Assembly: GCA_945898045.1 (NCBI GenBank)
Contig: CAMDGG010000006.1
Coordinates: forward strand, 5,393 to 69,392
Origin: a bacterium UBP8_UBA817
Lineage (GTDB): Bacteria; Margulisbacteria; Marinamargulisbacteria; SXXA01; SICP01
Length of the DNA stretch: 64,000 nucleotides
Reading direction: 5' to 3'
Below the pieces are notes generated by a model. It was not told where the DNA came from. It worked only from the letters and a program-made list of their open reading frames with translations, and did not search any database. This document shows, piece by piece, positions 1-64,000 of this stretch. A program made the translations under genes and the position numbers. The number at the start of each line of letters is the position of its first letter. Positions within the stretch are counted from its first letter, which is position 1.

Positions 1-1
1 A

Positions 2-301
2 ACCACCACACCAGACAAAAAAACGGCCCAGCTCATAGCAAAGCAACTACTCGAAAACAAACTCGCTGCATGCGTCCAAATATCAGGCCCCATTGAAAGT
101 CATTATACTTGGAACAACCAGAGAAAAACTGCAGAAGAATGGCAATGTTCAATCAAAACACAAGCACATTTATTCAACAAAATAGAAACTTTAATTAGTG
201 CTAATCACCCTTATGAGACACCCGAAATTATAGGCATCCCAATTCTTAATATAAGCAAACAATATGCCGATTGGATAAAGAAAGAAACTACAATTTCTTA
301 G
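2..301 (+). CDS. cutA: divalent-cation tolerance protein CutA (5' end outside window)
   Basis: Frame-2 translation reads ...KLAACVQISGPIESHYTWNNQRKTAEEWQCSIKT...ANHPYETPEIIGIPI...YADWIKKETTIS*. The AACVQI / Y-W / EEW / HPYE-PEI pattern is typical of CutA1. It is absent from the ORF track because it has no in-window start. Confidence 0.85.
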   Translation, partial: TTTPDKKTAQLIAKQLLENKLAACVQISGPIESHYTWNNQRKTAEEWQCSIKTQAHLFNKIETLISANHPYETPEIIGIPILNISKQYADWIKKETTIS

Positions 302-1724
302 CGGCCTGAGAAAGCTTTATATCCGCCACTTTAGTCTCAAAGCGGCCAATAGCAGCTTGAACCTGACGTAACCGTGCACCATCTTTAGACGTTTCAAATA
401 GTTTCTTTAGGGTATTCAAAGATACAATATCCAGCTCCGCAGTCTTAATCGCGCGATCATACTCTGCCCCAACCAAAGCCAAACTACCATTTTTTTTGTA
501 CAAATCGGCGAGCGCCAAATGTACAACCGGCAAATCAACGCTAGGAAGCAATTCACCCTTCACCCCTGCACGCTTCAATTCTTCCAGAGCTTTGTTTTGA
601 TCTCCAGCTGCTAGATATACTTTAGAAAGCATATAGTGTGGGATAGGCGATGTAGGAGACTGAGAAATTTGTGCTTGATATGCAGCCACCGCGTCCTGAA
701 CATTCCCCTGCATCTTCGCCTGATAGCCTCGCAAAGTCACATCCAACACTTTGAGTGGATTCTGATTCAAAAAGGTCTGAACATACGATTGCAACACATA
801 CCCACGTCTAGAAGCCAGAATAGACTCTTTCTCTTTTCCATAATCTAAATCTAGTGGACGTGGACGATCTCTACGATCCAAAACCTGCACAATTTCATAT
901 CCCAACGACGTCTGAATAGGCACTGAGACCTGACCATTTTTCAAAGAAAACAACGCATTATCAAGTGCAATTTCAGTCGCCCCACCAGCCACCCATCCCA
1001 AGTCTCCCCCAGAAGCCTTGGTTGAAAGATCATCAGAATACAAACGTGCCGCTTCTTCAAAAGCCAACCCTTTAAGCACTTTTTGAGTGATATCTAGCGC
1101 CTTCGTTTTCGCAGTGGCATCCATCGTAGGAGACGTGACACGCACAATAAGATGTCTCACCTTAAGTTCCGTATATTTGCGGTCTACATCCGCATCAGAA
1201 ACAGACAGTCCATCTTGCAATTTCTTAGAGAATTTCTGCACCATATAGTCGTTTTCTTGATTTTCCAAAAACGTATCATAGGTAATATTACGAGACGCCA
1301 AAAGCGCCTTCAATTCTTTCTTTCCAGACAATTTCAATTGCAAATAAACAGAATCCAACAACTGACTCCGCTCAGACCTGCTTATACTAATATCCGCCTT
1401 CTTTGCCCCTTCCAATAAAACCTCAAATTGAAGTGCCCTTAAAAAAGAATTCCATTGAAAAACTTCTAGGTAATCAGGTGTCAAATTCTCATAAGGACGT
1501 TCCTGACGAAATTGCTCCAAAATAACGGATAAATTTTGATAAAAATGTGCTTGACTCACAGAAAGAGGCCCCGCAGTTGCAACCATTTTAGACAAATCTT
1601 GAGACGGCGTTTTTTTCATAAATGAATTACCAAAAAATACTGCCCCTGCAAGCATCGTAACCCCAAATATAATCACAATAGACCAAACAATAATCGATGC
1701 TTTTTCTCTAAAAAAATTTAACAT
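288..1724 (-). CDS. membrane-anchored parvulin-type peptidyl-prolyl isomerase (PpiD/SurA-like) with C-terminal TPR-like region
   Basis: N-terminal TM helix (IIVWSIVIIFGVTMLAGAVFF). PpiC rotamase motifs (LKVRHLIV, GGDLGWV, LGYEIVQV). The C-terminus (HYMLSKVYLAAGDQNKALEELKRA...LADLYKKNG) looks TPR-like. Confidence 0.8.
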   Translation of the reverse strand: MLNFFREKASIIVWSIVIIFGVTMLAGAVFFGNSFMKKTPSQDLSKMVATAGPLSVSQAHFYQNLSVILEQFRQERPYENLTPDYLEVFQWNSFLRALQFEVLLEGAKKADISISRSERSQLLDSVYLQLKLSGKKELKALLASRNITYDTFLENQENDYMVQKFSKKLQDGLSVSDADVDRKYTELKVRHLIVRVTSPTMDATAKTKALDITQKVLKGLAFEEAARLYSDDLSTKASGGDLGWVAGGATEIALDNALFSLKNGQVSVPIQTSLGYEIVQVLDRRDRPRPLDLDYGKEKESILASRRGYVLQSYVQTFLNQNPLKVLDVTLRGYQAKMQGNVQDAVAAYQAQISQSPTSPIPHYMLSKVYLAAGDQNKALEELKRAGVKGELLPSVDLPVVHLALADLYKKNGSLALVGAEYDRAIKTAELDIVSLNTLKKLFETSKDGARLRQVQAAIGRFETKVADIKLSQAAKKL

Positions 1725-1735
1725 TCAGAACTCCT

Positions 1736-2623
1736 TTAAAACGTGGTTTTCAACGAACGTGATACCGCAATAAACGCGCCAACCACACCCAAGAAAACGC
1801 CCATACCTGCCAACATTAAATAAATTGTTCGCAACGTATTCACATCATACATAAGCGGAAAATATGGAATCGTATCCTGAAACCATTGCACAAAATACAC
1901 ATAAAAAAGCTTTAAAATAATAATCGAAATACCCGCCCCTAAAGACCCAATAATTAAGCCTTCTATTAAAAATGGCCACCGAACAAATTGATTAGTAGCC
2001 CCCACAAGCTGCATAATCTCAATCTCATGTTGCCGAGCAATAACCGTCAAACGAATCGTGTTCATCACAATAAGCAACGTCGCCAACGTTAATAAGCCCA
2101 CCAACACAAAGCCGCTATACCGCAAAAACTTAGAAACCGTTTGAATCTGCTGCGCAATCACACCACCATAAACCACATCGTCAATTAAAGAATCCATCCG
2201 TCTAAAATAAGCCGCCATCGATTCAATATCTTTTTGATCAACCAGCTTCACATAAATCGTATCTGGCAGTGGATTTGAGCGCACCCAATCTGCTAAAGGC
2301 ATATTCGGATAATTCGTCTGAAATTTTTTCCAAGCATCATCACGCGTCACCAATTTAACCGACTTCACCTCTTTCATTTTAGCAATGCGCGCTCTTAAAT
2401 CAGACTCCGCACCTTCCGAAGCAGACTGCTTCAAATACAAACGAATCTCCAACTTAGACGCCATAAAATCGCCCAAATTTGCAATATTGGCAGACATCAG
2501 CAAAAACATACCCAACACAATCAAAGAAACCGTAATCGTCGCAATAGAAATCAAAATCATAAGACCAGAACGACGCATCCCCGTAATAGCTTCGGACAGG
2601 AAAAAAATAAAATCCGTCATCAT
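1736..2623 (-). CDS. ftsX: cell-division ABC transporter permease FtsX
   Basis: Four-TM FtsX topology, N-terminal ...AITGMRRSGLM... motif, and a 4-nt overlap with upstream ftsE. Confidence 0.9.
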   Translation of the reverse strand: MMTDFIFFLSEAITGMRRSGLMILISIATITVSLIVLGMFLLMSANIANLGDFMASKLEIRLYLKQSASEGAESDLRARIAKMKEVKSVKLVTRDDAWKKFQTNYPNMPLADWVRSNPLPDTIYVKLVDQKDIESMAAYFRRMDSLIDDVVYGGVIAQQIQTVSKFLRYSGFVLVGLLTLATLLIVMNTIRLTVIARQHEIEIMQLVGATNQFVRWPFLIEGLIIGSLGAGISIIILKLFYVYFVQWFQDTIPYFPLMYDVNTLRTIYLMLAGMGVFLGVVGAFIAVSRSLKTTF

Positions 2624-3300
2624 CCTTCGTATTGCCCCAATTCTTTATCTCGAATTACTTTACCATTTTCAAGACCTACAACGCGCTTTCTAATATCATC
2701 CACAATACTCTTATTATGCGTCGCCACAACCACCGTGGTTTGACGTGCATTAATCTTGCTCAACAACTGCATAATTTCCCAAGACGTATCAGGATCCAAA
2801 CTACCCGTAGGTTCATCTGCAAGCAAAATGGGAGGATTATTTACAATAGCGCGAGCAATACAAATACGCTGCTGCTCCCCCCCAGACAACTCCGAAGGAT
2901 AATGGTTAAATTTCTCCGAAAGGCCTACTAATTCCAAAACCTGCGTCACCTGACGTCTAATCCGTGCTCGGGAATAGTGCATCACTCTTAAAGCAAAGGC
3001 TATATTTTCATACACCGTACGACGAGGCAATAACTTATAATCCTGGAAAATCATACCTATGCCGCGACGAAAATAAGGAATTTGATTTTTCTTAATCGAA
3101 TTAAGCGCAAAATTATCAATATAAATTTCACCCGAGCTGGGCACTTCAGAACGAAAAATCATATTCAACAAACTGGATTTTCCAGCACCAGAAGGCCCTA
3201 CCAAATAGACGAATTCACCGCGACCAATATGCAAAGTCACATCTTCTAAAGCAACAAAACCATTAGGAAAAACTTTACTAATATTTTTAATCCGTATCAT
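2620..3300 (-). CDS. ftsE: cell-division ATP-binding protein FtsE
   Basis: Walker A GPSGAGKSS, ABC signature LSGGEQQR, Walker B LLADEPTG. Paired with ftsX. Confidence 0.92.
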   Translation of the reverse strand: MIRIKNISKVFPNGFVALEDVTLHIGRGEFVYLVGPSGAGKSSLLNMIFRSEVPSSGEIYIDNFALNSIKKNQIPYFRRGIGMIFQDYKLLPRRTVYENIAFALRVMHYSRARIRRQVTQVLELVGLSEKFNHYPSELSGGEQQRICIARAIVNNPPILLADEPTGSLDPDTSWEIMQLLSKINARQTTVVVATHNKSIVDDIRKRVVGLENGKVIRDKELGQYEG

Positions 3301-3307
3301 AAGTCTC

Positions 3308-5293
3308 CTATATCCCCACTTTCCGCATACGCGCTACAATTGCTTCTACCGTAAATCCAAAATATTTCTTCAACTCATGGGCAGGCGCACTTTCTCCAAA
3401 AGTATCAATAGAAACCACATGCCCTTCACGGCCTACAAAACGATGCCAACCAAAAGATGTCCCTGCTTCAATAGCCCAAAATTGCTTTACCTGTCCATCC
3501 AAAATAGACGTGCGATACGCTGAATCTTGACGATCAAATAGTTCAAAAGAAGGAACGGAAACCACTTTTACCGAATATCCCTGTGCTTCCTGATATGCCG
3601 CAACATCCAACGCCAAAGAAACTTCAGCACCTGTCGCAAACAAACAATAGTCAATATCCGTTCTAGAAGCCACTTTCACGATATAAGCACCACGTGCAAC
3701 ACCTTCAAATGAAGATTGTGTCAAATCAGGAACCCCAAGACGACTTAAAATCAAAGCCACAGGCCCTTCTTCACGAACTGCAGCTGCCCAAGCACCACGC
3801 ACTTCTGTCGCATCCGCAGGTCTGATCACCACAAGCCCCGGCATCGCGCGAAGCGACGCAACATGCTCAACAGGTTGATGCGTCGGGCCATCTTCACCCA
3901 AAAACACACTGTCATGCGTAAAATGATAAACCACTTTTTGCTTCATCAGAGCAGACAACCGAATCGCATTGCGCATATAATCCGAAAACGTTAAAAACGT
4001 ACCGCAGGTGGCAGACAACATGCCATGAAGAGACAATCCTGTACTCATCGCACCCATTGCAAATTCTCGCACACCATATTTAATATTTCGCCCTTCAAAT
4101 GACGCCGTTGCAACCGTACCCATGCCAGCCAAAAGTGTATTATCCGAAGAAGATAAATCCGCAGATCCCACCACTAACCAAGGTAATGCTTTACCGACCA
4201 CTTGCAACACAGCATTAGAAGACTGACGCGTCGCTAAGTTAGGTTTAATAACAACAGATTGAATCTGAGCATCTAGATCTGAAACCAGAGATTTCTCAAT
4301 ACACTGTTTCCATAATCTTGATTGCTCAAGATTAACAGTAGACCAAGCTAAAAAACGACGCTGCCATTCTGCATAATAAGCCACATCCCGCGCCTGCTTC
4401 TCTTCAAAATAAGTACTAACCGTAGCAGGCACATCGAAAAGTGACGTCGTCGAAATACCTAAAATTTCTTTTGCACGCAAAGTTTCTTCTGCACCCAGCG
4501 CCTTACCATGCGATTCATTAGATCCTTGAACAGAAGGCGCACCATATCCGATCACTGTTTTCGCAATAATCAAAACAGGCCGATCTGCTAACTGTGCCTG
4601 TGAAAATGCATTATGAATCTGATCAAAATCATGACCACTCGTCTCTAACACCAACCAACCATACGCCTCATATCGAACTCGCGTATTTTCGGTAAAACAC
4701 TCAGCCGTAGTTCCATCCAAACAAATATCATTGGAATCATAAATCACAATCAAATTATCCAAACACAAATGCCCTGCCAGAGAACTTGATTCAGAAGTGA
4801 TCCCTTCCATCAAATCCCCATCACCCACCAAGACATATACTTTTGCATCCAACAACTTTTCAGCAGCAACATCAAAACGTGCTGCACTCATTTTTTGTCC
4901 AAGTGCTATACCCGTCGCCGTCGCTAAGCCTTGGCCCAAAGGACCTGTAGTCGTTTCAACACCAGGCGTTAACAAATACTCAGGATGTCCAGGGGTCTTA
5001 GAATGCAACTGTCTAAATTTCTTCACTTCATCAAGAGAAAGATCAAATCCCGCCACGTGCAAAGTTGCGTACAAAAGTGCACTCCCATGCCCCGCAGACA
5101 AAACAAACCGATCCCGATTAATCCACTTCGGATCTTTTGGATTATGCCTTAAAACAACACCATACAGATAGGCCATTAAATCTGCACATCCCAATGGCAA
5201 CCCTGGGTGACCACATCCAGCAGCTTCTACAGCATCTATAGACAACCCACGTAACGTTTTCGCAATATCCCGCAATACTAACCATTTATCCAT
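3308..5293 (-). CDS. tkt: transketolase
   Basis: 661 aa with GHPG, GDGDLMEG and SHDSV-like (THDSVFLGEDGPTHQP) motifs characteristic of Tkt. Confidence 0.95.
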   Translation of the reverse strand: MDKWLVLRDIAKTLRGLSIDAVEAAGCGHPGLPLGCADLMAYLYGVVLRHNPKDPKWINRDRFVLSAGHGSALLYATLHVAGFDLSLDEVKKFRQLHSKTPGHPEYLLTPGVETTTGPLGQGLATATGIALGQKMSAARFDVAAEKLLDAKVYVLVGDGDLMEGITSESSSLAGHLCLDNLIVIYDSNDICLDGTTAECFTENTRVRYEAYGWLVLETSGHDFDQIHNAFSQAQLADRPVLIIAKTVIGYGAPSVQGSNESHGKALGAEETLRAKEILGISTTSLFDVPATVSTYFEEKQARDVAYYAEWQRRFLAWSTVNLEQSRLWKQCIEKSLVSDLDAQIQSVVIKPNLATRQSSNAVLQVVGKALPWLVVGSADLSSSDNTLLAGMGTVATASFEGRNIKYGVREFAMGAMSTGLSLHGMLSATCGTFLTFSDYMRNAIRLSALMKQKVVYHFTHDSVFLGEDGPTHQPVEHVASLRAMPGLVVIRPADATEVRGAWAAAVREEGPVALILSRLGVPDLTQSSFEGVARGAYIVKVASRTDIDYCLFATGAEVSLALDVAAYQEAQGYSVKVVSVPSFELFDRQDSAYRTSILDGQVKQFWAIEAGTSFGWHRFVGREGHVVSIDTFGESAPAHELKKYFGFTVEAIVARMRKVGI

Positions 5294-5320
5294 AATGTAT
5301 TATGCCTACTTTTTTAATTT

Positions 5321-6403
5321 TTAAGGAAATAATCTTTTAAACAAACTCATACGGTCTTGCCAATGCACCACATCATTTACCAAAATGATCACCATAACAG
5401 ACACTAAAATAATAATACCCGCAGTATTAACACGGGCTTCCCATTTTTTATTGATAGGTTTTCCAAACAACGCTTCCAGTAGTAGAAAAACCATATGCCC
5501 ACCATCTAAAACAGGAAACGGAAATAAATTAAATACCCCAAGACTAATACTAATCATAGCCATAATATTTAAAAAATAGACCACGCCCTGATGAAGCCCA
5601 AAAGCAGCAAATTGAACAATACCGATAGGCCCTGACATTTCTTTCAAACCCGCTTTTCCATGAATCAAATAAGAAATGCTATGAAAAACACCCCAGATAC
5701 GACTAGCCGTTGCCTCAATACTTAAAAGAAACCCCTGAAAAACGCCATACTGCTTCACTTCCTGTTTAAAAATAATCCCAATCAAAGCCTCTTTAGACTC
5801 CGCTTTCAAAATTTCAGGCGCAATCAAAACCGAATTCAATTTACCCTCACGCATAAATTCAAAATGCAGCGACTTACCAGCAGATTGATGAATCACGCGC
5901 ACCATATCCGAAACACGCCCCCCATCTACTGGCTTAGACTCGAAACGAACAATCTTATCTCCAGTAGATAAACCAGCCCGAGCAGCCGGAGAACCGGGAA
6001 CCACCCCCGACACTACAGAAGTTTGCTCTGGAACTCCCAAGCCAATGTACATCACTAGAAAAATAACAAACCCTAAAAGTATATTCATGAGAGACCCAGC
6101 AGAAATGGTCAAAAGTCGTGCTGGAATTGATTTTTTATTATAATTTAAATAATCCGGAACCTCCGTATCGGACTCATCCATTCCGGCCAATTTTACAAAG
6201 CCTCCAAAAGGAAAAATACGCAACGAATACTCGGTCTCACCCACCTTACGTCCCCAAAGACGAGGCCCCATACCAATACTAAATTCCAAAACACCTACGC
6301 CAGCTCTTTTAGCTGCCCATAAATGTCCCAATTCGTGGATAAAAATAACAAAACCCAACGACAAAATAGTAATCAAAAAACCCATATTATGATCATACCC
6401 CAA
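5321..6403 (-). CDS. rseP: RIP metalloprotease RseP (M50 site-2 protease with PDZ domain)
   Basis: HELGHLWAAK zinc motif, central PDZ-like segment (GSPAARAGLSTGDKIV), and a C-terminal NLFPFPVLDGGH motif. Confidence 0.9.
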   Translation of the reverse strand: MGYDHNMGFLITILSLGFVIFIHELGHLWAAKRAGVGVLEFSIGMGPRLWGRKVGETEYSLRIFPFGGFVKLAGMDESDTEVPDYLNYNKKSIPARLLTISAGSLMNILLGFVIFLVMYIGLGVPEQTSVVSGVVPGSPAARAGLSTGDKIVRFESKPVDGGRVSDMVRVIHQSAGKSLHFEFMREGKLNSVLIAPEILKAESKEALIGIIFKQEVKQYGVFQGFLLSIEATASRIWGVFHSISYLIHGKAGLKEMSGPIGIVQFAAFGLHQGVVYFLNIMAMISISLGVFNLFPFPVLDGGHMVFLLLEALFGKPINKKWEARVNTAGIIILVSVMVIILVNDVVHWQDRMSLFKRLFP

Positions 6404-6406
6404 CTA

Positions 6407-7072
6407 TTATCCTGACGTCGAGCATGAACTCCCCGTCTCTATAAAATCAGACGTCTTTTGTTTCAAAAACTCTTCAGGATCCACACCCAATTGTCTAGCT
6501 ACATTAACCATCGAAAACAACATCTCACCCATAGACTCTTTCAAAACCAATAAGTTATCCTGCTCACACAATCGTTTTAACTTCTCGAGCTCACCTGAAA
6601 CATCAGAAAAAACATAACCATTTCTCTCCGCACGCTTTTGAACTTTATGTGCTCGCATTAATGACGGCAAAGCTTTTGGAATAGAGGCATAGAGGCCTGC
6701 ATCTTGCTTCTCTTCTTTTTTGATACGCTCCCAATTTTCCCACACTTCCGAAACCGTAGAAATTTCAGTATCAGAAAAGACATGCGGATGCCGACGAATC
6801 ATTTTCTCCGTCACATCTTTCACAACCTCCAGAATACCAAACGCCCCTAACTCTTTCGCCATGCCAGACAACATCACGACATGCAACAAAACATCTCCCA
6901 GCTCTTCCCGCATTGCTGATAGATCAGTATCACGAAGAGAATCTGACAACTCATAGGCCTCTTCTAAAATATGCGGGAGCAAAGAAGGAAAAGTCTGCTC
7001 ACGATCCCAAGGGCATCCGTCAGGCGCTCTAAGACGCCTAACTACCTCTAGTAACTCATCAAACGCCTGCAC
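6407..7072 (-). CDS. mazG: nucleoside triphosphate pyrophosphohydrolase MazG
   Basis: LRAPDGCPWDREQTF...EEAYEL...ELGDVLL motifs of the MazG family. Confidence 0.88.
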   Translation of the reverse strand: MQAFDELLEVVRRLRAPDGCPWDREQTFPSLLPHILEEAYELSDSLRDTDLSAMREELGDVLLHVVMLSGMAKELGAFGILEVVKDVTEKMIRRHPHVFSDTEISTVSEVWENWERIKKEEKQDAGLYASIPKALPSLMRAHKVQKRAERNGYVFSDVSGELEKLKRLCEQDNLLVLKESMGEMLFSMVNVARQLGVDPEEFLKQKTSDFIETGSSCSTSG

Positions 7073-7084
7073 AAAAAGAAAGAA

Positions 7085-7546
7085 CTACCCGACGGCAGCT
7101 CTCTTAAAAAAGACTTCTTTTTCTTCTTGCTCAACACCTTGTTCAAACGTTGTTTTTTCTGAAGCATCTGCAATCATAATATTCGAAGGCGTAAATATGA
7201 AAATATTTTCACCAATTTTCATCATATGTCCATTAATCGCATAAGCTGTTCCACAAACGAAATCAATTAAGCGACGCCCAGAATCGGCATCTAAATATTT
7301 CAAATTAACAATCACAGGCTTACCTTCACGTAGACAGGTTGCGATATTTAAAGAATCCTCATAAATACGAGGCTCCTCCACTTTGATCTCGGATGCTCCA
7401 AATTTCTGAGCCAAAGAACTACTAGGGTTAATCAAAGATCCTTTAAATGACTTCACTACAGGCTGTCTCTCTTGCACAACAGGGGACTCATCATGCAAAT
7501 CCTCTTCAAAACCAAAAAACTCACGCATTTTCTTCCAAGAACTCAT
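7085..7546 (-). CDS. sepF: cell-division protein SepF
   Basis: C-terminal SepF core (PRIYEDSLNIATCLREGKPVIVNL...RLIDFVCGTAYAINGHMMKIGENIFIFTP). Adjacent to yggS, as in many genomes. Confidence 0.85.
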   Translation of the reverse strand: MSSWKKMREFFGFEEDLHDESPVVQERQPVVKSFKGSLINPSSSLAQKFGASEIKVEEPRIYEDSLNIATCLREGKPVIVNLKYLDADSGRRLIDFVCGTAYAINGHMMKIGENIFIFTPSNIMIADASEKTTFEQGVEQEEKEVFFKRAAVG

Positions 7547-8193
7547 TTAACCTCTCCTTCAAAAATTAAGCTACCTATCCTAACGAAATTTGCACCACAC
7601 TCGATTGCCATTTTATAATCTTCACTCATACCCATACTCAACGTATCCACACTAGAAAAACGGTGTTTCATTTCTTGAAATATAGCATGTAACTCTCGAA
7701 AATAACGCATTATCACAAAATTATCTTCTTCACTGGGAATTATGGCCATTATACCTCGAATTTCTATATTTAAAAATGCATTAGAATATTTCGATATAAA
7801 CTGCTCAAAAACAGCCCTATCAAACCCATACTTCTTCGGATCTTTAGCGATATTAATCTGAAATAGAATAGGCATCACCTTACCAATCGCAAGCGCTTCA
7901 TAATTAATTTTCTCTAGCAACACCTCGCTATCTACAGATTGTACACAATCAAATAATGCAACAGCTCTTTTAACTTTATTACGTTGCAAATGCCCTATCA
8001 TATGCCAAGAAACAGGGTGTGCACGTAACGCACGAATTTTAGTCTCGGCATCCTGAACACGACTTTCGCACAAAATCGTAGCCCCCGCCCGAATAACAGA
8101 CTCTGTCTCTTCTATGGAGGCAGCCTTACTGACCACACCCAGCTGAACAGGATAAATATCTGACTGAATCGCGCTAAAATTACTCGAAATCAT
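7543..8193 (-). CDS. yggS: YggS-family pyridoxal-phosphate homeostasis protein
   Basis: WHMIGHLQRNKVK motif and C-terminal SMGMSEDY...VRIGS. Confidence 0.88.
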   Translation of the reverse strand: MISSNFSAIQSDIYPVQLGVVSKAASIEETESVIRAGATILCESRVQDAETKIRALRAHPVSWHMIGHLQRNKVKRAVALFDCVQSVDSEVLLEKINYEALAIGKVMPILFQINIAKDPKKYGFDRAVFEQFISKYSNAFLNIEIRGIMAIIPSEEDNFVIMRYFRELHAIFQEMKHRFSSVDTLSMGMSEDYKMAIECGANFVRIGSLIFEGEVK

Positions 8194-8209
8194 TTTTTTC
8201 CAAAAAAAA

Positions 8210-8231
8210 GGCCCGTCAAATATGACGGGCC
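8210..8231 (-). terminator. rho-independent (bidirectional-type) terminator downstream of csp
   Basis: Perfect 8-bp stem GGCCCGTC (8210-8217) / GACGGGCC (8224-8231) with a 6-nt loop. It is flanked by A8 (8202-8209, a U-tract on the minus transcript) and TTTT (8232-8235). Confidence 0.8.
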
Positions 8232-8260
8232 TTTTCTATTAATACAGATAGACTATAAAA

Positions 8261-8476
8261 TTAAGCTTTTAATTTAACGTCTTTGGCCTCTAAGCCTTTT
8301 GCGCTAGTTGCTACATGAAACTCAACTTGCTGACCTTCTTCCAAAGTGCGGTAACCGCTACCTTGAATAGAATTGAAGTGAACGAACACATCATCACCGG
8401 ACGAACGGCTTACAAATCCGTATCCCTTTGTTGCATTAAACCACTTTACTGTACCTATTTCGCGTTGTTCTGACAT
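8261..8476 (-). CDS. cspA: cold-shock protein (CspA family)
   Basis: [15 protein letters not shown] (RNP1) and DVFVHF (RNP2). I prefer the internal ATG at 8476 (MSEQREIG...), which has AGGTAGG just upstream, over the track start at 8512. Confidence 0.9.
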
Positions 8477-8676
8477 ATGACTACCTACCTTTAATGATAA
8501 CTTGCCACCCATAAAGAGGGATAGCGTACAAAATATTAAGCGGGAATTGATGCCATGTCAAGCCTTTTCTGGAGACCCAAGAAAAATAAAATGCAAGTTC
8601 TCCAACAAAACTTACGATACTAGAGCCATACAAAGCTAAAACACTTCAAAAAAAAATAAAATGAAGGCAGATTAAA

Positions 8677-9294
8677 ATGACACAAGCAAAAACAAACATC
8701 CTAAAACAAACAACCCTCACAATCCTCAGTGTCATTGTATTAGGATCTTGTTTCAACATTTCTTGTGCAAATGACATCGATACAACCAAAAGCACCCTAA
8801 CAATAGACACACTCCTTCACTTTGGATCTGGTTTCAACGATACATTTCAAGCCCCTAGCGGCAGCAAAGATTCCGTTAACCTCAACAACAAAACCAACTC
8901 ACTATCCATACTCAGCGCCGGCTTTAAATCACTCGGACAAGAAATGGATCAATATAATGCTGATACACGAAGTGCAGCAAATGGTACTGGACCAGCTAGA
9001 GTAACCACTCCCCCACTTGTCTACCCCAATCCTTTCCGCCAACAAACTGGTGCAAAATTAGGGTATGGATTAGCTGGAGAAATCAATGAAATTGAAATTC
9101 AAATCTATGACATGATGGCTCATTTAATCACAAAAAAGACATTCAAAGATCAAGGTGCAAGACAAGGTTACAACCTTATTGATATCAATCTACAAACATT
9201 CGATGGCTATTTTCTTTCTGCGGGCGTTTATTTTTTCCTCATCCTAAACGACGGGAAAGTACTAGCTAAAGGAAAGGTTGCGGTGATCCCATGA
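8677..9294 (+). CDS. small secreted protein with T9SS-type (Por_Secre_tail / FlgD-Ig-like) C-terminal sorting domain
   Basis: N-terminal signal peptide with a possible lipobox (VLGSC). The C-terminal ~90 aa (LVYPNPFRQ...IEIQIYDMMAHLI...SAGVYFFLILNDGKVLAKGKVAVIP) follows the YPNPF ... GVYF ... K-x-V pattern of type A T9SS sorting domains. Confidence 0.6.
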   Translation: MTQAKTNILKQTTLTILSVIVLGSCFNISCANDIDTTKSTLTIDTLLHFGSGFNDTFQAPSGSKDSVNLNNKTNSLSILSAGFKSLGQEMDQYNADTRSAANGTGPARVTTPPLVYPNPFRQQTGAKLGYGLAGEINEIEIQIYDMMAHLITKKTFKDQGARQGYNLIDINLQTFDGYFLSAGVYFFLILNDGKVLAKGKVAVIP

Positions 9295-10220
9295 AAAGAC
9301 TAGCGCTAGCAACATGTATCGCAGTGCTTCTATTGAACACTTCTGCAAAAGCAACTGGAGAATTCTTCATCTCCACAGATGTAGGGTCTTCAGCAGAAAT
9401 GATTGGTCAAGCTAACGTAGAAGGCTTTACCGACAAAGCCAATAACGTTTTTGATAATCCTGCAGGACTTTATAGAATCAACCAATTCTCTACCAGTCTC
9501 TTCACAACAACATTCATGAACGAAGTCACTTATAAAAACATATCTGTAGCAATGAGATTAGCAGAAGGTGTAATAGGATTAGGCTATATGTCTACAGATG
9601 TAAGCGGACTGATCTCAACAACTGCAAACAGAAATGAAAACCAAGAAATCACAGAAATCACATCAGATGGCAACACGTTCGGCTATAACAACACCATGAT
9701 CAAAGCAAGTTACCAATGGTCTCAAACTGAACACCTCCACTGGGGCACATCAGCCGCCTACTATACAACTTCAATAGGGGACGTTACTGGACAAGGTATT
9801 AATCTAGACGCAGGCGTCATCCTGGATTACTATCCTTTAATACTATCTATATCAGCAAAAAACGTATTAGCTGGTAAAGTAAAGTATTCTAATGGGGGCG
9901 AAGAAAATCTTCCGCTACAAACAACATACGGGGCACAATACAATTTCAATGAATTCCAAGTTGCTGGACAATTCAAAAGCAAAGGAAGCAATCACAATAT
10001 GCTGAAATCAGCTTACATTGCTTACCACCCCAGCGCGCTACCTTTTCTAGAATTATCAGGTGGTTACAAAGAATACAGTGTATTAGATGCAGTAAAGAGT
10101 AATTTAACATTTGGATTAGGATTAAACCTCTCAACAATCAGTTTCAACTATGCCTATGAGTCTAGCGAGAACATTCAATTCAACCACAAACATTATTTTT
10201 CAGTCGGCCTTTCTTTCTAA
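9291..10220 (+). CDS. PorV/PorQ-family-like outer-membrane beta-barrel protein
   Basis: Signal peptide (AKA|TG). The N-terminal GEFFISTDVGSSAEMIGQANVEGFTDKANNVFDNPAGL resembles the PorV/PorQ family start. Alternating beta-strand pattern throughout, with terminal ...YFSVGLSF ending in Phe as in OM barrels. Confidence 0.55.
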   Translation: MKRLALATCIAVLLLNTSAKATGEFFISTDVGSSAEMIGQANVEGFTDKANNVFDNPAGLYRINQFSTSLFTTTFMNEVTYKNISVAMRLAEGVIGLGYMSTDVSGLISTTANRNENQEITEITSDGNTFGYNNTMIKASYQWSQTEHLHWGTSAAYYTTSIGDVTGQGINLDAGVILDYYPLILSISAKNVLAGKVKYSNGGEENLPLQTTYGAQYNFNEFQVAGQFKSKGSNHNMLKSAYIAYHPSALPFLELSGGYKEYSVLDAVKSNLTFGLGLNLSTISFNYAYESSENIQFNHKHYFSVGLSF

Positions 10221-10236
10221 AGAATGAGGACATAGT

Positions 10237-13200
10237 GTGAAACGAAAATTATTACTTGCTCTTCTAACTTGGTTTACTCTCTTCGCAACAGCTGAATTTG
10301 CGCAAGTTACCTTTACATTTCAAGGCAGTTTAATTAGGGCAGACAAAACGTTTGTAAATGGCACCTATAACAACGTAAAAGTGGGCGTATACTCCGGTGC
10401 AGATCAAAACGTTTCCCCCGTTTGGTCAGAACTACAAAATGGTGTAGTTTTTGAAACGGGTCGTTTCAGCATCCTTGTGGGCAACACAGATCCCATAAAC
10501 AATCCTCTGAAAATCGAAACGCTCAATATTAACAGCCCTTACTTAGGACTTACGATTAATGGCAGTGAGTTTTTCATTCCATTTACCTCAACACCCTACA
10601 GCTTGCGAACAAAAGTAGCAGAAAAAACAAATGCCGTATCAGCACAGTATATAGTAGGAACCTTTACAAAGCCTGTAACAATAAAATCCACATTAACCAT
10701 TACCAGCGACAACATAACGCTACTAAAAACCACCCCCTTAAAACAGGTTGGAATCGGAAAAGACAACCCTCTAACAAAAATCGTAAATGGCAAAACAGTG
10801 GCCGACGCAACGCTTGACGTCAACGGCCCCGTCAATAGTCAGACAGGCTTCAAAATAAATGGTGTCGACATCGCAAGCACTTTGTCATGGAAACAAAATA
10901 AAATTGTTACAAAAAATATTTATTATGCAAGTGGGAACGTGGGCATCGGACTACAAAACCCTAGCTATGCTCTAGACGTGCAAGGAACACTGAATGCAAC
11001 ACAAATATTACTTAAAGGGAAACGTCTTTCCGCCGGACTAGATTGGCAGCCCCAAACCAACGCAACACAAAATTTATACTTCAAAAAAATAGAAGATAAT
11101 CGTGTAGGCATAGGAAGAGTAGACCCGCAACAATCACTGGATGTTAATGGCAGTTTGGCTGTATCAAGCAATACTACGGATCAAACAGCCCCACTAAACG
11201 GCATGATCAGAATGTCACCTACCAACAATGAAATACAGGGATTCAGAAACAACCGATGGATTCAGTTAACAGGATTAAGAGGGCAAGGCCAAAAAAATCA
11301 AATTAGTTTCTATACGAATCAATTTGCACTTTCTGGATACACACCCTTTGCATGGAGATCACAAACCAACATGTTAGGCATTGGAATTGCGATACCCCAG
11401 GCGCAATTACATCTATTAAAAACAGAACCCCTAGCCCCTTCCCTTTATATTGGTACAAACACAAATCAAGCTTTATTGGTTGTTACCGCAAATGGAAACG
11501 TTGGAATTGGAACCGCCACACCCAACCAAAAATTGGTTGTAAAAGGAACGCTAGATGCAGAAGAGCTAACCGTAAATGGACTAAACTTATCATTGGCCGT
11601 CTCGAATTCATCCGTATGGATATTAAATAAACAAAGTAGTTTATTTTACAAATTAGGAAACATAGGAATTGGAAAAATCGACCCGAAAAGCCCCCTTACA
11701 ATAGCGCAAAGAATCAACCATCCTGACGAAGACCCGGCATTAACATTTCGTCAAAGCAATGGCAACAGTTATACAATGGGCATTAGTAGTAAATCTCCCG
11801 GCATTTTCCGAGTAGAACGAGGCGACAAATTAAATACCTCCACGCCACTATTTGTCATGAAAGACACCTCCTTTGGTGTGGGACTTACAGATCCATTAGC
11901 CATACTCCATGTCAGCGGTAATGAAGGAGCTGCTTTCAACGGTAAATTCTTTGGTGTAGTTAATGAGACCTTTCCCGAAGTAGACTCCGCAGGAAAACCG
12001 ATTCTTCCACAGGTAGTGCAGGAAGGCGCTGGAACACGGTTTATTTGGCATCCATTACGTGCAGTTTTACGAGCTGGAACTGTGACTGGCAATCAATGGG
12101 ACAACATTAATCTAGGTAAATTCTCTATCTCATTTGGATTAAACAATACAGCGAGCGGTAATTTCACAACGATATTAGGAGGGCAAAATAACCTCGCAAC
12201 AGGTGCTTACGCCACCATATTAGGGGGGCAAAACAACCAAGCCCTGGGCGATTTTTCTTTAGCCGGTGGATATCAGGCTAAAGCACTTCACCACGGATCG
12301 TTTGTGTGGGGAGATCGCCTGGGCCAAGCTCTGAGGACAAACGCTCCTAATCAATTTTTGATCAAAGCATCCAATGGCATAGGGTTCGGAACAAATCAAA
12401 CTTCAACTGATGGCAATAAAAGTACATTAACGATTAAAAAACCAACCCCAAGTGGTAATATTTTTCAAATAGTAGGCCGAAATCTAACCACAGACATCTT
12501 CCAAATAAGCACATCCGGCAATGCCATGATAGGCTCTAAAGCCAAAACAACCGCAGGATTAAGTGTCATCGGGAAAACTCAATTCGGAAAAAAACTAGTC
12601 ACCCCTACGATAAATAGCTTTTTAACAATTTCTAGTGAACATCCTACACAAGCTATTTGGGTTTCAAATAGTGATGGAGATATCGTAACAACGCCAAATT
12701 TCATTCTTACTAGCTCTGGAAACATGGGAAGCAACATCATCCCTTTGGCCTCCGTTATTACGCAGTTTAAAAACGGAACAATTCAAATAGGAAAAGGCGG
12801 TATATTGGGCGACAGCTATGAACTCCCCGACGGAACAAAGATCGGAACACAAGCTATTGAAGTCTGGGGTATAGACTCACCCCCCAACCTCTATTTTACA
12901 ACCGGAAATGTGGGCATTGGCACAACACGCCCTACAAGTCTTTTAACAATTTCAAACGTTGCAAGCAAACTCTTTCAATCACCAAAAAATCCTGCCATAA
13001 CTTTCTCGAAAAACACTACCTCATACACATTAGGTATAGAAAACAATTCACCAGACATCTTCAAAATAGTATCCGGGTATGACCTAATACAAAGCCCAAA
13101 AATTGCGTTTAAATATTTGGATAATTCCATTGGAAGAATGGGCATAGGAACAGAGAATCCAAGAGCAGTATTTCATGTAAACAACGCTGCGATCTTAGGA

Positions 13201-16200
13201 AAAACAATATCAATTGCCACATCAAATAACGATACTAGATACAACTTGATCGCCGGATCAGCCTCTTTCAGGCCTCTATTTTTAAACAAACAATTTACAT
13301 CCGCATCTGGAACACCCTGGACTACAACTAGAAATGCCAGCCTCTATTTTACAAACGGGAAAATTGGAATTGGCACAACTAGACCATCAACAGATATCTC
13401 AATAGCAGGAAGTATAAACGCAACCTCAGTCCGTATTAAAGATGCATTCATAGTCAAAGAAACCACAACTTTAACTCGACTCGATTTCTTAAATGACAAT
13501 GGGCTCCCATTAAGATTGGGAGTGAGTGCTTCCAAGTTACGCCTAGGTGATCTATCTATTTCAGACATCCTCTCCAGAGGAACAAATACAGCACAAACAA
13601 AAGGACCTGTAGTTTTATGGCAAAGCGCCAATGTCTTAGGTGACACACAACTAATATGGGCTTCCGATGCAGCGCACCCTGATCAAAGTGGAACACTCAC
13701 CGCAACTAAAAACGTTCGTATTCCTACCACGTTAACTAAACCCAATTCATTCCAACAAACAACCTTAGTACAAGTAGGGTCTGCCAATATAACCAATGCC
13801 CTCAACATTTCATCAGACCTTACTCATAACGGTAACATTTCTAATTCAGAGTCTCATAGCAGTCAAAAAATAACGCTAAATCTGGGACCAGGTGATTGGG
13901 ACGAGAATAACAATTTCACAGGAATCGATATCAAGATAGTTAATAAAGCCAATGCCAGTGGAGCCACCAATTTCACAACACAATCCCAAGCGATAGGATT
14001 AAATATTGATGTGAGTAAAGTTAAGACTCAACAGACAGGAGAACCTGGATTCAATTTTGCTGCCATTTTTAATGGGAACGTCGGTATCAATAAATTTCCA
14101 TCGCCAACTACACCAACCAGAGCCATATTGGATGTCAAGGGCATTGTAGAGGCCGACTCATTTATCATTTCAAAAAGACTCAGCATCACCACCCTTAACA
14201 TAACTGGCGACGTCTTAACCGTAAAACAAACCCGCCCTATTACCATCGGTCTTCCAAAACCAACCAGCCCGACATACGATCTTCTTATACAAGGAACCGT
14301 AGAGGCGACAAATGGCAGTATTGGGCTCTTAGAAACAAAAACACTAAATACCGCGCAAAACGCACTTCTTGTAAATCAAGCTGGTCAAATAGGTCTTGGC
14401 ACCACATCGCCGGAAGCCGACTTTCACATCAAAAAATTATTTACAACCACAACAGACAAAGATTACTTTGCAAAAATTTCACACAGCACAATTGACATTC
14501 CAATCTCCCCCAAAAAATTAACAACGAACTTTACGGGTTTTGACATCGCTCTGAACACAAAAACGAACAATAAAATAGGACAACCACAAACACCTCAAAC
14601 AGCAACAGGCTTGTCTATCAACCTTAACAATATGGCTTCTAATGCAAACGGTACAATCATTGGGATTTCCAGCAAAACCAATAAAACTCAAAGTAAAGCA
14701 AAATCAGCGCTATTTCTCGGAGGAAATGTTGGCATTGGGGTTACTAACCCAACAAGCACACTCGCTATCGTTGGAACAATCCGAGCAAAGGCCGTAGATA
14801 ACACCAACTTATTAACCCAACAAGAAGCAGCGTCATTTAACAGACTCGTAGTAACCGATAGCGCAAACTTTAAAGGACCCGTCACTGCAAACACCCTCTA
14901 TGCAACAAGCATTATCACCAAGACCGATCAACTTACTATTAACGACAGCATCACGCTCCCTACAATCGCATTAACTATTACAGGCACACCAGGATTATTA
15001 ACAAGTAAAGCACTTTCAATCACAGCAAATACAACAGCCAACGCACTTACTCTCATCGGAAAATTGACAGGCACCTCGGCAACATTTAATAATCTCATCT
15101 TAACCAATTCTCTTACAACCGCTACACTCAATATCTCGCGTTTACAACAAAACGACACTATTGAACTTAATGCAGCACAAGCCAACTTCAACTCACACAC
15201 AATAGTTGCAAATGGAATCGTTGGTATTGGCATCACAAACGCAACAGAACCTCTCTCCATCGCAAGTACTAAAAAAACAGCTACAATCTTACGTGTTCAA
15301 AACCTCTCAGATATCAAGACTACAGCGGCGGGAATTCTGCTAGTACCTGACATCAAAACCGACCAAAATACAGGATCCGGCATTGTAGCCATTAAGGTCA
15401 GCGATACAGGATCAGCTGCACGAGGCTCAGACCTTGCTTTCATTACAGACCCCATCAATGGAACACAATCAGAACGCGCACGTCTTACGCAAGCAGGAAA
15501 CTTTATTATTGGCACCAGAAATGCCTCAAGCAAGTTATATGTCCATCAAACTTCTGTAATACAAAATACGGCGACATTCAATACAAAAGTCACTACAAAA
15601 GCGCTGACCTCTGCAAGTGATATCAGCATTAAAAAAACAACTATATTTAATAATGGAGCAGAAATACATGCCCTTTTGACTCAAAAACCTATCCTCATTA
15701 AATTAACTACGCTTGGCTCTGTCACATCTGGAACCAGCGCACTAAGCCCTTCATCGTCTGGAAAATTAATTTACAAAACAATCTTGGATGATAATTCGGT
15801 TGTTGCCTCTGACATCACTTCTCTTGTAACTGGATCCGTTGGACGACTCCCTTATTATACGAGCAGTCATAAATTGACAGATACATCCTCTTTAACATGG
15901 GTAACACAAAATATATCCAGCATTCCCTACAGTACCCTCGTTATTGGGAAAGTAAGTTCTGCAAGCATGGCCATAGTCGCAACGCTAAATAATACATTAA
16001 TCGGCAGCCCAACAGCTGAAGACATCCAACTAACATTTAAAGATCGCACTTCTGATATTTCAACATATGGAGGAAGAAAGTTCTACGGTTTACAAATTAT
16101 CGCTTCCAGAAACACCAATGCCAGTGTAGCCCCAGGAGAAACAACAAGAGGCCTATATGTTGACCTCTCTTCACTTAAAGCTGAAAGCACTAACTTCCAA

Positions 16201-19200
16201 GGTGACGGAGCCATACTGAAAGGAACTAAATACGTAGCACTTTTCAAAGGAGGAAATGTCGGTATTGAAACAACGTCTCCAAACGCAACACTACAAATTC
16301 AACCCAAAGATAATATAGACTCTTTTCAAATTGACACCAAAACTCAGGCCGGAACAGTCATTACCAAAGCACTCATGGTAAATATAAGTGGAAATAGTGG
16401 TATAGGGGCCACTTCAAACGCCAAACTCACGCTTAAATTATTAAACACAACCTCATCGGAAACCGCCGTACTAATCACTGATTCAAGTAAAAACCCTCTA
16501 TTCACAATAAAAAACAATAATAAAATAGGAATTGGTACAGCTGCACTTTCAACCGAATTTAATATAGCTGATCCAATAAAAGCTAAAACACATACCGTAC
16601 AAACGTTATTAGCAAATACATTAACCATTAACACCGATAAATTAGTCGTTCAGAGCAACGGTAACGTGGGAATTAGCAACACAAACCCACAAGCACAACT
16701 CCATCTAATCCAAAAATTGACGCAACAGCCCCCAGCCAACTTTATTATGGAAAACCTGGGCCTTACAATTGGATCCACCCCCCTAAGAAAAACGCTAACA
16801 GGTCTTTCCTTAACTATTACATCTAACGCTTACAATTTATTAGGCCTCGATGGCATCCCGAATAAAGGGACCGGCATTAAATTTTCTGCACCCTCCTTAG
16901 CCCTTAGTACCACATCAACGTTAGTAGGCATCAACGTTAACGTACCGAAGGGGACAAGCTCCAATAGCACCGTCATCCGAGGTGGCAACGTAGGAATAGG
17001 CATTACAAATCCAAGCGCAACACTTCATATAGCCGGCACCTTAAGAGTAAGCGGAAACATTCTTCAAACAAAACCAGGAAATTTGTCTATTCCTGGAGTA
17101 ACAGCAAATAAATTGGCATCAACAGGAACAAACTCATTTAACACCGTTAAAGTACTCAGTCCATTTAAAAAAGTAGTGGTCACCGATAAGCTAGTCACAA
17201 ATAGATCTTCTGTGTCACTTCTACAAAAAGCACCCACAACAAATGTCATCTTATTAACCAGTAACTCCATTGCGCGTTTTCAAAAAGCGGCAACAGGAAC
17301 AACCAATATCCCACAGAAAAGTGTATTCAATATCGCCTCACAATTACCAACACAAACAGCTATGACACTTCAAAAAGGAACCGCTATCGTCACAAATATG
17401 GCTACTCTTCCCGTAAGCAGAGGTCTCGCAACACTCCAATATGACAGCACATTGGATGTAACCCCTGTACCCGCATTAATTATCGGAACAAGTCTGACCC
17501 CAAATGCACTCGTGATCAGCAATACAGGTCAAGCCAGCATCGGAACAGCTTCAAGTCTTGCAAAATTAACAGTCATTGAAGGTAGTTCCCGATCAACAGC
17601 AAAAGCCCTCTCCATAATCAATACTTCAGGAACACCCCTCTTAAGCGTGATGAATGATACAAACGTAGGCCTAGGAACAAAATCTCCCCAAGCAATAGTC
17701 CATATTGTCGGTCAAAGTACTCAGTCCACGCTACTAAAATTAGCCTCTTCTACATCTGCAAACATTCTGACTATGATAGGAAACGGTGCCATTGGTATCG
17801 GTACAACAGCACCAGATAGCGCACTACAAGTTCAAGGTACTTTTAAAATATCATCGGCCCCCACACCCAACCTCATTTCCGTATCTAATGCAGGCAATGT
17901 AGGCTTTGGGAAGGACGCAAACGCTAACTATCCTCTTAACCTAGATAATAATATGCGATTAGGAAATAGCACAGATGGAACACTTCCTAACTATTTGACT
18001 AATCAGTCAAGAAAAAATAGAGGTTTTATAACACAAACGGGCAGTGACCACACGTTCTTTGGACTAAGAGAAACAGTCACTGGAAATAGCAATTACGCCC
18101 CTGTCGTTTATTGGGGAAGCAGCGATACGGATGCCTTAACATTCGAAACCAGTGCCGGCCTTGAAGCCGCGAGATTAATCAATAAATCAATGAGTATAGG
18201 TGGTATCACACCAAGCGCTACATTACATATCAGCAATATCAATAACCGTACGGCCCCTTTATTAACTTTAAAAACTGCAAAATTCCCAAATATGCTCACC
18301 ATCACAGCCAATGGTTCCATAGGAATTGGAACCGCCCCCACAATCAACGCAGATGTCTTTGTTTCAGGATCCGTCTTCGCCAAAGGTCTAAAACAACCTC
18401 CAGGAGGCACAGAACTAACAGCCCCCACCATTAACATTGTCAATTCAACAACAACCTATTCAAGCTTTTCAGTATCCTCAAATATTCTGTCAGACCTAGC
18501 ACAAACAGCAGAAAGAATAACCCTACAACTTGATAAAGACTCAACCGGAACACTTATCGGAAAAAGCATCACACTATTATCATCTGTTACACAAACCAAT
18601 GTAGGGGATCTAGCTACTACTCAGCGCGGGCTTCGTGTAGATATCAGCAATCTTTTTATCGACAAAAATCCTGCATTTGGAGTAAACACCGCACAAAAAT
18701 TTGCAGCTACCTTTAAGGGCGGTAATGTAGGCGTAGGCACAAAAACACCCAAAACATGGTTTGAAGTAACTACCAGTAAAAATGCCCCTGGCAATATTGC
18801 CAGCTTCAGAGCAACTCCCAACATAGTTCCCGGAGGAATCAATATAAAACAAGCCGACCTTACCTTCACAAGCTATCCAACCGTTAATATTTCCGGACAG
18901 AAATTATCTGTCCCTACAGACTCGTTCAAAACCATCGCGTACACACTACCAAATGGCCAACTTTTCAACGGAGGTAGCACATTCTACGTCACAGACGACA
19001 TCGCAAAAGCCATTATGATAAAACTAAAGGGGGGAGCAACACCAATTATTGATAGTGTCACCAGGAACGTTAACCAAACAACTAAAACAACGTTGAAATC
19101 GGCTATTACCAATTATTCAACCAACGGGTACTTTGTAGACTACATCACAACACAAAATGTCTTATCTGTTCTCTTACCCTTTATAGAAAAACACACCATC

Positions 19201-20598
19201 GCACTACAACACACAGATCTCAACAACAATTCAACAAGTTACAACGTACTGAGTTTTAGCACCGGACTTGTGGCAAGAAGACCCAATATCGACAGTCCCC
19301 TCAACACAACTAAATTATTACAAAATGCCTTTAAGTTTACTGGCAGCATGGGTATCGACGTCCAAAAAGCAGATATACCCTTACAAAACACCTCATTGAC
19401 CGTCAGTGGCAATATTAGAATTGGCACGATTCATAATACCTTCAGCGTAGAACCTGTTGCAGTTGGACCCAGCCTTCGATTCTCAGGAGGCTATCTTGTC
19501 AGCGACACAGCGCTCAATAGTGACAATAAAGAAGCCTTTTCAATCCTCCGCAACAATATCGAAGATGGCATCTCTCAATTTCGCATTACAGTCGGTGCAG
19601 AAAGTACCAACCCAAATGCGCTATTCACTGTTGGGTACAATACAAAAGGACGCATTACAGAATTTAGTGGCGGTACTTGGAAAAATGTACTCAATGTGCT
19701 CGCGACAAAAAATGGAACAACCCCTGTTGGACGCGTTGGTATAGGCACAACAGCACCACGGGCTACACTACATATTGTCGGAACTGGCAATTTTAACGAG
19801 CTTACCGCTAACCCCACTACTATCGCCCAGACAGCCTTAGTTCTATTCGAAAACCAATCCTCTTCAGGCGCACAAACATTGGCCATCAAAAACAATACAG
19901 ACTCCGCACTAACTACAGAAGCAAACTTCATTACCTTCCTAAGTTCGACGACCAATATCAGCACAACATCTACGCTTGGATCTATCGAAGGCAATGCTAG
20001 CGGTGGCGTCCAATTCACATCACCAGAGGGTGACTACGCAGAGTACATGCCCAAAGAAAATCCTGAAGAAAAATTCGCACCAGGAACAGTAGTCGGCATC
20101 CACAAAGGAACTGTCAGTAAAAAGACCCACGGGGCAGATCAAATCATGGTTATCAGTTCCTCCCCAATTATCATAGGAAATGCAACAAAAGAAACACAAA
20201 AGAATCACGCCCTAGTCGCCTTCTTAGGACAAGTCCCCATCAACGTTACAGGTGCCGTACAGGCAGGCGACATTCTCATTGCATCCGGTCAAAACGACGG
20301 TTTAGCCATTGGTGTTCCTGCGGACAAAATCACAGCCTCTCAAATCGATCTTATTCTAGGCCGCGCTTGGGAAAGTACCCACAAAGAAAATTCTAAATCT
20401 ATAAAAGCAGCCATCGGTTTTTCTTACGGATTACAAATTTTTGGCAAACAACTCTCTAGTATCAAAACAATGGCATCTAGTGTGCAAGAGCTACAAAAAG
20501 AACTCGACCAAAAACAAAAATACTATTTAGACATCCTTGAAAAACGTCAAAACAAGATCCAACTTCTCAAAGAAAAAACAGGGATGGTCACGCCATGA
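10237..20598 (+). CDS. giant secreted fibre/adhesin-like repeat protein, tail-fibre-like (paralog A, 3453 aa)
   Basis: Uninterrupted 10.4-kb ORF with a GTG start a few nt after GAGGA. Signal peptide MKRKLLLALLTWFTLFATAEFA. About 30 copies of GNVGIGTxxPxxxLxVxG. A YadA-head-like GxxNxAxG segment. The C-terminal GDYAEY domain and terminal coiled coil are both conserved in the second giant ORF. Confidence 0.85.
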   Translation: MKRKLLLALLTWFTLFATAEFAQVTFTFQGSLIRADKTFVNGTYNNVKVGVYSGADQNVSPVWSELQNGVVFETGRFSILVGNTDPINNPLKIETLNINSPYLGLTINGSEFFIPFTSTPYSLRTKVAEKTNAVSAQYIVGTFTKPVTIKSTLTITSDNITLLKTTPLKQVGIGKDNPLTKIVNGKTVADATLDVNGPVNSQTGFKINGVDIASTLSWKQNKIVTKNIYYASGNVGIGLQNPSYALDVQGTLNATQILLKGKRLSAGLDWQPQTNATQNLYFKKIEDNRVGIGRVDPQQSLDVNGSLAVSSNTTDQTAPLNGMIRMSPTNNEIQGFRNNRWIQLTGLRGQGQKNQISFYTNQFALSGYTPFAWRSQTNMLGIGIAIPQAQLHLLKTEPLAPSLYIGTNTNQALLVVTANGNVGIGTATPNQKLVVKGTLDAEELTVNGLNLSLAVSNSSVWILNKQSSLFYKLGNIGIGKIDPKSPLTIAQRINHPDEDPALTFRQSNGNSYTMGISSKSPGIFRVERGDKLNTSTPLFVMKDTSFGVGLTDPLAILHVSGNEGAAFNGKFFGVVNETFPEVDSAGKPILPQVVQEGAGTRFIWHPLRAVLRAGTVTGNQWDNINLGKFSISFGLNNTASGNFTTILGGQNNLATGAYATILGGQNNQALGDFSLAGGYQAKALHHGSFVWGDRLGQALRTNAPNQFLIKASNGIGFGTNQTSTDGNKSTLTIKKPTPSGNIFQIVGRNLTTDIFQISTSGNAMIGSKAKTTAGLSVIGKTQFGKKLVTPTINSFLTISSEHPTQAIWVSNSDGDIVTTPNFILTSSGNMGSNIIPLASVITQFKNGTIQIGKGGILGDSYELPDGTKIGTQAIEVWGIDSPPNLYFTTGNVGIGTTRPTSLLTISNVASKLFQSPKNPAITFSKNTTSYTLGIENNSPDIFKIVSGYDLIQSPKIAFKYLDNSIGRMGIGTENPRAVFHVNNAAILGKTISIATSNNDTRYNLIAGSASFRPLFLNKQFTSASGTPWTTTRNASLYFTNGKIGIGTTRPSTDISIAGSINATSVRIKDAFIVKETTTLTRLDFLNDNGLPLRLGVSASKLRLGDLSISDILSRGTNTAQTKGPVVLWQSANVLGDTQLIWASDAAHPDQSGTLTATKNVRIPTTLTKPNSFQQTTLVQVGSANITNALNISSDLTHNGNISNSESHSSQKITLNLGPGDWDENNNFTGIDIKIVNKANASGATNFTTQSQAIGLNIDVSKVKTQQTGEPGFNFAAIFNGNVGINKFPSPTTPTRAILDVKGIVEADSFIISKRLSITTLNITGDVLTVKQTRPITIGLPKPTSPTYDLLIQGTVEATNGSIGLLETKTLNTAQNALLVNQAGQIGLGTTSPEADFHIKKLFTTTTDKDYFAKISHSTIDIPISPKKLTTNFTGFDIALNTKTNNKIGQPQTPQTATGLSINLNNMASNANGTIIGISSKTNKTQSKAKSALFLGGNVGIGVTNPTSTLAIVGTIRAKAVDNTNLLTQQEAASFNRLVVTDSANFKGPVTANTLYATSIITKTDQLTINDSITLPTIALTITGTPGLLTSKALSITANTTANALTLIGKLTGTSATFNNLILTNSLTTATLNISRLQQNDTIELNAAQANFNSHTIVANGIVGIGITNATEPLSIASTKKTATILRVQNLSDIKTTAAGILLVPDIKTDQNTGSGIVAIKVSDTGSAARGSDLAFITDPINGTQSERARLTQAGNFIIGTRNASSKLYVHQTSVIQNTATFNTKVTTKALTSASDISIKKTTIFNNGAEIHALLTQKPILIKLTTLGSVTSGTSALSPSSSGKLIYKTILDDNSVVASDITSLVTGSVGRLPYYTSSHKLTDTSSLTWVTQNISSIPYSTLVIGKVSSASMAIVATLNNTLIGSPTAEDIQLTFKDRTSDISTYGGRKFYGLQIIASRNTNASVAPGETTRGLYVDLSSLKAESTNFQGDGAILKGTKYVALFKGGNVGIETTSPNATLQIQPKDNIDSFQIDTKTQAGTVITKALMVNISGNSGIGATSNAKLTLKLLNTTSSETAVLITDSSKNPLFTIKNNNKIGIGTAALSTEFNIADPIKAKTHTVQTLLANTLTINTDKLVVQSNGNVGISNTNPQAQLHLIQKLTQQPPANFIMENLGLTIGSTPLRKTLTGLSLTITSNAYNLLGLDGIPNKGTGIKFSAPSLALSTTSTLVGINVNVPKGTSSNSTVIRGGNVGIGITNPSATLHIAGTLRVSGNILQTKPGNLSIPGVTANKLASTGTNSFNTVKVLSPFKKVVVTDKLVTNRSSVSLLQKAPTTNVILLTSNSIARFQKAATGTTNIPQKSVFNIASQLPTQTAMTLQKGTAIVTNMATLPVSRGLATLQYDSTLDVTPVPALIIGTSLTPNALVISNTGQASIGTASSLAKLTVIEGSSRSTAKALSIINTSGTPLLSVMNDTNVGLGTKSPQAIVHIVGQSTQSTLLKLASSTSANILTMIGNGAIGIGTTAPDSALQVQGTFKISSAPTPNLISVSNAGNVGFGKDANANYPLNLDNNMRLGNSTDGTLPNYLTNQSRKNRGFITQTGSDHTFFGLRETVTGNSNYAPVVYWGSSDTDALTFETSAGLEAARLINKSMSIGGITPSATLHISNINNRTAPLLTLKTAKFPNMLTITANGSIGIGTAPTINADVFVSGSVFAKGLKQPPGGTELTAPTINIVNSTTTYSSFSVSSNILSDLAQTAERITLQLDKDSTGTLIGKSITLLSSVTQTNVGDLATTQRGLRVDISNLFIDKNPAFGVNTAQKFAATFKGGNVGVGTKTPKTWFEVTTSKNAPGNIASFRATPNIVPGGINIKQADLTFTSYPTVNISGQKLSVPTDSFKTIAYTLPNGQLFNGGSTFYVTDDIAKAIMIKLKGGATPIIDSVTRNVNQTTKTTLKSAITNYSTNGYFVDYITTQNVLSVLLPFIEKHTIALQHTDLNNNSTSYNVLSFSTGLVARRPNIDSPLNTTKLLQNAFKFTGSMGIDVQKADIPLQNTSLTVSGNIRIGTIHNTFSVEPVAVGPSLRFSGGYLVSDTALNSDNKEAFSILRNNIEDGISQFRITVGAESTNPNALFTVGYNTKGRITEFSGGTWKNVLNVLATKNGTTPVGRVGIGTTAPRATLHIVGTGNFNELTANPTTIAQTALVLFENQSSSGAQTLAIKNNTDSALTTEANFITFLSSTTNISTTSTLGSIEGNASGGVQFTSPEGDYAEYMPKENPEEKFAPGTVVGIHKGTVSKKTHGADQIMVISSSPIIIGNATKETQKNHALVAFLGQVPINVTGAVQAGDILIASGQNDGLAIGVPADKITASQIDLILGRAWESTHKENSKSIKAAIGFSYGLQIFGKQLSSIKTMASSVQELQKELDQKQKYYLDILEKRQNKIQLLKEKTGMVTP
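10741..19782 (+). repeat. array of ~30 degenerate in-frame G-(N/K/R)-(V/I)-G-I-G-T-x-x-P-x-x-x-L-x-V-x-G motifs with a ~2.1-2.5 kb super-repeat
   Basis: Examples are GNVGIGLQNPSYALDVQG, GNVGIGTATPNQKLVVKG, GNVGIGTTRPTSLLTIS, GNVGIGVTNPTSTLAIVG, GNVGIGITNPSATLHIAG and GRVGIGTTAPRATLHIVG. The larger module GL-x-V-D-x-S...(K)(Y/F)AA-x-F-x-GG-x-VGIGT recurs near 13981, 16145 and 18620. Confidence 0.85.
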
Positions 20599-21122
20599 AC
20601 GAAAAGCATCTCCATTCCGAACAGATTTATAACGGCCGCATCCTAAATCTCAGAAAAGATACGGTGCTGCTTACCAATGGAAAACAAGCCACCAGAGAAA
20701 TCATTGAACACGACCCCGCAGTCGTTATCATCGCCTACGATACAAATAAAACAATTCGGCTCGTCAAACAATACCGAACTCCAGTACAAAAAGTTCTACT
20801 CGAAGCCCCTGCCGGAATAATTAATAAAGGTGAACGTCCTCTCAACGCAGCCAAACGAGAATTACAAGAAGAAACAGGACTCACAGCAACACACTGGACG
20901 CCCTTAGGCGAAGCCTACCCTGCCCCAGGATTTTGTAATGAATACCTCTATTTTTTTCTTGCCCAAGACCTCCAACAAGGCCCCACAAATCCAGATGAAG
21001 ATGAATTCTTAGAACAAGTTTCACTGTCAATGGCAAAATACCAACACCACATCCAAACAAAACAAATTATCGATGCCAAAACAATCCTGTCTTTTTTTTA
21101 CATAAAGGAACTTGGATTATGA
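20595..21122 (+). CDS. NUDIX hydrolase (ADP-ribose pyrophosphatase-like)
   Basis: Nudix box GIINKGERPLNAAKRELQEETGL (Gx5Ex7REUxEExGU). The ATGA start overlaps the stop of the giant ORF. Confidence 0.85.
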   Translation: MNEKHLHSEQIYNGRILNLRKDTVLLTNGKQATREIIEHDPAVVIIAYDTNKTIRLVKQYRTPVQKVLLEAPAGIINKGERPLNAAKRELQEETGLTATHWTPLGEAYPAPGFCNEYLYFFLAQDLQQGPTNPDEDEFLEQVSLSMAKYQHHIQTKQIIDAKTILSFFYIKELGL

Positions 21123-21988
21123 AAAACCACATGCCCGCATTTTTCCACTACCTCTCCTATGAAAAAAGAGTCTCTCCAAACACTATCACTGCATACAGAC
21201 AAGACCTCACGCAGTTTTTCGAACAACACACAGACCTTACAGGTGATACCATTTCACAATTTGTCACAGAACTAACACAACAAGGCTACAAAAATGCATC
21301 TGTTACACGCAAAACCTCTTCACTCAAAACATTTACTACTTTTCTTTATCGAGAAAAATACATATCCACCCACCCCATCGCCCTTTTAACACGTCCAAAA
21401 CGTGAAAAACGTCTCCCGACCACACTAAATTCATACGAAATTAATGAGCTGCTACATACAGCGGCAGATCATACTAAAACCCCACTGAGAGACATTGCAT
21501 TAGTCGAAATACTCTATGGCTGTGGACTCAGAATTACAGAATGCCTCAACATCAAATTAACAGACATCAATCACCATCAACAAACTTTACTCGTGACAGG
21601 GAAAGGACAAAAACAACGTCGTCTTCCTATTGGCACCAAAGCCCATGAAGCCCTTGTCTCTTATATCAAAAAAGAACGACCCTTATTAGAAAAAACAAAC
21701 ACGACAGACTTTCTTTTTATCACCCGATCTGGAAAACGATTGTCACGGCAAAACAGCTTTAGCCGCATCAAAGCACTCGCCAAACAGGCCTCACTAACAA
21801 AAAAAATGAGTCCTCATACCCTAAGACATACCTACGCAACCCATTTGCTAGACGGCAACGCAACGCTGCTAGAAGTACAAGCACTCCTCGGCCATAGCAA
21901 TATCACCACCACACAACTCTATACCAAAGTTTCTACAAAACGACTCAAAGAACGCTATTATCAAGCACATCCGAGGGCTGTCGCATGA
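21119..21988 (+). CDS. xerD: tyrosine site-specific recombinase, XerC/XerD type
   Basis: N-terminal SAM-like domain (FFHYLSYEKRVSPNTITAYRQDL). Catalytic region LRITECLNIK...GKGQKQRRLPIG...HTLRHTYATHLLDGNATLLEVQALLGHSNITTTQLYT (R..HxxR..H..Y). Confidence 0.85.
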   Translation: MKNHMPAFFHYLSYEKRVSPNTITAYRQDLTQFFEQHTDLTGDTISQFVTELTQQGYKNASVTRKTSSLKTFTTFLYREKYISTHPIALLTRPKREKRLPTTLNSYEINELLHTAADHTKTPLRDIALVEILYGCGLRITECLNIKLTDINHHQQTLLVTGKGQKQRRLPIGTKAHEALVSYIKKERPLLEKTNTTDFLFITRSGKRLSRQNSFSRIKALAKQASLTKKMSPHTLRHTYATHLLDGNATLLEVQALLGHSNITTTQLYTKVSTKRLKERYYQAHPRAVA

Positions 21989-22578
21989 CCATAGCCATTA
22001 GCATTCTATCTCTATTAATCGCCGTTATCTTCCATGAAGTTGCACATGGGTATGTGGCCTATCGCTTCGGAGATCCTACGGCCAAACTTCAAGGCCGAAT
22101 TAGTCTCAATCCACTAGTCCATATTGACTGGCTAGGTTCTATTATCTTACCTGGCATTCTTATTCTTTCAGGAGCCCCCTTCCTCATTGGATGGGCAAAA
22201 CCAGTGCCCATCAACCCCAATTATTTTCAAAACCCCCTTCGAGACATGATGTGGGTAGCCATCGCAGGTCCACTCACCAACATCACGATAGCCCTCATTG
22301 CAAGCACCCTTTTAAAATTCCATCTCAATAGTGTTTTCGACTATTTTTTAGCCGTATCAATAAGCATTAACATCGTACTGGCACTCTTCAACCTTTTTCC
22401 AATCCCGCCACTCGATGGATCCCGCATATTAATGTACATAGCGCCAAAATCTCTCCAACAGTTTTTAACATCCATAGAGCCTTACGGGCTCGTTATTCTA
22501 TTTTTTCTAGTCTATCTCAACGTCTTTGAGAAGATCTTGCCGTTTCTGATTCACCCCATATTGGAGGCACTATTATGA
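21985..22578 (+). CDS. site-2 protease family (M50) intramembrane metalloprotease, short form
   Basis: HEVAHGYVA zinc motif, multiple TM helices, and a NLFPIPPLDGSR motif. Confidence 0.8.
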   Translation: MTIAISILSLLIAVIFHEVAHGYVAYRFGDPTAKLQGRISLNPLVHIDWLGSIILPGILILSGAPFLIGWAKPVPINPNYFQNPLRDMMWVAIAGPLTNITIALIASTLLKFHLNSVFDYFLAVSISINIVLALFNLFPIPPLDGSRILMYIAPKSLQQFLTSIEPYGLVILFFLVYLNVFEKILPFLIHPILEALL

Positions 22579-25500
22579 AATGCAAGTTTTTCCAGAAAAG
22601 ACTCGATATGAAAAATAAGAAAATCAAAAAAAATAAGGGTATAATTGTGAAAACACTAATGAAAACAAAAACGTTAATCACCCAAGCCCACCTATGGATA
22701 AGCATCCTCTTCCTAGGGTTACTCACAACCGTAAGCTTTGCTGATACGCCAATGGTTTTAACCTTCCAGGCAACCCTAGCTACACAACAAGGGGGACTTG
22801 TACAAGGTAGAAACAAAGTAACCGTAGGGATATACCCAGGAAATTCAACTGTTGCCACATGGCTTGAACCTCACGAGAATGTACTCTTCATAAATGGCAG
22901 CTGTAGTATTATCCTCGGAAACATACAGCCACTCACAGCAGACCATCTCAATATTACAAATCCGCGCTTCGGCCTCCAAGTAGGCAATAATTCTCAAATT
23001 GCCTACTTTCCTGTTCCTGCCACACCTTATTCTATCCAAGCTAAGGTAGCAGACTCTGCATTGGCCGTTTCAGCCAATAATATTTCAGGCACCTTCACAA
23101 ATCCTGTTAGGATAAATGCAAATCTATCTGTAGGAGATACGACATTATATGCCAATCCAACATCAGGAAAAGTAGGGATTGGAACCACCGCCCCAACCTA
23201 TAAGCTAGACGTTGCGGGAATTATCAATGCGACAGGATTCAAAATCAATGGCACCGACTTAGAATCATCCTTATCATGGCAAAAAAATGCCAATAGCGGC
23301 CTATATTATACCCAAGGAAATGTAGGTATAGCCACACAAAATCCAAAGTCGCTTTTAGAAGTTGCAGGAACAATCAATGCGCAAGAAATACGTATAAAAG
23401 GCGTTGAACTTGCAACCCTACTTGCCACACAACTTGCATGGCGTGAAGGAGCTAGGCCTAAAGACATTTATTTTAATGACGGTACCCAAGAAGGTAATGT
23501 AGGTATTGGCACCTCCCAACCTCGCACAAAATTAGATGTTGCAGGCGCTATTCGTGTAGGAGAAGCCCAAAGCAATGCATTGGGAAGTATTCAATACAAA
23601 AACAATGATTTTCAAGGATTTACAAGAACAGGATGGACTTCTTTTGCATCTTTAACTGGCATTGGCTCAGCCAATCAAATTCCTTTCTGGACAAATTCTA
23701 CAGAACTCACCGGAAGTAATAACTTAGTCTGGGATCGCACAAGAAATAGATTAGGCATAGGAACAAGTAATCCCACTGCACAACTAAGCATGACTGCAAT
23801 TGACGCCAATCGCGCACTCGTACGCATCGACAGCTCATTAGGTAAATCTTTATTTTATGTAGGAAGTCAAAATATAGGAATTGGCACATCAACCCCCAAT
23901 AGTAAATTGTCCGTAAAAGGAGTCGTTGATGCGGAGGCCTTTTTAGTTAAAGGCGTTCCTATAGCACAAGCCTTATCTTCAAGCTCATTTTGGATTTTCC
24001 AAAATGACGGCCGTATCTACTATGACAGAGGTAACGTAGGAATCGGAACAACTAATCCTAAAAATCTTTTAGAATTAGCAGCATCCCCCTCACACGACCC
24101 AATTATCACCTTTGATATTGCAAGCACGCCAGCTTTTAGTTTAGGGATATCAGAACTCAATCCTGACGCCTTCATTTTAGGCAAAGGCGGAGATCTTAAA
24201 AACCCTATCTTTGTTTTTAATGGCAATAAAATTGGTGTAGGTCTAACCAATCCAAGCGCAAATTTACACGTCAGTGGAAACAATGGCGTTCTGTTTACAG
24301 GGAATTTAAACAATGGTGTCCCATTAGGCATCAAAGGGGAAGGCACACGTCTTGTTTGGCATCCCGGAAAAGCAGCATTTAGAGCGGGTTACGTACAAAG
24401 AAAACAATGGGACGACGAAAATATTGGTTTATATTCAGTCGCAATGGGATACAACCCTTCCGCCAATGGGCTTGCCTCCGTAGCAGCAGGTGGATATGAA
24501 AGTGATGCCGCTGGAAATTACGCAGTCGTTGCAGGCGGCTTTCAAAATAAAGCCAAAGGAATACATAGCTTTGCAGCAGGACACCAAGCTCAGGCCCTCC
24601 ATTCTGGAGCCTTTGTCTGGAGCGATTATTCCCCAACAGCTTCAGAAACCAGTTTTAAATCTATCGCTTCTAACCAATTTGTACTACGGGCGTCAAATGG
24701 TGTTGGTATTGGCACAAACCTAACAGCAGGAAATGGACTTACCGTAGCATCAGATCTTAATGATACTTACATCATAAATGCTCTTAAACCAAATGGCACA
24801 AGCGCCATGATCGTCAATGTATCCGGAAATGTTGGGTTGGGAACAACTGAACCAGGGATTTCGAGGCTTGCTGTCATGAACGGAAAAGTTGGCATTGGAA
24901 CAACGACCCCAATCGCTCAATTAACTGTCTCAGGAAATACTCCCGAAGGATTTCTATTCGTTGCCTATAAAAACAATGGTCAACCCGGCTTATTTATAAA
25001 AAATGATGGAAAAATCGGTCTCGGAAAACCTCTAAGCTATGTCTTTCCAGACGATGTCTACTTGGCCATTTCAGGTGCCGTAGTAGGGAATGCATTTGCA
25101 ATCCAAAACCCCAACGGAAGTACAACCCCAATAGAAAGTAACCCTGGATCACCTTGGGCAATCCCCTCTGAAAATCTTAGTAGCACGTTCTTTAATAAAG
25201 GCTTTGTAGGAATAGGAACCCGAGCACCCGCAAGTCTATTAGAGTTATCTAACGCAGCCTCAGCAACTCGAAATCCAGTCATAACATTCGACACAGATGG
25301 CGTAAAACGATTTAGTTTAGGCACCACTGCCAATGTCTTTACCATTCAAAAGGGCGGCAATATCAATAGTAAAAACCCGCTTTTCGCGCTCACAGATAAT
25401 GGCAGTGGTGGCGGCGGTCTTGGCATTGGAATTGGCTACAAAACACCTAGCGCGTCCTTACATGTCAGTGGCAATTCTATGTTTACAAGTAAAGTCGTTA

Positions 25501-28500
25501 TTGCAACCACCAATACAGCACAGATCTACGACTTAACTGTAGCAGGAGCAGTGAATGTCAAAACACTCTTCATAAACGGGGATCAATTTATCCCCCAACC
25601 TAACCCATGGAAAACAAATAACCTCGACATCTACTACACAAGCGGAAACGTGGGGATCGGAACACGAACACCTTCTGCAAAACTTGAAGTTATTGGAACC
25701 GTGTCCGCAAACCAAATCATTCAAAGCGGTACATTTACGCTCAATGGAAGCTTAACGGCAAATAAATTAAGACTCAAAGATACCAGTGCCAATGTAACCC
25801 AATACGGAGAACTTGCAGTCACAAACGAAGAACTGGTTTACAAAGATCCAGCTGGCAATCTCAAGGTTATTTCGTCGCCTCTAAGAAGAGATTCAAGCGC
25901 AACCCTTGATGGAAACCTTGCGTATTGGATCGATAGGTCAACCGTTGGTGTCAGCAATATTGTATGGAAACATGCTACGAACGAATTAGTGGTATCAGGT
26001 AATCTAATCGTTAATGCCTTAGCGCAAGAAACCGACGGATTCACAGCACGCTCCCACATTTCAATGGGACTTCCTAATGCACTCGAACTCACAAGCACCA
26101 TTAATCATGGCGGAGATTTAAGAAATGTCAGGAGCTACACAGGGCAAAACATCCTCGTAAACGTACAAAGAAATTGGGGAAATATTAACACCCCCGTATC
26201 AGTAAGAGGCCTAGATATTGTTATAAAACAAACTGATAACAACCTGTTTTTAAACAGAGCAAGTGCTATTGGCCTCAACGTAGATGTATCCAAAGTAAAT
26301 GTCGATGTCGCTGGCGGTGGAAAAAAAGCAGCCGCTATCTTCACAGGAGGCTTTGTTGGCATTGGAACAACAACCCCACGTGCAGCACTTGAAGTAGTAG
26401 GAACCGTTTCAGCAAATTATTTTAATCTAACCGGCGGATTAACTGTACCTGAACTCTTTATTAATACAGATGCTCTCGTTGCCTACAAAGACCCATCCAC
26501 ACAAGCACCCCGAGTGGGCGTAGGTACCACAACCCCCAGAACAGAATTAGATGTTGTAGGTACCGTCTCTGCAAACGTATTTAATGTCGCAAACAATCTG
26601 ACAGCAGCTATTCTCAATGTCAATAAAGGTGCTCTCTTTGTAAATAGTGCCGGAAATGTTGGAATTGGAACCACACAACCCAATGGCCAAATTGAATTAA
26701 AAAAAACAATTACCACTACACCAAGCACCCCTTTCTTTGCTGAAAAAATTGGTGTCACGATAGACGGTGCTGGAAAAGATCAAACGTTTGCCTTTAATAA
26801 AATTTTAAGTGGCTTAGATATTACATTAGATTCAGGAACAGGAAGTCAAATCGGAAGTGGGAAAATCGCAACAGGTGTGAGTGTTAATTTAACAAATCTA
26901 GAACTGGATCCCGCAAGTACCGCGGTAGGGCTTAATGTAAATGTAACGGGTACAACAGGTAAACGATATGCCGCTATTTTTACAGGAGGTCGAGTAGGCA
27001 TCGGTATCACAGAACCCCAAGCAGAACTACATGTAAGCGGCAGTATTAAGGCCGACAACTTGATACTTGAAGGTACATTAGAAGCAAATATAGCCACGTT
27101 CAACAAGTTAACAATCAATAGAACAGGTTTATTTAACGGATCCGTTACTATTAATACACTTGCAGTTCTTGGGAAACTAAGTGCAAACAGTCTTACGCTT
27201 AGCACCCCTTTAACAGCAGCTCAAGGAACCTTTTCAACGCTCAACGCCCAAGTTGCATCCTTCAACAAAGTATCCATCAATACACTGCGCGTAAACAATA
27301 TAAATGGTCCCTCTGCAACAGCCACGCTTAACACCCTCACGGTGACAGAAAAAACGCGTGCACAATCGGTTGCAATCACCAACAGCCTCACCCTCTTAAA
27401 TGCAACCATGAATATTAATAGCAATACGTTAGTAATAACACCCAGCAAAAATGTAGGAATAGGCACCAGTACGCCGCTAACAACACTTCATATCGAAACT
27501 ACAAGATCTAGTACATTTGCGGCAGACGATAGCAATACGTGGAACGCCATTCGTATTCAAAACAACAACAATGCCATAAATTCAGCAGCGTCAATTTTAT
27601 TGGTTCCTGACGAACGTCGCCCCTCATTTAGCATAGGGTCTGGCATCTCCGCAGTCAGAAATAATGGTAACGCAAATTCTGGATCAGACTTGGTTTTTGT
27701 CACCGATAGAAATAGTGGTGCTCCCGTCGAAGGAATGCGCATTACTGAAGCTGGAAACATAGGTATTGGTACCACAACACCAAGAGCCCAACTTGATGTA
27801 CAGGGAACAGCTTGGTTCAATAGCACCGTAACAATAAATGGCACATTAGGTGTAGGAACTCTAAATAGCACAGGGAATTTAACAATTAATACACCCGCTG
27901 GGAAAAGCATCTTTCAAAATACCGTTTCTGCAAATGCCACTATACAAATACAAAATGGGTTATTCTTCAAAGGCACAACACCACCTACAGAACAAGCAGG
28001 TTATGGCGCACTATATATGCTCAGCACAGACAAAAATCTGTACTACCAAAATCCATCCGGTACCAGCATTAACTTAACCGCAGCCTATACCGGAAAAAAT
28101 GGCGTGATCCCATTCTTTAATTCCAAAAATAGTCTCGATGATACAGCACCTCTTTTCTGGAACAACACCAGCAAGACACTAACAGTCGGAACCAGCAATA
28201 TCGTGAGCAATGTTAAAATTATAAGCGTCATCGATAACAGTACCAATCCCACTGAATTTTCAGGGCAAAGTATATCCCTTGGATTTGGAAACCGTACAAC
28301 AGCTGGCACCTCTGTATTTTCAGGATTAAACATACAACTCAAAGGACAAACGCCAAACGATCCCTTTACATTTGGACGCTTAGCACAAAACGAAGTTGCA
28401 ATCGGATTAAATGTAGATGTTAGTAACCTGGCTGCAAGACGCACCAATTCATTGGGAAGTAGTCTTACAGGATTTAAATATGCCGCCATATTCACAGGAG

Positions 28501-31500
28501 GCAGTGTAGGTATCGGCACTAAAACACCCATTGCCTCACTACACATTGCAACAGATGTAACAGGAAACCCAAGTCTTATTATAGATAGCAAAAGTTCTGC
28601 AGGAACCCTCATCCAAAATGCCCTAGTGGTAAGCAGTAACAGCTTTATTGGTATGGGAACCGCCACTCCATTAGCAAGACTTCATGTCGTTGGATCTGAC
28701 AGTAGTACAAATAACGCTGCCCTCAGAATTGTAGATACAACAGGCAGCACACTGATGATCGTTAAAAATAACGGGAATATTGGTATCGGAAAAACCAACC
28801 CGCAATCCAAACTAGATATAAACGGAACATTAACCGCCACAACCGGTAGCTTTGACGGCGTAACCGCGACAACGTTAAATGTTGGTAATGGAAACCTTTT
28901 TGTAAATGCCAGTGGCAATGTAGGTATCGGCACCATCACGCCCACTGGAAATATTAATTTTTTCAAAAGAATTACAGCATCCAACATTCCTGATGGCAGC
29001 TTCACTTCACAAAAAATGGACCTTATTATATCTGGAGGAACCGTCAACAACCTATTTAGTCTAAACAAAGACATTACAGGCATAAATCTATCCCTAAGCT
29101 CAGAAGCCAACAACGTCCTTGCGGCCAGTAAAACAGCCACTGGGATTAAAATTGATATGAGCACTTTAGGAATACAAACCGGCACAACGGTAACCGGTCT
29201 TGATATCAACGTCACAGGAACAACCGGAACACGCTACGCCGCACTTTTCCAAGGTGGAAACGTAGGTATTGGGGTTACGCAACCAACAGCCTCCCTACAC
29301 GTCTCTGGAAATATCAAAACGACATCATTAATTAGCGATGGCAGCATCAATGTCGGAACTGTCACTGCCAATAGCTTACACATCGCTGGAGACGCGCAAT
29401 TTACGGGTAGTGTTACTATTAACTCACTGGTAGCTACCACCGTCTCAGCAAACAATTTAACCCTAACCGGAACACTCACATTAGAAAAAGCGAATCTTAA
29501 TATCCTCACAGGTACAACAGCCAAATTCACGAAGCTAGGTATCGGTGTAACCCCCAATAATGCTTTAGACGTCAGCGGAAACCTAACAGTATCCAAAGGA
29601 AGAATAGGTATCGGCACTACCGATCCCACAGCATTACTCCATCTCTCTGCTCTCAACCAAAACGCGCTTGTTATCGATGTAAAAAACGCAACAACGACAA
29701 CACTAAATGCACTACTCGTAAATAGCTCTGGATACATCGGCATAAGCACAGCCAACCCAACAGCAAAACTCAGTATCGTCGCAGATAACAGTAACGCTAC
29801 TGGCTATGCTCTAAAAATCAACAACCTCACCAAAACTATTTTAGCCCTACAAAATAATGGAAATATGGGTGTTGGGACAGCCAATCCAAAAGCAATACTG
29901 CATACAATAGGCACAGCGAGCACACCTCCCCTACGTGTAGATACAAGCACCCTTTCGTTTGCATTAGTTGCAAGTCAAAATGGCAGAATTGGTGTAGGTA
30001 CAGCAAATCCACAAGCCCTACTCCATATTGTAAACAGTAGTATTGCTCCATTCAAAGTAGGTACCTCAGCCCAGCCCAATGCACTATGGGTTGATACAAG
30101 TGGTCGGGTAGGAATTGGCAGCACTACCTTTACATTTCCATTAAACGTCAGCGGAAACATGTTGCTAGGATCAGATCCTTCAGGTAGCAGTTTACCCTCT
30201 TGGGTTACAAGCGCAAAAACAGCCGGTGTACTAGCAAATAGAGGCACTAAATATGCCTTCTTTGGGGCAAAAGAAAAAACAACGATCGCCAATGATTATA
30301 ATGCCGTCATCAGCTGGAAAACAGCGGACACATTAACATTCGAAAACACCACAAAACCTCTCTTCTTTATTCAAGGAAGTGGCCAAGTAGGTATAGGGGC
30401 AACGTCAAATGCACAATTAAATGTGAGTGGAAACGGTACCACCCCAGTTCTTCAAATTGGCACTGCAAGTGCGCCTTTTGCTCTAATCGTTTCGGCTAAT
30501 GGTCGTGTAGGAATCGCAACTTCCAACCCCTCCGCAGAACTAGCTATTAACGGGACATTAATGGCCAAAAAACTAACTATTTTAAGCGATACAGTTAGCG
30601 TATCCACTCTCAACGTCACAAAACAGCTAACCATATCCCGAACCATTACAAATGCGACTAAACCAGCAACGGCTCAAAGTATTACAGTCAATCTTGGGGC
30701 AGACGTCGCCAAAAATATTGTCGGAGTAGACATCACGCTCAAATCTTCTCAACATAGCTCTTTAGCGAGAAACAATTCTCTCTACAATGCCAATGCATAT
30801 GGATTAAAAGTGGATATGACTGATCTTGAAAACCAAGACCCTACACTTGGAAATGCAGCCAATGGCAATAAATATGCGGCCACATTTACAGGGGGCGCAG
30901 TCGGCATCGGAACACTCAGACCCTCCGTTCTATTCCAAGTGATCGGAGATGCCGGCGGAGACATTGCACAATTTGGCACAGTTGAAAATGCAGCCCTTAC
31001 GATACAAGATGTGGACGCAGGATTAATGCGTATCAACCTAGTAGACCAAACAGACGTTTTAACCAAACATGAAACCCTCGTCTTTTATAAAGATATTGTT
31101 GGAATCGGCACCAATACAGATACCATCAAAGCAGAAGATGCCAACACCAAATTGCTTGTAAATGGAGATGTTCGTGTTGGGGTACTAAGAAACAGCGGAC
31201 AACTTAACATGGCTGGAGTCGCTGACCCAACAAATGAACCCAGAGCCTATGGTGCTAAACTGTACTTTTCAGGAGCGGCAGACGTATCAACTCAGTATGA
31301 TAACGACAATAACAGTCCCCTTTGGATGGCTAGATACAACCGTGGCAACCAAATTTCTGAATTACGTGTCAATGTCGGAAATGGAGACGGTGATAAATTT
31401 GTTGTGGGCACCGCAGTGGGTGGCAGTAATTTCAAACCCATCTTACTTGCTATTCCAAAAAGTACGACCGGCGCAAACAGAGTAGGTATAACAGACGGAA

Positions 31501-32336
31501 CCCTATCAAGCTTTACCCCCACAGCACCATTACATGTCATCGGTAGTACGTCAGGCTCTTCAGAATCAGCATCAAGCCACCTCGTCGTAATAGAAAATAC
31601 AGGCGGTGCAAGTTCTGACAGTCTTGTTATCTGGCATAATGGTTACCAAACACCATCAAATGCATCAAAAGTACCTACAACATCTAACTTTATTACCTTT
31701 ATGGATAAAACAGCAGTGTTAGGTGAAATCGAAGGTAGCGGTGGAAACGGAGTACGGTTTAAAACAGCCGGAGCGGACTATGCAGAGTATCTTCCGAAAA
31801 TAGATCCTACAGAAAAAATTAATAAAGGAGATATCGTCGGTGTCTTCAACGGCAAGATCAGCAAAAACACAGCTGGGGCAACACAAATTATGGTTCGAAG
31901 TACAGACGCAGGTGTTGCAGGAAACTGGCCTGGAAAGAAAAATGTCGGCAACTATGAACTCATCGCATTTTTTGGACAAGTTAAAGTCAATGTTTCTGGT
32001 CCTGCTCATAAAGGTGATTTCATTTTACCGTCCAATAAAAATGACGGGACTGGTGTAGCTGTATCAGAACAAAGAATTCATTCAGAACAAATCCCACAAA
32101 TACTAGGACGCGTTTGGGAAGATAAGCCTGGAAATGAGACCGCCAGCGTTCTAACGGCAGTTGGATTTAATTTTAGTATTCCATCACTCAGAAGTGAGAG
32201 TGCAGCCATCTCTACACTTAAAAATGAGTTAGAAACCCTCAGAAATAAGCAACAGGATTTAAGCACCCAATTTGAGGAAAAACTTGAGGCCCAAAATAAA
32301 GAAATTGACGCATTGATACTAAAGCTGAAAAAATAA
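22575..32336 (+). CDS. giant secreted fibre/adhesin-like repeat protein, tail-fibre-like (paralog B, 3253 aa; true start may be 22608 or 22659)
   Basis: Uninterrupted 9.8-kb ORF. A Lys-rich extension is followed by the signal-like LWISILFLGLLTTVSFA. About 35 GNVGIGT-type motifs. Co-linear with paralog A from the N-terminal domain (TFQ..L....V.VG.Y.G...W.E) to the C-terminal ADYAEY domain and coiled coil. Confidence 0.85.
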   Translation: MKCKFFQKRLDMKNKKIKKNKGIIVKTLMKTKTLITQAHLWISILFLGLLTTVSFADTPMVLTFQATLATQQGGLVQGRNKVTVGIYPGNSTVATWLEPHENVLFINGSCSIILGNIQPLTADHLNITNPRFGLQVGNNSQIAYFPVPATPYSIQAKVADSALAVSANNISGTFTNPVRINANLSVGDTTLYANPTSGKVGIGTTAPTYKLDVAGIINATGFKINGTDLESSLSWQKNANSGLYYTQGNVGIATQNPKSLLEVAGTINAQEIRIKGVELATLLATQLAWREGARPKDIYFNDGTQEGNVGIGTSQPRTKLDVAGAIRVGEAQSNALGSIQYKNNDFQGFTRTGWTSFASLTGIGSANQIPFWTNSTELTGSNNLVWDRTRNRLGIGTSNPTAQLSMTAIDANRALVRIDSSLGKSLFYVGSQNIGIGTSTPNSKLSVKGVVDAEAFLVKGVPIAQALSSSSFWIFQNDGRIYYDRGNVGIGTTNPKNLLELAASPSHDPIITFDIASTPAFSLGISELNPDAFILGKGGDLKNPIFVFNGNKIGVGLTNPSANLHVSGNNGVLFTGNLNNGVPLGIKGEGTRLVWHPGKAAFRAGYVQRKQWDDENIGLYSVAMGYNPSANGLASVAAGGYESDAAGNYAVVAGGFQNKAKGIHSFAAGHQAQALHSGAFVWSDYSPTASETSFKSIASNQFVLRASNGVGIGTNLTAGNGLTVASDLNDTYIINALKPNGTSAMIVNVSGNVGLGTTEPGISRLAVMNGKVGIGTTTPIAQLTVSGNTPEGFLFVAYKNNGQPGLFIKNDGKIGLGKPLSYVFPDDVYLAISGAVVGNAFAIQNPNGSTTPIESNPGSPWAIPSENLSSTFFNKGFVGIGTRAPASLLELSNAASATRNPVITFDTDGVKRFSLGTTANVFTIQKGGNINSKNPLFALTDNGSGGGGLGIGIGYKTPSASLHVSGNSMFTSKVVIATTNTAQIYDLTVAGAVNVKTLFINGDQFIPQPNPWKTNNLDIYYTSGNVGIGTRTPSAKLEVIGTVSANQIIQSGTFTLNGSLTANKLRLKDTSANVTQYGELAVTNEELVYKDPAGNLKVISSPLRRDSSATLDGNLAYWIDRSTVGVSNIVWKHATNELVVSGNLIVNALAQETDGFTARSHISMGLPNALELTSTINHGGDLRNVRSYTGQNILVNVQRNWGNINTPVSVRGLDIVIKQTDNNLFLNRASAIGLNVDVSKVNVDVAGGGKKAAAIFTGGFVGIGTTTPRAALEVVGTVSANYFNLTGGLTVPELFINTDALVAYKDPSTQAPRVGVGTTTPRTELDVVGTVSANVFNVANNLTAAILNVNKGALFVNSAGNVGIGTTQPNGQIELKKTITTTPSTPFFAEKIGVTIDGAGKDQTFAFNKILSGLDITLDSGTGSQIGSGKIATGVSVNLTNLELDPASTAVGLNVNVTGTTGKRYAAIFTGGRVGIGITEPQAELHVSGSIKADNLILEGTLEANIATFNKLTINRTGLFNGSVTINTLAVLGKLSANSLTLSTPLTAAQGTFSTLNAQVASFNKVSINTLRVNNINGPSATATLNTLTVTEKTRAQSVAITNSLTLLNATMNINSNTLVITPSKNVGIGTSTPLTTLHIETTRSSTFAADDSNTWNAIRIQNNNNAINSAASILLVPDERRPSFSIGSGISAVRNNGNANSGSDLVFVTDRNSGAPVEGMRITEAGNIGIGTTTPRAQLDVQGTAWFNSTVTINGTLGVGTLNSTGNLTINTPAGKSIFQNTVSANATIQIQNGLFFKGTTPPTEQAGYGALYMLSTDKNLYYQNPSGTSINLTAAYTGKNGVIPFFNSKNSLDDTAPLFWNNTSKTLTVGTSNIVSNVKIISVIDNSTNPTEFSGQSISLGFGNRTTAGTSVFSGLNIQLKGQTPNDPFTFGRLAQNEVAIGLNVDVSNLAARRTNSLGSSLTGFKYAAIFTGGSVGIGTKTPIASLHIATDVTGNPSLIIDSKSSAGTLIQNALVVSSNSFIGMGTATPLARLHVVGSDSSTNNAALRIVDTTGSTLMIVKNNGNIGIGKTNPQSKLDINGTLTATTGSFDGVTATTLNVGNGNLFVNASGNVGIGTITPTGNINFFKRITASNIPDGSFTSQKMDLIISGGTVNNLFSLNKDITGINLSLSSEANNVLAASKTATGIKIDMSTLGIQTGTTVTGLDINVTGTTGTRYAALFQGGNVGIGVTQPTASLHVSGNIKTTSLISDGSINVGTVTANSLHIAGDAQFTGSVTINSLVATTVSANNLTLTGTLTLEKANLNILTGTTAKFTKLGIGVTPNNALDVSGNLTVSKGRIGIGTTDPTALLHLSALNQNALVIDVKNATTTTLNALLVNSSGYIGISTANPTAKLSIVADNSNATGYALKINNLTKTILALQNNGNMGVGTANPKAILHTIGTASTPPLRVDTSTLSFALVASQNGRIGVGTANPQALLHIVNSSIAPFKVGTSAQPNALWVDTSGRVGIGSTTFTFPLNVSGNMLLGSDPSGSSLPSWVTSAKTAGVLANRGTKYAFFGAKEKTTIANDYNAVISWKTADTLTFENTTKPLFFIQGSGQVGIGATSNAQLNVSGNGTTPVLQIGTASAPFALIVSANGRVGIATSNPSAELAINGTLMAKKLTILSDTVSVSTLNVTKQLTISRTITNATKPATAQSITVNLGADVAKNIVGVDITLKSSQHSSLARNNSLYNANAYGLKVDMTDLENQDPTLGNAANGNKYAATFTGGAVGIGTLRPSVLFQVIGDAGGDIAQFGTVENAALTIQDVDAGLMRINLVDQTDVLTKHETLVFYKDIVGIGTNTDTIKAEDANTKLLVNGDVRVGVLRNSGQLNMAGVADPTNEPRAYGAKLYFSGAADVSTQYDNDNNSPLWMARYNRGNQISELRVNVGNGDGDKFVVGTAVGGSNFKPILLAIPKSTTGANRVGITDGTLSSFTPTAPLHVIGSTSGSSESASSHLVVIENTGGASSDSLVIWHNGYQTPSNASKVPTTSNFITFMDKTAVLGEIEGSGGNGVRFKTAGADYAEYLPKIDPTEKINKGDIVGVFNGKISKNTAGATQIMVRSTDAGVAGNWPGKKNVGNYELIAFFGQVKVNVSGPAHKGDFILPSNKNDGTGVAVSEQRIHSEQIPQILGRVWEDKPGNETASVLTAVGFNFSIPSLRSESAAISTLKNELETLRNKQQDLSTQFEEKLEAQNKEIDALILKLKK
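23166..31544 (+). repeat. array of ~35 degenerate GNVGIGT-x-x-P-x-x-x-L-x-V-x-G motifs (paralog B)
   Basis: Examples are GKVGIGTTAPTYKLDVAG, GNVGIGTSQPRTKLDVAG, GNVGIGTRTPSAKLEVIG, GRVGIGITEPQAELHVSG, GNVGIGVTQPTASLHVSG and GRIGVGTANPQALLHIV. The super-module GLNVDVS...KYAAIFTGG-VGIGT recurs near 26260, 28390 and 30790. Confidence 0.85.
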
Positions 32337-32365
32337 AGCACTAATCCCCAGGAGGATACACCATT

Positions 32366-32833
32366 ATGTATGTCAACCGATCTGTAGAACTATCATCTGA
32401 AAACGAACATCGTTTTCAAAACTTCATTGTATTTGAACCTGCCTCATCCAGAGTAGGCGACTGTGACATCCTCATCAAAAGTGAAAAAGTAAGAGACCTG
32501 TATGAGCGCATCTACACCAATCTCGAAGAAAGCCACGCAATCAAAGATCGTATTCTCAAAAATAGGCTTGTTAAAATAGGCCAAATGTTAGATCTACTTG
32601 TTGTGTATGATCACGTCATTATTACCAAATTTTTCGACCGGATCTGGAGACGCTATTCGTACATCAGCAATATCGGAGAACTCTTTTTAGATTACCCTAC
32701 CTTCATACACCATTTCCCAGAATACAAAGAGAAAAAGACAGAATTACTCGCCCAACGCATTGACGATGACGATGACGAAGAAGCTGACGGAGATGACGTC
32801 GAAATCGCAGATCCAGTAAAAACAGAAGAATAA
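32366..32833 (+). CDS. hypothetical protein with poly-acidic C-terminal tail
   Basis: AGGAGG lies 8 nt upstream of the ATG. 155 aa with no signal peptide or TM. The C-terminus is QRIDDDDDEEADGDDVEIADPVKTEE. I recognise no family. Confidence 0.55.
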   Translation: MYVNRSVELSSENEHRFQNFIVFEPASSRVGDCDILIKSEKVRDLYERIYTNLEESHAIKDRILKNRLVKIGQMLDLLVVYDHVIITKFFDRIWRRYSYISNIGELFLDYPTFIHHFPEYKEKKTELLAQRIDDDDDEEADGDDVEIADPVKTEE

Positions 32834-32835
32834 AC

Positions 32836-33930
32836 ATGGCCTTATCTGTCGGTATCGTCGGCCTGCCAAACGTCGGAAAATCCACCTTATTCAATGCCAT
32901 TACAAACGCATCCGTCGACGCACAAAATTATCCATTTTGTACGATTGAACCCAATTCAGGCATCGTCCCCATCAATGACCCACGCATTGATAAGCTATCT
33001 GAAATTAGTCAGACCCAAAAACGCATCTATGCAACCATCGAATTTACAGATATTGCAGGGCTTGTAAAAGGAGCCTCAAAGGGTGAAGGTCTAGGAAATA
33101 AATTCTTAACCAACATCCGAGAAACATCTTCGATTGCACACATTGTACGTTGTTTTGAAGACGATAATATCATCCATGTAGAAGGCAAAGTAAACCCCAT
33201 TGCAGATATTGAAATCATCAATTTAGAATTAATTTTAGCCGACTACGATATGGTCGAAAAATTAGTCGACTCTCAAAGAAAACGCACAAAATCTAATCAA
33301 AAAGATGAAGTCAAAAAACTAGAACTCTTAGAACGCATTAAAGCACAGCTTGAAAAAGAAAAACCCATCCGACATCTTCAATTTACAGAAGAAGAATCGC
33401 TCATATTAAAAGGCATCCATTTTTTAACTGCCAAAAAAGTCATCTACGTTGCAAATATCTCCGAAGGTATGATTGGACAACCCAATCCACTAGTTGATAT
33501 CGTCAAAAATTATGCAGCAGAAAATGGCGAGACTTGCTTGGAAATATGTGCCAAACTTGAATCTGAACTTTCTCAATTATCATCTGAAGAAAAACAAGCC
33601 TATCTACAAGAATTTGAGCTTGAACATACCGGTTTAGATCGATTAGCCACCGCTTGTTTTTCATTACTTGATCTACAAACTTATCTCACAACAGGCGTCA
33701 AAGAAACACGTGCCTGGACTATTCCATTGGGATGCACCGCACCCCAAGCCGCCGGCGTCATTCATACCGATTTTGAAAAAGGGTTCATCCGCGCCAATAT
33801 CATGAGCTATGAACAATTCGTAAGCTGTGGTGGATGGAAAAATGGCAAAGACAAAGGACTCGTCAGACAAGAAGGGAAAGAATACATCATGCAAGATGGA
33901 GACGTGGTTGAATTTCTATTCAACGTTTAA
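32836..33930 (+). CDS. ychF: redox-regulated ribosome-binding ATPase YchF
   Basis: [17 protein letters not shown]-loop, [20 protein letters not shown], and a C-terminal TGS-like ...[19 protein letters not shown]. Confidence 0.93.
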
Positions 33931-34720
33931 ACTTCTTTTAAAGGGCATATTGATCGGTCTCACCGCCGTCATACCTAGCATTAATTTTTCTGCGATGAGT
34001 GTAATCACAGGCACCTATGACAAACTAATCCTCCTGATTACTCACCCCACCCATAAAAAACCCTGGCCGTTTCTAATCTTTTTGATCAGCGGCATTCTGA
34101 TTGGCATCTTCTACATTTCAAAAATAACGGACCATCTCTTAACCCAATATCCCCAACCAGGTTACTTCCTCATGATCGGGCTCATTCTAGGAACCCTTCC
34201 AGGCCTATACAAAAGCAAACGAGAGATGAAATTTTCAATAACAAAATGCATAGCACTTGTAGCAACATTTGCCATTATCCTAGCGCTCAATTTATTCCCA
34301 GGCGCCGCAGACGTAACCACCTCGGAACAGTTCAACCCAGCATCAACGGGCAACATCGCCTATTTATTTTTATCAGGCCTCGTCACCGGTGCCAGCCTCT
34401 TACTTCCAGGTACAAACGGCTCCTTCATGCTCCTCATGCTCGGCAGCTATCACATTATCGCCGGATCTCTTATGAGCTGGAATATTTCTGTCTTACTCCC
34501 CTCAGCATTCGGCATGATTATTGGTCTCCTCTTAATTCTTAAACTACTAGAATGGGGAATCAAAAAATTCAGAGGGCATACTCATTACGCACTGCTCGGC
34601 CTCGTCATTGGCAGCATCCCTAAATTATGGCCAGGCGTAGACTTCAATCTCACAACCCTCCTAAGTATCGCCATAGGAATCTTAGGCATTGGAATCGGGT
34701 ATCAGTTACAGGAACATTAG
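33896..34720 (+). CDS. DUF368-family polytopic membrane protein (family of the PopT undecaprenyl-phosphate translocase); start uncertain
   Basis: Multi-TM protein with two internally repeated halves. The second half has LLLPGTNGSFMLLMLGSY, resembling the DUF368 PGVSGG-x-x-x-x-x-G-x-Y motif. I chose the ATG at 33896 (METWL...) to reduce overlap with ychF, whereas the track start is 33827. Confidence 0.55.
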   Translation: METWLNFYSTFKLLLKGILIGLTAVIPSINFSAMSVITGTYDKLILLITHPTHKKPWPFLIFLISGILIGIFYISKITDHLLTQYPQPGYFLMIGLILGTLPGLYKSKREMKFSITKCIALVATFAIILALNLFPGAADVTTSEQFNPASTGNIAYLFLSGLVTGASLLLPGTNGSFMLLMLGSYHIIAGSLMSWNISVLLPSAFGMIIGLLLILKLLEWGIKKFRGHTHYALLGLVIGSIPKLWPGVDFNLTTLLSIAIGILGIGIGYQLQEH

Positions 34721-34730
34721 AACAATATTC

Positions 34731-37352
34731 TTATTTCTGAAAAACAAACACCTGCGGATTTACCAAATATTTTTTAGCTGTTTGAATCACATCTTCTTTT
34801 TTTAATTTAGAAATTTCGTCCAAAACCCGTACATAATAATCTTGTCCCAATCCATACAAAAGATCCGTTGAAGACGCCATCAATTTTGATTCTAAAGAAG
34901 ACACACGATCCTGATACGAAAACCTCAACTGCGCAATCGCCTCAGAAAATTCTGTATCACTAATCGGCTTTTGTTTAATATCTTCGATCTGAGCCAACAT
35001 GATTTTCTGAACCTCATCTACCTTATCTGGACTCGTCAACGCATTGGCCACAAAAACACCTCTTTCTAGCCCCGCCTGACTATCCGCGTGCACCATATAC
35101 ACATACCCTTTATCACGCAAAATATGATGAAATCTGCCACCTGGATAACTTGCCCCAGACAAAACCGCATCCACCAAATCCAATTTTAAAACCTCACGAG
35201 GATCTTCATAAGATACCCCATCAAACGCAATAAAAAGCCCCGAAACATCTTGGGAAATTTTTGGCTTTTCTACAGACGATTGCGTATGAAGAATACGATC
35301 TGTTTTAGCCGTCGCATTGAACAAATTTTGAGAAGGCTTAAACGCTAAAAATTGTTTCTCAATTTCTTTCAAAACCGTTTTTTCATCAAAATCACCAAAG
35401 ACACTCACTACCATTGCACTCGGGTTGAGCAAATACTGATAATGTGCTTTCACATCTGCCAATGAAATCAACTTTACAGAAGCGTCTTCGCCTAAGGCAG
35501 AAAGACCATAGGAATGCCCAGCAAAAAACGCCTTACGCGTGTAATAACTACCATAACGAAACCAATCATCCTGACGCTGACCAATAGATTTAAGAACCTT
35601 ACGACGGGTCTCATCACATTCGGCTTTATCTACAAATTTCGCATGTAAAAAAGTATGAAAAAAAACAGGGAATAATGTCCCCACATCTTCAGACAAACAA
35701 TCTAATCCATAATAAAAAGTATTTTGGCCCATACTTGCATGCATAATTGCACCATTATCTTCCATCAACGTTTGAATTTTTTGCTTCGAATAAAGATCTG
35801 AATCTTTTCCCATTAAATCTGCAAGAAAATTCCCTATGCCATTCTGCGAAGCCGTTTCTGCGCGTAATCCACCCAAAACAAAAATTTTAGTAAACACCTG
35901 AGGCAACGCATGATCAGGATACAGCAAGACGCGAACGCCATTTTTCAATACATGCTCCTGAGGAGTCGGAAGTACAACCCCTGCGACATTCTTAGTAGAA
36001 CTTAACAATTTATCTTTCTTATCGGGATACATAACGGTACTTACCATGCGCTCTGGATCCAAATAGTGCGTCGCTACATCCACCACATCCTGCTTTTTCA
36101 CACCACGAAATCTGCGAATATAATCATCATAAAAGGACGTCGAATGACCGTACAAAACACCCGTTCCAAAACGTGAGACACGGTCATCAATAGACGTGAT
36201 TGAAAAAATATCTTCTGCCAATTTTTGCTTACACGCACGCGCCAAACGCGCCTCATCAAACTTACCGGCTTTGATAGAAGCCAAAATACTCAGAACTTCT
36301 TTTTTTGCAGCCTCTACTTTATCTGCATCCACTTCCATCACAACCTCAAAATATCCAGTCGTAAAAGAAGGCGTATACGACGATGCGCGAACAGCGTACG
36401 CCAATTTTTTCTCTTCAACAATTTGCCGATGTAAAAAAGAATCTTCTCCCTCAGATATAATGAATTCCAATAAATCCAACGCATACAAATCTTTAGAAAA
36501 TAAATCGATCGTTGGAAAACGTATACTTAGAAACGTAACCGATGTGTCACCTTTAGTCTCAATTGACCGGGCTGAAAATGGCATGGGCTCACTACCCACT
36601 TGTACTTTAGGAGGAGCTACAGTGGGTGCTTTACCAAAAGTTTCTCTAACCTGAGCCATCACCACATCTTCATTAAAATTACCGCCAATAACCAACAACA
36701 TATTCGACGCAACATATCGGGATTGGTAATACGCACGCACATTATCCTGAGTAAGACGCTTAAAATTATCCAAATAACCAATCACAGGATAACGAATCGG
36801 ATTTACTTTATAAAAATTTTCATTTGAAATTTGATAAAACTTGCGATGAACACTTGCATCATCTTTTTCAATTTCTTTTATAATCACGTCCCGTTCACGC
36901 TTAAATTCTGAGTTCGAAAACTCACACTGAAACATCCACTCAGATAACATCGCAATCGCAGTACCCATTTCAGACGGTACGGTATTAATAAAATACGACG
37001 TATGATCGACAGTGGTATAAGCGTTATAGGCGCCACCCAATTGGGCGATTAAACGACGATAGGTTTCTTCCGAACGCGCTTTCGTAGTTCCACCAGCCAC
37101 CAAGTGTTCTAAGTAATGCGACACTCCAGAACCCAACACCGCATCCTCATCAATCGAACCAGCCCTAATAAACGTCCGAACCGAAACCAGTGACGCACTC
37201 GGATCATTAACCAAAACCACTTTCAAGCCATTATCTAATAAAATTTCTTTAACCATCTGCTTACCCCAAACCATCGGCGAACCCAAAAAGAGAACTCCCA
37301 AAAAAATTAATACAAGTCGTTTTATACCAAACATCTCGTGATAGTAAATCAT
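34731..37352 (-). CDS. M16-family (pitrilysin/insulinase-like) zinc peptidase, double-length fused form
   Basis: Inverted zinc motif HYLEHLV (HxxEH) near the N-terminus, a signal/anchor segment (LVLIFLGVLFLGSPMVWG), and 873 aa consistent with two tandem M16 units. Confidence 0.8.
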   Translation of the reverse strand: MIYYHEMFGIKRLVLIFLGVLFLGSPMVWGKQMVKEILLDNGLKVVLVNDPSASLVSVRTFIRAGSIDEDAVLGSGVSHYLEHLVAGGTTKARSEETYRRLIAQLGGAYNAYTTVDHTSYFINTVPSEMGTAIAMLSEWMFQCEFSNSEFKRERDVIIKEIEKDDASVHRKFYQISNENFYKVNPIRYPVIGYLDNFKRLTQDNVRAYYQSRYVASNMLLVIGGNFNEDVVMAQVRETFGKAPTVAPPKVQVGSEPMPFSARSIETKGDTSVTFLSIRFPTIDLFSKDLYALDLLEFIISEGEDSFLHRQIVEEKKLAYAVRASSYTPSFTTGYFEVVMEVDADKVEAAKKEVLSILASIKAGKFDEARLARACKQKLAEDIFSITSIDDRVSRFGTGVLYGHSTSFYDDYIRRFRGVKKQDVVDVATHYLDPERMVSTVMYPDKKDKLLSSTKNVAGVVLPTPQEHVLKNGVRVLLYPDHALPQVFTKIFVLGGLRAETASQNGIGNFLADLMGKDSDLYSKQKIQTLMEDNGAIMHASMGQNTFYYGLDCLSEDVGTLFPVFFHTFLHAKFVDKAECDETRRKVLKSIGQRQDDWFRYGSYYTRKAFFAGHSYGLSALGEDASVKLISLADVKAHYQYLLNPSAMVVSVFGDFDEKTVLKEIEKQFLAFKPSQNLFNATAKTDRILHTQSSVEKPKISQDVSGLFIAFDGVSYEDPREVLKLDLVDAVLSGASYPGGRFHHILRDKGYVYMVHADSQAGLERGVFVANALTSPDKVDEVQKIMLAQIEDIKQKPISDTEFSEAIAQLRFSYQDRVSSLESKLMASSTDLLYGLGQDYYVRVLDEISKLKKEDVIQTAKKYLVNPQVFVFQK

Positions 37353-37381
37353 TTAAGATTGCCATACAATACAACATTCGT

Positions 37382-38077
37382 ATGAAAGACACCCTATTCC
37401 AAAACCCAACCAATCGGCCCTTTGCTTTCGACGCCGATGTCACCTATGTTTTTGATGACATGATCGAACGCAGCGTCCCCTTCTATAACGAAATTCAAAA
37501 CCAAATCCAAGAACTCACACATCGATTCGCCCAACCCCATACGACCATTTACGATTTGGGATGTTCCACTGGTACAACTCTCGCTAAACTCAAGCAAGAC
37601 ACACTTACTTTAGTCGGCATCGACTCTAGCGAATCCATGCTTGAAAAAGCCAAAAAGAAATACCCAGAAGCCACCTACATCCTACATGATTTAAATACAC
37701 CTCCCCCACTTCCAAATGCGAGCATCATCATCATGAATTTATGTCTACAATTTATTCACCCGGAAAATAGAACTCCATTACTAAATCATATTTACCAACA
37801 CCTTTTACCAGGAGGCCTGTTTATTCTTATAGAAAAAGTAACGCCAGACGCACCAGAAAATACAGCTTTATTCGAAACCCTTTACCACGCGTTCAAAAAA
37901 CGAAATGGCTATAGTGACAATGAAATTCAACACAAAAAAAAGGCCTTGAAAAACGTCTTAATCCCACTCACACCAGAACAAAATAAAGACCTATTAAAAC
38001 AAAGTGGATTCACCTGTATCGATACCTTTTTTCAATGGTATTCTTTCATAGGACTACTAGCCATCAAGGAGCATTAA
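37382..38077 (+). CDS. cmoA: carboxy-S-adenosyl-L-methionine synthase CmoA (class I SAM-dependent methyltransferase fold)
   Basis: N-terminal FDADVTYVFDDMIERSVPFYNEIQ matches the CmoA signature. SAM motif I is IYDLGCSTG. Confidence 0.8.
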   Translation: MKDTLFQNPTNRPFAFDADVTYVFDDMIERSVPFYNEIQNQIQELTHRFAQPHTTIYDLGCSTGTTLAKLKQDTLTLVGIDSSESMLEKAKKKYPEATYILHDLNTPPPLPNASIIIMNLCLQFIHPENRTPLLNHIYQHLLPGGLFILIEKVTPDAPENTALFETLYHAFKKRNGYSDNEIQHKKKALKNVLIPLTPEQNKDLLKQSGFTCIDTFFQWYSFIGLLAIKEH

Positions 38078-38081
38078 AGAC

Positions 38082-39350
38082 ATGAACACCTTACTCGAAA
38101 AAATCAAACCGTATCAAAAACTAATCGCTATTGTCATTATCATTCTCGTCTCTCTCACCATGGGTCTACGCTATATGATGACAACATCTGCATCGAGTAA
38201 GCCCCATTTTTTACCCGCCCTTAAAACCGAACAAAAAACGCCAACAGCCTCCACAAAAATACAGATTACTCACATCAAAACCCCTGCATCCATGCGTGCC
38301 ATCTACATCACAAGCTGGGTTTCCTCACAAAAACAATGGCGTGAAAATCTCATTAAATTTGTTGAAAAATCAGAAATAAATAGTGTCATCATCGACATCA
38401 AAGATTATTCCGGATATGTCACATTCGACACAAAAGACCCTTATATCAAAGCTCTAAATACAGAACAAATACGCGTAAAAGATCTAAAAGAATGGATTGA
38501 GGATCTTCACAAGCGTGGCATCTATACCATTGCCAGAATTACCGTTTTTCAGGATCCCATTTACGCAAACTCACATCCTAAAGAAGCTGTACAAACCAAA
38601 CAAGGCACCGTCTGGACCGATAAACACAAACTCGCCTACGTCGACGTCGCATCAAAACCTTTTTGGACCTACATCGTTCATATCGCACAAGCTGCTGAAC
38701 AAGTAGGTTTCGACGAAGTCAATTTTGACTACATCCGATACCCTACAGACGGTAATCTAAAAAATATTCAATTTCCCCTCTCAGGCCCAAGTGTCCTCAT
38801 CAAAGACTCGCGTCTTTATGCCACAGCCTCTCCCAATGCAGGCACAAAAAATATCGCATCACGACGGATCTCTCCTAGAGAAAAACATCTCAGCGAATTT
38901 TTCATCTACCTTCGCCAAGAGTTAAAAAACATTGGTATCCCCATGTCCGCAGACGTCTTTGGTATGACAATGACCAATTACGATGACATTGGCATTGGCC
39001 AAGTACTAGAAAGCGTAGAACCCAATTTTGATTATATATACCCAATGGTCTATCCCTCCCATTACCCACCAGGATTCAACAAGTTTGCAAAGCCCGCGGA
39101 ACACCCTTACGAAATAGTGCACTATGCCATGAAATACGGTGCGGAAAGACTCAGAAAACAAGGTAAAAATCCCAATAAGTTAAGACCCTGGCTACAAGAT
39201 TTTAACCTAGGCGCAAAATATGATGCCGCGAAAATACGGGCTCAGATCAAGGCAACCCGTGACGCAAATCTTACAGGTTACTTAATATGGGATCCCAGAA
39301 ATAAATACACACAAGAGGCCTATCTTCCCTCAAAAAACGAACAGCTCTAA
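38082..39350 (+). CDS. putative glycoside hydrolase-like TIM-barrel protein (DUF4015-like), membrane anchored
   Basis: N-terminal TM helix. MRAIYITSW...NSVIIDIKDYSG...ARITVFQD...FDEVNFDYIRYP pattern as in the putative glycoside hydrolase family. Confidence 0.6.
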   Translation: MNTLLEKIKPYQKLIAIVIIILVSLTMGLRYMMTTSASSKPHFLPALKTEQKTPTASTKIQITHIKTPASMRAIYITSWVSSQKQWRENLIKFVEKSEINSVIIDIKDYSGYVTFDTKDPYIKALNTEQIRVKDLKEWIEDLHKRGIYTIARITVFQDPIYANSHPKEAVQTKQGTVWTDKHKLAYVDVASKPFWTYIVHIAQAAEQVGFDEVNFDYIRYPTDGNLKNIQFPLSGPSVLIKDSRLYATASPNAGTKNIASRRISPREKHLSEFFIYLRQELKNIGIPMSADVFGMTMTNYDDIGIGQVLESVEPNFDYIYPMVYPSHYPPGFNKFAKPAEHPYEIVHYAMKYGAERLRKQGKNPNKLRPWLQDFNLGAKYDAAKIRAQIKATRDANLTGYLIWDPRNKYTQEAYLPSKNEQL

Positions 39351-39688
39351 CCAATATTCAATAAATGATCCTGCACAAGATCGCCATGCACAACCACTAA
39401 ATCTAGACGCATGGCGCCCTTGTGTGTAGGATGACTCAAAAGATAATATTCTGCAGTCTTGTGAATACGTTTTAATTTCGTAGCTGTTACGGCTGCAAAT
39501 GGCGATACAAAGCTTTTAAATTTATAGGTTTTAACTTCACAAAAAACCAAAACATTTTGAGGATCATACGCAATAATATCGATCTCTCCCAATCGAGAAA
39601 AAAAATTAGTTTCAACGATGCTATACCCCTTCTTCACCAAATAAAGCCCCGCAACTCGCTCCCCCTCACGTCCCTTTTTCGTCGACAT
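39347..39688 (-). CDS. yraN: YraN-family endonuclease (UPF0102)
   Basis: GREGERVAGLYLVKKGYSIVETNF..RLGEIDIIAYD...LVFCEVKTY motif. The conserved rnhB-yraN pairing is present. Confidence 0.85.
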   Translation of the reverse strand: MSTKKGREGERVAGLYLVKKGYSIVETNFFSRLGEIDIIAYDPQNVLVFCEVKTYKFKSFVSPFAAVTATKLKRIHKTAEYYLLSHPTHKGAMRLDLVVVHGDLVQDHLLNIG

Positions 39689-40251
39689 CAGAATAAACTC
39701 TGCTGCCGATGCAAGTTAAACGTCTTCCGATGTACATCCGAAATTCCATGCGCAAACAAAGCCTCATAATGCAACGCCGTTCCATATCCCTTATGAATCT
39801 GAAATCCATAGGCCGGAAACTTTTTATCCAAACAATCCATCATACGATCACGCAATACTTTCGCTACAATTGACGCAGCTGAAATCTCTGGAATTAAGCG
39901 ATCTCCATGCACAATCGCCCGCATGCTAAACCTAGGCAAAGTCGGGATTTTATTGCCATCAATTAACACCTCATCCGGCGTGCAGGACAATGCCATAATA
40001 CTACGAGACATAGCAGACAAGGTCGCCTTCAAAATATTTTTCTGGTCCACATAAAAAGCACTATGAACCCCAACGCCAATATGCGACTCAGACGCCTCTA
40101 AAATAATAAACAAAGCCTCTCGCTTAGCAGCCGTTAGTTGTTTTGAATCTAAAAATAAATCTGGGGGAAGTGCAGGATCTAATACAACAGCGGCGGCGAC
40201 AACAGGACCAGCCAAAGCGCCTCGTCCTGCCTCATCAACCCCCGCAATCAC
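39688..40251 (-). CDS. rnhB: ribonuclease HII
   Basis: IAGVDEAGRGALAGPVV active-site motif and DSKQL. Confidence 0.92.
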   Translation of the reverse strand: MIAGVDEAGRGALAGPVVAAAVVLDPALPPDLFLDSKQLTAAKREALFIILEASESHIGVGVHSAFYVDQKNILKATLSAMSRSIMALSCTPDEVLIDGNKIPTLPRFSMRAIVHGDRLIPEISAASIVAKVLRDRMMDCLDKKFPAYGFQIHKGYGTALHYEALFAHGISDVHRKTFNLHRQQSLF

Positions 40252-41487
40252 CTAGCTAAATTTTTTAAGAACCAAAACCCCGTTATGACCACCAAATCCA
40301 AAAGAATTTGAAATAGCCACGTTAATATCTCGGGCAATCGCTTTATTAGGCGTATAGTTCAAATCACACTCAGGATCAGCTGTTTCATAGTTCATAGTAG
40401 GTGGCACAATACCGTTTTTAATTGCTAGTGCAGAGGCAATCAATTCAATACCACCCGCAGCTCCCAACAAATGTCCGGTCATAGACTTCGTAGAACTGAC
40501 AGCCATCTTATAAGCATGGTCACCAAAAGCGGTTTTAATCGCCGCTGTTTCATTTTTATCATTTAAGTAAGTAGACGTACCATGTGCATTCACATAATCC
40601 ACATCTTCTGGAGAAATCTTAGCCATCGCCAATGCCATCTTAATCGCACGAGCGGCCCCCTCACCTTCTGGCGCAGGAGCAGTCAAATGATAGGCATCGC
40701 CACTAGATCCAAAACCAACAACTTCCGCATAAATCTGCGCACCTCTAGCTTTAGCATGTTCCAACTCTTCAAATACCAAAATCCCAGCACCCTCACCCAT
40801 CACAAACCCATCTCTGGTTTTATCAAAAGGACGAGACGCATGTTCTGGATCATCATTTGCAGAAGACAAAGACCGGGCCGCACAAAAAGAACCCAAGCCC
40901 AATGGTGTAATACAGGCTTCAGATCCGCCTGTAATCATTGCGACTGCATCACCAAGTTGAATTAATCTAAATGCGTTACTCATCGAATGTGCAGAAGACG
41001 CACACGCCGTAACTGAACAAGAATTAGGCCCTTTCGCGCCTGTTTTCATTGCCACCTGGCCAGCAGCCATATCGCAAATCATCATCGGCACTGTAAACGG
41101 ACTGATTTTGGAAGGTCCGCGATTAAGCAAAATTTCACAAGCCTGTTCTAAAATTTCAATACCACCAATACCTGATCCAATCTCAACCCCAATACGCTCA
41201 GGGTCTTTAGAAATATCTAAACCAGAATCACGAACCGCCTCTTGAGCCGCTGCAACTGCAAGCAAAATAAAGCGTGACGAACGACGCACTTCTTTTGCAT
41301 CAAAAAAAGGAGAAAAATCAAAATCAAGAACTTCCGCTGCAATTTGTGTAGAAAATTGAGAAGTATCAAAAGCCTGAATTTTACCCACGCCGTTACGACC
41401 TGAAATCAACCCTTCCCAAAAATCAGGAACGTTGGCGCCAATGGGGGTAACCGCCCCCATACCGGTAATAACGACGCGTTTCAACAT
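40252..41487 (-). CDS. fabF: 3-oxoacyl-ACP synthase II
   Basis: Active-site CASSAHS, HGTST and GHLLGAAG motifs. Located downstream of acpP. Confidence 0.95.
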   Translation of the reverse strand: MLKRVVITGMGAVTPIGANVPDFWEGLISGRNGVGKIQAFDTSQFSTQIAAEVLDFDFSPFFDAKEVRRSSRFILLAVAAAQEAVRDSGLDISKDPERIGVEIGSGIGGIEILEQACEILLNRGPSKISPFTVPMMICDMAAGQVAMKTGAKGPNSCSVTACASSAHSMSNAFRLIQLGDAVAMITGGSEACITPLGLGSFCAARSLSSANDDPEHASRPFDKTRDGFVMGEGAGILVFEELEHAKARGAQIYAEVVGFGSSGDAYHLTAPAPEGEGAARAIKMALAMAKISPEDVDYVNAHGTSTYLNDKNETAAIKTAFGDHAYKMAVSSTKSMTGHLLGAAGGIELIASALAIKNGIVPPTMNYETADPECDLNYTPNKAIARDINVAISNSFGFGGHNGVLVLKKFS

Positions 41488-41490
41488 AGG

Positions 41491-41739
41491 TTACTTAACA
41501 GTAGAAAGAATGAAATCAACCGTTTTACCAACAGTCGTCAATTTCTCAGCTTCCTCGTCCGCAATCTCAGTACCAAATTCTTCTTCTAAAGCCATAACCA
41601 ATTCAACTGTATCCAAAGAGTCTGCACCTAAGTCATCTGTAAAAGACGCTTCACGTGCTACTTCTTCTTCCGACACGCCCAACTGTTCAACGATAACTGA
41701 TTTAACTTTTTCATAAACTTCTTGTTCTGATAATGCCAT
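41491..41739 (-). CDS. acpP: acyl carrier protein
   Basis: [20 protein letters not shown] phosphopantetheine-attachment motif. Confidence 0.95.
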
Positions 41740-41794
41740 ATTAGTACACCTTCCTTAACGTAATTGAATGATATTGCTAGTGTAACATGCAGAC

Positions 41795-42544
41795 CTACAT
41801 CTGCATCCCCCCATCAACATGAAGTACCTGGCCTGTTGTGTAAGCTGCTAAATCAGAGGCCAAAAACGAAACCATCTGTGCAACTTCACGAGCAGAACCT
41901 AATCGCTTCTGAGGGATAGAGGCCATTATAGTATCAAGATAATCTTTAGGTAAAGATTGAATCATGTCTGTCTCAATAAATCCGGGGGCTACAACATTGC
42001 ACGTAATATTTTTCGCACCAAATTCACGCGCAATCGATTTACTAAATCCAATGATGCCCGCTTTAGATGCCGCATAGTTAGCCTGCCCCGCGTTACCCAT
42101 CACCCCAACAACCGAACTAATATTCACAATCCGGCCATACCGATTTTTAAGCATGGGTTTTAAAACGGCCTTCGTAAAATTAAATACCGAATTCAAATTA
42201 ACAGAAATAACATTGGTCCATTCTTCCAAAGACATACGCAACATCAAATTATCCCGCGTAATCCCCGCGTTATTGATCAAAATATCAACGCGCCCAAATT
42301 TTTCTAAAACAGTTTTCACAACAGAGGCCCCGTCTTCAAAAGAAGACACATCCGCCGCAATACCTATACAGGCTACGCCATACGTTTCCTGCAATGCAGC
42401 CGCCACTTCATCACATACAGACTGACGCGTCGCCACACACACGACATTGGCACCATATGACGCCAACGTATCCGCAATCGCATATCCAATCCCACGCGAC
42501 GCACCTGTTACAATTGCAACTTTATTACTGAGGTCCATTTTCAA
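41795..42544 (-). CDS. fabG: 3-oxoacyl-ACP reductase
   Basis: TGASRGIG, NNAG and YAASKAG SDR motifs in fab operon context. Confidence 0.93.
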   Translation of the reverse strand: MKMDLSNKVAIVTGASRGIGYAIADTLASYGANVVCVATRQSVCDEVAAALQETYGVACIGIAADVSSFEDGASVVKTVLEKFGRVDILINNAGITRDNLMLRMSLEEWTNVISVNLNSVFNFTKAVLKPMLKNRYGRIVNISSVVGVMGNAGQANYAASKAGIIGFSKSIAREFGAKNITCNVVAPGFIETDMIQSLPKDYLDTIMASIPQKRLGSAREVAQMVSFLASDLAAYTTGQVLHVDGGMQM

Positions 42545-43445
42545 TTCCCTTTATACTTTCTAAGTCCGATACAGAAACCATCGCCAAGTCCGGCACAATT
42601 TTCCGACACAATCCCGACAACACTTTCCCAGGTCCACACTCAATCAGACGATCCACATGCTGCGCCATAACCTGCATGGAACCAATCCACTGAACAGGAG
42701 AAACCACTTGCAAAGGCAAATTTTTCTTCAAAACATCCGCATCCGTTTCGGGTAACGCGGTACGATTTAAAATAATAGGAAGCTGCGCAGAAGCAAAGAC
42801 TTTATCTTGCAAAAAAACAGCTAATTTTTCAGATCCAGCCGCCATCAATGGCGAGTGAAAAGCCCCGCTCACATTGAGCATAATCGCACGCCCACCTTCT
42901 TTTGATAAAAGATCACAGGCTTCAGTAACGCCAGCTTTTTTTCCAGAGATAACAATCTGGCCAGGACAGTTCAAATTCGCAGCTACAACCGGCCCGTCTT
43001 CAACAGAAGAAACAATCCGTTGAATGACATCCAGCTCCACTTTCATAATCGCCGCCATCGCAGAATCATCCGACGGATAAGACGCCGCCATTGCAGTCCC
43101 TCTAGCCTGAATCACACGCAACGCATCCTCAAACCTCAAAACCCCAGCCGCATAATACGCCGTGATTTCACCCAAACTATGTCCTGCCACAAAAGCCGGC
43201 ACAACACCTTTTCTTTTCAACAACAGCAACAACGCCGCCGATACCAAAAAAATAGCAGGCTGGGCATTCGCAGTCTGCGTTAAAATTTCATCCGGTCCCT
43301 CAAAACAAATAGCCGAAATATCGTAGCCCAAAATCTTATTAGCGCTTAAAAATAACTCTCGCACTTCAAGATCTTGATCATAAAGATCTTTCCCCATCCC
43401 CACTTTTTGAGAGCCCTGTCCGGGAAAAACAAATCCAATCTTCAT
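42525..43445 (-). CDS. fabD: malonyl-CoA:ACP transacylase
   Basis: FPGQGSQ and GHSLGE motifs. Confidence 0.93.
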   Translation of the reverse strand: MKIGFVFPGQGSQKVGMGKDLYDQDLEVRELFLSANKILGYDISAICFEGPDEILTQTANAQPAIFLVSAALLLLLKRKGVVPAFVAGHSLGEITAYYAAGVLRFEDALRVIQARGTAMAASYPSDDSAMAAIMKVELDVIQRIVSSVEDGPVVAANLNCPGQIVISGKKAGVTEACDLLSKEGGRAIMLNVSGAFHSPLMAAGSEKLAVFLQDKVFASAQLPIILNRTALPETDADVLKKNLPLQVVSPVQWIGSMQVMAQHVDRLIECGPGKVLSGLCRKIVPDLAMVSVSDLESIKGIENGPQ

Positions 43446-43461
43446 ATCTATTTACTCCAAA

Positions 43462-43854
43462 TTAACGAATCCAATTTTCAAGCTTCAATCCAGAAATTCG
43501 CTGAAAATGTTTCGTGTTTCCTGTAATAAGCGCCTCCATCTTTTCTAAAGCAGTCGCAGCAATAAAAAGATCTGCATCAGGAAGCAATAAATGTTGCTTT
43601 TTTAGCACCGACTTCAACTCACCAAATCTTCGCATAATCTCCACGTCCGATTGAATAACCCCGATAGTTAATAAAAACTTATCTACGAGTAACCGATTTT
43701 CAACCACATTAGAAGAATTTTCAACCCCATAATACAACTCAGCCACCGTCATAAAACTAATAAAGACATCACCAGAATACGCACGCCGCCTATCAATAAG
43801 AACCTTATTCCCACGCAATAACTCTATACAAATATCAGTATCAAACAGAATCAC
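43462..43854 (-). CDS. vapC: PIN-domain toxin VapC
   Basis: MILFDTDICIELL N-terminal acidic motif, 130 aa, and a 4-nt overlap with the upstream small RHH gene. Confidence 0.8.
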   Translation of the reverse strand: MILFDTDICIELLRGNKVLIDRRRAYSGDVFISFMTVAELYYGVENSSNVVENRLLVDKFLLTIGVIQSDVEIMRRFGELKSVLKKQHLLLPDADLFIAATALEKMEALITGNTKHFQRISGLKLENWIR

Positions 43855-44138
43855 AAAACAACATCCCGCCCCAACGTCCGAGTCTCATAAATATCCCGAA
43901 TCACCGCTTTAGTAGTCCGTTTATCCTTCCATTTCCCAGAAAGCTCTTGCCAAAGCGCAACCTGCATTTCAACACTAATCGGGCGTTGCGTCTTGGGAAA
44001 TTCTGATTCCAACAAAAATGCCCCACGCTCAATAGCAATCAAAAATTCACTATTAAGGCTCCGCCTACTTCTTCCGGCCAAAAACTTTAGCTTCTCAAAA
44101 ATAGACTCCGGAATATTTCGAATCGTCAAACTAGACAT
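43851..44138 (-). CDS. vapB: ribbon-helix-helix antitoxin (VapB/FitA/Arc-like)
   Basis: N-terminal LTIRNIPESIFEKLKFLAGRSRRSLNSEFLIAIE is a typical RHH beta-strand-helix-helix. Overlaps vapC. Confidence 0.7.
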   Translation of the reverse strand: MSSLTIRNIPESIFEKLKFLAGRSRRSLNSEFLIAIERGAFLLESEFPKTQRPISVEMQVALWQELSGKWKDKRTTKAVIRDIYETRTLGRDVVL

Positions 44139-44179
44139 GATAATATTTTAGTTACAAAATAAAACCATGTCAACGTTTC

Positions 44180-45106
44180 TCACAACCCCTTCTGCCCTTC
44201 CAACCGAACCACACGCTTCAACAAATCGTCCTGGGCCTCTTTCAATTTCTTATTCTCTTTTTCAAGAGCAATCACATAAAGCGTCAATTCTTCAATTTTC
44301 TGCATATGCAATTTCTGCATAGAAGCCACACTCATCCCTTTTGAAACCACTTCTTTTTCAGAAGGCACATCAGGTAAATGTTTTTGGGTCAAAATAAACG
44401 ATTCTAATTCAGGTAACGACCTCAAACGATAACCAGGCTCAAGCACAAAATCCGCCCAACTTGTTTGAGAAATAATAATGTCTTTAGCTTTAATTGAACC
44501 GCTCACCGTTAACTCATTCGTAGGATAAATATCCCCAATACCCACTTTTCCATTTTGATTAATAACAAAAATCGGTTTCCTAAACGTCGTGCCCCCAGGC
44601 ACCGTAGAAGATGCAATTTCAAAACCACCATCTACAACTTCTTGCGTTGATATTTTCCAATTATAGTGTGCTGGGGCCGCATCAGATCGCAGATACAAAC
44701 CACTCGCACTACCCTCATTTTGGTTGACCAAAATTTGGCCTTTAACTTGGAGTTTTTGAGTGGGGGTTTTTGTAGCAATTCCCACTTTCCCAGACGAATC
44801 AATAACCAATTTTGAAGAAAAGTCCCCTCCAGGCGTTTGAAAATGGAGAGTCCCAGAACTATCGTTTCCAATGAATGCATTTTGTCCGGCCGCATTCTTT
44901 AGTCCGATGTACGCCAAATTTGCCGCACTAGTAGATTCAAAGGATGAAATGGTTGTGCCGGATGATACTACGTGTAAGCTTGTAGAAGGGGCAGCAGTCC
45001 CAATCCCAACATTACTCCCATTCACATAAATAGGGCTACTCTGTGCGAATGCTAGGGACTGCATGCCACAGAAAAGAAAAATTAAACTTAGGTTTTTGAT
45101 TTTCAT
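44180..45106 (-). CDS. small secreted tail-fibre-like protein (third member of the GIGT-motif family)
   Basis: Signal peptide MKIKNLSLIFLFCGMQSLAFA. Three motif copies (SNVGIGTAAPSTSLHVV, GKVGIATKTPTQKLQVKG, GKVGIGDIYPTNELTVSG). C-terminal WADFVLEPGYRLRSLPELESFILTQKHLPDVPSEKEV...KIEELTLYVIALEKENKKLK module plus coiled coil. Confidence 0.75.
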   Translation of the reverse strand: MKIKNLSLIFLFCGMQSLAFAQSSPIYVNGSNVGIGTAAPSTSLHVVSSGTTISSFESTSAANLAYIGLKNAAGQNAFIGNDSSGTLHFQTPGGDFSSKLVIDSSGKVGIATKTPTQKLQVKGQILVNQNEGSASGLYLRSDAAPAHYNWKISTQEVVDGGFEIASSTVPGGTTFRKPIFVINQNGKVGIGDIYPTNELTVSGSIKAKDIIISQTSWADFVLEPGYRLRSLPELESFILTQKHLPDVPSEKEVVSKGMSVASMQKLHMQKIEELTLYVIALEKENKKLKEAQDDLLKRVVRLEGQKGL

Positions 45107-45188
45107 GATATCTCCTTTTTCTCTAAAAGGTACACGACATCATCTCGTAACGTCAATATATTTTTCAATAAAAATAAAGACTTACGGC

Positions 45189-46148
45189 CTAATAAGCCCA
45201 GCGGAACAAGGTCGTGCCCCATGTAAACCCTGCGCCGAAACCTGCCAAGAGCACCACGTCTCCCCGCTTCAGACGACCAGCCTGTTTTGCATCGCATAAT
45301 GCCATCGGAATCGACGCCGCTGACGTATTACCATAGATCTCAATCGTTTTCATGACACGGTCTTCAGGAATGCCCAAACGCTCACGAGTGGCTTCGATGA
45401 TACGCAAATTTGCTTGATGCAGAACCAGTAAATCCACATCAGAGCCCGACAATCCATTCTTTTGTAAAATCGCCTCAACAGCTGGAACCACCGCGTTGAC
45501 CGCCACCTTAAATACGGCACGTCCATCCATGTAAATATGAGACGGCCCATCGGGCTTCACTTGTAAAATATCGGCATAAGATCCATCCGAATATAATTTC
45601 GAATCGATCAGGCCCAAGCCCTCCGGAACTTGGCCAACAACACAAGCACCGGCACCATCTCCAAACAAAATACAAATGCTGCGATCCGTCCAATCCAAAT
45701 GACGACTCAACACATCACCCGCCACAACCAAAACGTATCGACAAGATCCCGTCGCCACATATTGCTCAGCCATAGAAAGTGCATAATTAAATCCCGTACA
45801 GGCAGCCGAAACATCCACCGCCCCAATATCTTTGCGCAACCCCAAACGATCTTGAAGCAAACAGGCCGTCGATGGGAATAGTGCAAAATCCGGTGTTGAC
45901 GTGGCTACAATCACCATATCAATATCCGTAGGCGAAATCCCTGCATCTTTAATAGCATCTTGAGAGGCGCCATACGCTAAGTGAGACGTCCGAGTCTCAG
46001 CGTCCGCAATACGTCTCTCACGAATACCCGTACGAGAAACAATCCACTCATCTGTTGTATCCAACCCACCCGCCACAAGATCCTGATTGGTCACAATGGT
46101 ATCGGGCACACACTTTCCTATACCAATAATCCCAACAGGAAAAATCAT
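45189..46148 (-). CDS. fabH: 3-oxoacyl-ACP synthase III
   Basis: AACTGFNYAL, HQANLRI and GNTSAASIP motifs. Confidence 0.95.
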   Translation of the reverse strand: MIFPVGIIGIGKCVPDTIVTNQDLVAGGLDTTDEWIVSRTGIRERRIADAETRTSHLAYGASQDAIKDAGISPTDIDMVIVATSTPDFALFPSTACLLQDRLGLRKDIGAVDVSAACTGFNYALSMAEQYVATGSCRYVLVVAGDVLSRHLDWTDRSICILFGDGAGACVVGQVPEGLGLIDSKLYSDGSYADILQVKPDGPSHIYMDGRAVFKVAVNAVVPAVEAILQKNGLSGSDVDLLVLHQANLRIIEATRERLGIPEDRVMKTIEIYGNTSAASIPMALCDAKQAGRLKRGDVVLLAGFGAGFTWGTTLFRWAY

Positions 46149-47146
46149 GAATGCAATGCAGCAGAAATCTGCTGAACAATCTGACCCTCTACCGAACGCA
46201 TCGCCGTACCAATGGCATTTTTCATAGAAACTGCACTTGAGCTTCCATGCGCGATAATAGAAACCCCATCCACACCCAATAACGGCGCACCGCCATATTG
46301 TTCGTGATCATATCGTTTTATAAATCTCTTCAAACTCGACTTCAGCAACAAAAGACCCAGCATAGAGAGCACAGATCTTTTTGCTTCCGTTTTGAAAAAA
46401 TTCATAAAAAGAGACGTCACCCCTTCACCAAATTTAAGTAACGTATTTCCTACAAAACCATCGCACACCACCACATCTACGTTACCAGACAAAATATATT
46501 TACTCTCAATATTCCCCACAAAATGAAGAGGCAATTGCTGAAGTAATTCAAAGGCAGCCTGTGTTTGCTGGTTTCCTTTTTCAACTTCTTCACCAATATT
46601 TAATAACGCTACCCTGGGTTTTTCGACACCCAACATAATTTTCGAAAAACAATTACCCATCGTCGCAAACTGCGCCAAATGATCCGGCTTGCAATCAACT
46701 GAAGACCCAATATCTAACAAAATAAACGGCGTAGTCTTTGTCGGCAAAACAGACGCAATTGCAGGACGTTCTACATTGGCAATTCTACCCAAGATAAACG
46801 TAGACGCCATCATTACAGCACCCGTATTACCAGCAGACACAAACGCGTCCGCCCCACCCTCTTTAACCAAGCGCAAGCCCACCTGAATAGACGACTCTTT
46901 TTTCTTACGAAAAGACACCGCTGGGGATTCCCCCATACCCACCACTTCTGGGGCATGATGAATTGAAAGACGCGGGTGGGGCCAATGCGATTTAAATTCA
47001 GACGCAGAAAGAGCAGCCAAAAGCTGCTCTTGTGGACCCACTAATATAATATCAACAGAAAATTCTTCAACCGCTAGAAAAGCACCCTTAAGAACTTCTC
47101 CAGGGGCATAATCACCGCCCATCGCGTCTAGTGCGATTTTAAGCAA
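46145..47146 (-). CDS. plsX: phosphate acyltransferase PlsX
   Basis: IALDAMGGDYAP N-terminus and the conserved rpmF-plsX-fabH order. Confidence 0.93.
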   Translation of the reverse strand: MLKIALDAMGGDYAPGEVLKGAFLAVEEFSVDIILVGPQEQLLAALSASEFKSHWPHPRLSIHHAPEVVGMGESPAVSFRKKKESSIQVGLRLVKEGGADAFVSAGNTGAVMMASTFILGRIANVERPAIASVLPTKTTPFILLDIGSSVDCKPDHLAQFATMGNCFSKIMLGVEKPRVALLNIGEEVEKGNQQTQAAFELLQQLPLHFVGNIESKYILSGNVDVVVCDGFVGNTLLKFGEGVTSLFMNFFKTEAKRSVLSMLGLLLLKSSLKRFIKRYDHEQYGGAPLLGVDGVSIIAHGSSSAVSMKNAIGTAMRSVEGQIVQQISAALHS

Positions 47147-47344
47147 TTAATCTGCCTTTTTGGTTTTTTCTTTGATAACCAATACTTGCTTCCCGTTGTA
47201 TACACCACAGTCAGGACACACACGGTGTTGAATAATCAACGCGCGGCAAGCTGCACAAGGAACCAAATTTGGTGTTTCAATTTTCCAATTAGCGTGATGT
47301 GAACGTTTTTTAGACTTGGATCGTCTACGTTTTGGTACTGGCAT
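47147..47344 (-). CDS. rpmF: 50S ribosomal protein L32
   Basis: MPVPKRRRSKSKKRSHHANWK start and a CxxC...CxxC zinc ribbon. Confidence 0.9.
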   Translation of the reverse strand: MPVPKRRRSKSKKRSHHANWKIETPNLVPCAACRALIIQHRVCPDCGVYNGKQVLVIKEKTKKAD

Positions 47345-47376
47345 TTTTTTTCCTACCTACTAAAAATTAAAAACAA

Positions 47377-47399
47377 GAGAGCTCATCATACGGGCTCTC
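47377..47399 (-). terminator. probable rho-independent terminator after glnA
   Basis: On the minus strand a GAGAGC...GCTCTC stem (47377-47382 / 47394-47399) is followed by TTGTTTTTAATTTTT. Confidence 0.55.
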
Positions 47400-47420
47400 G
47401 CAACTATCGTCAATAAAGGT

Positions 47421-48842
47421 CTATACGTCGTAATAAAGAGCAAACTCCCAAGGATGTGGGCGCAAGTTCATTTCATGAACTTCTTTTGTCATCTTGTATT
47501 GAATCCATGTTTCGATAACGTCTTCTGTAAATACGTCCCCTTTCAACAAAAACGCATGATCTTTTTCAAGTTCAGCCAACGCCTCTCTCAATGTCTCAGG
47601 TGTTTGAGGGATCTTGGATAACTCTTCAGGCGGAAGATCATAGATATCTTTGTCCATAGGTTCGCCCGGATCAATTTTATTGGCAATACCATCAAGCGCT
47701 GCCATTAAGATCGCTGAAAACGCCAAATACGGGTTGCTGCTTGCATCAGGACATCTAAACTCAAACCGCTTTGCCTTCTCTGAAGAATGGTACATTGGGA
47801 TCCGAATAGCCGCACTTCTGTTACGTCTTGAATACGCTAAATTAACAGGCGCTTCAAATCCAGGCACCAACCGTTTGTAGCTATTGGTAGTGGGGTTAGT
47901 AAATGCCAACAAGGCTCGCGCATGCTTTAAAATACCACCAATCGCATACATCGCGGTCTCAGTCATTCCGCCATACCCATCACCAGCAAATAAATTTTTA
48001 TTGGCTTTCCAAATTGAAAAGTGAACGTGCATACCCGATCCATTATCGTTATATAAAGGCTTCGGCATAAATGTAACCGTCTTATCATGTTGATTGGCCA
48101 CATTTTTAATAACGTATTTATATTTCATCAAATTATCAGCCATCGTCACAAGCGAATTAAAACGAATAGCAATTTCACCTTGTCCACCTGTTGCCACTTC
48201 ATGGTGCTGAGCTTCTGTCTCAATCCCAACCTCTTGTAGCGTCAACATCATCTCACTTCGAAGATCATGATGTTTATCCGTAGGAGGCACTGGAAAGTAC
48301 CCTTCTTTGTTACGTGGCTTATATCCTAAGTTAGGATATTCTTCGCGACCAGTATTCCAACGCCCTTCAACAGAATCTAAATGATAAAACCCTTGATTTT
48401 GTGTTTGATCAAAGCGAACATCATCAAAAATGAAAAATTCTGCTTCCGGCCCAAAAAAGGCAATGTCACCTACACCTGTAGATGCCAAATACTTTTCAGC
48501 TTTCTTGGCGATATTACGCGGATCCCGACTATAATCTTCGCCTGTAACAGGGTCGCAAATATCACAGACCATAACCAACGTCTTATGCTCCATGAACGGA
48601 TCAATAAACGCCGTATTAGCAACGGGTTTAACCAACATGTCCGACTCATTAATTGCCTGCCATCCCCGCATACTTGATCCATCAAAACCAAAACCAGTTT
48701 CAAAAGCATCTTCGTCAATTCGATGAGAAGGCACGGTGAAATGTTGCCAAGCCCCCAAAAAATCAACAAATCTTAAATCAACCAGCGCAATCTCTTCTCG
48801 CTTAAGTAAATCCACAACATCTTTGGGTAATTTTATATCCAA
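47421..48842 (-). CDS. glnA: glutamine synthetase type I
   Basis: 473 aa with GSGMHVHFS and NPYL motifs and typical GS-I length. Confidence 0.93.
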
Positions 48843-48915
48843 GACAAGCCTCCTAATTGATAAAACAGAATATTTTAGAGCATTATAGCGATAACTTTAC
48901 GGATTTTGAATAGAC

Positions 48916-50535
<1,620 letters not shown>

Positions 50536-50670
50536 TCAATTCGGGGGAATAATACGGGAGTTCACTGTAACACATACCAAACGTAGTTTGCAATTTAGAA
50601 CTTTTAAAAACAAGGCAAATTACCAAATTTTCACAAACACGTCACATAAAATTCAAATAAACGTATATGC

Positions 50671-50700
50671 TTGACATTACAAAAATAGACAAAGTAATAT
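50671..50700 (+). promoter_or_regulatory. sigma70-like promoter candidate for brnTA
   Basis: TTGACA (50671-50676), an 18-nt spacer, then TAATAT (50695-50700). This lies only ~10 nt before the ATG at 50710, implying a very short or absent leader. Confidence 0.4.
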
Positions 50701-50709
50701 AAAATATAT

Positions 50710-50994
50710 ATGCCTATCGAAGAAATAGAATTTGAATGGGATCAATGGAATATACAAAAAAACGAAACCAAACATGGTGTCTCTTCTGTAGAAGCTGAAA
50801 GCGTTTTTTCGGATCCGAAATTAAAACTCTATGAAGACATCAAACACAGTACTGAAAAAGAAAAACGATTTATCTGCTATGGGAAAAGTCGTTTACATCG
50901 CATCCTAATGATCGCATTTACACTTCGTAAACAAAAAGTCAGAATCATTAGCGCACGATCTGCATCAAAAAGTGAAAGGAGCGCTTACCAATGA
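50710..50994 (+). CDS. brnT: BrnT-family (DUF497) toxin
   Basis: FEWDQWNIQKNETKHGVSSVEAESVFSDP matches the BrnT N-terminal signature. Confidence 0.8.
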   Translation: MPIEEIEFEWDQWNIQKNETKHGVSSVEAESVFSDPKLKLYEDIKHSTEKEKRFICYGKSRLHRILMIAFTLRKQKVRIISARSASKSERSAYQ

Positions 50995-51263
50995 AAAAAA
51001 CACCCTCTAAAAAAACAGAAATAACACTTTACGATGACTACGACACAACCTCATTCATCAACAAAAAAAAGCCGCTCTCATTAAAAGATATCGGACTCAA
51101 GTTACCCACAGAATCTCCGACAACAGTCATCAGTATCCGCCTACCCAATAAAATGCTCAACGCCATTCGCGCCTTTTCATCAGAAAATGACCTCCCTTAC
51201 CAAAGCGTCATCAAACTTTTTTTACAAAAAGAAATCAAGCGAAACAAACTAATTAAGCATTAA
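50991..51263 (+). CDS. brnA: BrnA-like antitoxin (CopG/RHH C-terminus)
   Basis: 4-nt overlap with brnT. 90 aa with C-terminal ISIRLPNKMLNAIRAFSSENDLPYQSVIKLFL, typical of BrnA. Confidence 0.7.
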   Translation: MKKTPSKKTEITLYDDYDTTSFINKKKPLSLKDIGLKLPTESPTTVISIRLPNKMLNAIRAFSSENDLPYQSVIKLFLQKEIKRNKLIKH

Positions 51264-51871
51264 AGAACCCCTATAAAAGACTGCAACCGCCCAGCTAACT
51301 CGCCCTCCCTCCGATACGAGTAAAATAAATCTGGCTGCTCGGCTGTACATAACCCAGACTCTATAATTTCATAGGAACCCAATTTCAAAACCGACATAAT
51401 TTGTTTTTTATTTTCACCCACCAAATCATAATGCAAATCCAAATCTCGATCGATCTGATAACACCCTTCACAAATCGCCGGGCCAAACCAAAATTTCAGG
51501 CCATCCAATACCCCAAATGCCTCTGTCATACACCGCAGAGTCTCAATAAGAATCCCAGATTCCGTCCCCTTCCGTCCCGCATGTACAGCTCCAATTACAC
51601 CCGATTCATGTGCAATCAAAATCGGCAAACAATCTGCAGTCCGAACCGACACCAAGACGCCAGGCTCTTTTGTCACAAGTGCATCTACATTTTCAATTAA
51701 AACATGTTTATCTTTTGCTAACATTTCAGACGTAACAGCCACACACGTTGCCGAATGAACTTGTTTCATCGACACCCAGTACCGATAGTCAAATTGCTGA
51801 TAAAAAAGTGAGGAAGCTGGATACTCGCGCTGCGTCACACCAAATCTTAGTCCGGGGAAAGAAAAACTCAT
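51260..51871 (-). CDS. pgeF: peptidoglycan editing factor PgeF / YfiH laccase-domain protein
   Basis: MKQVHS...VDALVT...TADCLPIL...GAVHAGRKGT...C..CY motifs. Confidence 0.85.
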   Translation of the reverse strand: MSFSFPGLRFGVTQREYPASSLFYQQFDYRYWVSMKQVHSATCVAVTSEMLAKDKHVLIENVDALVTKEPGVLVSVRTADCLPILIAHESGVIGAVHAGRKGTESGILIETLRCMTEAFGVLDGLKFWFGPAICEGCYQIDRDLDLHYDLVGENKKQIMSVLKLGSYEIIESGLCTAEQPDLFYSYRREGELAGRLQSFIGVL

Positions 51872-53028
51872 TTTAAATTCAAAAAAGGGCGATACGTATC
51901 GCGCGAAACAGAATCAAAATGGGCTTCAGGATAGGCTGCTGTCCAAGCGGCAGGCGGATTAGAAATTTTTCGAGAAAATTTAAACTCATATCCACTAAGC
52001 TCCACACCAGATTCTTCTATATAGTCTAACTCCGCACCCGTATGAATTCTCCAAAAATAGGAACGAACTATTTTCCCCTGATATGCATTCTGTTTCAGCC
52101 GCTCTATTATGAGCATGTTCTCCCAAAGTGCCCCTCGATCTGCCCTAAGATTCAACGGGGAGAAATTCTGAATAAGACTATTACGAATACCCAAATCATA
52201 AAAATAAATCTTATTCATTTTTGTCACTTCTTTTCTTAAATTTCTACTAAACCCTGATAATCGAAAAATAACAAAAGATTTTTCAAGTAAATCAATATAA
52301 TGCGCAATCGTGTCTTTATTCATTTCAAGCTTCTGACCTAGTTCAGAAAGCGATACTTCAGACCCAATCTGGAAAGCTAACAATTTAAGTAAGTCCTGTA
52401 ATTTACTCGCATACTTAATAGACTTTAACTCCAAAATATCTTGATACAAATACGACGAACTTAACTCATTGAGATCTCGAATTTTTTCTGCTTGGTTTTC
52501 ACACACCAGCACATCAGGATACCCACCATAAATCATATGCGCCTCAAGATATCGATCAAGCTCATAAGGTGGATACACAGCGTCAAGCTCTTTAAGCGCA
52601 ATCGGAAACAAAGTATAGGTACGCGTCCTACCTGTAAGCGGTTCTTTAATTTTATTAGCCAAATCAAAAGAAGAAGACCCTGTTGCAATAATTTTAAGCT
52701 CGGGCATATTGTCATACATTAGTTTGAGGGTAAGCCCAATATTTTCAATACGCTGGGCTTCATCAATACAAACAATGTCATAGCCTGCCGTCAGAAGACG
52801 AAGCTGATTTAAATCTTGAGAAGATAAAATCCGAGAAATCTCACGATCATCTGTAGTAAAAAGAACAGATTTTTTTGACAACTTGGAGAAAACAGTTTTA
52901 ACAAGCGTTGTCTTCCCAACCTGCCTTGGACCATACAAAACAATAATTTTTGATTTTTTCTGGGATAAAATCTGTATGATTTCTACTTCAATTTGGCGTA
53001 TAACAATCATATCAAGATAGTACCACAA
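51868..53028 (-). CDS. AAA+ ATPase with C-terminal DUF4143-like domain
   Basis: Walker A YGPRQVGKTT and Walker B CIDEAQ. The C-terminal half (GALWENMLIIE...ELDYI) resembles the DUF4143 restriction-endonuclease-like region. Confidence 0.75.
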   Translation of the reverse strand: MWYYLDMIVIRQIEVEIIQILSQKKSKIIVLYGPRQVGKTTLVKTVFSKLSKKSVLFTTDDREISRILSSQDLNQLRLLTAGYDIVCIDEAQRIENIGLTLKLMYDNMPELKIIATGSSSFDLANKIKEPLTGRTRTYTLFPIALKELDAVYPPYELDRYLEAHMIYGGYPDVLVCENQAEKIRDLNELSSSYLYQDILELKSIKYASKLQDLLKLLAFQIGSEVSLSELGQKLEMNKDTIAHYIDLLEKSFVIFRLSGFSRNLRKEVTKMNKIYFYDLGIRNSLIQNFSPLNLRADRGALWENMLIIERLKQNAYQGKIVRSYFWRIHTGAELDYIEESGVELSGYEFKFSRKISNPPAAWTAAYPEAHFDSVSRDTYRPFLNLK

Positions 53029-53038
53029 AAAACAAAAG

Positions 53039-53096
53039 TAGCCTAATTCGCGCGATTTCCGCTAGTCGACTAGCCTAATTAGCGCGATTTCCGCTA
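53039..53096. repeat. two tandem 26-nt direct repeats separated by GTCGAC
   Basis: TAGCCTAATTCGCGCGATTTCCGCTA (53039-53064), GTCGAC (53065-53070), TAGCCTAATTAGCGCGATTTCCGCTA (53071-53096). Identity is 25/26. Copy 1 contains the palindrome TCGCGCGA. Copy 2 overlaps the dprA stop codon. Confidence 0.9.
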
Positions 53097-54245
53097 ATAC
53101 GCCTGTTTCCGAAACCCCTGTCCCGATATCTGCTCCACAAGCCCCCTCACTTCAAATACCGTTAACGACTGCAACACCTGCGCAATATCCAACTCTGTTT
53201 TATCAACCAAGGCATCCAAAGAAACAGACGCGACGCCAAGCGCATCCCAAATTTTTTGCTCAGACTCTGTTAACTCCCAATCCGGCCCAATTATTTTCTC
53301 TGATTTAGGGGACATTCTGGCTGGCTTAATCAAATAAGAAAATTCAGTCACAACATCTTCATACGACATCACCAATTTGGCGCCATCCTGAATCAACCGA
53401 TGGTTGCCATAAGTTAGTGGGGAAAAAATAGATCCCGGCACCACAAACACATCCCGATTTTCTTCCATCGCCAAACGAGCTGTAATCAAAGACCCACTTT
53501 TTTCGCCCGCTTCAACCACCAATAACCCCTGACACAGCCCGCTCACAATGCGATTACGCTGGGGAAACCGATACGCAAGACCAGAAACTCCTAATGGAAA
53601 CTCTGAAAGAACCACGCCATTAGAAATAATTTCTCCAAATAATCCCGTATTAGAAGTCGGATAGACGACATCCAATCCCGTCCCAACCACCGACACCGTC
53701 GGATGCCCTGCTTCCAAAGTTGTACGATGCGCAACCGTATCAATCCCTTCTGCCATACCCGATACAATCAAGAAATACGGGGCCAATTCTGCCACCAACT
53801 TCTCAGTCGCACGACGCCCATAATCCGACATCTTACGCGTCCCAACAACGCCTAGCATCGCGCGAGAAAGCAACGACACATCCCCACGATAATAAAGCAA
53901 TAACGGTGCCTGATGAATCTCCAAAACCTGTGACGGAAATAGCTCATCGTCAGCATACAAAACACCGATATCTCTAGAGGCTAAAGCTGCCAAGACCTTT
54001 TCTGGATCAAAATTTTGAATACGCTCACGATAATACCCCAGAGATTTTTCAGAAATCCCTTCTCGAACAAAAAAATCTTCAAGGCCAACCCGACAACTTT
54101 CCCAATCAGAAAATAGCCCCGCCAACTTTCGCATTCTGGCTGGGGAATCATGAAAAAGAAAACTTAAAAACAACCACAAGTGCCTATGCAAAACGACACC
54201 CCACTTCCTCTCGAACACGATGATCCAACGCCACAATATCTTCAA
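53094..54245 (-). CDS. dprA: DNA-processing protein DprA (Smf); start uncertain
   Basis: GMAEGIDTVAHRTTLEAGHPTVSVVGTGLDVVYP Rossmann-like core and a C-terminal wHTH-like tail. The track start overlaps dxr by 62 nt, so an in-frame GTG (54218) or TTG (54191) may be the real start. Confidence 0.85.
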   Translation of the reverse strand: MKILWRWIIVFERKWGVVLHRHLWLFLSFLFHDSPARMRKLAGLFSDWESCRVGLEDFFVREGISEKSLGYYRERIQNFDPEKVLAALASRDIGVLYADDELFPSQVLEIHQAPLLLYYRGDVSLLSRAMLGVVGTRKMSDYGRRATEKLVAELAPYFLIVSGMAEGIDTVAHRTTLEAGHPTVSVVGTGLDVVYPTSNTGLFGEIISNGVVLSEFPLGVSGLAYRFPQRNRIVSGLCQGLLVVEAGEKSGSLITARLAMEENRDVFVVPGSIFSPLTYGNHRLIQDGAKLVMSYEDVVTEFSYLIKPARMSPKSEKIIGPDWELTESEQKIWDALGVASVSLDALVDKTELDIAQVLQSLTVFEVRGLVEQISGQGFRKQAY

Positions 54246-55374
54246 ACGTAGGACACTGCTCCTGACTCAATCTTGCAACAGTATCGCGAACCAAATTCGC
54301 AATATCTAAAAATTTTATTTTCTCATCCAAAAATAACCTCACCGCCACTTCATTAGCGGCATTCATAACAAGCGGTGCAGCTCCGCCTTGTCGCCCAGCA
54401 TCAAACGCCAATTGCAATAACGGAAATTTCTTAAAATCAGGCGCATGAAACGTCAATGATTTTAATGCCGAAAGCTGCATTTTTGGCCAAGGATTCGGGA
54501 GCTTTTCAGGATACGTCAACACGTACTGAATTGGAAATCGCATATCGGGTAATCCCATCTGCGCCAAAAAAGTTCCGTCCGAAAACTCTACCAGACTATG
54601 CACAATACTCGTCGGATGAATAATTATATCCAGTCGATCATACTCAATACCAAATAAATGATGCGCCTCAATCACTTCTAAGCCTTTATTCATCATCGTT
54701 GCAGAATCAATCGTAATTTTAGACCCCATTGTCCAATTGGGATGCTGCAGAGCCTCTTCCCGAGTAATGTCAGAAAACGTCTCTAATGGACGATCCCAAA
54801 AGGGCCCACCCGATGCCGTCAAAACCAATTTAGACACTTGTTTTTCATCTTCCAAAATTCCCGCCAAACATTGTTTGATAGCTGCATGCTCAGAATCTAT
54901 CGGTAAAATAGAAACTTTTTTTTCACGTGCAAGCGACATCACATAATCGCCAGCCGCAACCAGAATTTCCTTGCAAGCAAGTCCAATAGAAATTCCCTGT
55001 CGAATCGCATGTACCGTCGGCATCAAAGCAGCTGTACCCACAATCGCAACAACCAACAAATCAGGGTCTCCGAAAACAGCCAATTCCAATAACCCAGAGT
55101 CTCCCCAAACAACCTGCGTCGAAAGAGCCTGCACACTACAAAAACTAGTCATAATTTCAGCATCAGCCTGTGTTAAAACACAAACAATTTGAGGCCGAAA
55201 AATCAAAACCTGTTCTTGCAACAAAACAATGTTAGACCCAGCCGAAAGACCTATCACCCGAAAGCGTTCCGGAAAAGCACGAATCACTTCCAGAGCCTGA
55301 CACCCTATAGATCCTGTTGACCCTAAAATGGAAACCGATTTAATGGAGAAAGATGAGGAAGACATAATAGACAA
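54184..55374 (-). CDS. dxr: 1-deoxy-D-xylulose-5-phosphate reductoisomerase
   Basis: ILGSTGSIG NADPH motif, LPIDSEH and NKGLEVIEAHHLF. Confidence 0.93.
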   Translation of the reverse strand: MSIMSSSSFSIKSVSILGSTGSIGCQALEVIRAFPERFRVIGLSAGSNIVLLQEQVLIFRPQIVCVLTQADAEIMTSFCSVQALSTQVVWGDSGLLELAVFGDPDLLVVAIVGTAALMPTVHAIRQGISIGLACKEILVAAGDYVMSLAREKKVSILPIDSEHAAIKQCLAGILEDEKQVSKLVLTASGGPFWDRPLETFSDITREEALQHPNWTMGSKITIDSATMMNKGLEVIEAHHLFGIEYDRLDIIIHPTSIVHSLVEFSDGTFLAQMGLPDMRFPIQYVLTYPEKLPNPWPKMQLSALKSLTFHAPDFKKFPLLQLAFDAGRQGGAAPLVMNAANEVAVRLFLDEKIKFLDIANLVRDTVARLSQEQCPTFEDIVALDHRVREEVGCRFA

Positions 55375-56137
55375 AAGGACTCACCAATAAAAAGCTATCC
55401 GCACGATCATAAAATCCACCATGTCCCGGTAAAAAATCAGAAGAATCTTTGACGTGATAAAAACGCTTAGTTAGCGACTCATGCAAATCACCCAATTGTG
55501 CTAAAAATCCAATCGCTATCGCTGTTAAAAAATACACACAAAAAGGTAATCCAAAAAACCAAATATATAAAGCAGACACTGCTAACGACCCAAAAAATCC
55601 GATCACAGAACCTTCTACCGTTTTATTAGGACTCAATTCAGACAAAGGGGTTTTTCCGAATTTTCTGCCGCCAAAAAGAGCAAATGTATCGCTGGATGTC
55701 ACAGCCAACAAACAAAAAAACATCGCATATCCACCATAAGGCAACGTCCTCACCAAATAAATATAGGGGCATGTAAAACAAATAAATATGACACTTCTTA
55801 AAAAACTCAAAAACGGATGGTGCTGAAACCATAGCCTGCGAAAAACCAACTCAATAACCGCCATACCAATCATGAGTAACGCCATACCCATCGCATAAGG
55901 AGACTTCCATAAATTCTGTAATCCAGGCAATAACGCAAACGACATTGCAATCGCGATACCGCCCAATCCCGTCACCAACATCCAAAAAGGCAAAGGCTTT
56001 ACAGAGAGCTGCAACAACTCAAACATACAAAAAAGAGAAACCATTAAAACAAATAACCAAAACCAAAAATCACCAACCGTGATAACAAGCATTCCTAAAG
56101 AAAACAACACAATCGCGGTGATCCATCGTTTCAACAT
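55340..56137 (-). CDS. cdsA: phosphatidate cytidylyltransferase
   Basis: C-terminal SLTKRFYHVKDSSDFLPGHGGFYDRADS signature, polytopic. Confidence 0.9.
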   Translation of the reverse strand: MLKRWITAIVLFSLGMLVITVGDFWFWLFVLMVSLFCMFELLQLSVKPLPFWMLVTGLGGIAIAMSFALLPGLQNLWKSPYAMGMALLMIGMAVIELVFRRLWFQHHPFLSFLRSVIFICFTCPYIYLVRTLPYGGYAMFFCLLAVTSSDTFALFGGRKFGKTPLSELSPNKTVEGSVIGFFGSLAVSALYIWFFGLPFCVYFLTAIAIGFLAQLGDLHESLTKRFYHVKDSSDFLPGHGGFYDRADSFLLVSPFVYYVFLIFLH

Positions 56138-56908
56138 TTACACACCTCCAAACCGACGTGTACGCGTCTGGAACTGTGATACGACTTGTGCCAAAGCAGC
56201 ACGATCAAAATCAGGCCACAGCGTATCCAAAAAGAAAATTTCGCTATAGGCCGATTGCCACAACAAGAAATTACTCAGGCGATGCTCTCCCCCAGGACGA
56301 ATCACTATATCCGGATCCGGAATATCTGCCGTGTACAAATAGCGAGAAAAAACGTCTTCCGTTACTGATTCAGAAGCTAAAACTCCAGATGCAATATCCT
56401 CAGAAAGCCGCCTCACCGCCGACGTCATTTCAGCACGAGATCCATAATTCAATAAAATATTAAACTGCATCACCGTATTATGTTCAGTCGTGTCATGCGC
56501 ATATCGCACCAAATCACGAAGGTCTTTATCCAAACCTTCTACATCACCTAAAATACGAACACGAACCCCTTCTTTATGAAGCTTAGGAATTTCACGTGCA
56601 ATCAACTCGCGAAAAAATTTCATCAAGAATCCCACTTCCTCAGCAGGCCGCGTCCAATTTTCAGTTGAAAACGCATACACAGATAAATAATGAACATGAA
56701 AATCCGCACAGGCACGAATAATTTCGCGAAGCGACTCAGCACCCTGCTTATGCCCCATCACACGAGGCAACCCTTTTTTGGCAGCCCAACGACCGTTTCC
56801 ATCCATCACAATCGCAACATGCTGGGGAATTTTAGAAGGCTCTAATCCAAACGAACGACATAACTCCTGAAACTTGGCATCCTGACCTTGTTCGCCAAGA
56901 ATGGGCAT
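56138..56908 (-). CDS. uppS: isoprenyl (undecaprenyl) diphosphate synthase
   Basis: HVAIVMDGNGRWA and RLSNFLLWQSAYSE motifs. Confidence 0.93.
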   Translation of the reverse strand: MPILGEQGQDAKFQELCRSFGLEPSKIPQHVAIVMDGNGRWAAKKGLPRVMGHKQGAESLREIIRACADFHVHYLSVYAFSTENWTRPAEEVGFLMKFFRELIAREIPKLHKEGVRVRILGDVEGLDKDLRDLVRYAHDTTEHNTVMQFNILLNYGSRAEMTSAVRRLSEDIASGVLASESVTEDVFSRYLYTADIPDPDIVIRPGGEHRLSNFLLWQSAYSEIFFLDTLWPDFDRAALAQVVSQFQTRTRRFGGV

Positions 56909-57456
56909 CAGACCTTCATAATCTCAACTTCCTTTTCTTTTGCCAAATGCTCGATCTGGCTAATAAAAGAATCAGTCGTCTTTTGAATATCGTCTTGAAA
57001 TCTCTTGAAATCGTCTTCAGAAATCTCATTGTTTTTCTCAGAAAGTTTCAATGCATCAATCGCATCACGACGAATATTGCGAATCGCAACCCGCCCTTCT
57101 TCGGCCTCTTGCTTCACCAATTTCACCAAATCTTTGCGGCGTTGCTCCGTCAACTCTGGAAGACGTAAGCGAATCAAAGTCCCCTCAGTTTGAGGCGTCA
57201 AATTAAGATCCGAAGAAGAAATCGCACGCTCTACATGAATAACCGCACTCTTATCAAAAATACTCAAAGCCAATAAATTATTTTCTGGAACCGACACATT
57301 GGCAACCTGTTGAAGAGGCACCAAAGACCCATAATATTCCACCATAATTTTTGACAAAATAGCCGGATTAGCACGACCTGTACGAAAGCCCATAAAATTA
57401 TCTTTGACACGCGCAATCGTCTTATCCATCTTATCTTTTAAATCTTGACTATTCAC
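56908..57456 (-). CDS. frr: ribosome recycling factor
   Basis: 182 aa with typical Frr sequence (GRANPAIL...IRNIRRDA) in pyrH-frr context. Confidence 0.93.
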   Translation of the reverse strand: MNSQDLKDKMDKTIARVKDNFMGFRTGRANPAILSKIMVEYYGSLVPLQQVANVSVPENNLLALSIFDKSAVIHVERAISSSDLNLTPQTEGTLIRLRLPELTEQRRKDLVKLVKQEAEEGRVAIRNIRRDAIDALKLSEKNNEISEDDFKRFQDDIQKTTDSFISQIEHLAKEKEVEIMKV

Positions 57457-57459
57457 TAC

Positions 57460-58176
57460 CTAACCTCCAATCAACGTTCCTACAGATTCTCCCTGTAGAA
57501 CCCGCACCAAATTATCTGGCTCATTCATATCAAAAACCACTATCGGAATTTTATTATCCATACTCAACGAAAGTGCCGTACTATCCATCACTTTCAATCT
57601 ATTTTTCAAAACATCCATATAACTCAAAGACTCATAACGCACAGCGTCAGGATTTTTCTTAGGATCAGAATCATAAACTCCGTCAACTTGCGTCGCTTTC
57701 AAAATAACATCAGCCAAAATCTCAGCCCCACGTAATGCCGCAGTCGTATCCGTCGTAAAATACGGATTCCCTGTACCGCCCGCAAAAATAACCATTCGGC
57801 CACGGTCTAAATGACGCAATGCCCGTCTTAAAATATACGGCTCTGCCACCGCTCTAATTTCAAAAGAAGTTTGTACCCGAGAATCAACGCCTACTTTTTG
57901 CAACGCATCTTGTAACGCCAATGCATTCATAATCGTCGCTAACATCCCCGAAAAATCCGCAGTCACACGATCCATACCATTTTCCGCAGCCGCTTCGCCA
58001 CGAAAAATATTACCGCCACCAATCACAAGTCCAATCTGGACGCCAAGCGCCAATCCCTTCTTAAGCTCATTGGCAATAAATACCAAATACGCAGGATCGA
58101 TACCATATTCGCGTTCGCCCTTAAAGGCCTCGCCACTCAATTTTAGAAGAATTCGTTTATACGGGGAATTTGTCAT
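57460..58176 (-). CDS. pyrH: UMP kinase
   Basis: [19 protein letters not shown] and [11 protein letters not shown] motifs. Confidence 0.95.
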
Positions 58177-58191
58177 AGTTAGGATGGCATT

Positions 58192-60114
58192 CTAGCAAGC
58201 GGGCTCCAGATTTAGCAACGATTTCCTTGATTCTGTGTCCAAACAAAATTTCTGTAAGAGTTTATTTTCTTTTTCATTTAAGGCTTTACACTTTTCTTCT
58301 AAGCTCAACGTTGATTTCACACTCACAGAACGTTCTTTCAATAAAGATTTGGCATCAAACGATTTATTACGATCAAAATCATAAATTTTTTCTTTTCTAC
58401 ATTCATAACGATCAAGTCCATTAGAAATCCTATAGATGTATCGACACGCTAGCTCAAAATTTTCTGGGCAAAGCACGCGAATAAATTCGCGGGATTGAAA
58501 AGGCTCCATCGAACTTCCCTTTTTAGAAAGTTTGGCTTGATAGTCATCCCATCCATACACCAGCTCTTCTTTTTGCAGACCCTCAGCCTTTTTAAACACT
58601 CCCCACTTCACAATCTTTCCAGACAAATTCAGCACTTGTTTATACTCATAATGATCAGCAGAGTTTGGCGAGATAAGATATTTTACAGTTTGAGTGATTG
58701 GAGCCGGAAGTAGTTCCACTAGAGGAGGAACAGATAACTGTTTGGGTACAGTTTTAGTACCAACAGCTACTTTTCTACTATCTGGCGACGCGTTTAAAAC
58801 TACAGAGGGTTTACTTTGGAAAGTAGTAACCACTTTCCCTCCGCGCAAAGACCCTTTCTCAACGGCAGGATCTGTAGCCTGAGTAATTTTTGAAACTTTT
58901 GAAACTATAGGAAGAGGTTGTTTTTTGGGGGGAGGAGTCATAACACGAGGGAGCCCCGCTATAGGCTGCTTCGGATCTTTAGGTTTTTTTGAGTTATCAG
59001 CTTTTACAGGTGTACGCGCCAACTTAACCCCACGAGAAACAGGTACAGAATCCAACTTTGATGGTGAATCAAATTGTGTAAGCGGCTTCACAGAAAGCGG
59101 TGCATAAACATGATCCCGCCTCATGGCCCAAGTGTATTGCATCCTACGCTCCCTCAACTCCTGAGCACGTTTAAAAGCTTTTTCATCTTTGTACACAGAA
59201 GAAACGCGAATATTATCTGGTCGTTTTAATGTATACTTATGTTCATCCTCTCCGCTTTTAATTGTTGGACTTGATCTCTTACTAGAAGATGCACTAGCAC
59301 TAGCAATTGCACTATCCCTTCTAGGGGTTGACTCTCTCACATCTTTACTTTCAATAAAAGCAGGATTAGAATTTGGCCATAACCAACTGATGGGCAGATC
59401 TAAATCATCTCCAGAACGATCAACACGAGTCTTCAATTCTCCAAATCTAAACCCATTAATTCCCTCTATCATTTTTTTAAATGAGTTCGAACACTCACCT
59501 AACAACAACTTAGCAATATACGATTTAAACTCTTCGAAACTTTTTTTCAAAAGAACCTTATCAGAATCACAAACCTGATCAGCATTACCCACCATACTAC
59601 TATGAATAATCTTAAAATAGTCAAAAATCGCTTTCATATACTTAGGCAAATCAGTAGCAAGAGAACTCTCTTCATTCTTACAAAACAACCGAACATGTTC
59701 AGAAAAATCAGCGATATGATCTGTAAGTTCATCTAGTTTCAAAGAAAAATCTTTTCCAGACACTTCTTTTAAGAAAGTGTCGTTTTGAGTAGTAGACGGA
59801 ATCAGCCTTTTAAAGGCTCTTAACTTTTGATCAAATAGAAAATTATAGAAAACCTTTGCCCCATGAGGCATCTTTTTTAATTTTAAAGCATTAGCATGAA
59901 TCCGATTAAATTGCTCCAAAATAACCCGAGCCCCTTTAATATCGTGAAACACAAACGTATCAAGTTTCTTGCTAAGAAAGCTAATGTCTGACAGCACTTT
60001 ACGCCACTGAGGATTTCTTGGAAAATCAGAACTCTTTACCTGGTTCTCTAAATGTAATTCATAGAATTTTTTTTCTAAAATCGTATGAGGATACGAAACA
60101 ACTTTAAAATACAT
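58192..60114 (-). CDS. hypothetical 640-aa protein, no recognisable family, central disordered Pro/Lys/Ser-rich region
   Basis: Long uninterrupted ORF ending 15 nt before pyrH. No signal peptide or TM. The central ~200 aa is low complexity (SASASSSKRSSP...KKPKDPKQPIAGLPRVMTPPPKKQPLPIV...). Confidence 0.6.
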   Translation of the reverse strand: MYFKVVSYPHTILEKKFYELHLENQVKSSDFPRNPQWRKVLSDISFLSKKLDTFVFHDIKGARVILEQFNRIHANALKLKKMPHGAKVFYNFLFDQKLRAFKRLIPSTTQNDTFLKEVSGKDFSLKLDELTDHIADFSEHVRLFCKNEESSLATDLPKYMKAIFDYFKIIHSSMVGNADQVCDSDKVLLKKSFEEFKSYIAKLLLGECSNSFKKMIEGINGFRFGELKTRVDRSGDDLDLPISWLWPNSNPAFIESKDVRESTPRRDSAIASASASSSKRSSPTIKSGEDEHKYTLKRPDNIRVSSVYKDEKAFKRAQELRERRMQYTWAMRRDHVYAPLSVKPLTQFDSPSKLDSVPVSRGVKLARTPVKADNSKKPKDPKQPIAGLPRVMTPPPKKQPLPIVSKVSKITQATDPAVEKGSLRGGKVVTTFQSKPSVVLNASPDSRKVAVGTKTVPKQLSVPPLVELLPAPITQTVKYLISPNSADHYEYKQVLNLSGKIVKWGVFKKAEGLQKEELVYGWDDYQAKLSKKGSSMEPFQSREFIRVLCPENFELACRYIYRISNGLDRYECRKEKIYDFDRNKSFDAKSLLKERSVSVKSTLSLEEKCKALNEKENKLLQKFCLDTESRKSLLNLEPAC

Positions 60115-60226
60115 AACAGGAAGCCCCTTCTTTTCTTAGCCCCCTTCTAAGTAATTTTTTTATTTACTATAGAAGTGTCGAAAAAAAAGAAGAGAAAATT
60201 TCACCTATTATTTATGTTTTTTTATT

Positions 60227-60847
60227 TCAGGGAAATAAACGTCGTCTCTGCCATTCATCGCCATCCCGTTTTTCATACAAAAAACGATCATGCAAACGAA
60301 AAGGCCGATCCATCCAAAACTCAATTTTATTCGGCACAATACGCTGACCAAACCAATAGTCCGGACGCGGCACATCACGCCCCTCAAACTGACGCTCATA
60401 TTCAGACACTCGTAACTCTAACGCCGATCGACTATCCAACCCCTCACTCTGCCGCGACGCCCAAGCCCCAATCTGACTCAGCCTCGGCCGCGATGCAAAA
60501 TACACATCCGACTCCCCATCCGACACCTTCACCACATCACCCTGAACCCGCACCTGATACCCCAAAGGTTCCCAATACATCGTCATCGCAGCCCTCGGCA
60601 CCCGCGCCAAAGACCGCCCCTTCACCGATTCACTATTCGTAAAAAACACAAACCCTCTTTCATCAATTCCACGCAACAACACAATACGAGAATCAGGGTA
60701 GCCATCCAAATCTATCGTCGACAAACACATGACTTCAGGATGAGGGATTCGCACATCATCCCAAGCCATCCCAAACCACGCTTTAAACTGAACAATAGGA
60801 TCTACATCCAAAATTATTTCCGAATTCATGCGCAAACTATAGCACAA
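60227..60847 (-). CDS. pdxH: pyridoxamine 5'-phosphate oxidase
   Basis: PDSRIVLLRG...FVFFTN..S.KG and C-terminal IEFWMDRPFRLHDRFLY...W...RLFP signature. Confidence 0.9.
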   Translation of the reverse strand: MCYSLRMNSEIILDVDPIVQFKAWFGMAWDDVRIPHPEVMCLSTIDLDGYPDSRIVLLRGIDERGFVFFTNSESVKGRSLARVPRAAMTMYWEPLGYQVRVQGDVVKVSDGESDVYFASRPRLSQIGAWASRQSEGLDSRSALELRVSEYERQFEGRDVPRPDYWFGQRIVPNKIEFWMDRPFRLHDRFLYEKRDGDEWQRRRLFP

Positions 60848-60898
60848 ACCACATTTCTACGTTAATATATCGACCCGTTTACAAACCATTTCCACCTA

Positions 60899-60975
<77 letters not shown>

Positions 60976-60978
60976 CAT

Positions 60979-62043
60979 TCAAGCAAGCTCATACCAAGCC
61001 CCCCTCCCACTGCCCCGCTGATTCAAATGCCCACGCTCCACCAACGCCCGAAAATGCACCTTAAGCGTATTCCGACTCGCACCCGTCAACTTAGTCGCAA
61101 CACCAATCGTAATCCGCCCATGCTCACGGGCAAACTCGACTATTTGAAGCGACAACTCCGGCAGTGAGGCCAATACAATCTTTTCCCTCTCCACTTTCTT
61201 TTCAAGTCTCCTCACCTGTTCGGCAAGAGACCTAAGAAAAAATTCCAGCCACGGTTGCCAATTAGGAGTTTCGGTACGAATGGTCCCTTGGGTTTGTCGC
61301 AACGCCAAATAATAGTCTTCTTTATTTTGCTCAATAACAGTCTCCAAAGAACTAAAGGGGACATACGCATACCCTGCCTGCAAAAGCAGGAGTGTAGTAA
61401 TCGCTCTAGAAAGTCGACCATTGCCATCTTGAAAAGGATGAATTTCTAAAAAAATAACGATCGATAGTGCAATAACAAGCAAAGGATGAAGACGACCTGT
61501 CTCACGCTCTACCATAATCCATTCAAACCATTCACTCATCAATCGAGGCGTATCAAACGGAGTCGCTGTTTGAAAAACAATGCCTATCTGAACACCTTTT
61601 TCATCAAAAGCGGCAACACTATTTGGATTGGTTTTATAACTACCCCGATGCCAAGCATCTTTCTCGCTATACTGAAGTAAAATTTGATGCAGTTGCTTAA
61701 TATGATTCTCAACCAGAGGAATATCGTTCCAAGAACTAAACACGAACTCCATCAACTCCGCATATCCAGCAACTTCTTGTTCATCCCGTGTCTCAAAAGA
61801 CTTAATCTGCAAATTGGCTAAAAGATGCTCAACCTCTCGATCGGAAAGCTTACTTCCCTCAATTCGAGTAGAGGACCCAATACTTTCAATTGTAGCCACG
61901 CGACGTAACGCCAACAAACGCTCCGGCGCAAGCATACCTAGAGCTCGCCAAGCACCTTTAAATTCATCAATTTTAGCAATTAAACTGAGGATTTCTGGAG
62001 AAATCACAAGGGTATTAGTCGATAGCATTACCCAATAATACAC
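60979..62043 (-). CDS. Fic-family protein (AMPylase-type motif) with C-terminal wHTH
   Basis: Canonical Fic motif HPFQDGNGRLSR. C-terminal ...ITIGVATKLTGASRNTLKVHFRALVERGHL looks like a winged helix. The stop lies 3 nt from the tRNA-Arg 3' end. Confidence 0.85.
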   Translation of the reverse strand: MYYWVMLSTNTLVISPEILSLIAKIDEFKGAWRALGMLAPERLLALRRVATIESIGSSTRIEGSKLSDREVEHLLANLQIKSFETRDEQEVAGYAELMEFVFSSWNDIPLVENHIKQLHQILLQYSEKDAWHRGSYKTNPNSVAAFDEKGVQIGIVFQTATPFDTPRLMSEWFEWIMVERETGRLHPLLVIALSIVIFLEIHPFQDGNGRLSRAITTLLLLQAGYAYVPFSSLETVIEQNKEDYYLALRQTQGTIRTETPNWQPWLEFFLRSLAEQVRRLEKKVEREKIVLASLPELSLQIVEFAREHGRITIGVATKLTGASRNTLKVHFRALVERGHLNQRGSGRGAWYELA

Positions 62044-62413
62044 CCAATTACACCCATTTCAAGCAAACACCCCTAAAAAGACCCATTTACACCCAATTAA
62101 CCCCTCTAAATTTTCTATAAAAAATCCCAAAAATCATCAAAAAACAACCTAAATCAACACCACCCAACCACACAATTCCGAGTTCAAATCCCCCCCAAAA
62201 AAAACCTCATCGAACAAGCCAAAAATAAATTTTCCATCATTTTTCTATAACTACATTTTCTATTACAAATGAACGTAGTGTGCATCCACAATCTTTTGAC
62301 ATCAAATATGATGCAGATAGCTTAGAACTCTTGAAACAGGCGATCTAACGCTACCCAAAAAGAAATGAGTAATTTTTGTTTGGAGGGGACTACAACAGGG
62401 AATTATCAACATT

Positions 62414-64000
62414 ATGTTTGATAGTACACCTCCTATTAATATATATAAGCAAGCAGCTAATCCTGTACCTAGACGAGTGCCCAGTACAGGAGCAAATTCA
62501 GATTCCACTTTACCCGCTATTATAAAGACAAAAATCCCCCCCCACCCTGCGACCACTTTTAAAAGACCTTCTGAGCAAGAATTGGAACTACCTAGAGTCT
62601 CTACAATATCTGCACAGAGACCGTCTCTTCCAGTTGATAAGCGATTTGATGCGACTGTAAGGAGACAAGTTTCAATACAAAAAGTTCCGAATTTAGAAGC
62701 TAAAAAACGGCATGGGGCTGCTCCAACGGATTTGCCGGTGAAGGGGGAGCCTGTAAGTGTGCGAACATTGCTACCACCAAGATTGCCATCCATTCCCAAA
62801 ACAACAGCCAATCGGCTAGCTTTACCAATTTTAGAAAAAAAAGCTGAGGAGGCACTTCGCAGCGTTGGATCGGCTACAACAACTTTTACAACTCCCAATC
62901 CTGAAGATGCTTCAACCAATTTAGTCTGGTTTCTCTCAACACCTAAAGCGAATTTTGTACTTAAGATTAATAGCGACCCATTTACTGAATGTCTTTGGTC
63001 AGATGGACATGCCGCGCAGGCATATGCAGAATTAGGCTTTAATCCTCCCAGTACAGTGCCTATTATGGGTGAAGAAAAGAAAAAAGATCCGATAACTGAA
63101 GAACACCCCCTCATAAGGGCATTCAAAGATGCACTCATCACCACACAAACAAATTTACAGAAAAAAATCGAATCACCACAAAAAGCTATCACTCATTTAA
63201 CGGATACACCCGTAGAGATATTTGGGATGGGTATGAGCAAAGAACAATTAAAAACTCAGTTCAAAGATTTCCCCTCTATTGTTAATGCAATAAAGTTTTT
63301 AGACAGAACTGTATTTGAATCAGGAGATCAGCAGGAAATAAAAGATGCCATTCTAGAGATTATGGAAACGAAGCTAAAACAATTGAGTGGACAACTTCAG
63401 TCTTCAACAACATCTTTAGATCTATTAAGAAATGGAAAATGTATTGTGATGACAATGGTACAAGGACAAACTTTAAATGAAATTTCGGATAATCCGGAAC
63501 TTTTAAAATGTTTACTAACACAAACTGAGTTTCTTAAAAAGTATTCCGAGTTGGTTGTTGCTGATATTTTTTTGGGGAATACAGATCGAGCAGCAATAGA
63601 CAGAAAAGTATTATCCGATAAATCGAGCGATACATATGGAATACAACCTAGAATTGAGGGCAACAATAACAACATTATGTTTGTGGTCGAAAATGATACG
63701 ATTAAAGAAATGGTTCCCATCGACCAAGGCGTTTTGAGCTTGGCACTATATGCAGATTTTCAAGGAAACCAAAATTTAGAAAAAGCTCTCAAAGAGTATT
63801 CCGCAACTTGGGACCACTATTTACAAGCCAACAAACTTCAATCATTTCAGGATATGGCTCAAAAAATTTACAATGGGCTTCCAGAAAATGTTAAAGTATA
63901 TTATAGCAGTGAGGGTAGAGATCCAAGCCTCGCCATTATAGAAATTGAACAAGGTCTAAAAAGAGGATTTGAACAAGTTAAAGATAAGGGCGCACTCGCC
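62414..64000 (+). CDS. hypothetical protein, 3' end outside window; Pro-rich N-terminus and possible atypical (PI3/4K- or HipA-like) kinase core
   Basis: My own translation from the ATG at 62414 stays open for 529 codons to the window edge. It is not in the ORF track, presumably because it has no stop. It contains FVLKI, CIVMTMVQGQTLNEI, DIFLGNTDR...NNNNIMF and PIDQG in kinase-like order. The competing minus-strand ORFs are shorter. Confidence 0.65.
   Translation, partial: MFDSTPPINIYKQAANPVPRRVPSTGANSDSTLPAIIKTKIPPHPATTFKRPSEQELELPRVSTISAQRPSLPVDKRFDATVRRQVSIQKVPNLEAKKRHGAAPTDLPVKGEPVSVRTLLPPRLPSIPKTTANRLALPILEKKAEEALRSVGSATTTFTTPNPEDASTNLVWFLSTPKANFVLKINSDPFTECLWSDGHAAQAYAELGFNPPSTVPIMGEEKKKDPITEEHPLIRAFKDALITTQTNLQKKIESPQKAITHLTDTPVEIFGMGMSKEQLKTQFKDFPSIVNAIKFLDRTVFESGDQQEIKDAILEIMETKLKQLSGQLQSSTTSLDLLRNGKCIVMTMVQGQTLNEISDNPELLKCLLTQTEFLKKYSELVVADIFLGNTDRAAIDRKVLSDKSSDTYGIQPRIEGNNNNIMFVVENDTIKEMVPIDQGVLSLALYADFQGNQNLEKALKEYSATWDHYLQANKLQSFQDMAQKIYNGLPENVKVYYSSEGRDPSLAIIEIEQGLKRGFEQVKDKGALA

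Follow-up and report, generated by a model that had tools for sequence, protein, structure and literature searches.

Judged from sequence and gene order, the core of this locus is a three-gene envelope module of the Margulisiibacteriota that consists of a mini-protein carrying a T9SS-type C-terminal sorting domain (CTD), a PorV-like outer-membrane beta-barrel, and a giant fibre protein. We propose that the CTD and the barrel form an outer-membrane anchor for self-trimerising fibres, resembling the SprB-SprF pair with the CTD supplied in trans, and put the probability of this reading at roughly one half. The strict linkage of the genes makes a PorV-like barrel, together with a mini-protein that has little besides its CTD, a testable candidate for such an anchor.

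The module opens a run of eight plus-strand ORFs, all of which we recovered where the initial annotation had placed them in the window, the 64-kb stretch of DNA analysed here. Five of the junctions are ATGA overlaps, as described, and the remaining gaps measure 16 nt, 29 nt and, before ychF (32836..33930, downstream of the last ORF), 2 nt. Overlaps of 4 nt are enriched in the locus, where they occur at 5/8 junctions compared with 4/29 same-strand junctions elsewhere in the window. The accompanying caution that ATGA overlaps alone prove no shared function was well placed, as the whole genome is compact. The reported absence of terminators also stands, since the locus has about as many intrinsic-terminator-like matches as shuffled controls do, although the point carries little weight; its promoter-like matches, too, are about as frequent as in such controls. 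The base composition of the locus is like that of the remainder of the window, which consists of housekeeping genes. Profile searches with Pfam, NCBIfam and PHROG agreed with the functional labels given to the CTD protein, barrel, Nudix hydrolase, XerC/D recombinase, M50 protease and fibres. The closest match to the window is a Lake Baikal MAG (Candidatus Margulisiibacteriota).

Sequence profiles and structure prediction identify ORF1 (8677..9294, plus strand; 205 aa) as a secreted mini-protein whose sole folded part is a type-A-like CTD. A signal peptide (about aa 1-31) is followed by a poorly conserved linker predicted to be disordered (about aa 32-104) and by the T9SS type-A CTD (aa ~105-205; nt ~8989-9291, plus strand), and no folded passenger stands ahead of the CTD, only the ~75 predicted-disordered residues after the signal peptide. 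The model TIGR04183 matches the extreme C-terminus, residues 115-202 of 205, with 27.8 bits (cut-off 23), Pfam PF18962 falls just under its cut-off (23.8 bits against 27), and the C-termini of the PorU and PorZ models match as well. Consistent with this assignment, the orthologue in related locus L001 scores above the TIGR04183 cut-off (28.5 bits), the Baikal orthologue carries the NCBI name 'T9SS type A sorting domain-containing protein', and the motifs YPNPF, GVYFY and KGK.AV.P are visible in the family alignment. All homologues are small, with lengths of 131-282 aa in 54/54. AlphaFold2 modelled residues ~105-205 as a beta-sandwich of seven to eight strands (block-mean pLDDT 87-98) and gave the linker a pLDDT of around 50. 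A Foldseek search with this model returned generic Ig-like sandwiches, with PorU at rank 14.

ORF2 (9291..10220, plus strand; 309 aa) encodes an outer-membrane barrel resembling PorV, PorQ and PorP, of the FadL-like kind, as profile and structure comparisons demonstrate. The protein carries a signal peptide, its N-terminal segment is highly conserved, and its last residue is Phe. Its match to the PorV family NF033709 (51.3 bits; E 1e-13) is significant yet below the curated cut-off of 90, as are the scores against PorQ (27.3 bits, cut-off 220) and PorP/SprF (18.6 bits, cut-off 90.55), which makes it a distant relative. The AlphaFold2 model (pLDDT 89.6) has about 14-15 strand elements after the conserved N-terminal segment and adopts a FadL-type barrel fold with an N-terminal segment inside the barrel. 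Searching the PDB with Foldseek, we found the best match in chain F of 8gl6 and 6h3i (E 2.4e-9, TMq 0.72), which we take to be PorV; both entries are T9SS translocon complexes, and FadL and TodX came next. Locus L001 holds a second, independent pair, in which an S8 protease with a type-A CTD adjoins a distant paralogue of the ORF2 barrel, which suggests that barrels of this family pair with CTD proteins in this phylum.

The initial annotation proposed checking whether CTD protein, barrel and giant co-occur in related genomes, and the outcome favours its reading: in each related locus that we examined the three are syntenic, even where divergence is deep and the flanks differ. The small ORF and the barrel occur together in 16/16 related loci, the 4-nt overlap between them is kept in 15 of the 16, and in all 14 loci where the contig continues the giant follows the barrel after 3-58 nt (overlapping it in one). 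Barrel identity across these loci ranges from 32 to 96%, and the flanking genes are unrelated. The same order appears on a JGI contig with a 4411-aa giant; the upstream neighbours of the triad differ in this contig, L001, L003, L004 and L005, and the downstream neighbours differ in L001 and L004. One MAG carries two copies of the ORF1/ORF2 pair (L009 and L013). No barrel is encoded beside giant B, the second giant of the locus, or beside shorter fibres with the same N-terminal domain, so the linkage is specific to A-type giants. By contrast, the suggestion of an eight-gene unit did not hold, as the core is three genes and the Nudix-XerD-M50-YchF order, kept in one diverged relative, is absent in two other lineages.

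Giant A (10237..20598, plus strand; 3453 aa, GTG start) begins with a signal peptide, after which come an N-terminal domain (~130 aa; nt 10297-10686, plus strand) and a long tail-fibre-like shaft with scattered VGIGTxxPxxxLxV motifs; a Peptidase_G2 intramolecular-chaperone domain with a terminal coiled coil (nt 20032-20595, plus strand) closes the protein. Giant B (22575..32336, plus strand; 3253 aa) has its own signal peptide, the same N-domain (nt 22743-23108, plus strand) and a G2 chaperone domain (nt 31776-32333, plus strand). The two are colinear with 32% identity across the full length, B being an ancient paralogue of A. Giant B is orthologous to giant 2 of locus L019, which has the same position (40.7% identity over 2386 aa). 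Its start is the one less certain point of the ORF layout, as the alignments to A and to the L019 orthologue begin at M29 (nt 22659); a GGAGG 7 nt upstream of the ATG at 22575 supports the overlapping start. VGIGT-type motifs number 12 in A and 22 in B, relatives of the giants reach about 5,000 aa, and PHROG tail-fibre families match both proteins, B with families 9942 (4e-37) and 18345 (2e-29).

At the C-terminus, Pfam PF11962 (Peptidase_G2) matched the isolated end of A with 27.6 bits (cut-off 25) and all four C-termini tested (best E 5e-9), while the full-length giants scored 19.2 and 13.1 bits only. In the profile alignment the D of DYAEY falls on the first residue of the C-terminal fragment of phi29 gp12 (3gqh), and autocleavage by the G2 domain is accordingly predicted before D3266 in A and D3068 in B, each the D of DYAEY. 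The Dpo31 tailspike has a chaperone domain that this C-terminal profile likewise picks up. At the other end of the proteins, A, B and four related giants all keep the N-domain, and a profile built on it reached 594 representative clusters (50% identity); in nearly all of the best 150 of these 594 matches it lies at residues ~25-150, directly after the signal peptide. Several shorter N-domain proteins end in Peptidase_S74, a domain that we did not find in the giants, where the Peptidase_G2 chaperone stands instead. A PDB sequence search with the N-domain returned no match, and Pfam and NCBIfam scans at E<=0.1 revealed no further family in the giants.

The signal peptides and PHROG matches thus bear out the view that the giants are phage-tail-fibre-like proteins with Sec signals, to which we add a predicted self-cleaving trimerisation-chaperone domain at the C-terminus. 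Pfam and NCBIfam scans detected no autotransporter, POTRA, RTX, LPXTG or CTD domain in them, and profile scans of the neighbouring genes detected no TpsB/POTRA, T1SS or sortase parts.

The system had been called previously undescribed, a claim that holds only in part: the MAT-fibre architecture (PMC10769870) and the SprB-SprF principle (PMC9143113) are published, whereas the combination, and the placing of the CTD on a separate mini-protein, look new. In Bdellovibrio bacteriovorus, mosaic adhesive trimer (MAT) fibres, which combine a signal peptide, an N-domain, a trimeric fibre and a chaperone, mediate prey recognition, and the partner of their N-domain awaits identification according to the 2024 paper (PMC10769870). 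The giants share this architecture of a Sec signal, a beta-rich N-domain of ~130 aa, a tail-fibre-like shaft and a C-terminal self-cleaving chaperone (self-cleavage being predicted in the giants), although at 3,253-3,453 aa they are three to five times longer than the MAT constructs of roughly 600-1,150 aa (PMC10769870). Their chaperone is Peptidase_G2 where that of MAT fibres is S74, the ending also seen in the shorter proteins with the giants' N-domain. Unlike MAT fibres, giant A is strictly linked to a barrel and CTD gene pair.

In the PorQ-PorZ and PorV-PorU pairs of the Porphyromonas T9SS, as here, a PorV/PorQ-type barrel is paired with a type-A-like CTD protein, and PorU and PorZ keep the CTD and bind the barrel through it. 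ORF1 differs from both in having no enzymatic or LPS-binding passenger, only its ~75-aa disordered linker, and unlike the Porphyromonas attachment complex this locus has no sortase or A-LPS machinery in evidence. PorQ-PorZ and the attachment complex are the subject of PMC10947112, PMC8545088 and PMC12365241. CTD binding is described for PorP-like barrels and for PorV, and the 669-kDa SprB is anchored by SprF (PMC9143113). As in SprB-SprF and PG1035-PorP (PMC9143113), where the CTD is the barrel-binding element, the gene for a giant surface protein adjoins that for a 14-stranded FadL-family barrel. SprB and PG1035 are type-B CTD proteins, each anchored by its adjacent PorP-like barrel, and SprB carries the CTD on the giant itself, whereas here a type-A CTD resides on a separate 205-aa protein and the giant is tail-fibre-like with a predicted cleaved C-terminal chaperone. 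Both of those pairs also belong to the T9SS, a system that the Margulisbacteria phylum is not known to have.

In the model that we favour, ORF1 would dock through its CTD onto or into the ORF2 barrel, as in PorZ-PorQ, PorU-PorV and SprB-SprF, and its flexible N-terminal linker would then hold the N-terminal domain of the fibre. The G2 domain would drive trimerisation from the C-terminus and then cut itself off before the D of DYAEY, as in phi29 gp12, leaving a long trimeric fibre that would measure roughly 100 nm or more if its length per residue equals that of Bdellovibrio fibre tips (an estimate only). The barrel-CTD pair would thus be the cell-proximal anchor of the fibre and perhaps its surface-delivery adaptor, and it would also serve giant B and the further fibres that have this N-domain. 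Nudix, XerD, M50, orphan and YchF would be neighbours rather than components. Attachment to other cells is the most likely task of the fibres, given that there is a symbiont among the members of the phylum. Several observations weigh against this model: the barrel scores 51 bits where the cut-off is 90, the ORF1 structure matches generic Ig-like folds with PorU only at rank 14, neither giant B nor the shorter fibres with this N-domain adjoin a barrel gene, and the linker, poorly conserved and predicted to be disordered, offers no evident site for specific fibre binding. Nor does the model account for how a 3,400-residue giant, or ORF1, would cross the outer membrane.

The locus could instead belong to an ordinary T9SS in an unexpected phylum, with SprA/Sov, PorKLMN and PorU encoded elsewhere, ORF2 as cognate PorV/PorP-like shuttle, ORF1 as substrate or adaptor, and the giant piggy-backing on ORF1 through the translocon. 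Both T9SS-specific signatures are indeed present (a type-A CTD above cut-off and matches to the PorV, PorQ and PorP profiles), the barrel's best structural match is to what we take to be PorV in the SprA translocon complex, and the protease-CTD and barrel pair of L001 resembles a classical cargo with its shuttle. However, we detected no T9SS core gene in the 64-kb window or in the listed +/-10 kb flanks of the fetched loci, the regions that the search covered. The literature searched yielded no link between Margulisbacteria and the T9SS, and the reviews PMC12398890, PMC11611037 and PMC10202324 confine the system to the FCB superphylum or to Bacteroidota/Bacteroidetes. We consider this explanation unlikely.

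Alternatively, the barrel could itself be the exporter in a two-partner-like arrangement, in which ORF2, perhaps gated by a plug formed by the ORF1 CTD, would pass or laterally hand over the unfolded giant, and the fibre would fold and trimerise outside via its C-terminal chaperone. The order and tight spacing of barrel and giant, kept in 14/14 loci, would fit, a C-terminal chaperone domain suits post-export folding, and FadL-family barrels have lateral openings. Yet a barrel of ~14 strands, with its conserved N-terminal plug segment, offers little room for conducting a protein, ORF2 has no POTRA or periplasmic domain, and giant B and the other N-domain fibres have no barrel of their own. To our knowledge, there is no earlier case of protein translocation by a PorV/FadL-type barrel alone, and an exporting role for ORF2 seems to us improbable.

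The Nudix hydrolase (20595..21122, plus strand; 175 aa) is NudE/ADP-ribose pyrophosphatase-like (PF00293 2.5e-18; NudE 6e-25); it has the same position in L019 and is missing after the giant in L001 and L004, and although co-linear with the fibre genes it is probably outside the fibre module. The XerD-type tyrosine recombinase (21119..21988, plus strand; 289 aa) scores 296 bits with TIGR02225 and 294 bits with PRK00283 (cut-off 279) and is probably the housekeeping enzyme of dimer resolution. Next comes a small M50 intramembrane metalloprotease (21985..22578, plus strand; 197 aa; PF02163 2.5e-16) without a PDZ domain, which is found at the corresponding place in L019 and on a JGI contig. Going by correspondence with the L007 annotation, the window also has a second M50 protease, of the RseP type and with PDZ domains, on the minus strand at 5321-6403. 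XerD and M50 are conserved upstream neighbours of B-type giants, in an XerD-M50-(YacP)-giant order found in L019 and on a JGI contig. Giant B is followed by an acidic orphan (32366..32833, plus strand; 155 aa) with a strong AGGAGG ribosome-binding site and no signal peptide, which matched nothing in Pfam or NCBIfam and had no relative among the fetched loci; L019 has an 85-nt spacer between giant 2 and ychF in its place. A 174-aa ORF of unassigned family follows the giant on a JGI contig. Colinearity with L019 continues into YchF (66% identical), a VCA0040-like gene, an M16 peptidase and a methyltransferase, and because these are plain housekeeping genes, Nudix, XerD, M50 and YchF are probably bystanders.

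The same colinearity, from Nudix-XerD-M50 through to YchF-VCA0040-M16-methyltransferase, could mean that the triad too is a neighbourhood without shared function, kept by slow genome rearrangement while ORF1 and ORF2 do other work, for instance as a FadL-like uptake channel with a surface cap; the ranking of FadL and TodX as the barrel's next-best structural matches agrees with this. The triad persists where everything around it has changed, however, and one MAG has the pair twice, which inertia by itself would not lead one to expect, so that we doubt this explanation strongly.

Phage tailspikes and fibres (phi29 gp12 with Peptidase_G2, Dpo31, endosialidase with S74) resemble the giants in their C-terminal domain, the DYAEY motif and a shaft matching tail-fibre PHROGs, but the giants are cellular genes, exceed them in length by an order of magnitude, and bear signal peptides and, in place of a virion-attachment domain, a putative cell-anchoring N-domain. 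A prophage or phage-derived remnant, with the giants as viral tail fibres and XerD as integrase, is highly improbable: PHROG matches, relatives of the G2 domain in viral contigs and a tyrosine recombinase between the giants point that way, but genes for capsid, terminase, portal or tail are missing from the window, each giant has a signal peptide, the profile scores of the recombinase are those of XerD/XerC, the locus has window-like composition and is colinear with housekeeping genes in L019, and no relative of the ORF2 barrel was found in viral contigs.

Returning to the barrel-CTD anchor, we tentatively advance a bolder form of it, in which Margulisbacteria have no T9SS translocon and cognate pairs of PorV-like barrels and type-A CTDs serve as a minimal, self-contained surface display, one pair having as its cargo an empty adaptor through which MAT-like trimeric fibres on the 100-nm scale are plugged, by their conserved N-domain, into the outer membrane. 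If true, the anchor class so far missing for the N-domain fibres of several phyla would be identified, and the barrel-CTD recognition module would exist outside, and perhaps predate, the T9SS of Bacteroidota.

Two signatures regarded as T9SS-specific are now placed in a sister phylum of Cyanobacteria, so that either the range of the T9SS is wider than believed or the barrel-CTD recognition module also exists independently of it. In the small genomes of these uncultured organisms, two fibre genes of ~10 kb each that go back to an ancient duplication have stayed intact, and one examined member of the Margulisbacteria, Ruthmannia, is a symbiont; together these point to cell-cell attachment as a central trait of the group. 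Tail-fibre-like surface fibres with this N-domain occur in several bacterial groups, across the 594 clusters, and the barrel-CTD pair may be the long-sought anchor for such bacterial fibres.

The mini C-terminal sorting domain protein (ORF1), the PorV-like barrel (ORF2) and the A-type giant that open the 8677-32833 (+) locus form a triad that is retained among related bacteria. We compared loci gathered by exact-protein look-ups and by one scan of GTDB species genomes, with a six-sequence barrel alignment as the search query. A small ORF lies 5' of the barrel gene in all 16 loci, overlapping it by 4 nt in 15 of them, and a giant ORF lies 3' in each of the 14 loci where the sequence continues. 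The triad arrangement appears again on a JGI contig, with a giant of 4,411 aa. Across the compared loci, barrel identity lies between 32% and 96%, giant length runs from 1,208 plus 399 aa (apparently split, locus L001) up to 5,023 aa, and the neighbours upstream and downstream of the triad vary between lineages; one MAG holds two copies of the ORF1-ORF2 pair (L009 and L013). Because this synteny spans diverged loci with changing flanks, the triad is a conserved module. The initial annotation had set synteny of the barrel, sorting domain and giant genes in relatives as a check on its proposal, and we found it in all compared loci; the link between barrel, sorting domain and fibre is real and conserved.

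Several individual loci deserve comment. An apparent pair of tandem giants in locus L003 was rejected because a run of N around position 20100-20260 of that locus splits the gene, and its 3103-aa and called 2341-aa products most likely belong to a single giant exceeding 5,000 aa. Four triad-bearing loci (L004, L014, L015 and L017) come from assemblies labelled Thermoproteota archaeon, Actinomycetota or Rickettsiales, which are probably mis-binned or mislabelled.

ORF1 (205 aa) carries a type IX secretion (T9SS) type-A C-terminal sorting domain (CTD), scoring 27.8 bits against an NCBIfam cut-off of 23; it also matches the PorU and PorZ models at their C-termini. In 15 of its orthologues a signal peptide leads into roughly 90 variable residues and then a well-conserved CTD, which bears the motifs YPNPF, GVYFY and KGK.AV.P; none of the 54 relatives in databases is shorter than 131 or longer than 282 aa. 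The AlphaFold2 model predicts a confident beta-sandwich from residue ~105 to 205, with a linker pLDDT of ~50. Foldseek with this model returned only generic Ig-like matches, with PorU at rank 14, so the fold adds nothing to the sequence evidence for the CTD. A candidate lipobox (LGSC) was rejected because its Cys is not conserved across orthologues.

ORF2 (309 aa) matches PorV_fam with an E value of 1e-13, under the curated cut-off, and its model (pLDDT 89.6) predicts a barrel of ~14 strands. The best PDB matches of this model are to chain F, taken to be PorV, of 8gl6 and 6h3i, both T9SS translocon entries; FadL and TodX follow. Named homologues of the barrel and ORF1 belong to Candidatus Margulisiibacteriota and Marinamargulisbacteria, and a deep-water MAG from Lake Baikal contains the closest genome contig (92% barrel identity). 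One barrel homologue (P0051, 36% identity) sits on a 10.9-kb COSAG01 node of an assembly derived from a eukaryote (eukprot), which may point to Margulisbacteria living with, or contaminating, a protist or algal culture.

Locus L001 contains a second barrel-CTD pair. At 6756-9171 (-) of that locus, and divergent in transcription to the triad, lie a gene for an S8 serine protease that bears a type-A CTD (TIGR04183, 24.5 bits against a cut-off of 23) and, overlapping it, a gene for a 290-aa barrel, a distant ORF2 paralogue (24% identity) with a weak match to NCBIfam PorV2. This single case suggests that each CTD protein in Margulisbacteria has its own barrel, much as Flavobacterium type-B CTD proteins are paired with PorP-like barrels.

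Giant A and giant B are paralogues that align colinearly, with 32% identity across their whole length. Self-BLAST revealed no internal tandem repeats in either, and VGIGTxxPxxxLxV motifs are scattered through both (12 in A, 22 in B). Both match tail-fibre PHROGs, giant B at 4e-37 and 2e-29; when the whole giants were compared with the PDB by sequence, giant B had no match and giant A only an unusable 22.8-bit match to UspA1. In both, a Peptidase_G2 intramolecular-chaperone domain and then a coiled coil make up the last ~190 residues; all four C-termini tested match G2, and the isolated giant A C-terminus scores above the Pfam cut-off. In a profile alignment, the D of an invariant DYAEY falls on residue 1 of the phi29 gp12 C-terminal fragment (PDB 3gqh), and self-cleavage is predicted before D3266 in giant A and before D3068 in giant B. 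The same C-terminal profile matches the Dpo31 tailspike chaperone domain. There is slight doubt about where giant B starts: similarity to giant A and to the B orthologue begins at M29, but the ATG at 22575 has a GGAGG 7 nt 5' of it. T, N, S and G are abundant in both giants; cysteine is absent from the 3,453 residues of giant A and makes up ~0.1% of giant B. Elsewhere in the window, a third, small fibre-like protein of 308 aa (44180-45106, -) has a signal peptide, a C-terminal coiled coil, three VGIGT/VGIAT-type motifs and weak similarity to the shafts of both giants; we detected no N-domain (described below), chaperone domain, or Pfam or NCBIfam match in it.

Directly after the signal peptide, all related giants conserve a domain of ~130 aa, the N-domain. 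An exhaustive HMMER search of representatives placed it in 594 clusters at 50% identity; a word-indexed search with a six-sequence N-domain alignment gave a single match. It occupies residues ~25-150 in nearly all of the best 150 of the 594 matches, and the proteins among the matches listed are 115 to 4,843 aa long. Named members include Margulisiibacteriota proteins and one Neomarinimicrobiota protein annotated 'tail fiber domain-containing protein', and the domain has no sequence relative in the PDB. Four shorter members of 874-1,275 aa were scanned and three of them end in Peptidase_S74; these shorter S74 fibres are not adjacent to barrels. A 226-kb contig of JGI metagenome 3300072015 carries three tandem tail-fibre-like genes encoding ~1,200 aa each, with overlapping starts and stops; all three products have a C-terminal Peptidase_S74, the first has the N-domain of the giants, and no barrel or CTD gene was found near them.

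The layout first described for the locus was reproduced: our ORF map of eight consecutive (+) ORFs agrees to the base, five junctions are ATGA start/stop overlaps, two leave spacers of 16 nt and 29 nt, and 2 nt separate the last ORF from ychF. Overlaps of 4 nt occur at 5 of 8 junctions in the locus versus 4 of 29 same-strand junctions elsewhere in the window. Genes are closely packed throughout the window, and coupling by itself therefore tells little, as had been cautioned. Promoter-like and terminator-like matches in the locus stood at the level of shuffled sequence, making these scans uninformative. The Nudix, XerD and small M50 labels also agree, the M50 being without a PDZ domain, and the 155-aa orphan has no match in Pfam or NCBIfam. 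A second M50 protease lies 2.3 kb upstream of the locus (5321-6403, -), and its counterpart in locus L007 has PDZ domains, as in the RseP type; the housekeeping site-2 protease is therefore not the small M50 (21985-22578), which is an additional paralogue.

The proposal that all eight genes make up one system was not established. Locus L019, whose barrel and YchF are 45% and 66% identical to those of the window, has the order giant-Nudix-XerD-M50-YacP-giant-YchF-VCA0040-M16-methyltransferase, matching the window from 10237 to 38077 with plainly unrelated housekeeping genes included, and the genes after the giant in L001 and L004 are unrelated to the window's. The second L019 giant is orthologous to giant B (40.7% over 2,386 aa) and only 29% identical to giant A, indicating that A and B are ancient paralogues in fixed positions. 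A XerD-small M50-(NYN/YacP)-B-type giant-YchF block spans L019 5316-19848 and window 20595-33930; the window block is missing the YacP gene and has the orphan ORF after giant B instead. Since XerD-M50-YacP-giant also occurs on a JGI contig with no A-type triad upstream, XerD and M50 are conserved neighbours of B-type giants. We considered the small M50 as a dedicated component and left it out of our model, as its place beside B-type giants may reflect either function or inherited gene order.

The analysis shows domain content, the folds of barrel and CTD, the alignment at the cleavage site, and synteny. In the mechanism we propose on top of these, the giants would pass through Sec, form trimers starting at the C-terminal chaperone and then shed that domain. 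The ORF1 CTD would dock on the ORF2 barrel, and the ORF1 linker would couple the fibre N-domain to this outer-membrane anchor. CTDs are known to dock on PorV, PorQ and PorP-like barrels (PMC9143113). We put the probability that the CTD-barrel pair anchors trimeric fibres in the outer membrane at roughly one half; the poorly conserved ORF1 linker and a giant B without its own barrel are weak points of this reading. The result would be an arrangement like SprB-SprF, a giant T9SS adhesin with its anchoring barrel, but with the CTD supplied in trans. The fibre architecture is like that of the Bdellovibrio mosaic adhesive trimer (MAT) family, whose N-domain partner is still to be found (PMC10769870).

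A full T9SS encoded elsewhere in the genome, which the CTD might bring to mind, seems unlikely to us. The rest of the window has no T9SS core genes, three papers confine T9SS to the FCB superphylum or to Bacteroidota (PMC12398890, PMC11611037, PMC10202324), and in the literature searched we found nothing linking Margulisbacteria with T9SS and nothing relevant on Termititenax. That the barrel is itself the exporter we regard as improbable, and its suggested role in translocation as speculative. Just as improbable is a neighbourhood without shared function, since the triad persists where its flanks have changed. Relatives of the giants' G2 domain are present in viral contigs, but we rejected a prophage remnant as highly implausible, because the rest of the window consists of housekeeping genes (among them SurA, FtsEX, transketolase, RseP, MazG, SepF, YggS, fatty-acid synthesis genes, GlnA, PyrG, DprA and Dxr) without phage structural genes. 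A PIN-domain ORF (43462-43854) breaks up the fatty-acid synthesis cluster, and a 640-aa K/S/P-rich ORF (58192-60114, -), with neither a Pfam match nor a signal peptide, lies near a Fic-domain protein (60979-62043, -).

The initial annotation called the system previously undescribed. Taken singly, the PorV-like barrel, type-A CTD, MAT-like N-domain, tail-fibre shaft and G2 chaperone are all of known kinds, but we found no description in the literature of their combination in a strictly conserved, operon-like triad with a passenger-less CTD protein, nor of giants of 3,000-5,000 residues together with these parts in Margulisbacteria. The earlier interpretation is partly supported: the barrel-CTD-fibre link stands on conserved synteny, without the wider eight-gene system. 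The locus offers a testable candidate for the anchor of MAT-type fibres, and it raises the question of T9SS-type recognition modules beyond the FCB group.

Follow-up and report, generated by a model that had tools for sequence, protein, structure and literature searches.

Mosaic adhesive trimers (MATs) are fibres of Bdellovibrio bacteriovorus, including Bd2133, Bd3182, Bd1334 and Bd2439 (PDB 8OND, 8OJN, 8OML and 8OL4), that stand on the cell surface as intertwined trimers, and a capping loop with the consensus V-G-G/N-π-x-x-P-x-x-x-L is located on their intertwined trimeric β-helix (Caulton 2024, PMC10769870). The same loop is present in the S74 phage fibres and in MyRF (PMC10769870). Published MATs range from 417 to 1,959 aa and end in S74, TNF-like, lectin, SPRY, β-sandwich and other tips. 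The S74 fibres and spikes, such as the K1F endosialidase and T5 pb1, share a triple β-helix with the eukaryotic MyRF, and a C-terminal chaperone is cleaved off in these systems after the trimer has folded. The pre-neck appendage gp12 of phage phi29 (PF11962; 3SUC, 3GQH), an 854-aa part of the virion, likewise has a chaperone that is released autoproteolytically (PMC4690869); the paper on the phi29 virion makes no mention of gp12 cleavage (PMC6542822). Trimeric autotransporter adhesins, represented by YadA, UspA1 and AtaA, are a further class of giant homotrimeric fibres, and AtaA is described as forming homotrimeric fibres of ~260 nm (PMC13082670).

The window, meaning the whole 64-kb stretch of DNA that was analysed, is Margulisbacteria chromosome and encodes three proteins with the capping loop, referred to here as A, B and C (Table 1). 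The neighbours of the locus are 88–96% identical in the MAG SICP01000002.1, and a genome scan places the locus in Margulisbacteria rather than in Bacteroidota, a host that GC content and the T9SS-like neighbour had at first suggested. A and B are colinear paralogs with 32% identity over ~2,860 aa plus the C-terminal domain. Both are probably secreted giant fibres of the cell surface, homotrimeric and of the MAT or phage-tail-fibre type, encoded on the Margulisbacteria chromosome.

Table 1. Features of the fibre locus, with positions in the 64-kb window.
Feature	Position	Strand	Basis
Small protein with T9SS type-A sorting domain	8677–9294	+	TIGR04183, 27.8 bits (cutoff 23)
PorV/PorQ-like outer-membrane protein, directly upstream of A	9291–10220	+	PorV_fam E 1.2e-13; 51 bits (cutoff 90)
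ORF A, giant fibre protein, 3453 aa, GTG start	10237–20598	+	ORF call; colinear with B
A, signal-peptide-like N-terminus (KRK, hydrophobic run, EFA|Q)	10237–10305	+	Read from translation
A, N-terminal domain, ~140 aa, directly after signal peptide	10306–10731	+	HMM of A and B N-termini
A, 23 capping-loop motifs (x-G-N-V-G-I-G-T-x-x-P-x-x-x-L-x-V-x-G)	10738–19782	+	Motif HMM; PDB matches
A, aa 629–757, UspA1/YadA-head-like repeats (GGxxNxAxGxxxTIxGG)	12121–12507	+	phmmer against PDB
A, aa 3266–3397, phi29-gp12-type (Peptidase G2) intramolecular chaperone domain	20032–20427	+	Profile and fold match
A, aa 3398–3448, long C-terminal α-helix, candidate trimeric coiled coil	20428–20580	+	Model
NUDIX (NudE-like), XerD-type recombinase and small M50-like protein, between A and B	20595–22578	+	4-bp overlaps; conserved block, any functional link hypothetical
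ORF B, paralogous giant fibre protein, 3253 aa	22575–32336	+	ORF call; colinear with A
B, 31–33 capping-loop motifs	23160–31544	+	Motif HMM
B, aa 625–776, UspA1/YadA-head-like repeats	24447–24902	+	3NTN match
B, aa 3068–3253, G2-type chaperone domain and C-terminal helix	31776–32333	+	Profile match
Protein C, 308-aa mini-fibre, 3 capping loops, signal-peptide-like N-terminus, helical C-terminus	44180–45106	−	ORF call; motif HMM

Motif copies were counted with an HMM that took [VIL]G[IV]G...P instances as its seed. At a domain threshold of E<0.1 the seed HMM detects 23 copies in A, 33 copies in B and three in C, and the iterated HMM at E<=0.01 detects 23, 31 and 3; none of 100 controls made by shuffling the residues of A and B gives a match, and a scan of all six frames across the window confines the motif to A, B and C. 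The initial annotation had counted about 35 copies in B and three in C, which agree with these numbers, and about 30 in A, an over-count by about a quarter. Its coordinates for the two paralogs, 10741–19782 and 23166–31544, mark the first and last motif and are not the bounds of the reading frames. The regular spacing of 80–120 aa that it proposed does not hold, as most gaps lie outside this range: the median gap is 90 aa in A (range 42–346; 4 of 22 within 80–120 aa) and 69 aa in B (range 19–249; 6 of 30). Instead, the shafts of A and B are mosaics that include UspA1/YadA-head-like repeats together with large segmental duplications, the latter detected by chunked self-BLAST queries. The long antisense ORFs across both genes had been attributed to a recurring (V/G)PIPT(L/F)P on the opposite strand. 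PIP[TN] is found in a single antisense frame only, 5 times in A and 14 times in B, and the strict form (V/G/A)PIPT(L/F/V)P once and 7 times; the antisense ORFs are explained not by this 7-residue motif but by the scarcity of stop codons throughout each gene in a single antisense frame, with 20–26 stops per 1000 codons vs 60–88 in the other two.

The motif is not new, being the published capping loop of the phage-tail-fibre-like trimeric surface fibres of the MAT family; a literature search with the motif strings themselves gave no match. Searches of the PDB with the repeat profile recover 8OND at E 2.7e-14 along with 8OJN, 8OL4, 8OML and 8ON4, and the shaft profile, which is dominated by short homologs, matches 8OND at E 1.4e-26 over 262 residues as well as MyRF (7DC3); the sequence of A or B alone reaches the MAT chains only at E 0.01–0.014. 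Protein C is a minimal three-loop relative of A and B with a different C-terminus, and its sequence alone matches the whole β-helix module of Bd2133 (8OND, E 1.1e-8 over 143 residues). These matches of repeat and shaft profiles to solved trimeric fibres bear out the proposal that the motif caps structural units of a trimeric shaft, and A and B are predicted from them to form trimers. The motif was also correctly recognised as a tail-fibre-type signature, since PHROG tail-fibre families match B (E 4e-37 and 2e-29) and C, and short homologs of the A shaft carry PF13884/S74.

A and B resemble the MATs in their capping loops and β-helix modules, and in a layout of signal peptide, N-terminal domain, long shaft and exchangeable C-terminal end. 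In both cases the fibres are chromosomal and non-phage, with several paralogs per genome. The proteins described here differ in their greater size of 3,253 and 3,453 aa with 23–33 loops, in the G2/phi29-gp12-type end, in the additional UspA1-head-like repeats, and in forming a conserved tandem pair in a Margulisbacteria host. The N-terminus of B is signal-peptide-like as in A, and the ~140-aa domain that follows in both is a candidate counterpart of the β-rich, ~130-aa N-terminal domain of the MATs. Among 150 giant representatives, 43 match an HMM of the A and B N-terminal domains, as do 14 among 83 short homologs of the G2 type, and in each case the match lies at the N-terminus; a word-based search with the A domain returned no matches.

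The head-like repeats of A match UspA1 (3PR7, phmmer E 7.5e-5) and 3NTN (E 0.015) in the PDB, and those of B match 3NTN at E 0.01, with a weak Pfam YadA_head match at aa 618–640. The UspA1 head repeats are an obligate-trimer fold. Together with their comparable size, these repeats liken A and B to the trimeric autotransporter adhesins, however no Pfam match to a C-terminal YadA-type β-barrel anchor is present in A or B, and their polarity is opposite, with the conserved end at the N-terminus and a chaperone at the C-terminus.

The C-terminal chaperone of A and B is of a different fold class from that of the S74 systems. PF13884, with its catalytic S-D-x-x-x-K, has no match in A, B or C (Pfam E<=1), nor does NCBIfam provide one. 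The domain is instead similar to phi29 gp12 in both profile and fold. PF11962 (Peptidase G2) scores 19.2 bits in A and 13.1 bits in B, below its gathering cutoff of 25, and is precomputed in many homologs that are 30–44% identical; the C-terminal profile matches the released gp12 fragment 3GQH at E 3.4e-4. No Pfam or NCBIfam model exceeds its cutoff on A, B or C, and the G2 assignment therefore consists of sub-threshold sequence matches and a moderate fold match. The model of the A chaperone domain (pLDDT 88.6) has 3SUC (E 2e-4) and 3GQH (E 7e-4; TMt 0.56, a moderate value) as its top Foldseek matches in the PDB, at 13–15% identity to the gp12 structures, and a further 53 viral matches include proteins named 'preneck appendage' and 'Peptidase G2 IMC'. 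The model continues into a single C-terminal helix (model residues 249–299, pLDDT >90), unlike phi29 gp12, which has no such long terminal helix.

The start of the domain is marked by the sequence DYAEY, which aligns with DFAEY at residues 1–5 of the 3GQH chain (beginning DFAEYFE), such that the A/B family shares D-x-x-E with the start of the released phi29 fragment. DYAEY is invariant in 13 family members, and its D, A and E are invariant over 83 aligned sequences, comprising 81 homologs plus A and B. Autocleavage is predicted directly before the invariant D, between G3265 and D3266 in A and between A3067 and D3068 in B.

Relatives of the giant fibres are numerous. One relative of B (P0099) is 92.7% identical, and ~20 family representatives are colinear; the A-type orthologs of other genomes have few canonical motifs (3–15). 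An exhaustive profile search gave 169,698 hits overall, of which the 150 best cluster representatives span 1,878–7,920 aa and contain 23–88 motif copies; four of these 150 have a source name, in each case 'hypothetical protein'. Proteins with dozens of copies, of which the initial annotation named no earlier description, are thus not rare, being found in at least 150 database clusters, and no paper describing giant multi-copy proteins was found in the literature. Two homology searches returned proteins of <=725 aa only; hit lists of this kind do not indicate a rarity of giants, and the exhaustive profile search shows the reverse. Giant capping-loop fibres occur in lineages including the Candidate Phyla Radiation (Roizmanbacteria) and Omnitrophota, groups suspected of episymbiotic or predatory lifestyles.

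The gene order A-NUDIX-XerD-M50-B-YchF is kept in at least 13 genomes, in which the orthologous fibre ORFs are uninterrupted, measure 2,860–3,620 aa and lie in the conserved block adjoining ychF. This context bears on whether A and B belong, as tail fibres, to a prophage, a tailocin or a contractile injection system, as their PHROG matches, their phage-type autochaperone and the tyrosine recombinase gene between them would suggest. However, the recombinase is classed as XerD/XerC by its score against TIGR02225 (296 bits), the N-termini are signal-peptide-like, and the block occupies the same chromosomal place in these genomes down to 31–45% protein identity. No capsid, tail, baseplate or terminase genes were found within the 64-kb window, where all neighbours are housekeeping genes. 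A prophage was dropped as an explanation on this housekeeping context and the conserved synteny, and a phage-derived particle of any of these kinds is very improbable. The two genes immediately upstream of A are possible partners of the fibre, and A and B could, like giant adhesins of the SprB type, be cargo of a T9SS-like surface-attachment system or act as its partners, exported or anchored by the adjacent PorV/PorQ-like barrel and the sorting-domain protein, an arrangement that could coexist with a trimeric fibre. The sorting-domain protein scores above its cutoff and the same pair lies upstream of the A ortholog in another locus (L023), however the barrel match falls below its cutoff, and conservation of the pair is seen in this one other locus because flanks rarely reached that far. 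Moreover, A and B end in a chaperone and helix and have no T9SS C-terminal sorting domain (no Por_Secre_tail or type-B CTD match in Pfam or NCBIfam), and no other T9SS or gliding genes are present within 64 kb, making such a role for A and B quite unlikely.

The oligomeric state admits a different alternative, namely that A and B are monomeric β-solenoid giant adhesins in the style of T1SS substrates or autotransporter passengers, with the motif as a recurring turn. A Pfam match to a bactofilin-like β-helix in B (aa 1486–1531, E 1.7e-8) and a weak match to the ice-binding β-roll LbR_Ice_bind in A (aa 633–676) are consistent with a solenoid. The monomer AlphaFold model of a shaft segment of A (aa 1960–2360; 18-row alignment) has a pLDDT of 52 and was for this reason left out of the fold search, being uninformative and neither confirming nor excluding a monomer. 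In opposition to this, all solved structures with a match to the motif and its flanks are intertwined homotrimers (PMC10769870), and the UspA1-head repeats, the trimer-dependent type of autochaperone and the terminal helix all favour a trimer. We therefore consider a monomeric solenoid unlikely.

In the trimeric fibre that we favour, each chain would be exported by a Sec-type signal peptide, as judged from its sequence, and the ~140-aa N-terminal domain may anchor the fibre at the cell surface by analogy with the MATs. The shaft of ~3,000 aa is homologous to the MAT shafts and would wind around two other chains to form an intertwined triple β-helix of heterogeneous modules, whose edges would be closed by GNVGIGTxxPxxxLxVxG as the capping loop, and one stretch of which appears, from weak sequence matches, to carry repeats like those of the UspA1/YadA head. 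Folding may be nucleated at the C-terminus by the phi29-gp12-type (Peptidase G2) chaperone, to which domain homology points, and by the terminal helix. As in the S74 systems, the chaperone would then be removed after trimer folding, here by a putative autocleavage just before the invariant D of DYAEY that would free a fragment of ~187 aa. Scaling from the ~0.3–0.6 Å per residue of published MATs predicts a mature fibre of ~0.1–0.2 micrometres, the role of which is most likely adhesion to other cells or particles.

At its core the finding adds no new biology, since published structures already explain the motif and the fibre principle. What is new is that MAT-type fibres reach three to eight times the size described so far, that a phi29-type (G2) autochaperone can take the place of S74 at their end, and that Margulisbacteria conserve one such fibre pair on the chromosome. 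A broader proposal, offered tentatively and rather doubtful, is that the tandem fibres of ~0.1–0.2 micrometres could serve Marinamargulisbacteria and related Margulisbacteria throughout the lineage as a vertically inherited attachment organelle, that giants of 3,000–7,900 aa with 25–88 loops could constitute a large undescribed class of cell-cell attachment fibres, and that the G2-type autochaperone could represent an unrecognised second module for assembling trimeric fibres that are cellular and not phage-borne. Little is known of the cell biology and lifestyle of Margulisbacteria, an uncultured sister group of Cyanobacteria. Should the fibres act as adhesins for hosts or prey, they would provide a concrete handle on how these bacteria live. 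They would also offer structural biologists and engineers a large and diverse stock of long trimeric scaffolds.

Profile HMMs seeded on the motif detect 23 copies in giant fibre ORF A, 33 in its paralog B and 3 in the mini-fibre C at a domain E < 0.1, and 23, 31 and 3 copies, respectively, upon iteration at E ≤ 0.01. The consensus is x-x-x-x-x-x-G-N-V-G-I-G-T-T-x-P-x-x-x-L-x-V-x-G. Residue-shuffled A and B (n = 100) gave zero matches, and a scan of all six frames found the motif absent from the window outside A, B and C; the array is genuine and well above chance expectation. Manual counts of about 35 in B and three in C in the initial annotation agree with these values, while the roughly 30 copies attributed to A exceed the profile count, which is about one quarter lower. 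The coordinates assigned there to A and B correspond to the first and last motifs and not to the ORF ends. Nor do the copies recur every ~80-120 aa as proposed; gaps are uneven, from 19 to 346 aa, with 10 of 52 inside that range.

Features of the window (nucleotide positions within the window; residues where marked aa)
Feature	Position	Strand	Remarks
T9SS type-A sorting-domain small secreted protein and PorV/PorQ-like outer-membrane protein	8677-10220	+	directly 5′ of A
ORF A	10237-20598	+	3453 aa
Motif array of A, first to last motif	10738-19782	+	
UspA1/YadA-head-like repeats of A	aa 629-757		E 7.5e-5
Duplication in A	14212-14784 vs 16498-17046		aa 1326-1516 ~ 2088-2270
NUDIX, XerD-type recombinase, truncated-looking M50-like (197 aa)	20595-22578	+	4-bp start/stop overlaps
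ORF B	22575-32336	+	3253 aa
Motif array of B, first to last motif	23160-31544	+	
UspA1/YadA-head-like repeats of B	aa 625-776		E 0.01
Duplication in B	26208-27278 vs 28323-29543		aa 1212-1568 ~ 1917-2323; 34-43% identity
Mini-fibre gene C and toxin-antitoxin pair	43462-45106	-	
PIN-domain toxin	43462-43854	-	beside FitA-like antitoxin
FitA-like RHH antitoxin	43851-44138	-	beside C
ORF C	44180-45106	-	308 aa
ORF	58192-60114	-	640 aa; without Pfam match
tRNA	60899-60972		between 640-aa and 296-aa ORFs
Fic-domain gene	60979-62043		between 640-aa and 296-aa ORFs
ORF	62302-63192	-	296 aa; without Pfam match

Against all PDB sequences, the repeat profile has matches only among the Bdellovibrio bacteriovorus fibre proteins, namely 8OND/Bd2133 (E 2.7e-14), 8OJN/Bd3182, 8OL4/Bd2439, and 8OML and 8ON4/Bd1334. 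These mosaic adhesive trimers (MATs) are intertwined homotrimeric beta-helices with the capping-loop consensus V-G-G/N-pi-x-x-P-x-x-x-L, a loop also present in S74 (endosialidase chaperone) phage fibres and MyRF (Caulton et al., PMC10769870). When shaft segments of A and B are combined with short homologs, the resulting profile aligns with 262 residues of Bd2133 (E 1.4e-26) and also matches MyRF 7DC3, and C by itself aligns with an entire Bd2133 module (E 1.1e-8); the likeness reaches past the loop itself. PHROG 'tail fiber protein' families match B (E 4e-37, 2e-29), C (3e-10) and, weakly, A, and PF13884 (S74) is present in short homologs of the A shaft. Because of the Bdellovibrio, MyRF, PHROG and S74 matches, the tail-fibre/endosialidase-chaperone context first given to the motif and the suggestion that units of a trimeric shaft are capped by it, both published earlier, are essentially right; by homology to the solved homotrimers, the A and B shafts would form trimers. 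Prediction of one shaft segment as a monomer (AlphaFold, pLDDT 52) gave no usable information.

Described MATs span 417-1,959 aa, whereas A and B reach 3453 and 3253 aa. Among all 1.84 billion cluster representatives, the repeat profile matched 169,698 at E ≤ 1e-3, 71,691 at E ≤ 1e-10 and 10,596 at E ≤ 1e-30. The best 150 of the 169,698 measure 1,878-7,920 aa (median 3,886; 117 of at least 3,000 aa, 31 of at least 5,000 aa) and carry 23-88 motif copies, about one per 111 aa; short G2-type homologs have 0-5 loops. The initial annotation was aware of no descriptions of proteins with dozens of copies, and a literature search found no paper on giant capping-loop versions. In the database such proteins are not rare, at least these 150 representatives being of that kind. 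One preprint reports that Margulisbacteria have many very large genes. About 20 of the best 150 belong to the A/B family and share its N-domain and G2 end; the remainder have different ends. Some giants have S-D-x-R-x-K close to the C-terminus, as would fit an S74 end, and others have recurrent '...FNWWIVN' C-termini. The latter recur in many capping-loop proteins at the top of the size range (4,000-7,900 aa), including P0085, P0090, P0095, P0100, P0101 and P0105, which also have N-termini such as '...ISLSEAAKISGYSQDYL...' in common and constitute a separate giant architecture. P0085 is a Roizmanbacteria protein; named giants, of Roizmanbacteria (7,448 aa) and Omnitrophota (6,681 aa) origin, are each annotated as 'hypothetical protein'.

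Both A and B have sub-threshold Pfam matches to Peptidase_G2 IMC, the phi29 gp12-type intramolecular chaperone. The last 414 aa retrieve 83 homologs, many with precomputed PF11962. A family profile matches 3GQH, the released phi29 gp12 C-terminal fragment (E 3.4e-4). This chain opens with DFAEYFE, in exact register with the invariant DYAEY, which lies at aa 3266 in A and aa 3068 in B. In an alignment of 83 sequences, A and B together with 81 homologs, the D, A and E never vary. For A 3150-3453, AlphaFold gives a confident model (pLDDT 88.6) in which a beta domain leads into a helix of 50 residues; its best PDB fold matches are 3SUC (E 2e-4) and 3GQH (E 7e-4; TM 0.56 normalised to 3GQH). Its 53 viral matches at E ≤ 1e-3 include 'preneck appendage protein' and 'Peptidase G2 IMC autoproteolytic cleavage domain'. 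The phi29 appendage chaperone is beta-stranded and released by autoproteolysis, and in chaperones of this type a short triple coiled coil is the nucleus from which the trimer folds (PMC4690869). Together with the G2-type matches and the DYAEY alignment, this points to putative autocleavage between G3265 and D3266 in A and between A3067 and D3068 in B.

The two paralogs A and B align colinearly, at 32% identity over ~2,860 aa and 33% over the C-terminal 400 aa. Each begins with a signal-peptide-like start, read by eye, and then a ~140-aa domain that is also N-terminal in 43 of the 150 giants and in 14 of 83 short relatives. The shaft is a mosaic rather than a uniform repeat, with UspA1/YadA-head-like repeats in both proteins and a bactofilin-like beta-helix match in B. 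Old segmental duplications, offset by ~750 aa, are common to A and B, and since both share the same internal duplication, the shaft grew via large duplications predating the A/B split. Thr, Gly, Asn and Ser are abundant, with 0-2 cysteines. Scaled from published lengths (370 aa, ~145 Å; 334 aa, 95 Å; 922 aa, ~550 Å; PMC10769870), the fibres would be an estimated 0.1-0.2 micrometres long. The antisense PIPT peptide, initially held to cause the long antisense ORFs, does exist (A has 5 copies of PIP[TN] and B has 14, all within one antisense frame), but that entire frame is stop-poor, with 20-26 stops per 1000 codons, a third of the density in the other two (60-88), and up to 198 successive codons without a stop (e.g., 28085-28666, 28682-29215, 29234-29755), so the ORFs reflect gene-wide codon composition and not the motif.

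The window is core chromosome, encoding SurA-like, FtsEX, transketolase, RseP, SepF, YchF, M16 peptidase, GlnA, PyrG, DprA, Dxr and Frr proteins, fab genes and one tRNA; no phage structural genes were found in it. C and its toxin-antitoxin pair, between fabH (45189-46148) and fabD (42525-43445), look like an insertion in a plsX-fabH-fabD-fabG operon. Upstream of A, the sorting-domain protein scores above the TIGR04183 cutoff and the PorV/PorQ-like protein below its cutoff (E 1.2e-13); this pair also precedes the A ortholog in another locus, L023 (386-1929). T9SS is usually described in phyla other than Margulisbacteria.

Scanning one genome per species with the A/B C-terminal alignment yielded 116 confirmed loci. 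The top locus, from a Candidatus Margulisiibacteriota MAG of Lake Baikal (88% identity), has neighbouring proteins 80-97% identical to their window counterparts, and the next loci lie in other Margulisbacteria and Marinamargulisbacteria MAGs and SAGs. At least 13 genomes have the block A - NUDIX - XerD-type recombinase - small M50-like - B - small ORF - YchF, with protein identities of 31-69% and with unbroken ORFs of 2,860-3,620 aa carrying 17-32 motifs in B-type and 3-15 in A-type orthologs. The NUDIX-XerD-M50 order between A and B is kept across genomes, and no functional tie of these genes to the fibres is evident. The same A-XerD-M50-B-YchF block is seen in MAGs labelled Rickettsiales (L016/L068, L019, L025, L031) and Actinomycetota (L024/L034), bins that may be mislabelled. 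Both the motif and the principle of the fibre were known before; new are the giant size, the G2-type chaperone, sub-threshold in Pfam, and the conservation of the tandem pair in Margulisbacteria.

What the first reader, a model, noticed from the sequence alone, without database searches (positions are those of the whole stretch)
19981..20598. C-terminal domain resembling the phage Peptidase_G2 intramolecular-chaperone (autocleavage) module plus a terminal coiled coil
Both giants end with a conserved ~200-aa block. In A it reads SIEGNASGGVQFTSPEGDYAEYMPK...GTVVGI...ADQIMVISSSPIIIGN...ALVAFLGQVPINVTGAVQAGDILIAS...GLAIGV...ILGRAWE. In B it reads EIEGSGGNGVRFKTAGADYAEYLPK...GDIVGV...IMVRS...ELIAFFGQVKVNVSGPAHKGDFILPS...GVAVS...ILGRVWE (about 31725-32336). 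From memory, the DYAEY(F/M) start, the xGVVS..P..xGN stretch and the LLGQVxVxV...GD pattern match the IMC autoproteolytic domain of the phi29 pre-neck appendage family (Pfam Peptidase_G2). In that family the domain assists trimer folding and is then cleaved off. Each giant then finishes with a heptad-rich ~60-aa coiled coil (…VQELQKELDQKQKYYLDILEKRQNKIQLLKEK / …LKNELETLRNKQQDLSTQFEEKLEAQNKEIDALILKLKK). A cellular, Sec-exported 3000+-aa protein using a phage-type folding chaperone would be notable.
Basis: partly seen in the sequence, partly recalled or inferred. Interest (0 to 1): 0.7.

Follow-up and report, generated by a model that had tools for sequence, protein, structure and literature searches.

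The report
Phage-type self-chaperone ending giant bacterial fibres
Two 3,000+-residue surface-fibre proteins of a Margulisiibacteriota-like bacterium each end in a compact relative of the phage phi29 tail-spike 'auto-chaperone' plus a coiled coil; the module is real and probably helps three chains fold together before being cut off, but it is common in bacteria and has a known precedent.

Summary
Both giant ORFs (A 10237-20598, B 22575-32336) end in the quoted ~200-aa block (33% identity over the last 400 aa, E 2e-61).

The Peptidase_G2 (phi29 gp12 D4) reading is supported:
- Pfam PF11962 is the only hit (A 25.3-27.4 bits against cutoff 25; B 20.1).
- A family profile finds gp12 and phage Dpo31 D4 in PDB.
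- hhalign against gp12 gives 94% probability.
- The AlphaFold model (pLDDT 84) matches gp12 D4.
- DYAEY aligns on the first residue of the released phage domains, and D-x-A-E is kept in 142 of 143 diverse relatives.

Differences from gp12: a ~45-residue segment is missing, and a ~50-residue helical tail is added.

The novelty claim is overstated. The module occurs in at least 7,288 protein clusters, almost all found in cellular genomes. Bdellovibrio MAT fibres already show cellular, signal-peptide fibres with a self-cleaving chaperone (S74 type). The giants share the MAT fibre repeat and, weakly, the MAT N-terminal domain.

Cleavage, trimerisation and ATP dependence are untested.

Verdict: new variant of a known kind; moderate interest.

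The parts
10237..20598 (+). Giant fibre protein A (3,453 aa; GTG start). It has an N-terminal signal-peptide-like segment and 21 GxGTxxP...L.V fibre repeats.
   Evidence: ORF list. 21 repeats against ~1.4 expected. The repeat matches the Bdellovibrio fibre structure 8ojn, E 2.7e-4. There is an end-to-end homolog (34% identity) in a UBP8 MAG, L007. The signal peptide was judged by eye (MKRKLLLALLTWFTLFATAEFA|Q).
10285..10644 (+). MAT_N-like beta-rich N-terminal domain of A (aa 17-136); putative cell-proximal anchor.
   Evidence: NCBIfam NF053851 Bdello_MAT_N, E 5.8e-5, 22.9 bits, below the cutoff of 60. The same model hits 5 of 9 other carriers tested, with E from 9e-5 to 1.5e-9. The A and B N-termini are 37% identical, E 2e-64.
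19981..20031 (+). Pre-junction segment of A (SIEGNASGGVQFTSPEG). It holds the conserved strand V-x-[YF]-x-[ST]-x-x-[AG] that ends at the predicted scissile bond G3265|D3266.
   Evidence: Conservation at positions -8, -6 and -4, which the seed pattern did not impose. Residue -4 is S/T in 119 of 142 representatives. The segment lies inside the Pfam G2 match.
20032..20046 (+). DYAEY junction motif of A (D3266-Y3270): predicted first residues of the released domain and putative catalytic Asp/Glu.
   Evidence: It aligns with residue 1 of 3gqh (DFAEYFES, gp12) and with A|DYAEYFE of Dpo31 D4 (PMC13317679). D-x-A-E is present in 142 of 143 representatives.
20032..20418 (+). Tandem beta-tulip core of the A C-terminal domain (compact gp12-D4-like auto-chaperone).
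   Evidence: AlphaFold2 pLDDT is about 90 or more over most of this stretch, with two 5-strand units. Foldseek matches 3suc and 3gqh, prob 1.00, TM 0.56 normalised to target. BFVD phage fibre C-termini match at E 4e-10 to 1e-8. hhalign gives 94%.
20425..20583 (+). C-terminal long helix / putative coiled coil of A (~53 aa).
   Evidence: Single helix, model residues 173-225, pLDDT 96-98. A crude heptad score found a/d hydrophobic occupancy of 0.58 over the last 42 residues, with no chance baseline. A helical tail of 15-97 aa follows the core in all 143 representatives. It is absent from gp12 and from PA5oct gp359.
22575..32336 (+). Giant fibre protein B (3,253 aa as called; the real start may be Met29 at nt 22659, just before the signal-peptide-like segment). 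It has 26 fibre repeats.
   Evidence: ORF list. 26 repeats. 88% identical over its full length to a Ca. Margulisiibacteriota MAG protein, L074, with the same gene order.
31776..32192 (+). DYAEY junction (31776-31790, D3068; predicted cut A3067|D3068) and beta core of the B C-terminal domain.
   Evidence: Pfam PF11962, 20.1 bits, E 4.5e-4. Homology to A. Alignment A1.
32193..32333 (+). C-terminal helical / coiled-coil tail of B (~47 aa).
   Evidence: Sequence with a heptad-like pattern. It aligns with the A helix in A1.

Best explanation
Each giant is a secreted, trimeric, MAT-like surface fibre. Its last ~187 residues are a compact homolog of the phi29 gp12 D4 (Peptidase_G2) intramolecular chaperone: two beta-tulip units followed by a long helix.

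Proposed mechanism (inferred, not shown):
1. After Sec export the C-terminus emerges last.
2. The three helices associate as a coiled coil.
3. The tandem beta-tulips form a trimeric cap that sets the register of the three chains.
4. The fibre then folds from the C-terminus towards the N-terminus.
5. Once the trimer is correct, the conserved Asp/Glu of the DYAE junction cut the chain (A: G3265|D3266; B: A3067|D3068). This releases a ~20.4-kDa fragment and leaves the mature fibre tip.

What is shown: homology, fold, C-terminal position, and conservation of the junction. What is inferred: trimerisation, folding direction, self-cleavage and the cellular compartment.
For: - PF11962 is the only Pfam hit in both C-termini, and 20 of 23 family members hit it.
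- The family profile finds Dpo31 D4 (E 3.8e-5) and gp12 (E 1e-4) in PDB. DYAEY falls on residue 1 of the released gp12 fragment.
- hhalign against gp12 gives 94.1% probability, E 1.2e-7.
- The AlphaFold2 model (pLDDT 84) matches 3suc and 3gqh and phage fibre C-termini at E ~1e-9.
- The model's two 5-strand units fit the published tandem beta-tulip description of gp12 D4 (10.1101/216911).
- D-x-A-E is kept in 142 of 143 relatives that share at most 50% identity with each other.
- The domain ends within 15-97 residues of the C-terminus in all 143 representatives re-analysed.
- It is attached to very different fibre bodies: MAT-like repeats, YadA-head repeats, and lengths from 279 to about 3,500 aa (up to 4,111 aa in the deeper search). 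That pattern fits a generic assembly module.
- Dpo31 D4, with the same A|DYAEY junction, is absent from the mature protein (PMC13317679).
- Cellular MAT fibres use the analogous S74 chaperone, with self-cleavage shown for one of them, Bd3182 (PMC10769870).
- In S74 chaperones, folding is thought to start from a short triple coiled coil at the distal end (PMC4690869).
Against:
- B and most cellular relatives score below the Pfam cutoff.
- Structural similarity is moderate (TM 0.41-0.56, Foldseek E ~2e-3 against PDB).
- About 45 gp12 residues between the two beta-tulips are missing.
- From my memory of Xiang et al. 2009, release of gp12 D4 needs ATP. ATP is not available outside the cytoplasm, and the ATP-site residues could not be checked because the paper is not held.
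- The residue before the Asp is Gly or Ala here, but Ser in gp12.
- How a 3,000-aa trimer would cross the outer membrane is unknown.
Confidence: 0.65

Rival explanations
1. The domain is a permanent C-terminal trimerisation cap. [quoted passage not shown]
For: Non-cleaved auto-chaperones exist in related adhesins (PMC3357383). The added coiled coil could serve as a stable trimer clamp. The gp12 segment between the tulips is missing, and the residue before the Asp differs from gp12. No ATP is available outside the cytoplasm.
Against: The near-invariance of Asp and Glu exactly at the position of the phage scissile bond (142 of 143) is hard to explain by a structural role alone. Dpo31, with Ala before the Asp, is processed.
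Confidence: 0.2
2. The C-terminal domain is a sorting or secretion signal. The outer-membrane PorV/PorQ-like barrel encoded just upstream would recognise it, by analogy with T9SS C-terminal domains that are bound by PorV and then removed.
For: A T9SS type A sorting-domain protein and a PorV/PorQ-family barrel lie directly upstream of giant A. The same pair is found upstream of the giant in L003, and the end of a PorV-like gene lies upstream of the giant in L007. The domain is always at the C-terminus.
Against: The giants have no Por_Secre_tail match. The fold is a tandem beta-tulip, not the T9SS Ig-like sandwich. The same domain ends phage fibre proteins, which are not secreted. Giant B has no such upstream pair.
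Confidence: 0.06
3. The domain is the distal receptor-binding tip of the fibre, that is, an adhesin domain.
For: In MAT fibres the C-terminal end is the adhesive tip (PMC10769870). The beta-tulip fold is a protein-interaction module.
Against: Receptor-binding tips are variable. This domain is conserved across phyla and on unrelated fibre bodies, with an invariant junction motif.
Confidence: 0.05
4. The resemblance to Peptidase_G2 is a chance or convergent match of short motifs, and the block is an unrelated conserved domain.
For: Pfam scores are at or below the cutoff and cover only profile positions 23-100 of 228. Single-sequence searches of PDB do not find gp12.
Against: Four independent lines agree: Pfam on 20 of 23 members, hmmsearch against PDB, hhalign at 94%, and Foldseek at prob 1.00. 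Both halves of the domain align, and some relatives hit Pfam positions 164-202.
Confidence: 0.03

Closest known systems
phi29 gp12 (pre-neck appendage) domain D4; Pfam PF11962 Peptidase_G2, IMC autoproteolytic cleavage domain (PDB 3GQH, 3SUC)
   Same: - It sits at the extreme C-terminus of a trimeric beta-structured fibre or spike.
- The D-[YF]-A-E-Y junction lies at the start of the released domain.
- The conserved strands ..VIS..P...G and LLGQ..V.....V..G are shared.
- The tandem beta-tulip fold is shared.
   Different: - About 45 residues between the two tulips are missing.
- A ~50-residue helical tail is added; gp12 ends right after the beta core.
- The residue before the Asp is Gly or Ala, not Ser.
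- The host protein is cellular, has a signal peptide and is four times longer.
- The compartment has no ATP.
Dpo31 tail-spike domain D4 of marine podovirus Carin-1 (PDB 28nb; PMC13317679)
   Same: It is the best PDB sequence match to the family profile (E 3.8e-5). It has an identical A|DYAEY junction, as in giant B. It forms a trimeric D4 that is absent from the mature protein.
   Different: It is a phage protein that carries the long gp12-type insertion and has no coiled-coil tail.
Bdellovibrio bacteriovorus MAT (mosaic adhesive trimer) fibres (Caulton et al. 2024, PMC10769870; PDB 8OJN)
   Same: - They are cellular fibres with signal peptides.
- They have a conserved beta-rich N-terminal domain; the match here is weak (NF053851).
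- They share the same GxGTxxP...LHV fibre repeat.
- Most end in a self-cleaving intramolecular chaperone.
   Different: - Their chaperone is Peptidase_S74 (SDxxxK motif), which is not detected here.
- MAT fibres are about 1,000 aa, against 3,250-3,450 aa here.
- The organism is Margulisiibacteriota-like, not a known predator.
Compact G2-like C-termini of phage fibre proteins (for example PA5oct gp359, and tail fibres of Atu_ph07 and Campylobacter phages CP220/CP20)
   Same: They have the same compact domain without the gp12 insertion: 31% identity over 134 aa by tblastn, and Foldseek E 4e-10 to 1e-8.
   Different: PA5oct gp359 has the junction YADLAERY and ends without a coiled coil. These are virion proteins made in the cytoplasm.

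Membership tests
Pfam PF11962 Peptidase_G2 (phi29 gp12 D4-type auto-chaperone) | Profile match at or above the curated gathering score (25 bits) | tested here: inconclusive
   The A C-terminus scores 25.3 bits (405-aa segment) and 27.4 bits (229-aa segment), but 19.2 bits for the whole protein. B scores 20.1 bits. Ten other carriers score 0-21.7 bits. A passes and B fails on its own, but B is homologous to A (E 2e-61).
Pfam PF11962 Peptidase_G2 (phi29 gp12 D4-type auto-chaperone) | Asp and Glu of the D-x-x-E junction at the start of the released domain (gp12 DFAEY, Dpo31 DYAEY) | tested here: met
   A D3266/E3269 and B D3068/E3071 align with residue 1 of 3gqh and with Dpo31 Asp664. D-x-A-E is present in 142 of 143 representatives. 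That these two residues are catalytic is from my memory of Xiang 2009 and MEROPS G2, and was not verified here.
Pfam PF11962 Peptidase_G2 (phi29 gp12 D4-type auto-chaperone) | gp12-D4 fold (tandem beta-tulips) | tested here: met
   The AlphaFold2 model has pLDDT 84, with the core at about 90 or more. Foldseek matches 3suc (E 1.8e-3) and 3gqh (E 2.2e-3), prob 1.00, TM 0.56 on the target. The similarity is moderate, and the inter-tulip insertion is absent.
Pfam PF11962 Peptidase_G2 (phi29 gp12 D4-type auto-chaperone) | Located at the extreme C-terminus of a trimeric beta-structured fibre or spike | tested here: met
   It is the last 186-188 aa of both giants. It is C-terminal in all 143 representatives. 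The trimeric nature of the fibre is inferred from the repeat match to the 8ojn entry; that MAT fibres are trimers comes from PMC10769870.
Pfam PF11962 Peptidase_G2 (phi29 gp12 D4-type auto-chaperone) | Self-cleavage after trimerisation | not testable with these tools
   This needs expression, SDS-PAGE, mass spectrometry and mutants.
Pfam PF11962 Peptidase_G2 (phi29 gp12 D4-type auto-chaperone) | ATP binding and ATP-dependent release of the cleaved domain | not tested
   The list of ATP-site residues is in Xiang 2009, which is not held. [quoted passage not shown] The 45-residue gp12 segment missing here could include part of the site.
Peptidase_S74 (endosialidase / T5 pb1 / MAT-S74 intramolecular chaperone) | Profile match to PF13884 and the SDxxxK catalytic motif | tested here: not met
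   There is no S74 hit even at E <= 10. The residue before the Asp is Gly or Ala in A, B and the 77 genome-scan carriers (a choice the seed pattern imposed), and Ala/Gly in 106 and Ser in only 22 of the 142 profile-collected representatives with the motif. Lys is at +7, not +5.
MAT (mosaic adhesive trimer) fibre family | Signal peptide followed by the conserved ~130-aa beta-rich N-terminal domain (NCBIfam NF053851) | tested here: inconclusive
   A scores E 5.8e-5, 22.9 bits, against a cutoff of 60. B has no direct hit but is 37% identical to A there. Five of 9 other carriers hit, with E down to 1.5e-9. The signal peptides were judged by eye.
MAT (mosaic adhesive trimer) fibre family | Fibre built from GxGTxxP...LHV-type repeats, as in the solved MAT fragments | tested here: met
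   phmmer hit to 8ojn, E 2.7e-4. 21 repeats in A and 26 in B, against ~1.5 by chance.
T9SS cargo protein | C-terminal Por_Secre_tail (type A) or type B sorting domain on the protein itself | tested here: not met
   Pfam finds none in either giant. NCBIfam was run on A's C-terminal 229 aa and N-terminal 400 aa only and found none. Only the small upstream ORF 8677-9294 has one.

The most novel reading that the evidence does not exclude
These giants would represent a very large, almost entirely cellular and so far undescribed clade of compact G2-type auto-chaperones. Having gained a coiled-coil nucleator and lost the gp12 inter-tulip segment, the clade would work without ATP, in the periplasm or on the cell surface. 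In Margulisiibacteriota-like bacteria it would build micrometre-scale MAT-like fibres that are anchored or exported through a dedicated PorV-like barrel. That would point to a contact-dependent lifestyle (attachment, epibiosis or predation) in a phylum with no cultured free-living members.
Probability: 0.25. Interest if true: 0.6.

Novelty: new variant of a known kind. Interest (0 to 1): 0.42.

Why it matters
If the module self-cleaves, two things would follow. The phi29-type (G2) auto-chaperone would not be a phage speciality but a widespread bacterial tool for assembling trimeric surface fibres, in parallel with the S74 type shown in Bdellovibrio. It would also have to work where there is no ATP. 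The module gives a precise, testable cut site (G3265|D3266 in A, A3067|D3068 in B) and a mature tip for 3,000-residue fibres in an uncultured phylum. It would also allow thousands of currently unannotated 'hypothetical' proteins to be labelled, because most score below the Pfam cutoff. The general principle, cellular fibres with phage-like intramolecular chaperones, is already established, which limits the surprise.

Tried and rejected
- Peptidase_S74 was rejected: no Pfam hit even at E <= 10, and there is no Ser before the Asp.
- Single-sequence phmmer of either C-terminus against PDB did not find gp12. It found only the fibre-repeat match to 8ojn and noise. A family profile was needed.
A trimmed 6-sequence core worked.
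- A word-seeded homolog search with A's N-terminal 217 aa found nothing. The MAT_N link rests on weak NCBIfam hits only.
- An exact-sequence look-up of the PorV-like protein did not locate the window's source contig. The taxon is inferred from 88% identity of B to a Margulisiibacteriota MAG.
- Xiang et al. 2009 (PMC2692858) is not held, and a search for the catalytic residue names found nothing relevant. The catalytic role of the Asp/Glu and the ATP dependence are therefore cited from memory.
- A prophage origin was rejected. The neighbours are NUDIX, a XerC/D-type recombinase, an M50 protease and YchF, and the gene order is shared with L074.
- A T9SS sorting domain on the giants was rejected (for A only).
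- My first regular expressions for carrier ORFs and for repeats were wrong. They were corrected.


Full report
**Observation**

The window holds two very long + strand ORFs: A (10237-20598, 3,453 aa, GTG start) and B (22575-32336, 3,253 aa). The last ~400 residues of A and B align at 33% identity, E 2e-61.

**Is it Peptidase_G2-like?**

- hmmscan of the two C-terminal ~400-aa segments at E <= 10 returns a single Pfam family, PF11962 Peptidase_G2. A scores 25.3 bits (27.4 on a 229-aa segment) against a cutoff of 25. B scores 20.1 bits. Only profile positions ~23-100 of 228 are covered. Peptidase_S74 is not hit.
- A database search with A's last 229 aa gave 21 metagenomic homologs, 12 of which already carry a precomputed PF11962 hit.
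- In the 23-sequence alignment A1, 20 members hit PF11962.
- Single-sequence searches of PDB miss gp12. The A1 profile finds the chaperone domain D4 of phage tail-spike Dpo31 (E 3.8e-5) and phi29 gp12 (3gqh 1e-4, 6qz9, 3suc).
- In these alignments the family's DYAEY falls on residue 1 of the crystallised, released gp12 fragment (DFAEYFES). AFLGQVPVKV.G.V..GD falls on gp12 LLGQIAVRIDETVKQG.
- hhalign of A1 against the gp12 C-terminus gives 94.1% probability, E 1.2e-7. About 45 gp12 residues are absent from the window family, between the two conserved halves.

**Structure**

- An AlphaFold2 model of A's last 229 aa has mean pLDDT 84, with about 90 or more over most of residues 41-170. It shows two 5-strand beta units followed by one long helix (173-225, pLDDT 96-98).
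- Foldseek against PDB returns 3suc and 3gqh (prob 1.00; TM 0.56 normalised to 3gqh). It also returns trimeric phage decoration or cement proteins, the phi29 head-fibre base and, at the noise level (rank 50, E 1.4, probability 0.25), MoeA.
- That mix is what the literature predicts. gp12 D4 is a tandem pair of beta-tulip domains sharing the fold of decoration proteins and MoeA (bioRxiv 10.1101/216911).
- Against predicted viral structures, the best matches (E 4e-10 to 1e-8, 21-28% identity) are C-termini of phage fibre-like proteins. Some are named 'preneck appendage protein barrel', others are Campylobacter phage tail fibres.
- tblastn against isolated phages finds only the PA5oct jumbo-phage group. 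There a 478-aa virion protein ends with a related compact domain (YADLAERYEAD...) and no coiled coil.
- gp12 itself ends directly after the beta core.

**Junction conservation**

- In 77 carriers from the genome scan, DYAE is invariant. The seed pattern imposed that, so it is not evidence on its own. Positions -4 (S/T, 76 of 77), -6 (aromatic) and -8 (V/I) were not imposed and are conserved.
- An independent set gives an unbiased figure. Among 143 representatives collected by profile, sharing at most 50% identity with each other, 142 have D-x-A-E (DYAE 92, DFAE 43). The preceding residue is A (58), G (48), S (22) or N (8). A tail of 15-97 residues (median 47) follows the core.
- Dpo31 D4 begins at Asp664 after an Ala, forms the gp12-like trimer and is absent from the mature protein (PMC13317679).
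- The predicted cuts are G3265|D3266 in A (nt 20032) and A3067|D3068 in B (nt 31776). They would release fragments of 188 aa (20.4 kDa) and 186 aa (20.3 kDa).

**Distribution**

- A scan of one genome per GTDB species with a single junction pattern gave 291 confirmed matches. They are in Bacteroidota (many Saprospiraceae and Chitinophagales), Planctomycetota, Margulisiibacteriota, Ignavibacteria, Cyanobacteria, gammaproteobacteria and MAGs labelled Rickettsiales.
- The same approach on 2.9 million viral contigs gave 3 matches; the one inspected (L081) has a long gp12-type insertion and no coiled coil, and the match length of a second (L080) also implies an insertion.
- An exhaustive profile search found 7,288 cluster representatives at E <= 1e-3 and 1,779 at E <= 1e-30. 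In the 150 listed, the domain is at or near the C-terminus.
- Carrier length has a median of ~700-900 aa. Giants of 2,400-4,100 aa recur: 13 of 143 representatives are at least 3,000 aa.
- Most carriers fall below the Pfam cutoff, so they are probably unannotated.

**What the giants are**

- B is 88% identical over its full length to a protein of Ca. Margulisiibacteriota MAG Baikal-deep-G208, with the same flanking genes: M50 protease, giant, 154-aa ORF, YchF.
- A has an end-to-end homolog (34% identity) in a UBP8 MAG.
- The neighbours are housekeeping genes, so this is not a prophage.
- Both giants start with signal-peptide-like segments (judged by eye).
- They carry 21 (A) and 26 (B) GxGTxxP...L.V repeats, against ~1.5 by chance. 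The repeat matches the crystal structure of a Bdellovibrio fibre fragment (8ojn, E 2.7e-4).
- A's residues 17-136 weakly match NCBIfam Bdello_MAT_N (E 5.8e-5, below cutoff). So do 5 of 9 other carriers tested (E down to 1.5e-9). The A and B N-termini are 37% identical.
- The giants are therefore best described as oversized MAT-like fibres.

**Prior art**

- Caulton et al. 2024 (PMC10769870) showed that Bdellovibrio has 21 signal-peptide-bearing, surface-displayed trimeric MAT fibres with an invariant N-terminal domain. Thirteen end in an S74 chaperone/protease domain, and self-cleavage was demonstrated for one of them, Bd3182.
- From memory, the abstract of Xiang et al. 2009 already suggested that bacterial adhesins might mature like gp12. 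The paper is not held.
- No paper in the searched library discusses PF11962 in cellular fibres.

**Mechanism proposed**

The coiled coil and the tandem beta-tulips nucleate and register the trimer. The fibre folds from the C-terminus towards the N-terminus. The DYAE junction then self-cleaves and the ~20-kDa cap leaves. For S74 chaperones, folding is thought to begin at a short distal triple coiled coil (PMC4690869), which makes the added helix a plausible nucleator.

Open points:
- whether cleavage occurs at all;
- whether release can be ATP-independent, since gp12 release is ATP-dependent (from memory) and these proteins are exported;
- how a 3,000-aa trimer reaches the surface.

**Rivals**

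These are a permanent trimerisation cap, a sorting signal for the adjacent PorV-like barrel, an adhesive tip, and a chance match. They are weighed in the dedicated fields. The invariant Asp/Glu at the phage scissile position, and the module's presence on unrelated fibre bodies and in phage fibres, argue against all four.

**Verdict**

The function is inferred. It is a compact, coiled-coil-tailed, predominantly cellular variant of a known kind of module. The claim of notability is weakened by its abundance and by the MAT precedent. Interest 0.42.

Noticed in passing
window 8677-9294 and 9291-10220 (+); also L003:134-1677 and L007:3-179: Directly upstream of giant A lie two genes: a 205-aa protein with a T9SS type A sorting domain (TIGR04183, 27.8 bits, above the cutoff of 23) and a 309-aa PorV/PorQ-family barrel (E 1.2e-13, full length, below cutoff). 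The same pair sits directly upstream of the A-like giant in a Margulisiibacteriota MAG (L003). In a UBP8 MAG (L007) the end of the PorV-like gene is visible; the locus stops before the rest. The pair could be an outer-membrane anchor or export partner of the fibre, outside the usual T9SS phyla.
   Followed up: partly
window 21985-22578 and 32366-32833 (+); also L074, L018, L009, L003, L004, L060, L001: A small M50-family membrane protease gene lies next to B-like giants in seven related loci, upstream or downstream. The acidic 155-aa ORF after B recurs after the giants in L074 and L018. This could be plain synteny among relatives or a functional link.
   Followed up: partly
window 10285-10644 (+): A's N-terminal domain weakly matches NCBIfam Bdello_MAT_N. 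The same weak hit occurs in Bacteroidota carriers of the C-terminal module. This suggests the MAT fibre family extends far beyond Bdellovibrio.
   Followed up: partly
window 27030-27167 (+), giant B aa 1486-1531: There is a Pfam Bactofilin hit above cutoff (35.1 bits, E 1.7e-8) inside giant B. It probably reflects a right-handed beta-helical stretch of the fibre rather than a cytoskeletal protein.
   Followed up: no
window 28085-29755 (- strand), and other antisense ORFs of 100-190 aa inside both giants: Long antisense ORFs rich in 'VPIPT.P' lie inside the giants. They are the reverse-complement reading of the GIGT..P repeats and are almost certainly not genes.
   Followed up: no
window 22575-22660 (+): B's called start gives a 28-residue Lys-rich extension ahead of the signal-peptide-like segment. 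Met29 (nt 22659, MKTKTLITQAHLW...) may be the real start, although the extension is also present in L074.
   Followed up: no
L069:8156-10591: A Sedimenticola MAG protein combines YadA-head repeats (a trimeric autotransporter adhesin module, E 3.7e-20) with the G2-like C-terminal module in place of a membrane anchor.
   Followed up: no
L015, L016, L021, L034, L036, L038, L048 (second carrier ORF 0.2-3 kb downstream of the matched one): Several Bacteroidota loci hold two carriers of the module in tandem. Bacteroidota versions also have a longer (~140-aa) helical extension after the beta core, instead of the ~50-aa coil.
   Followed up: no
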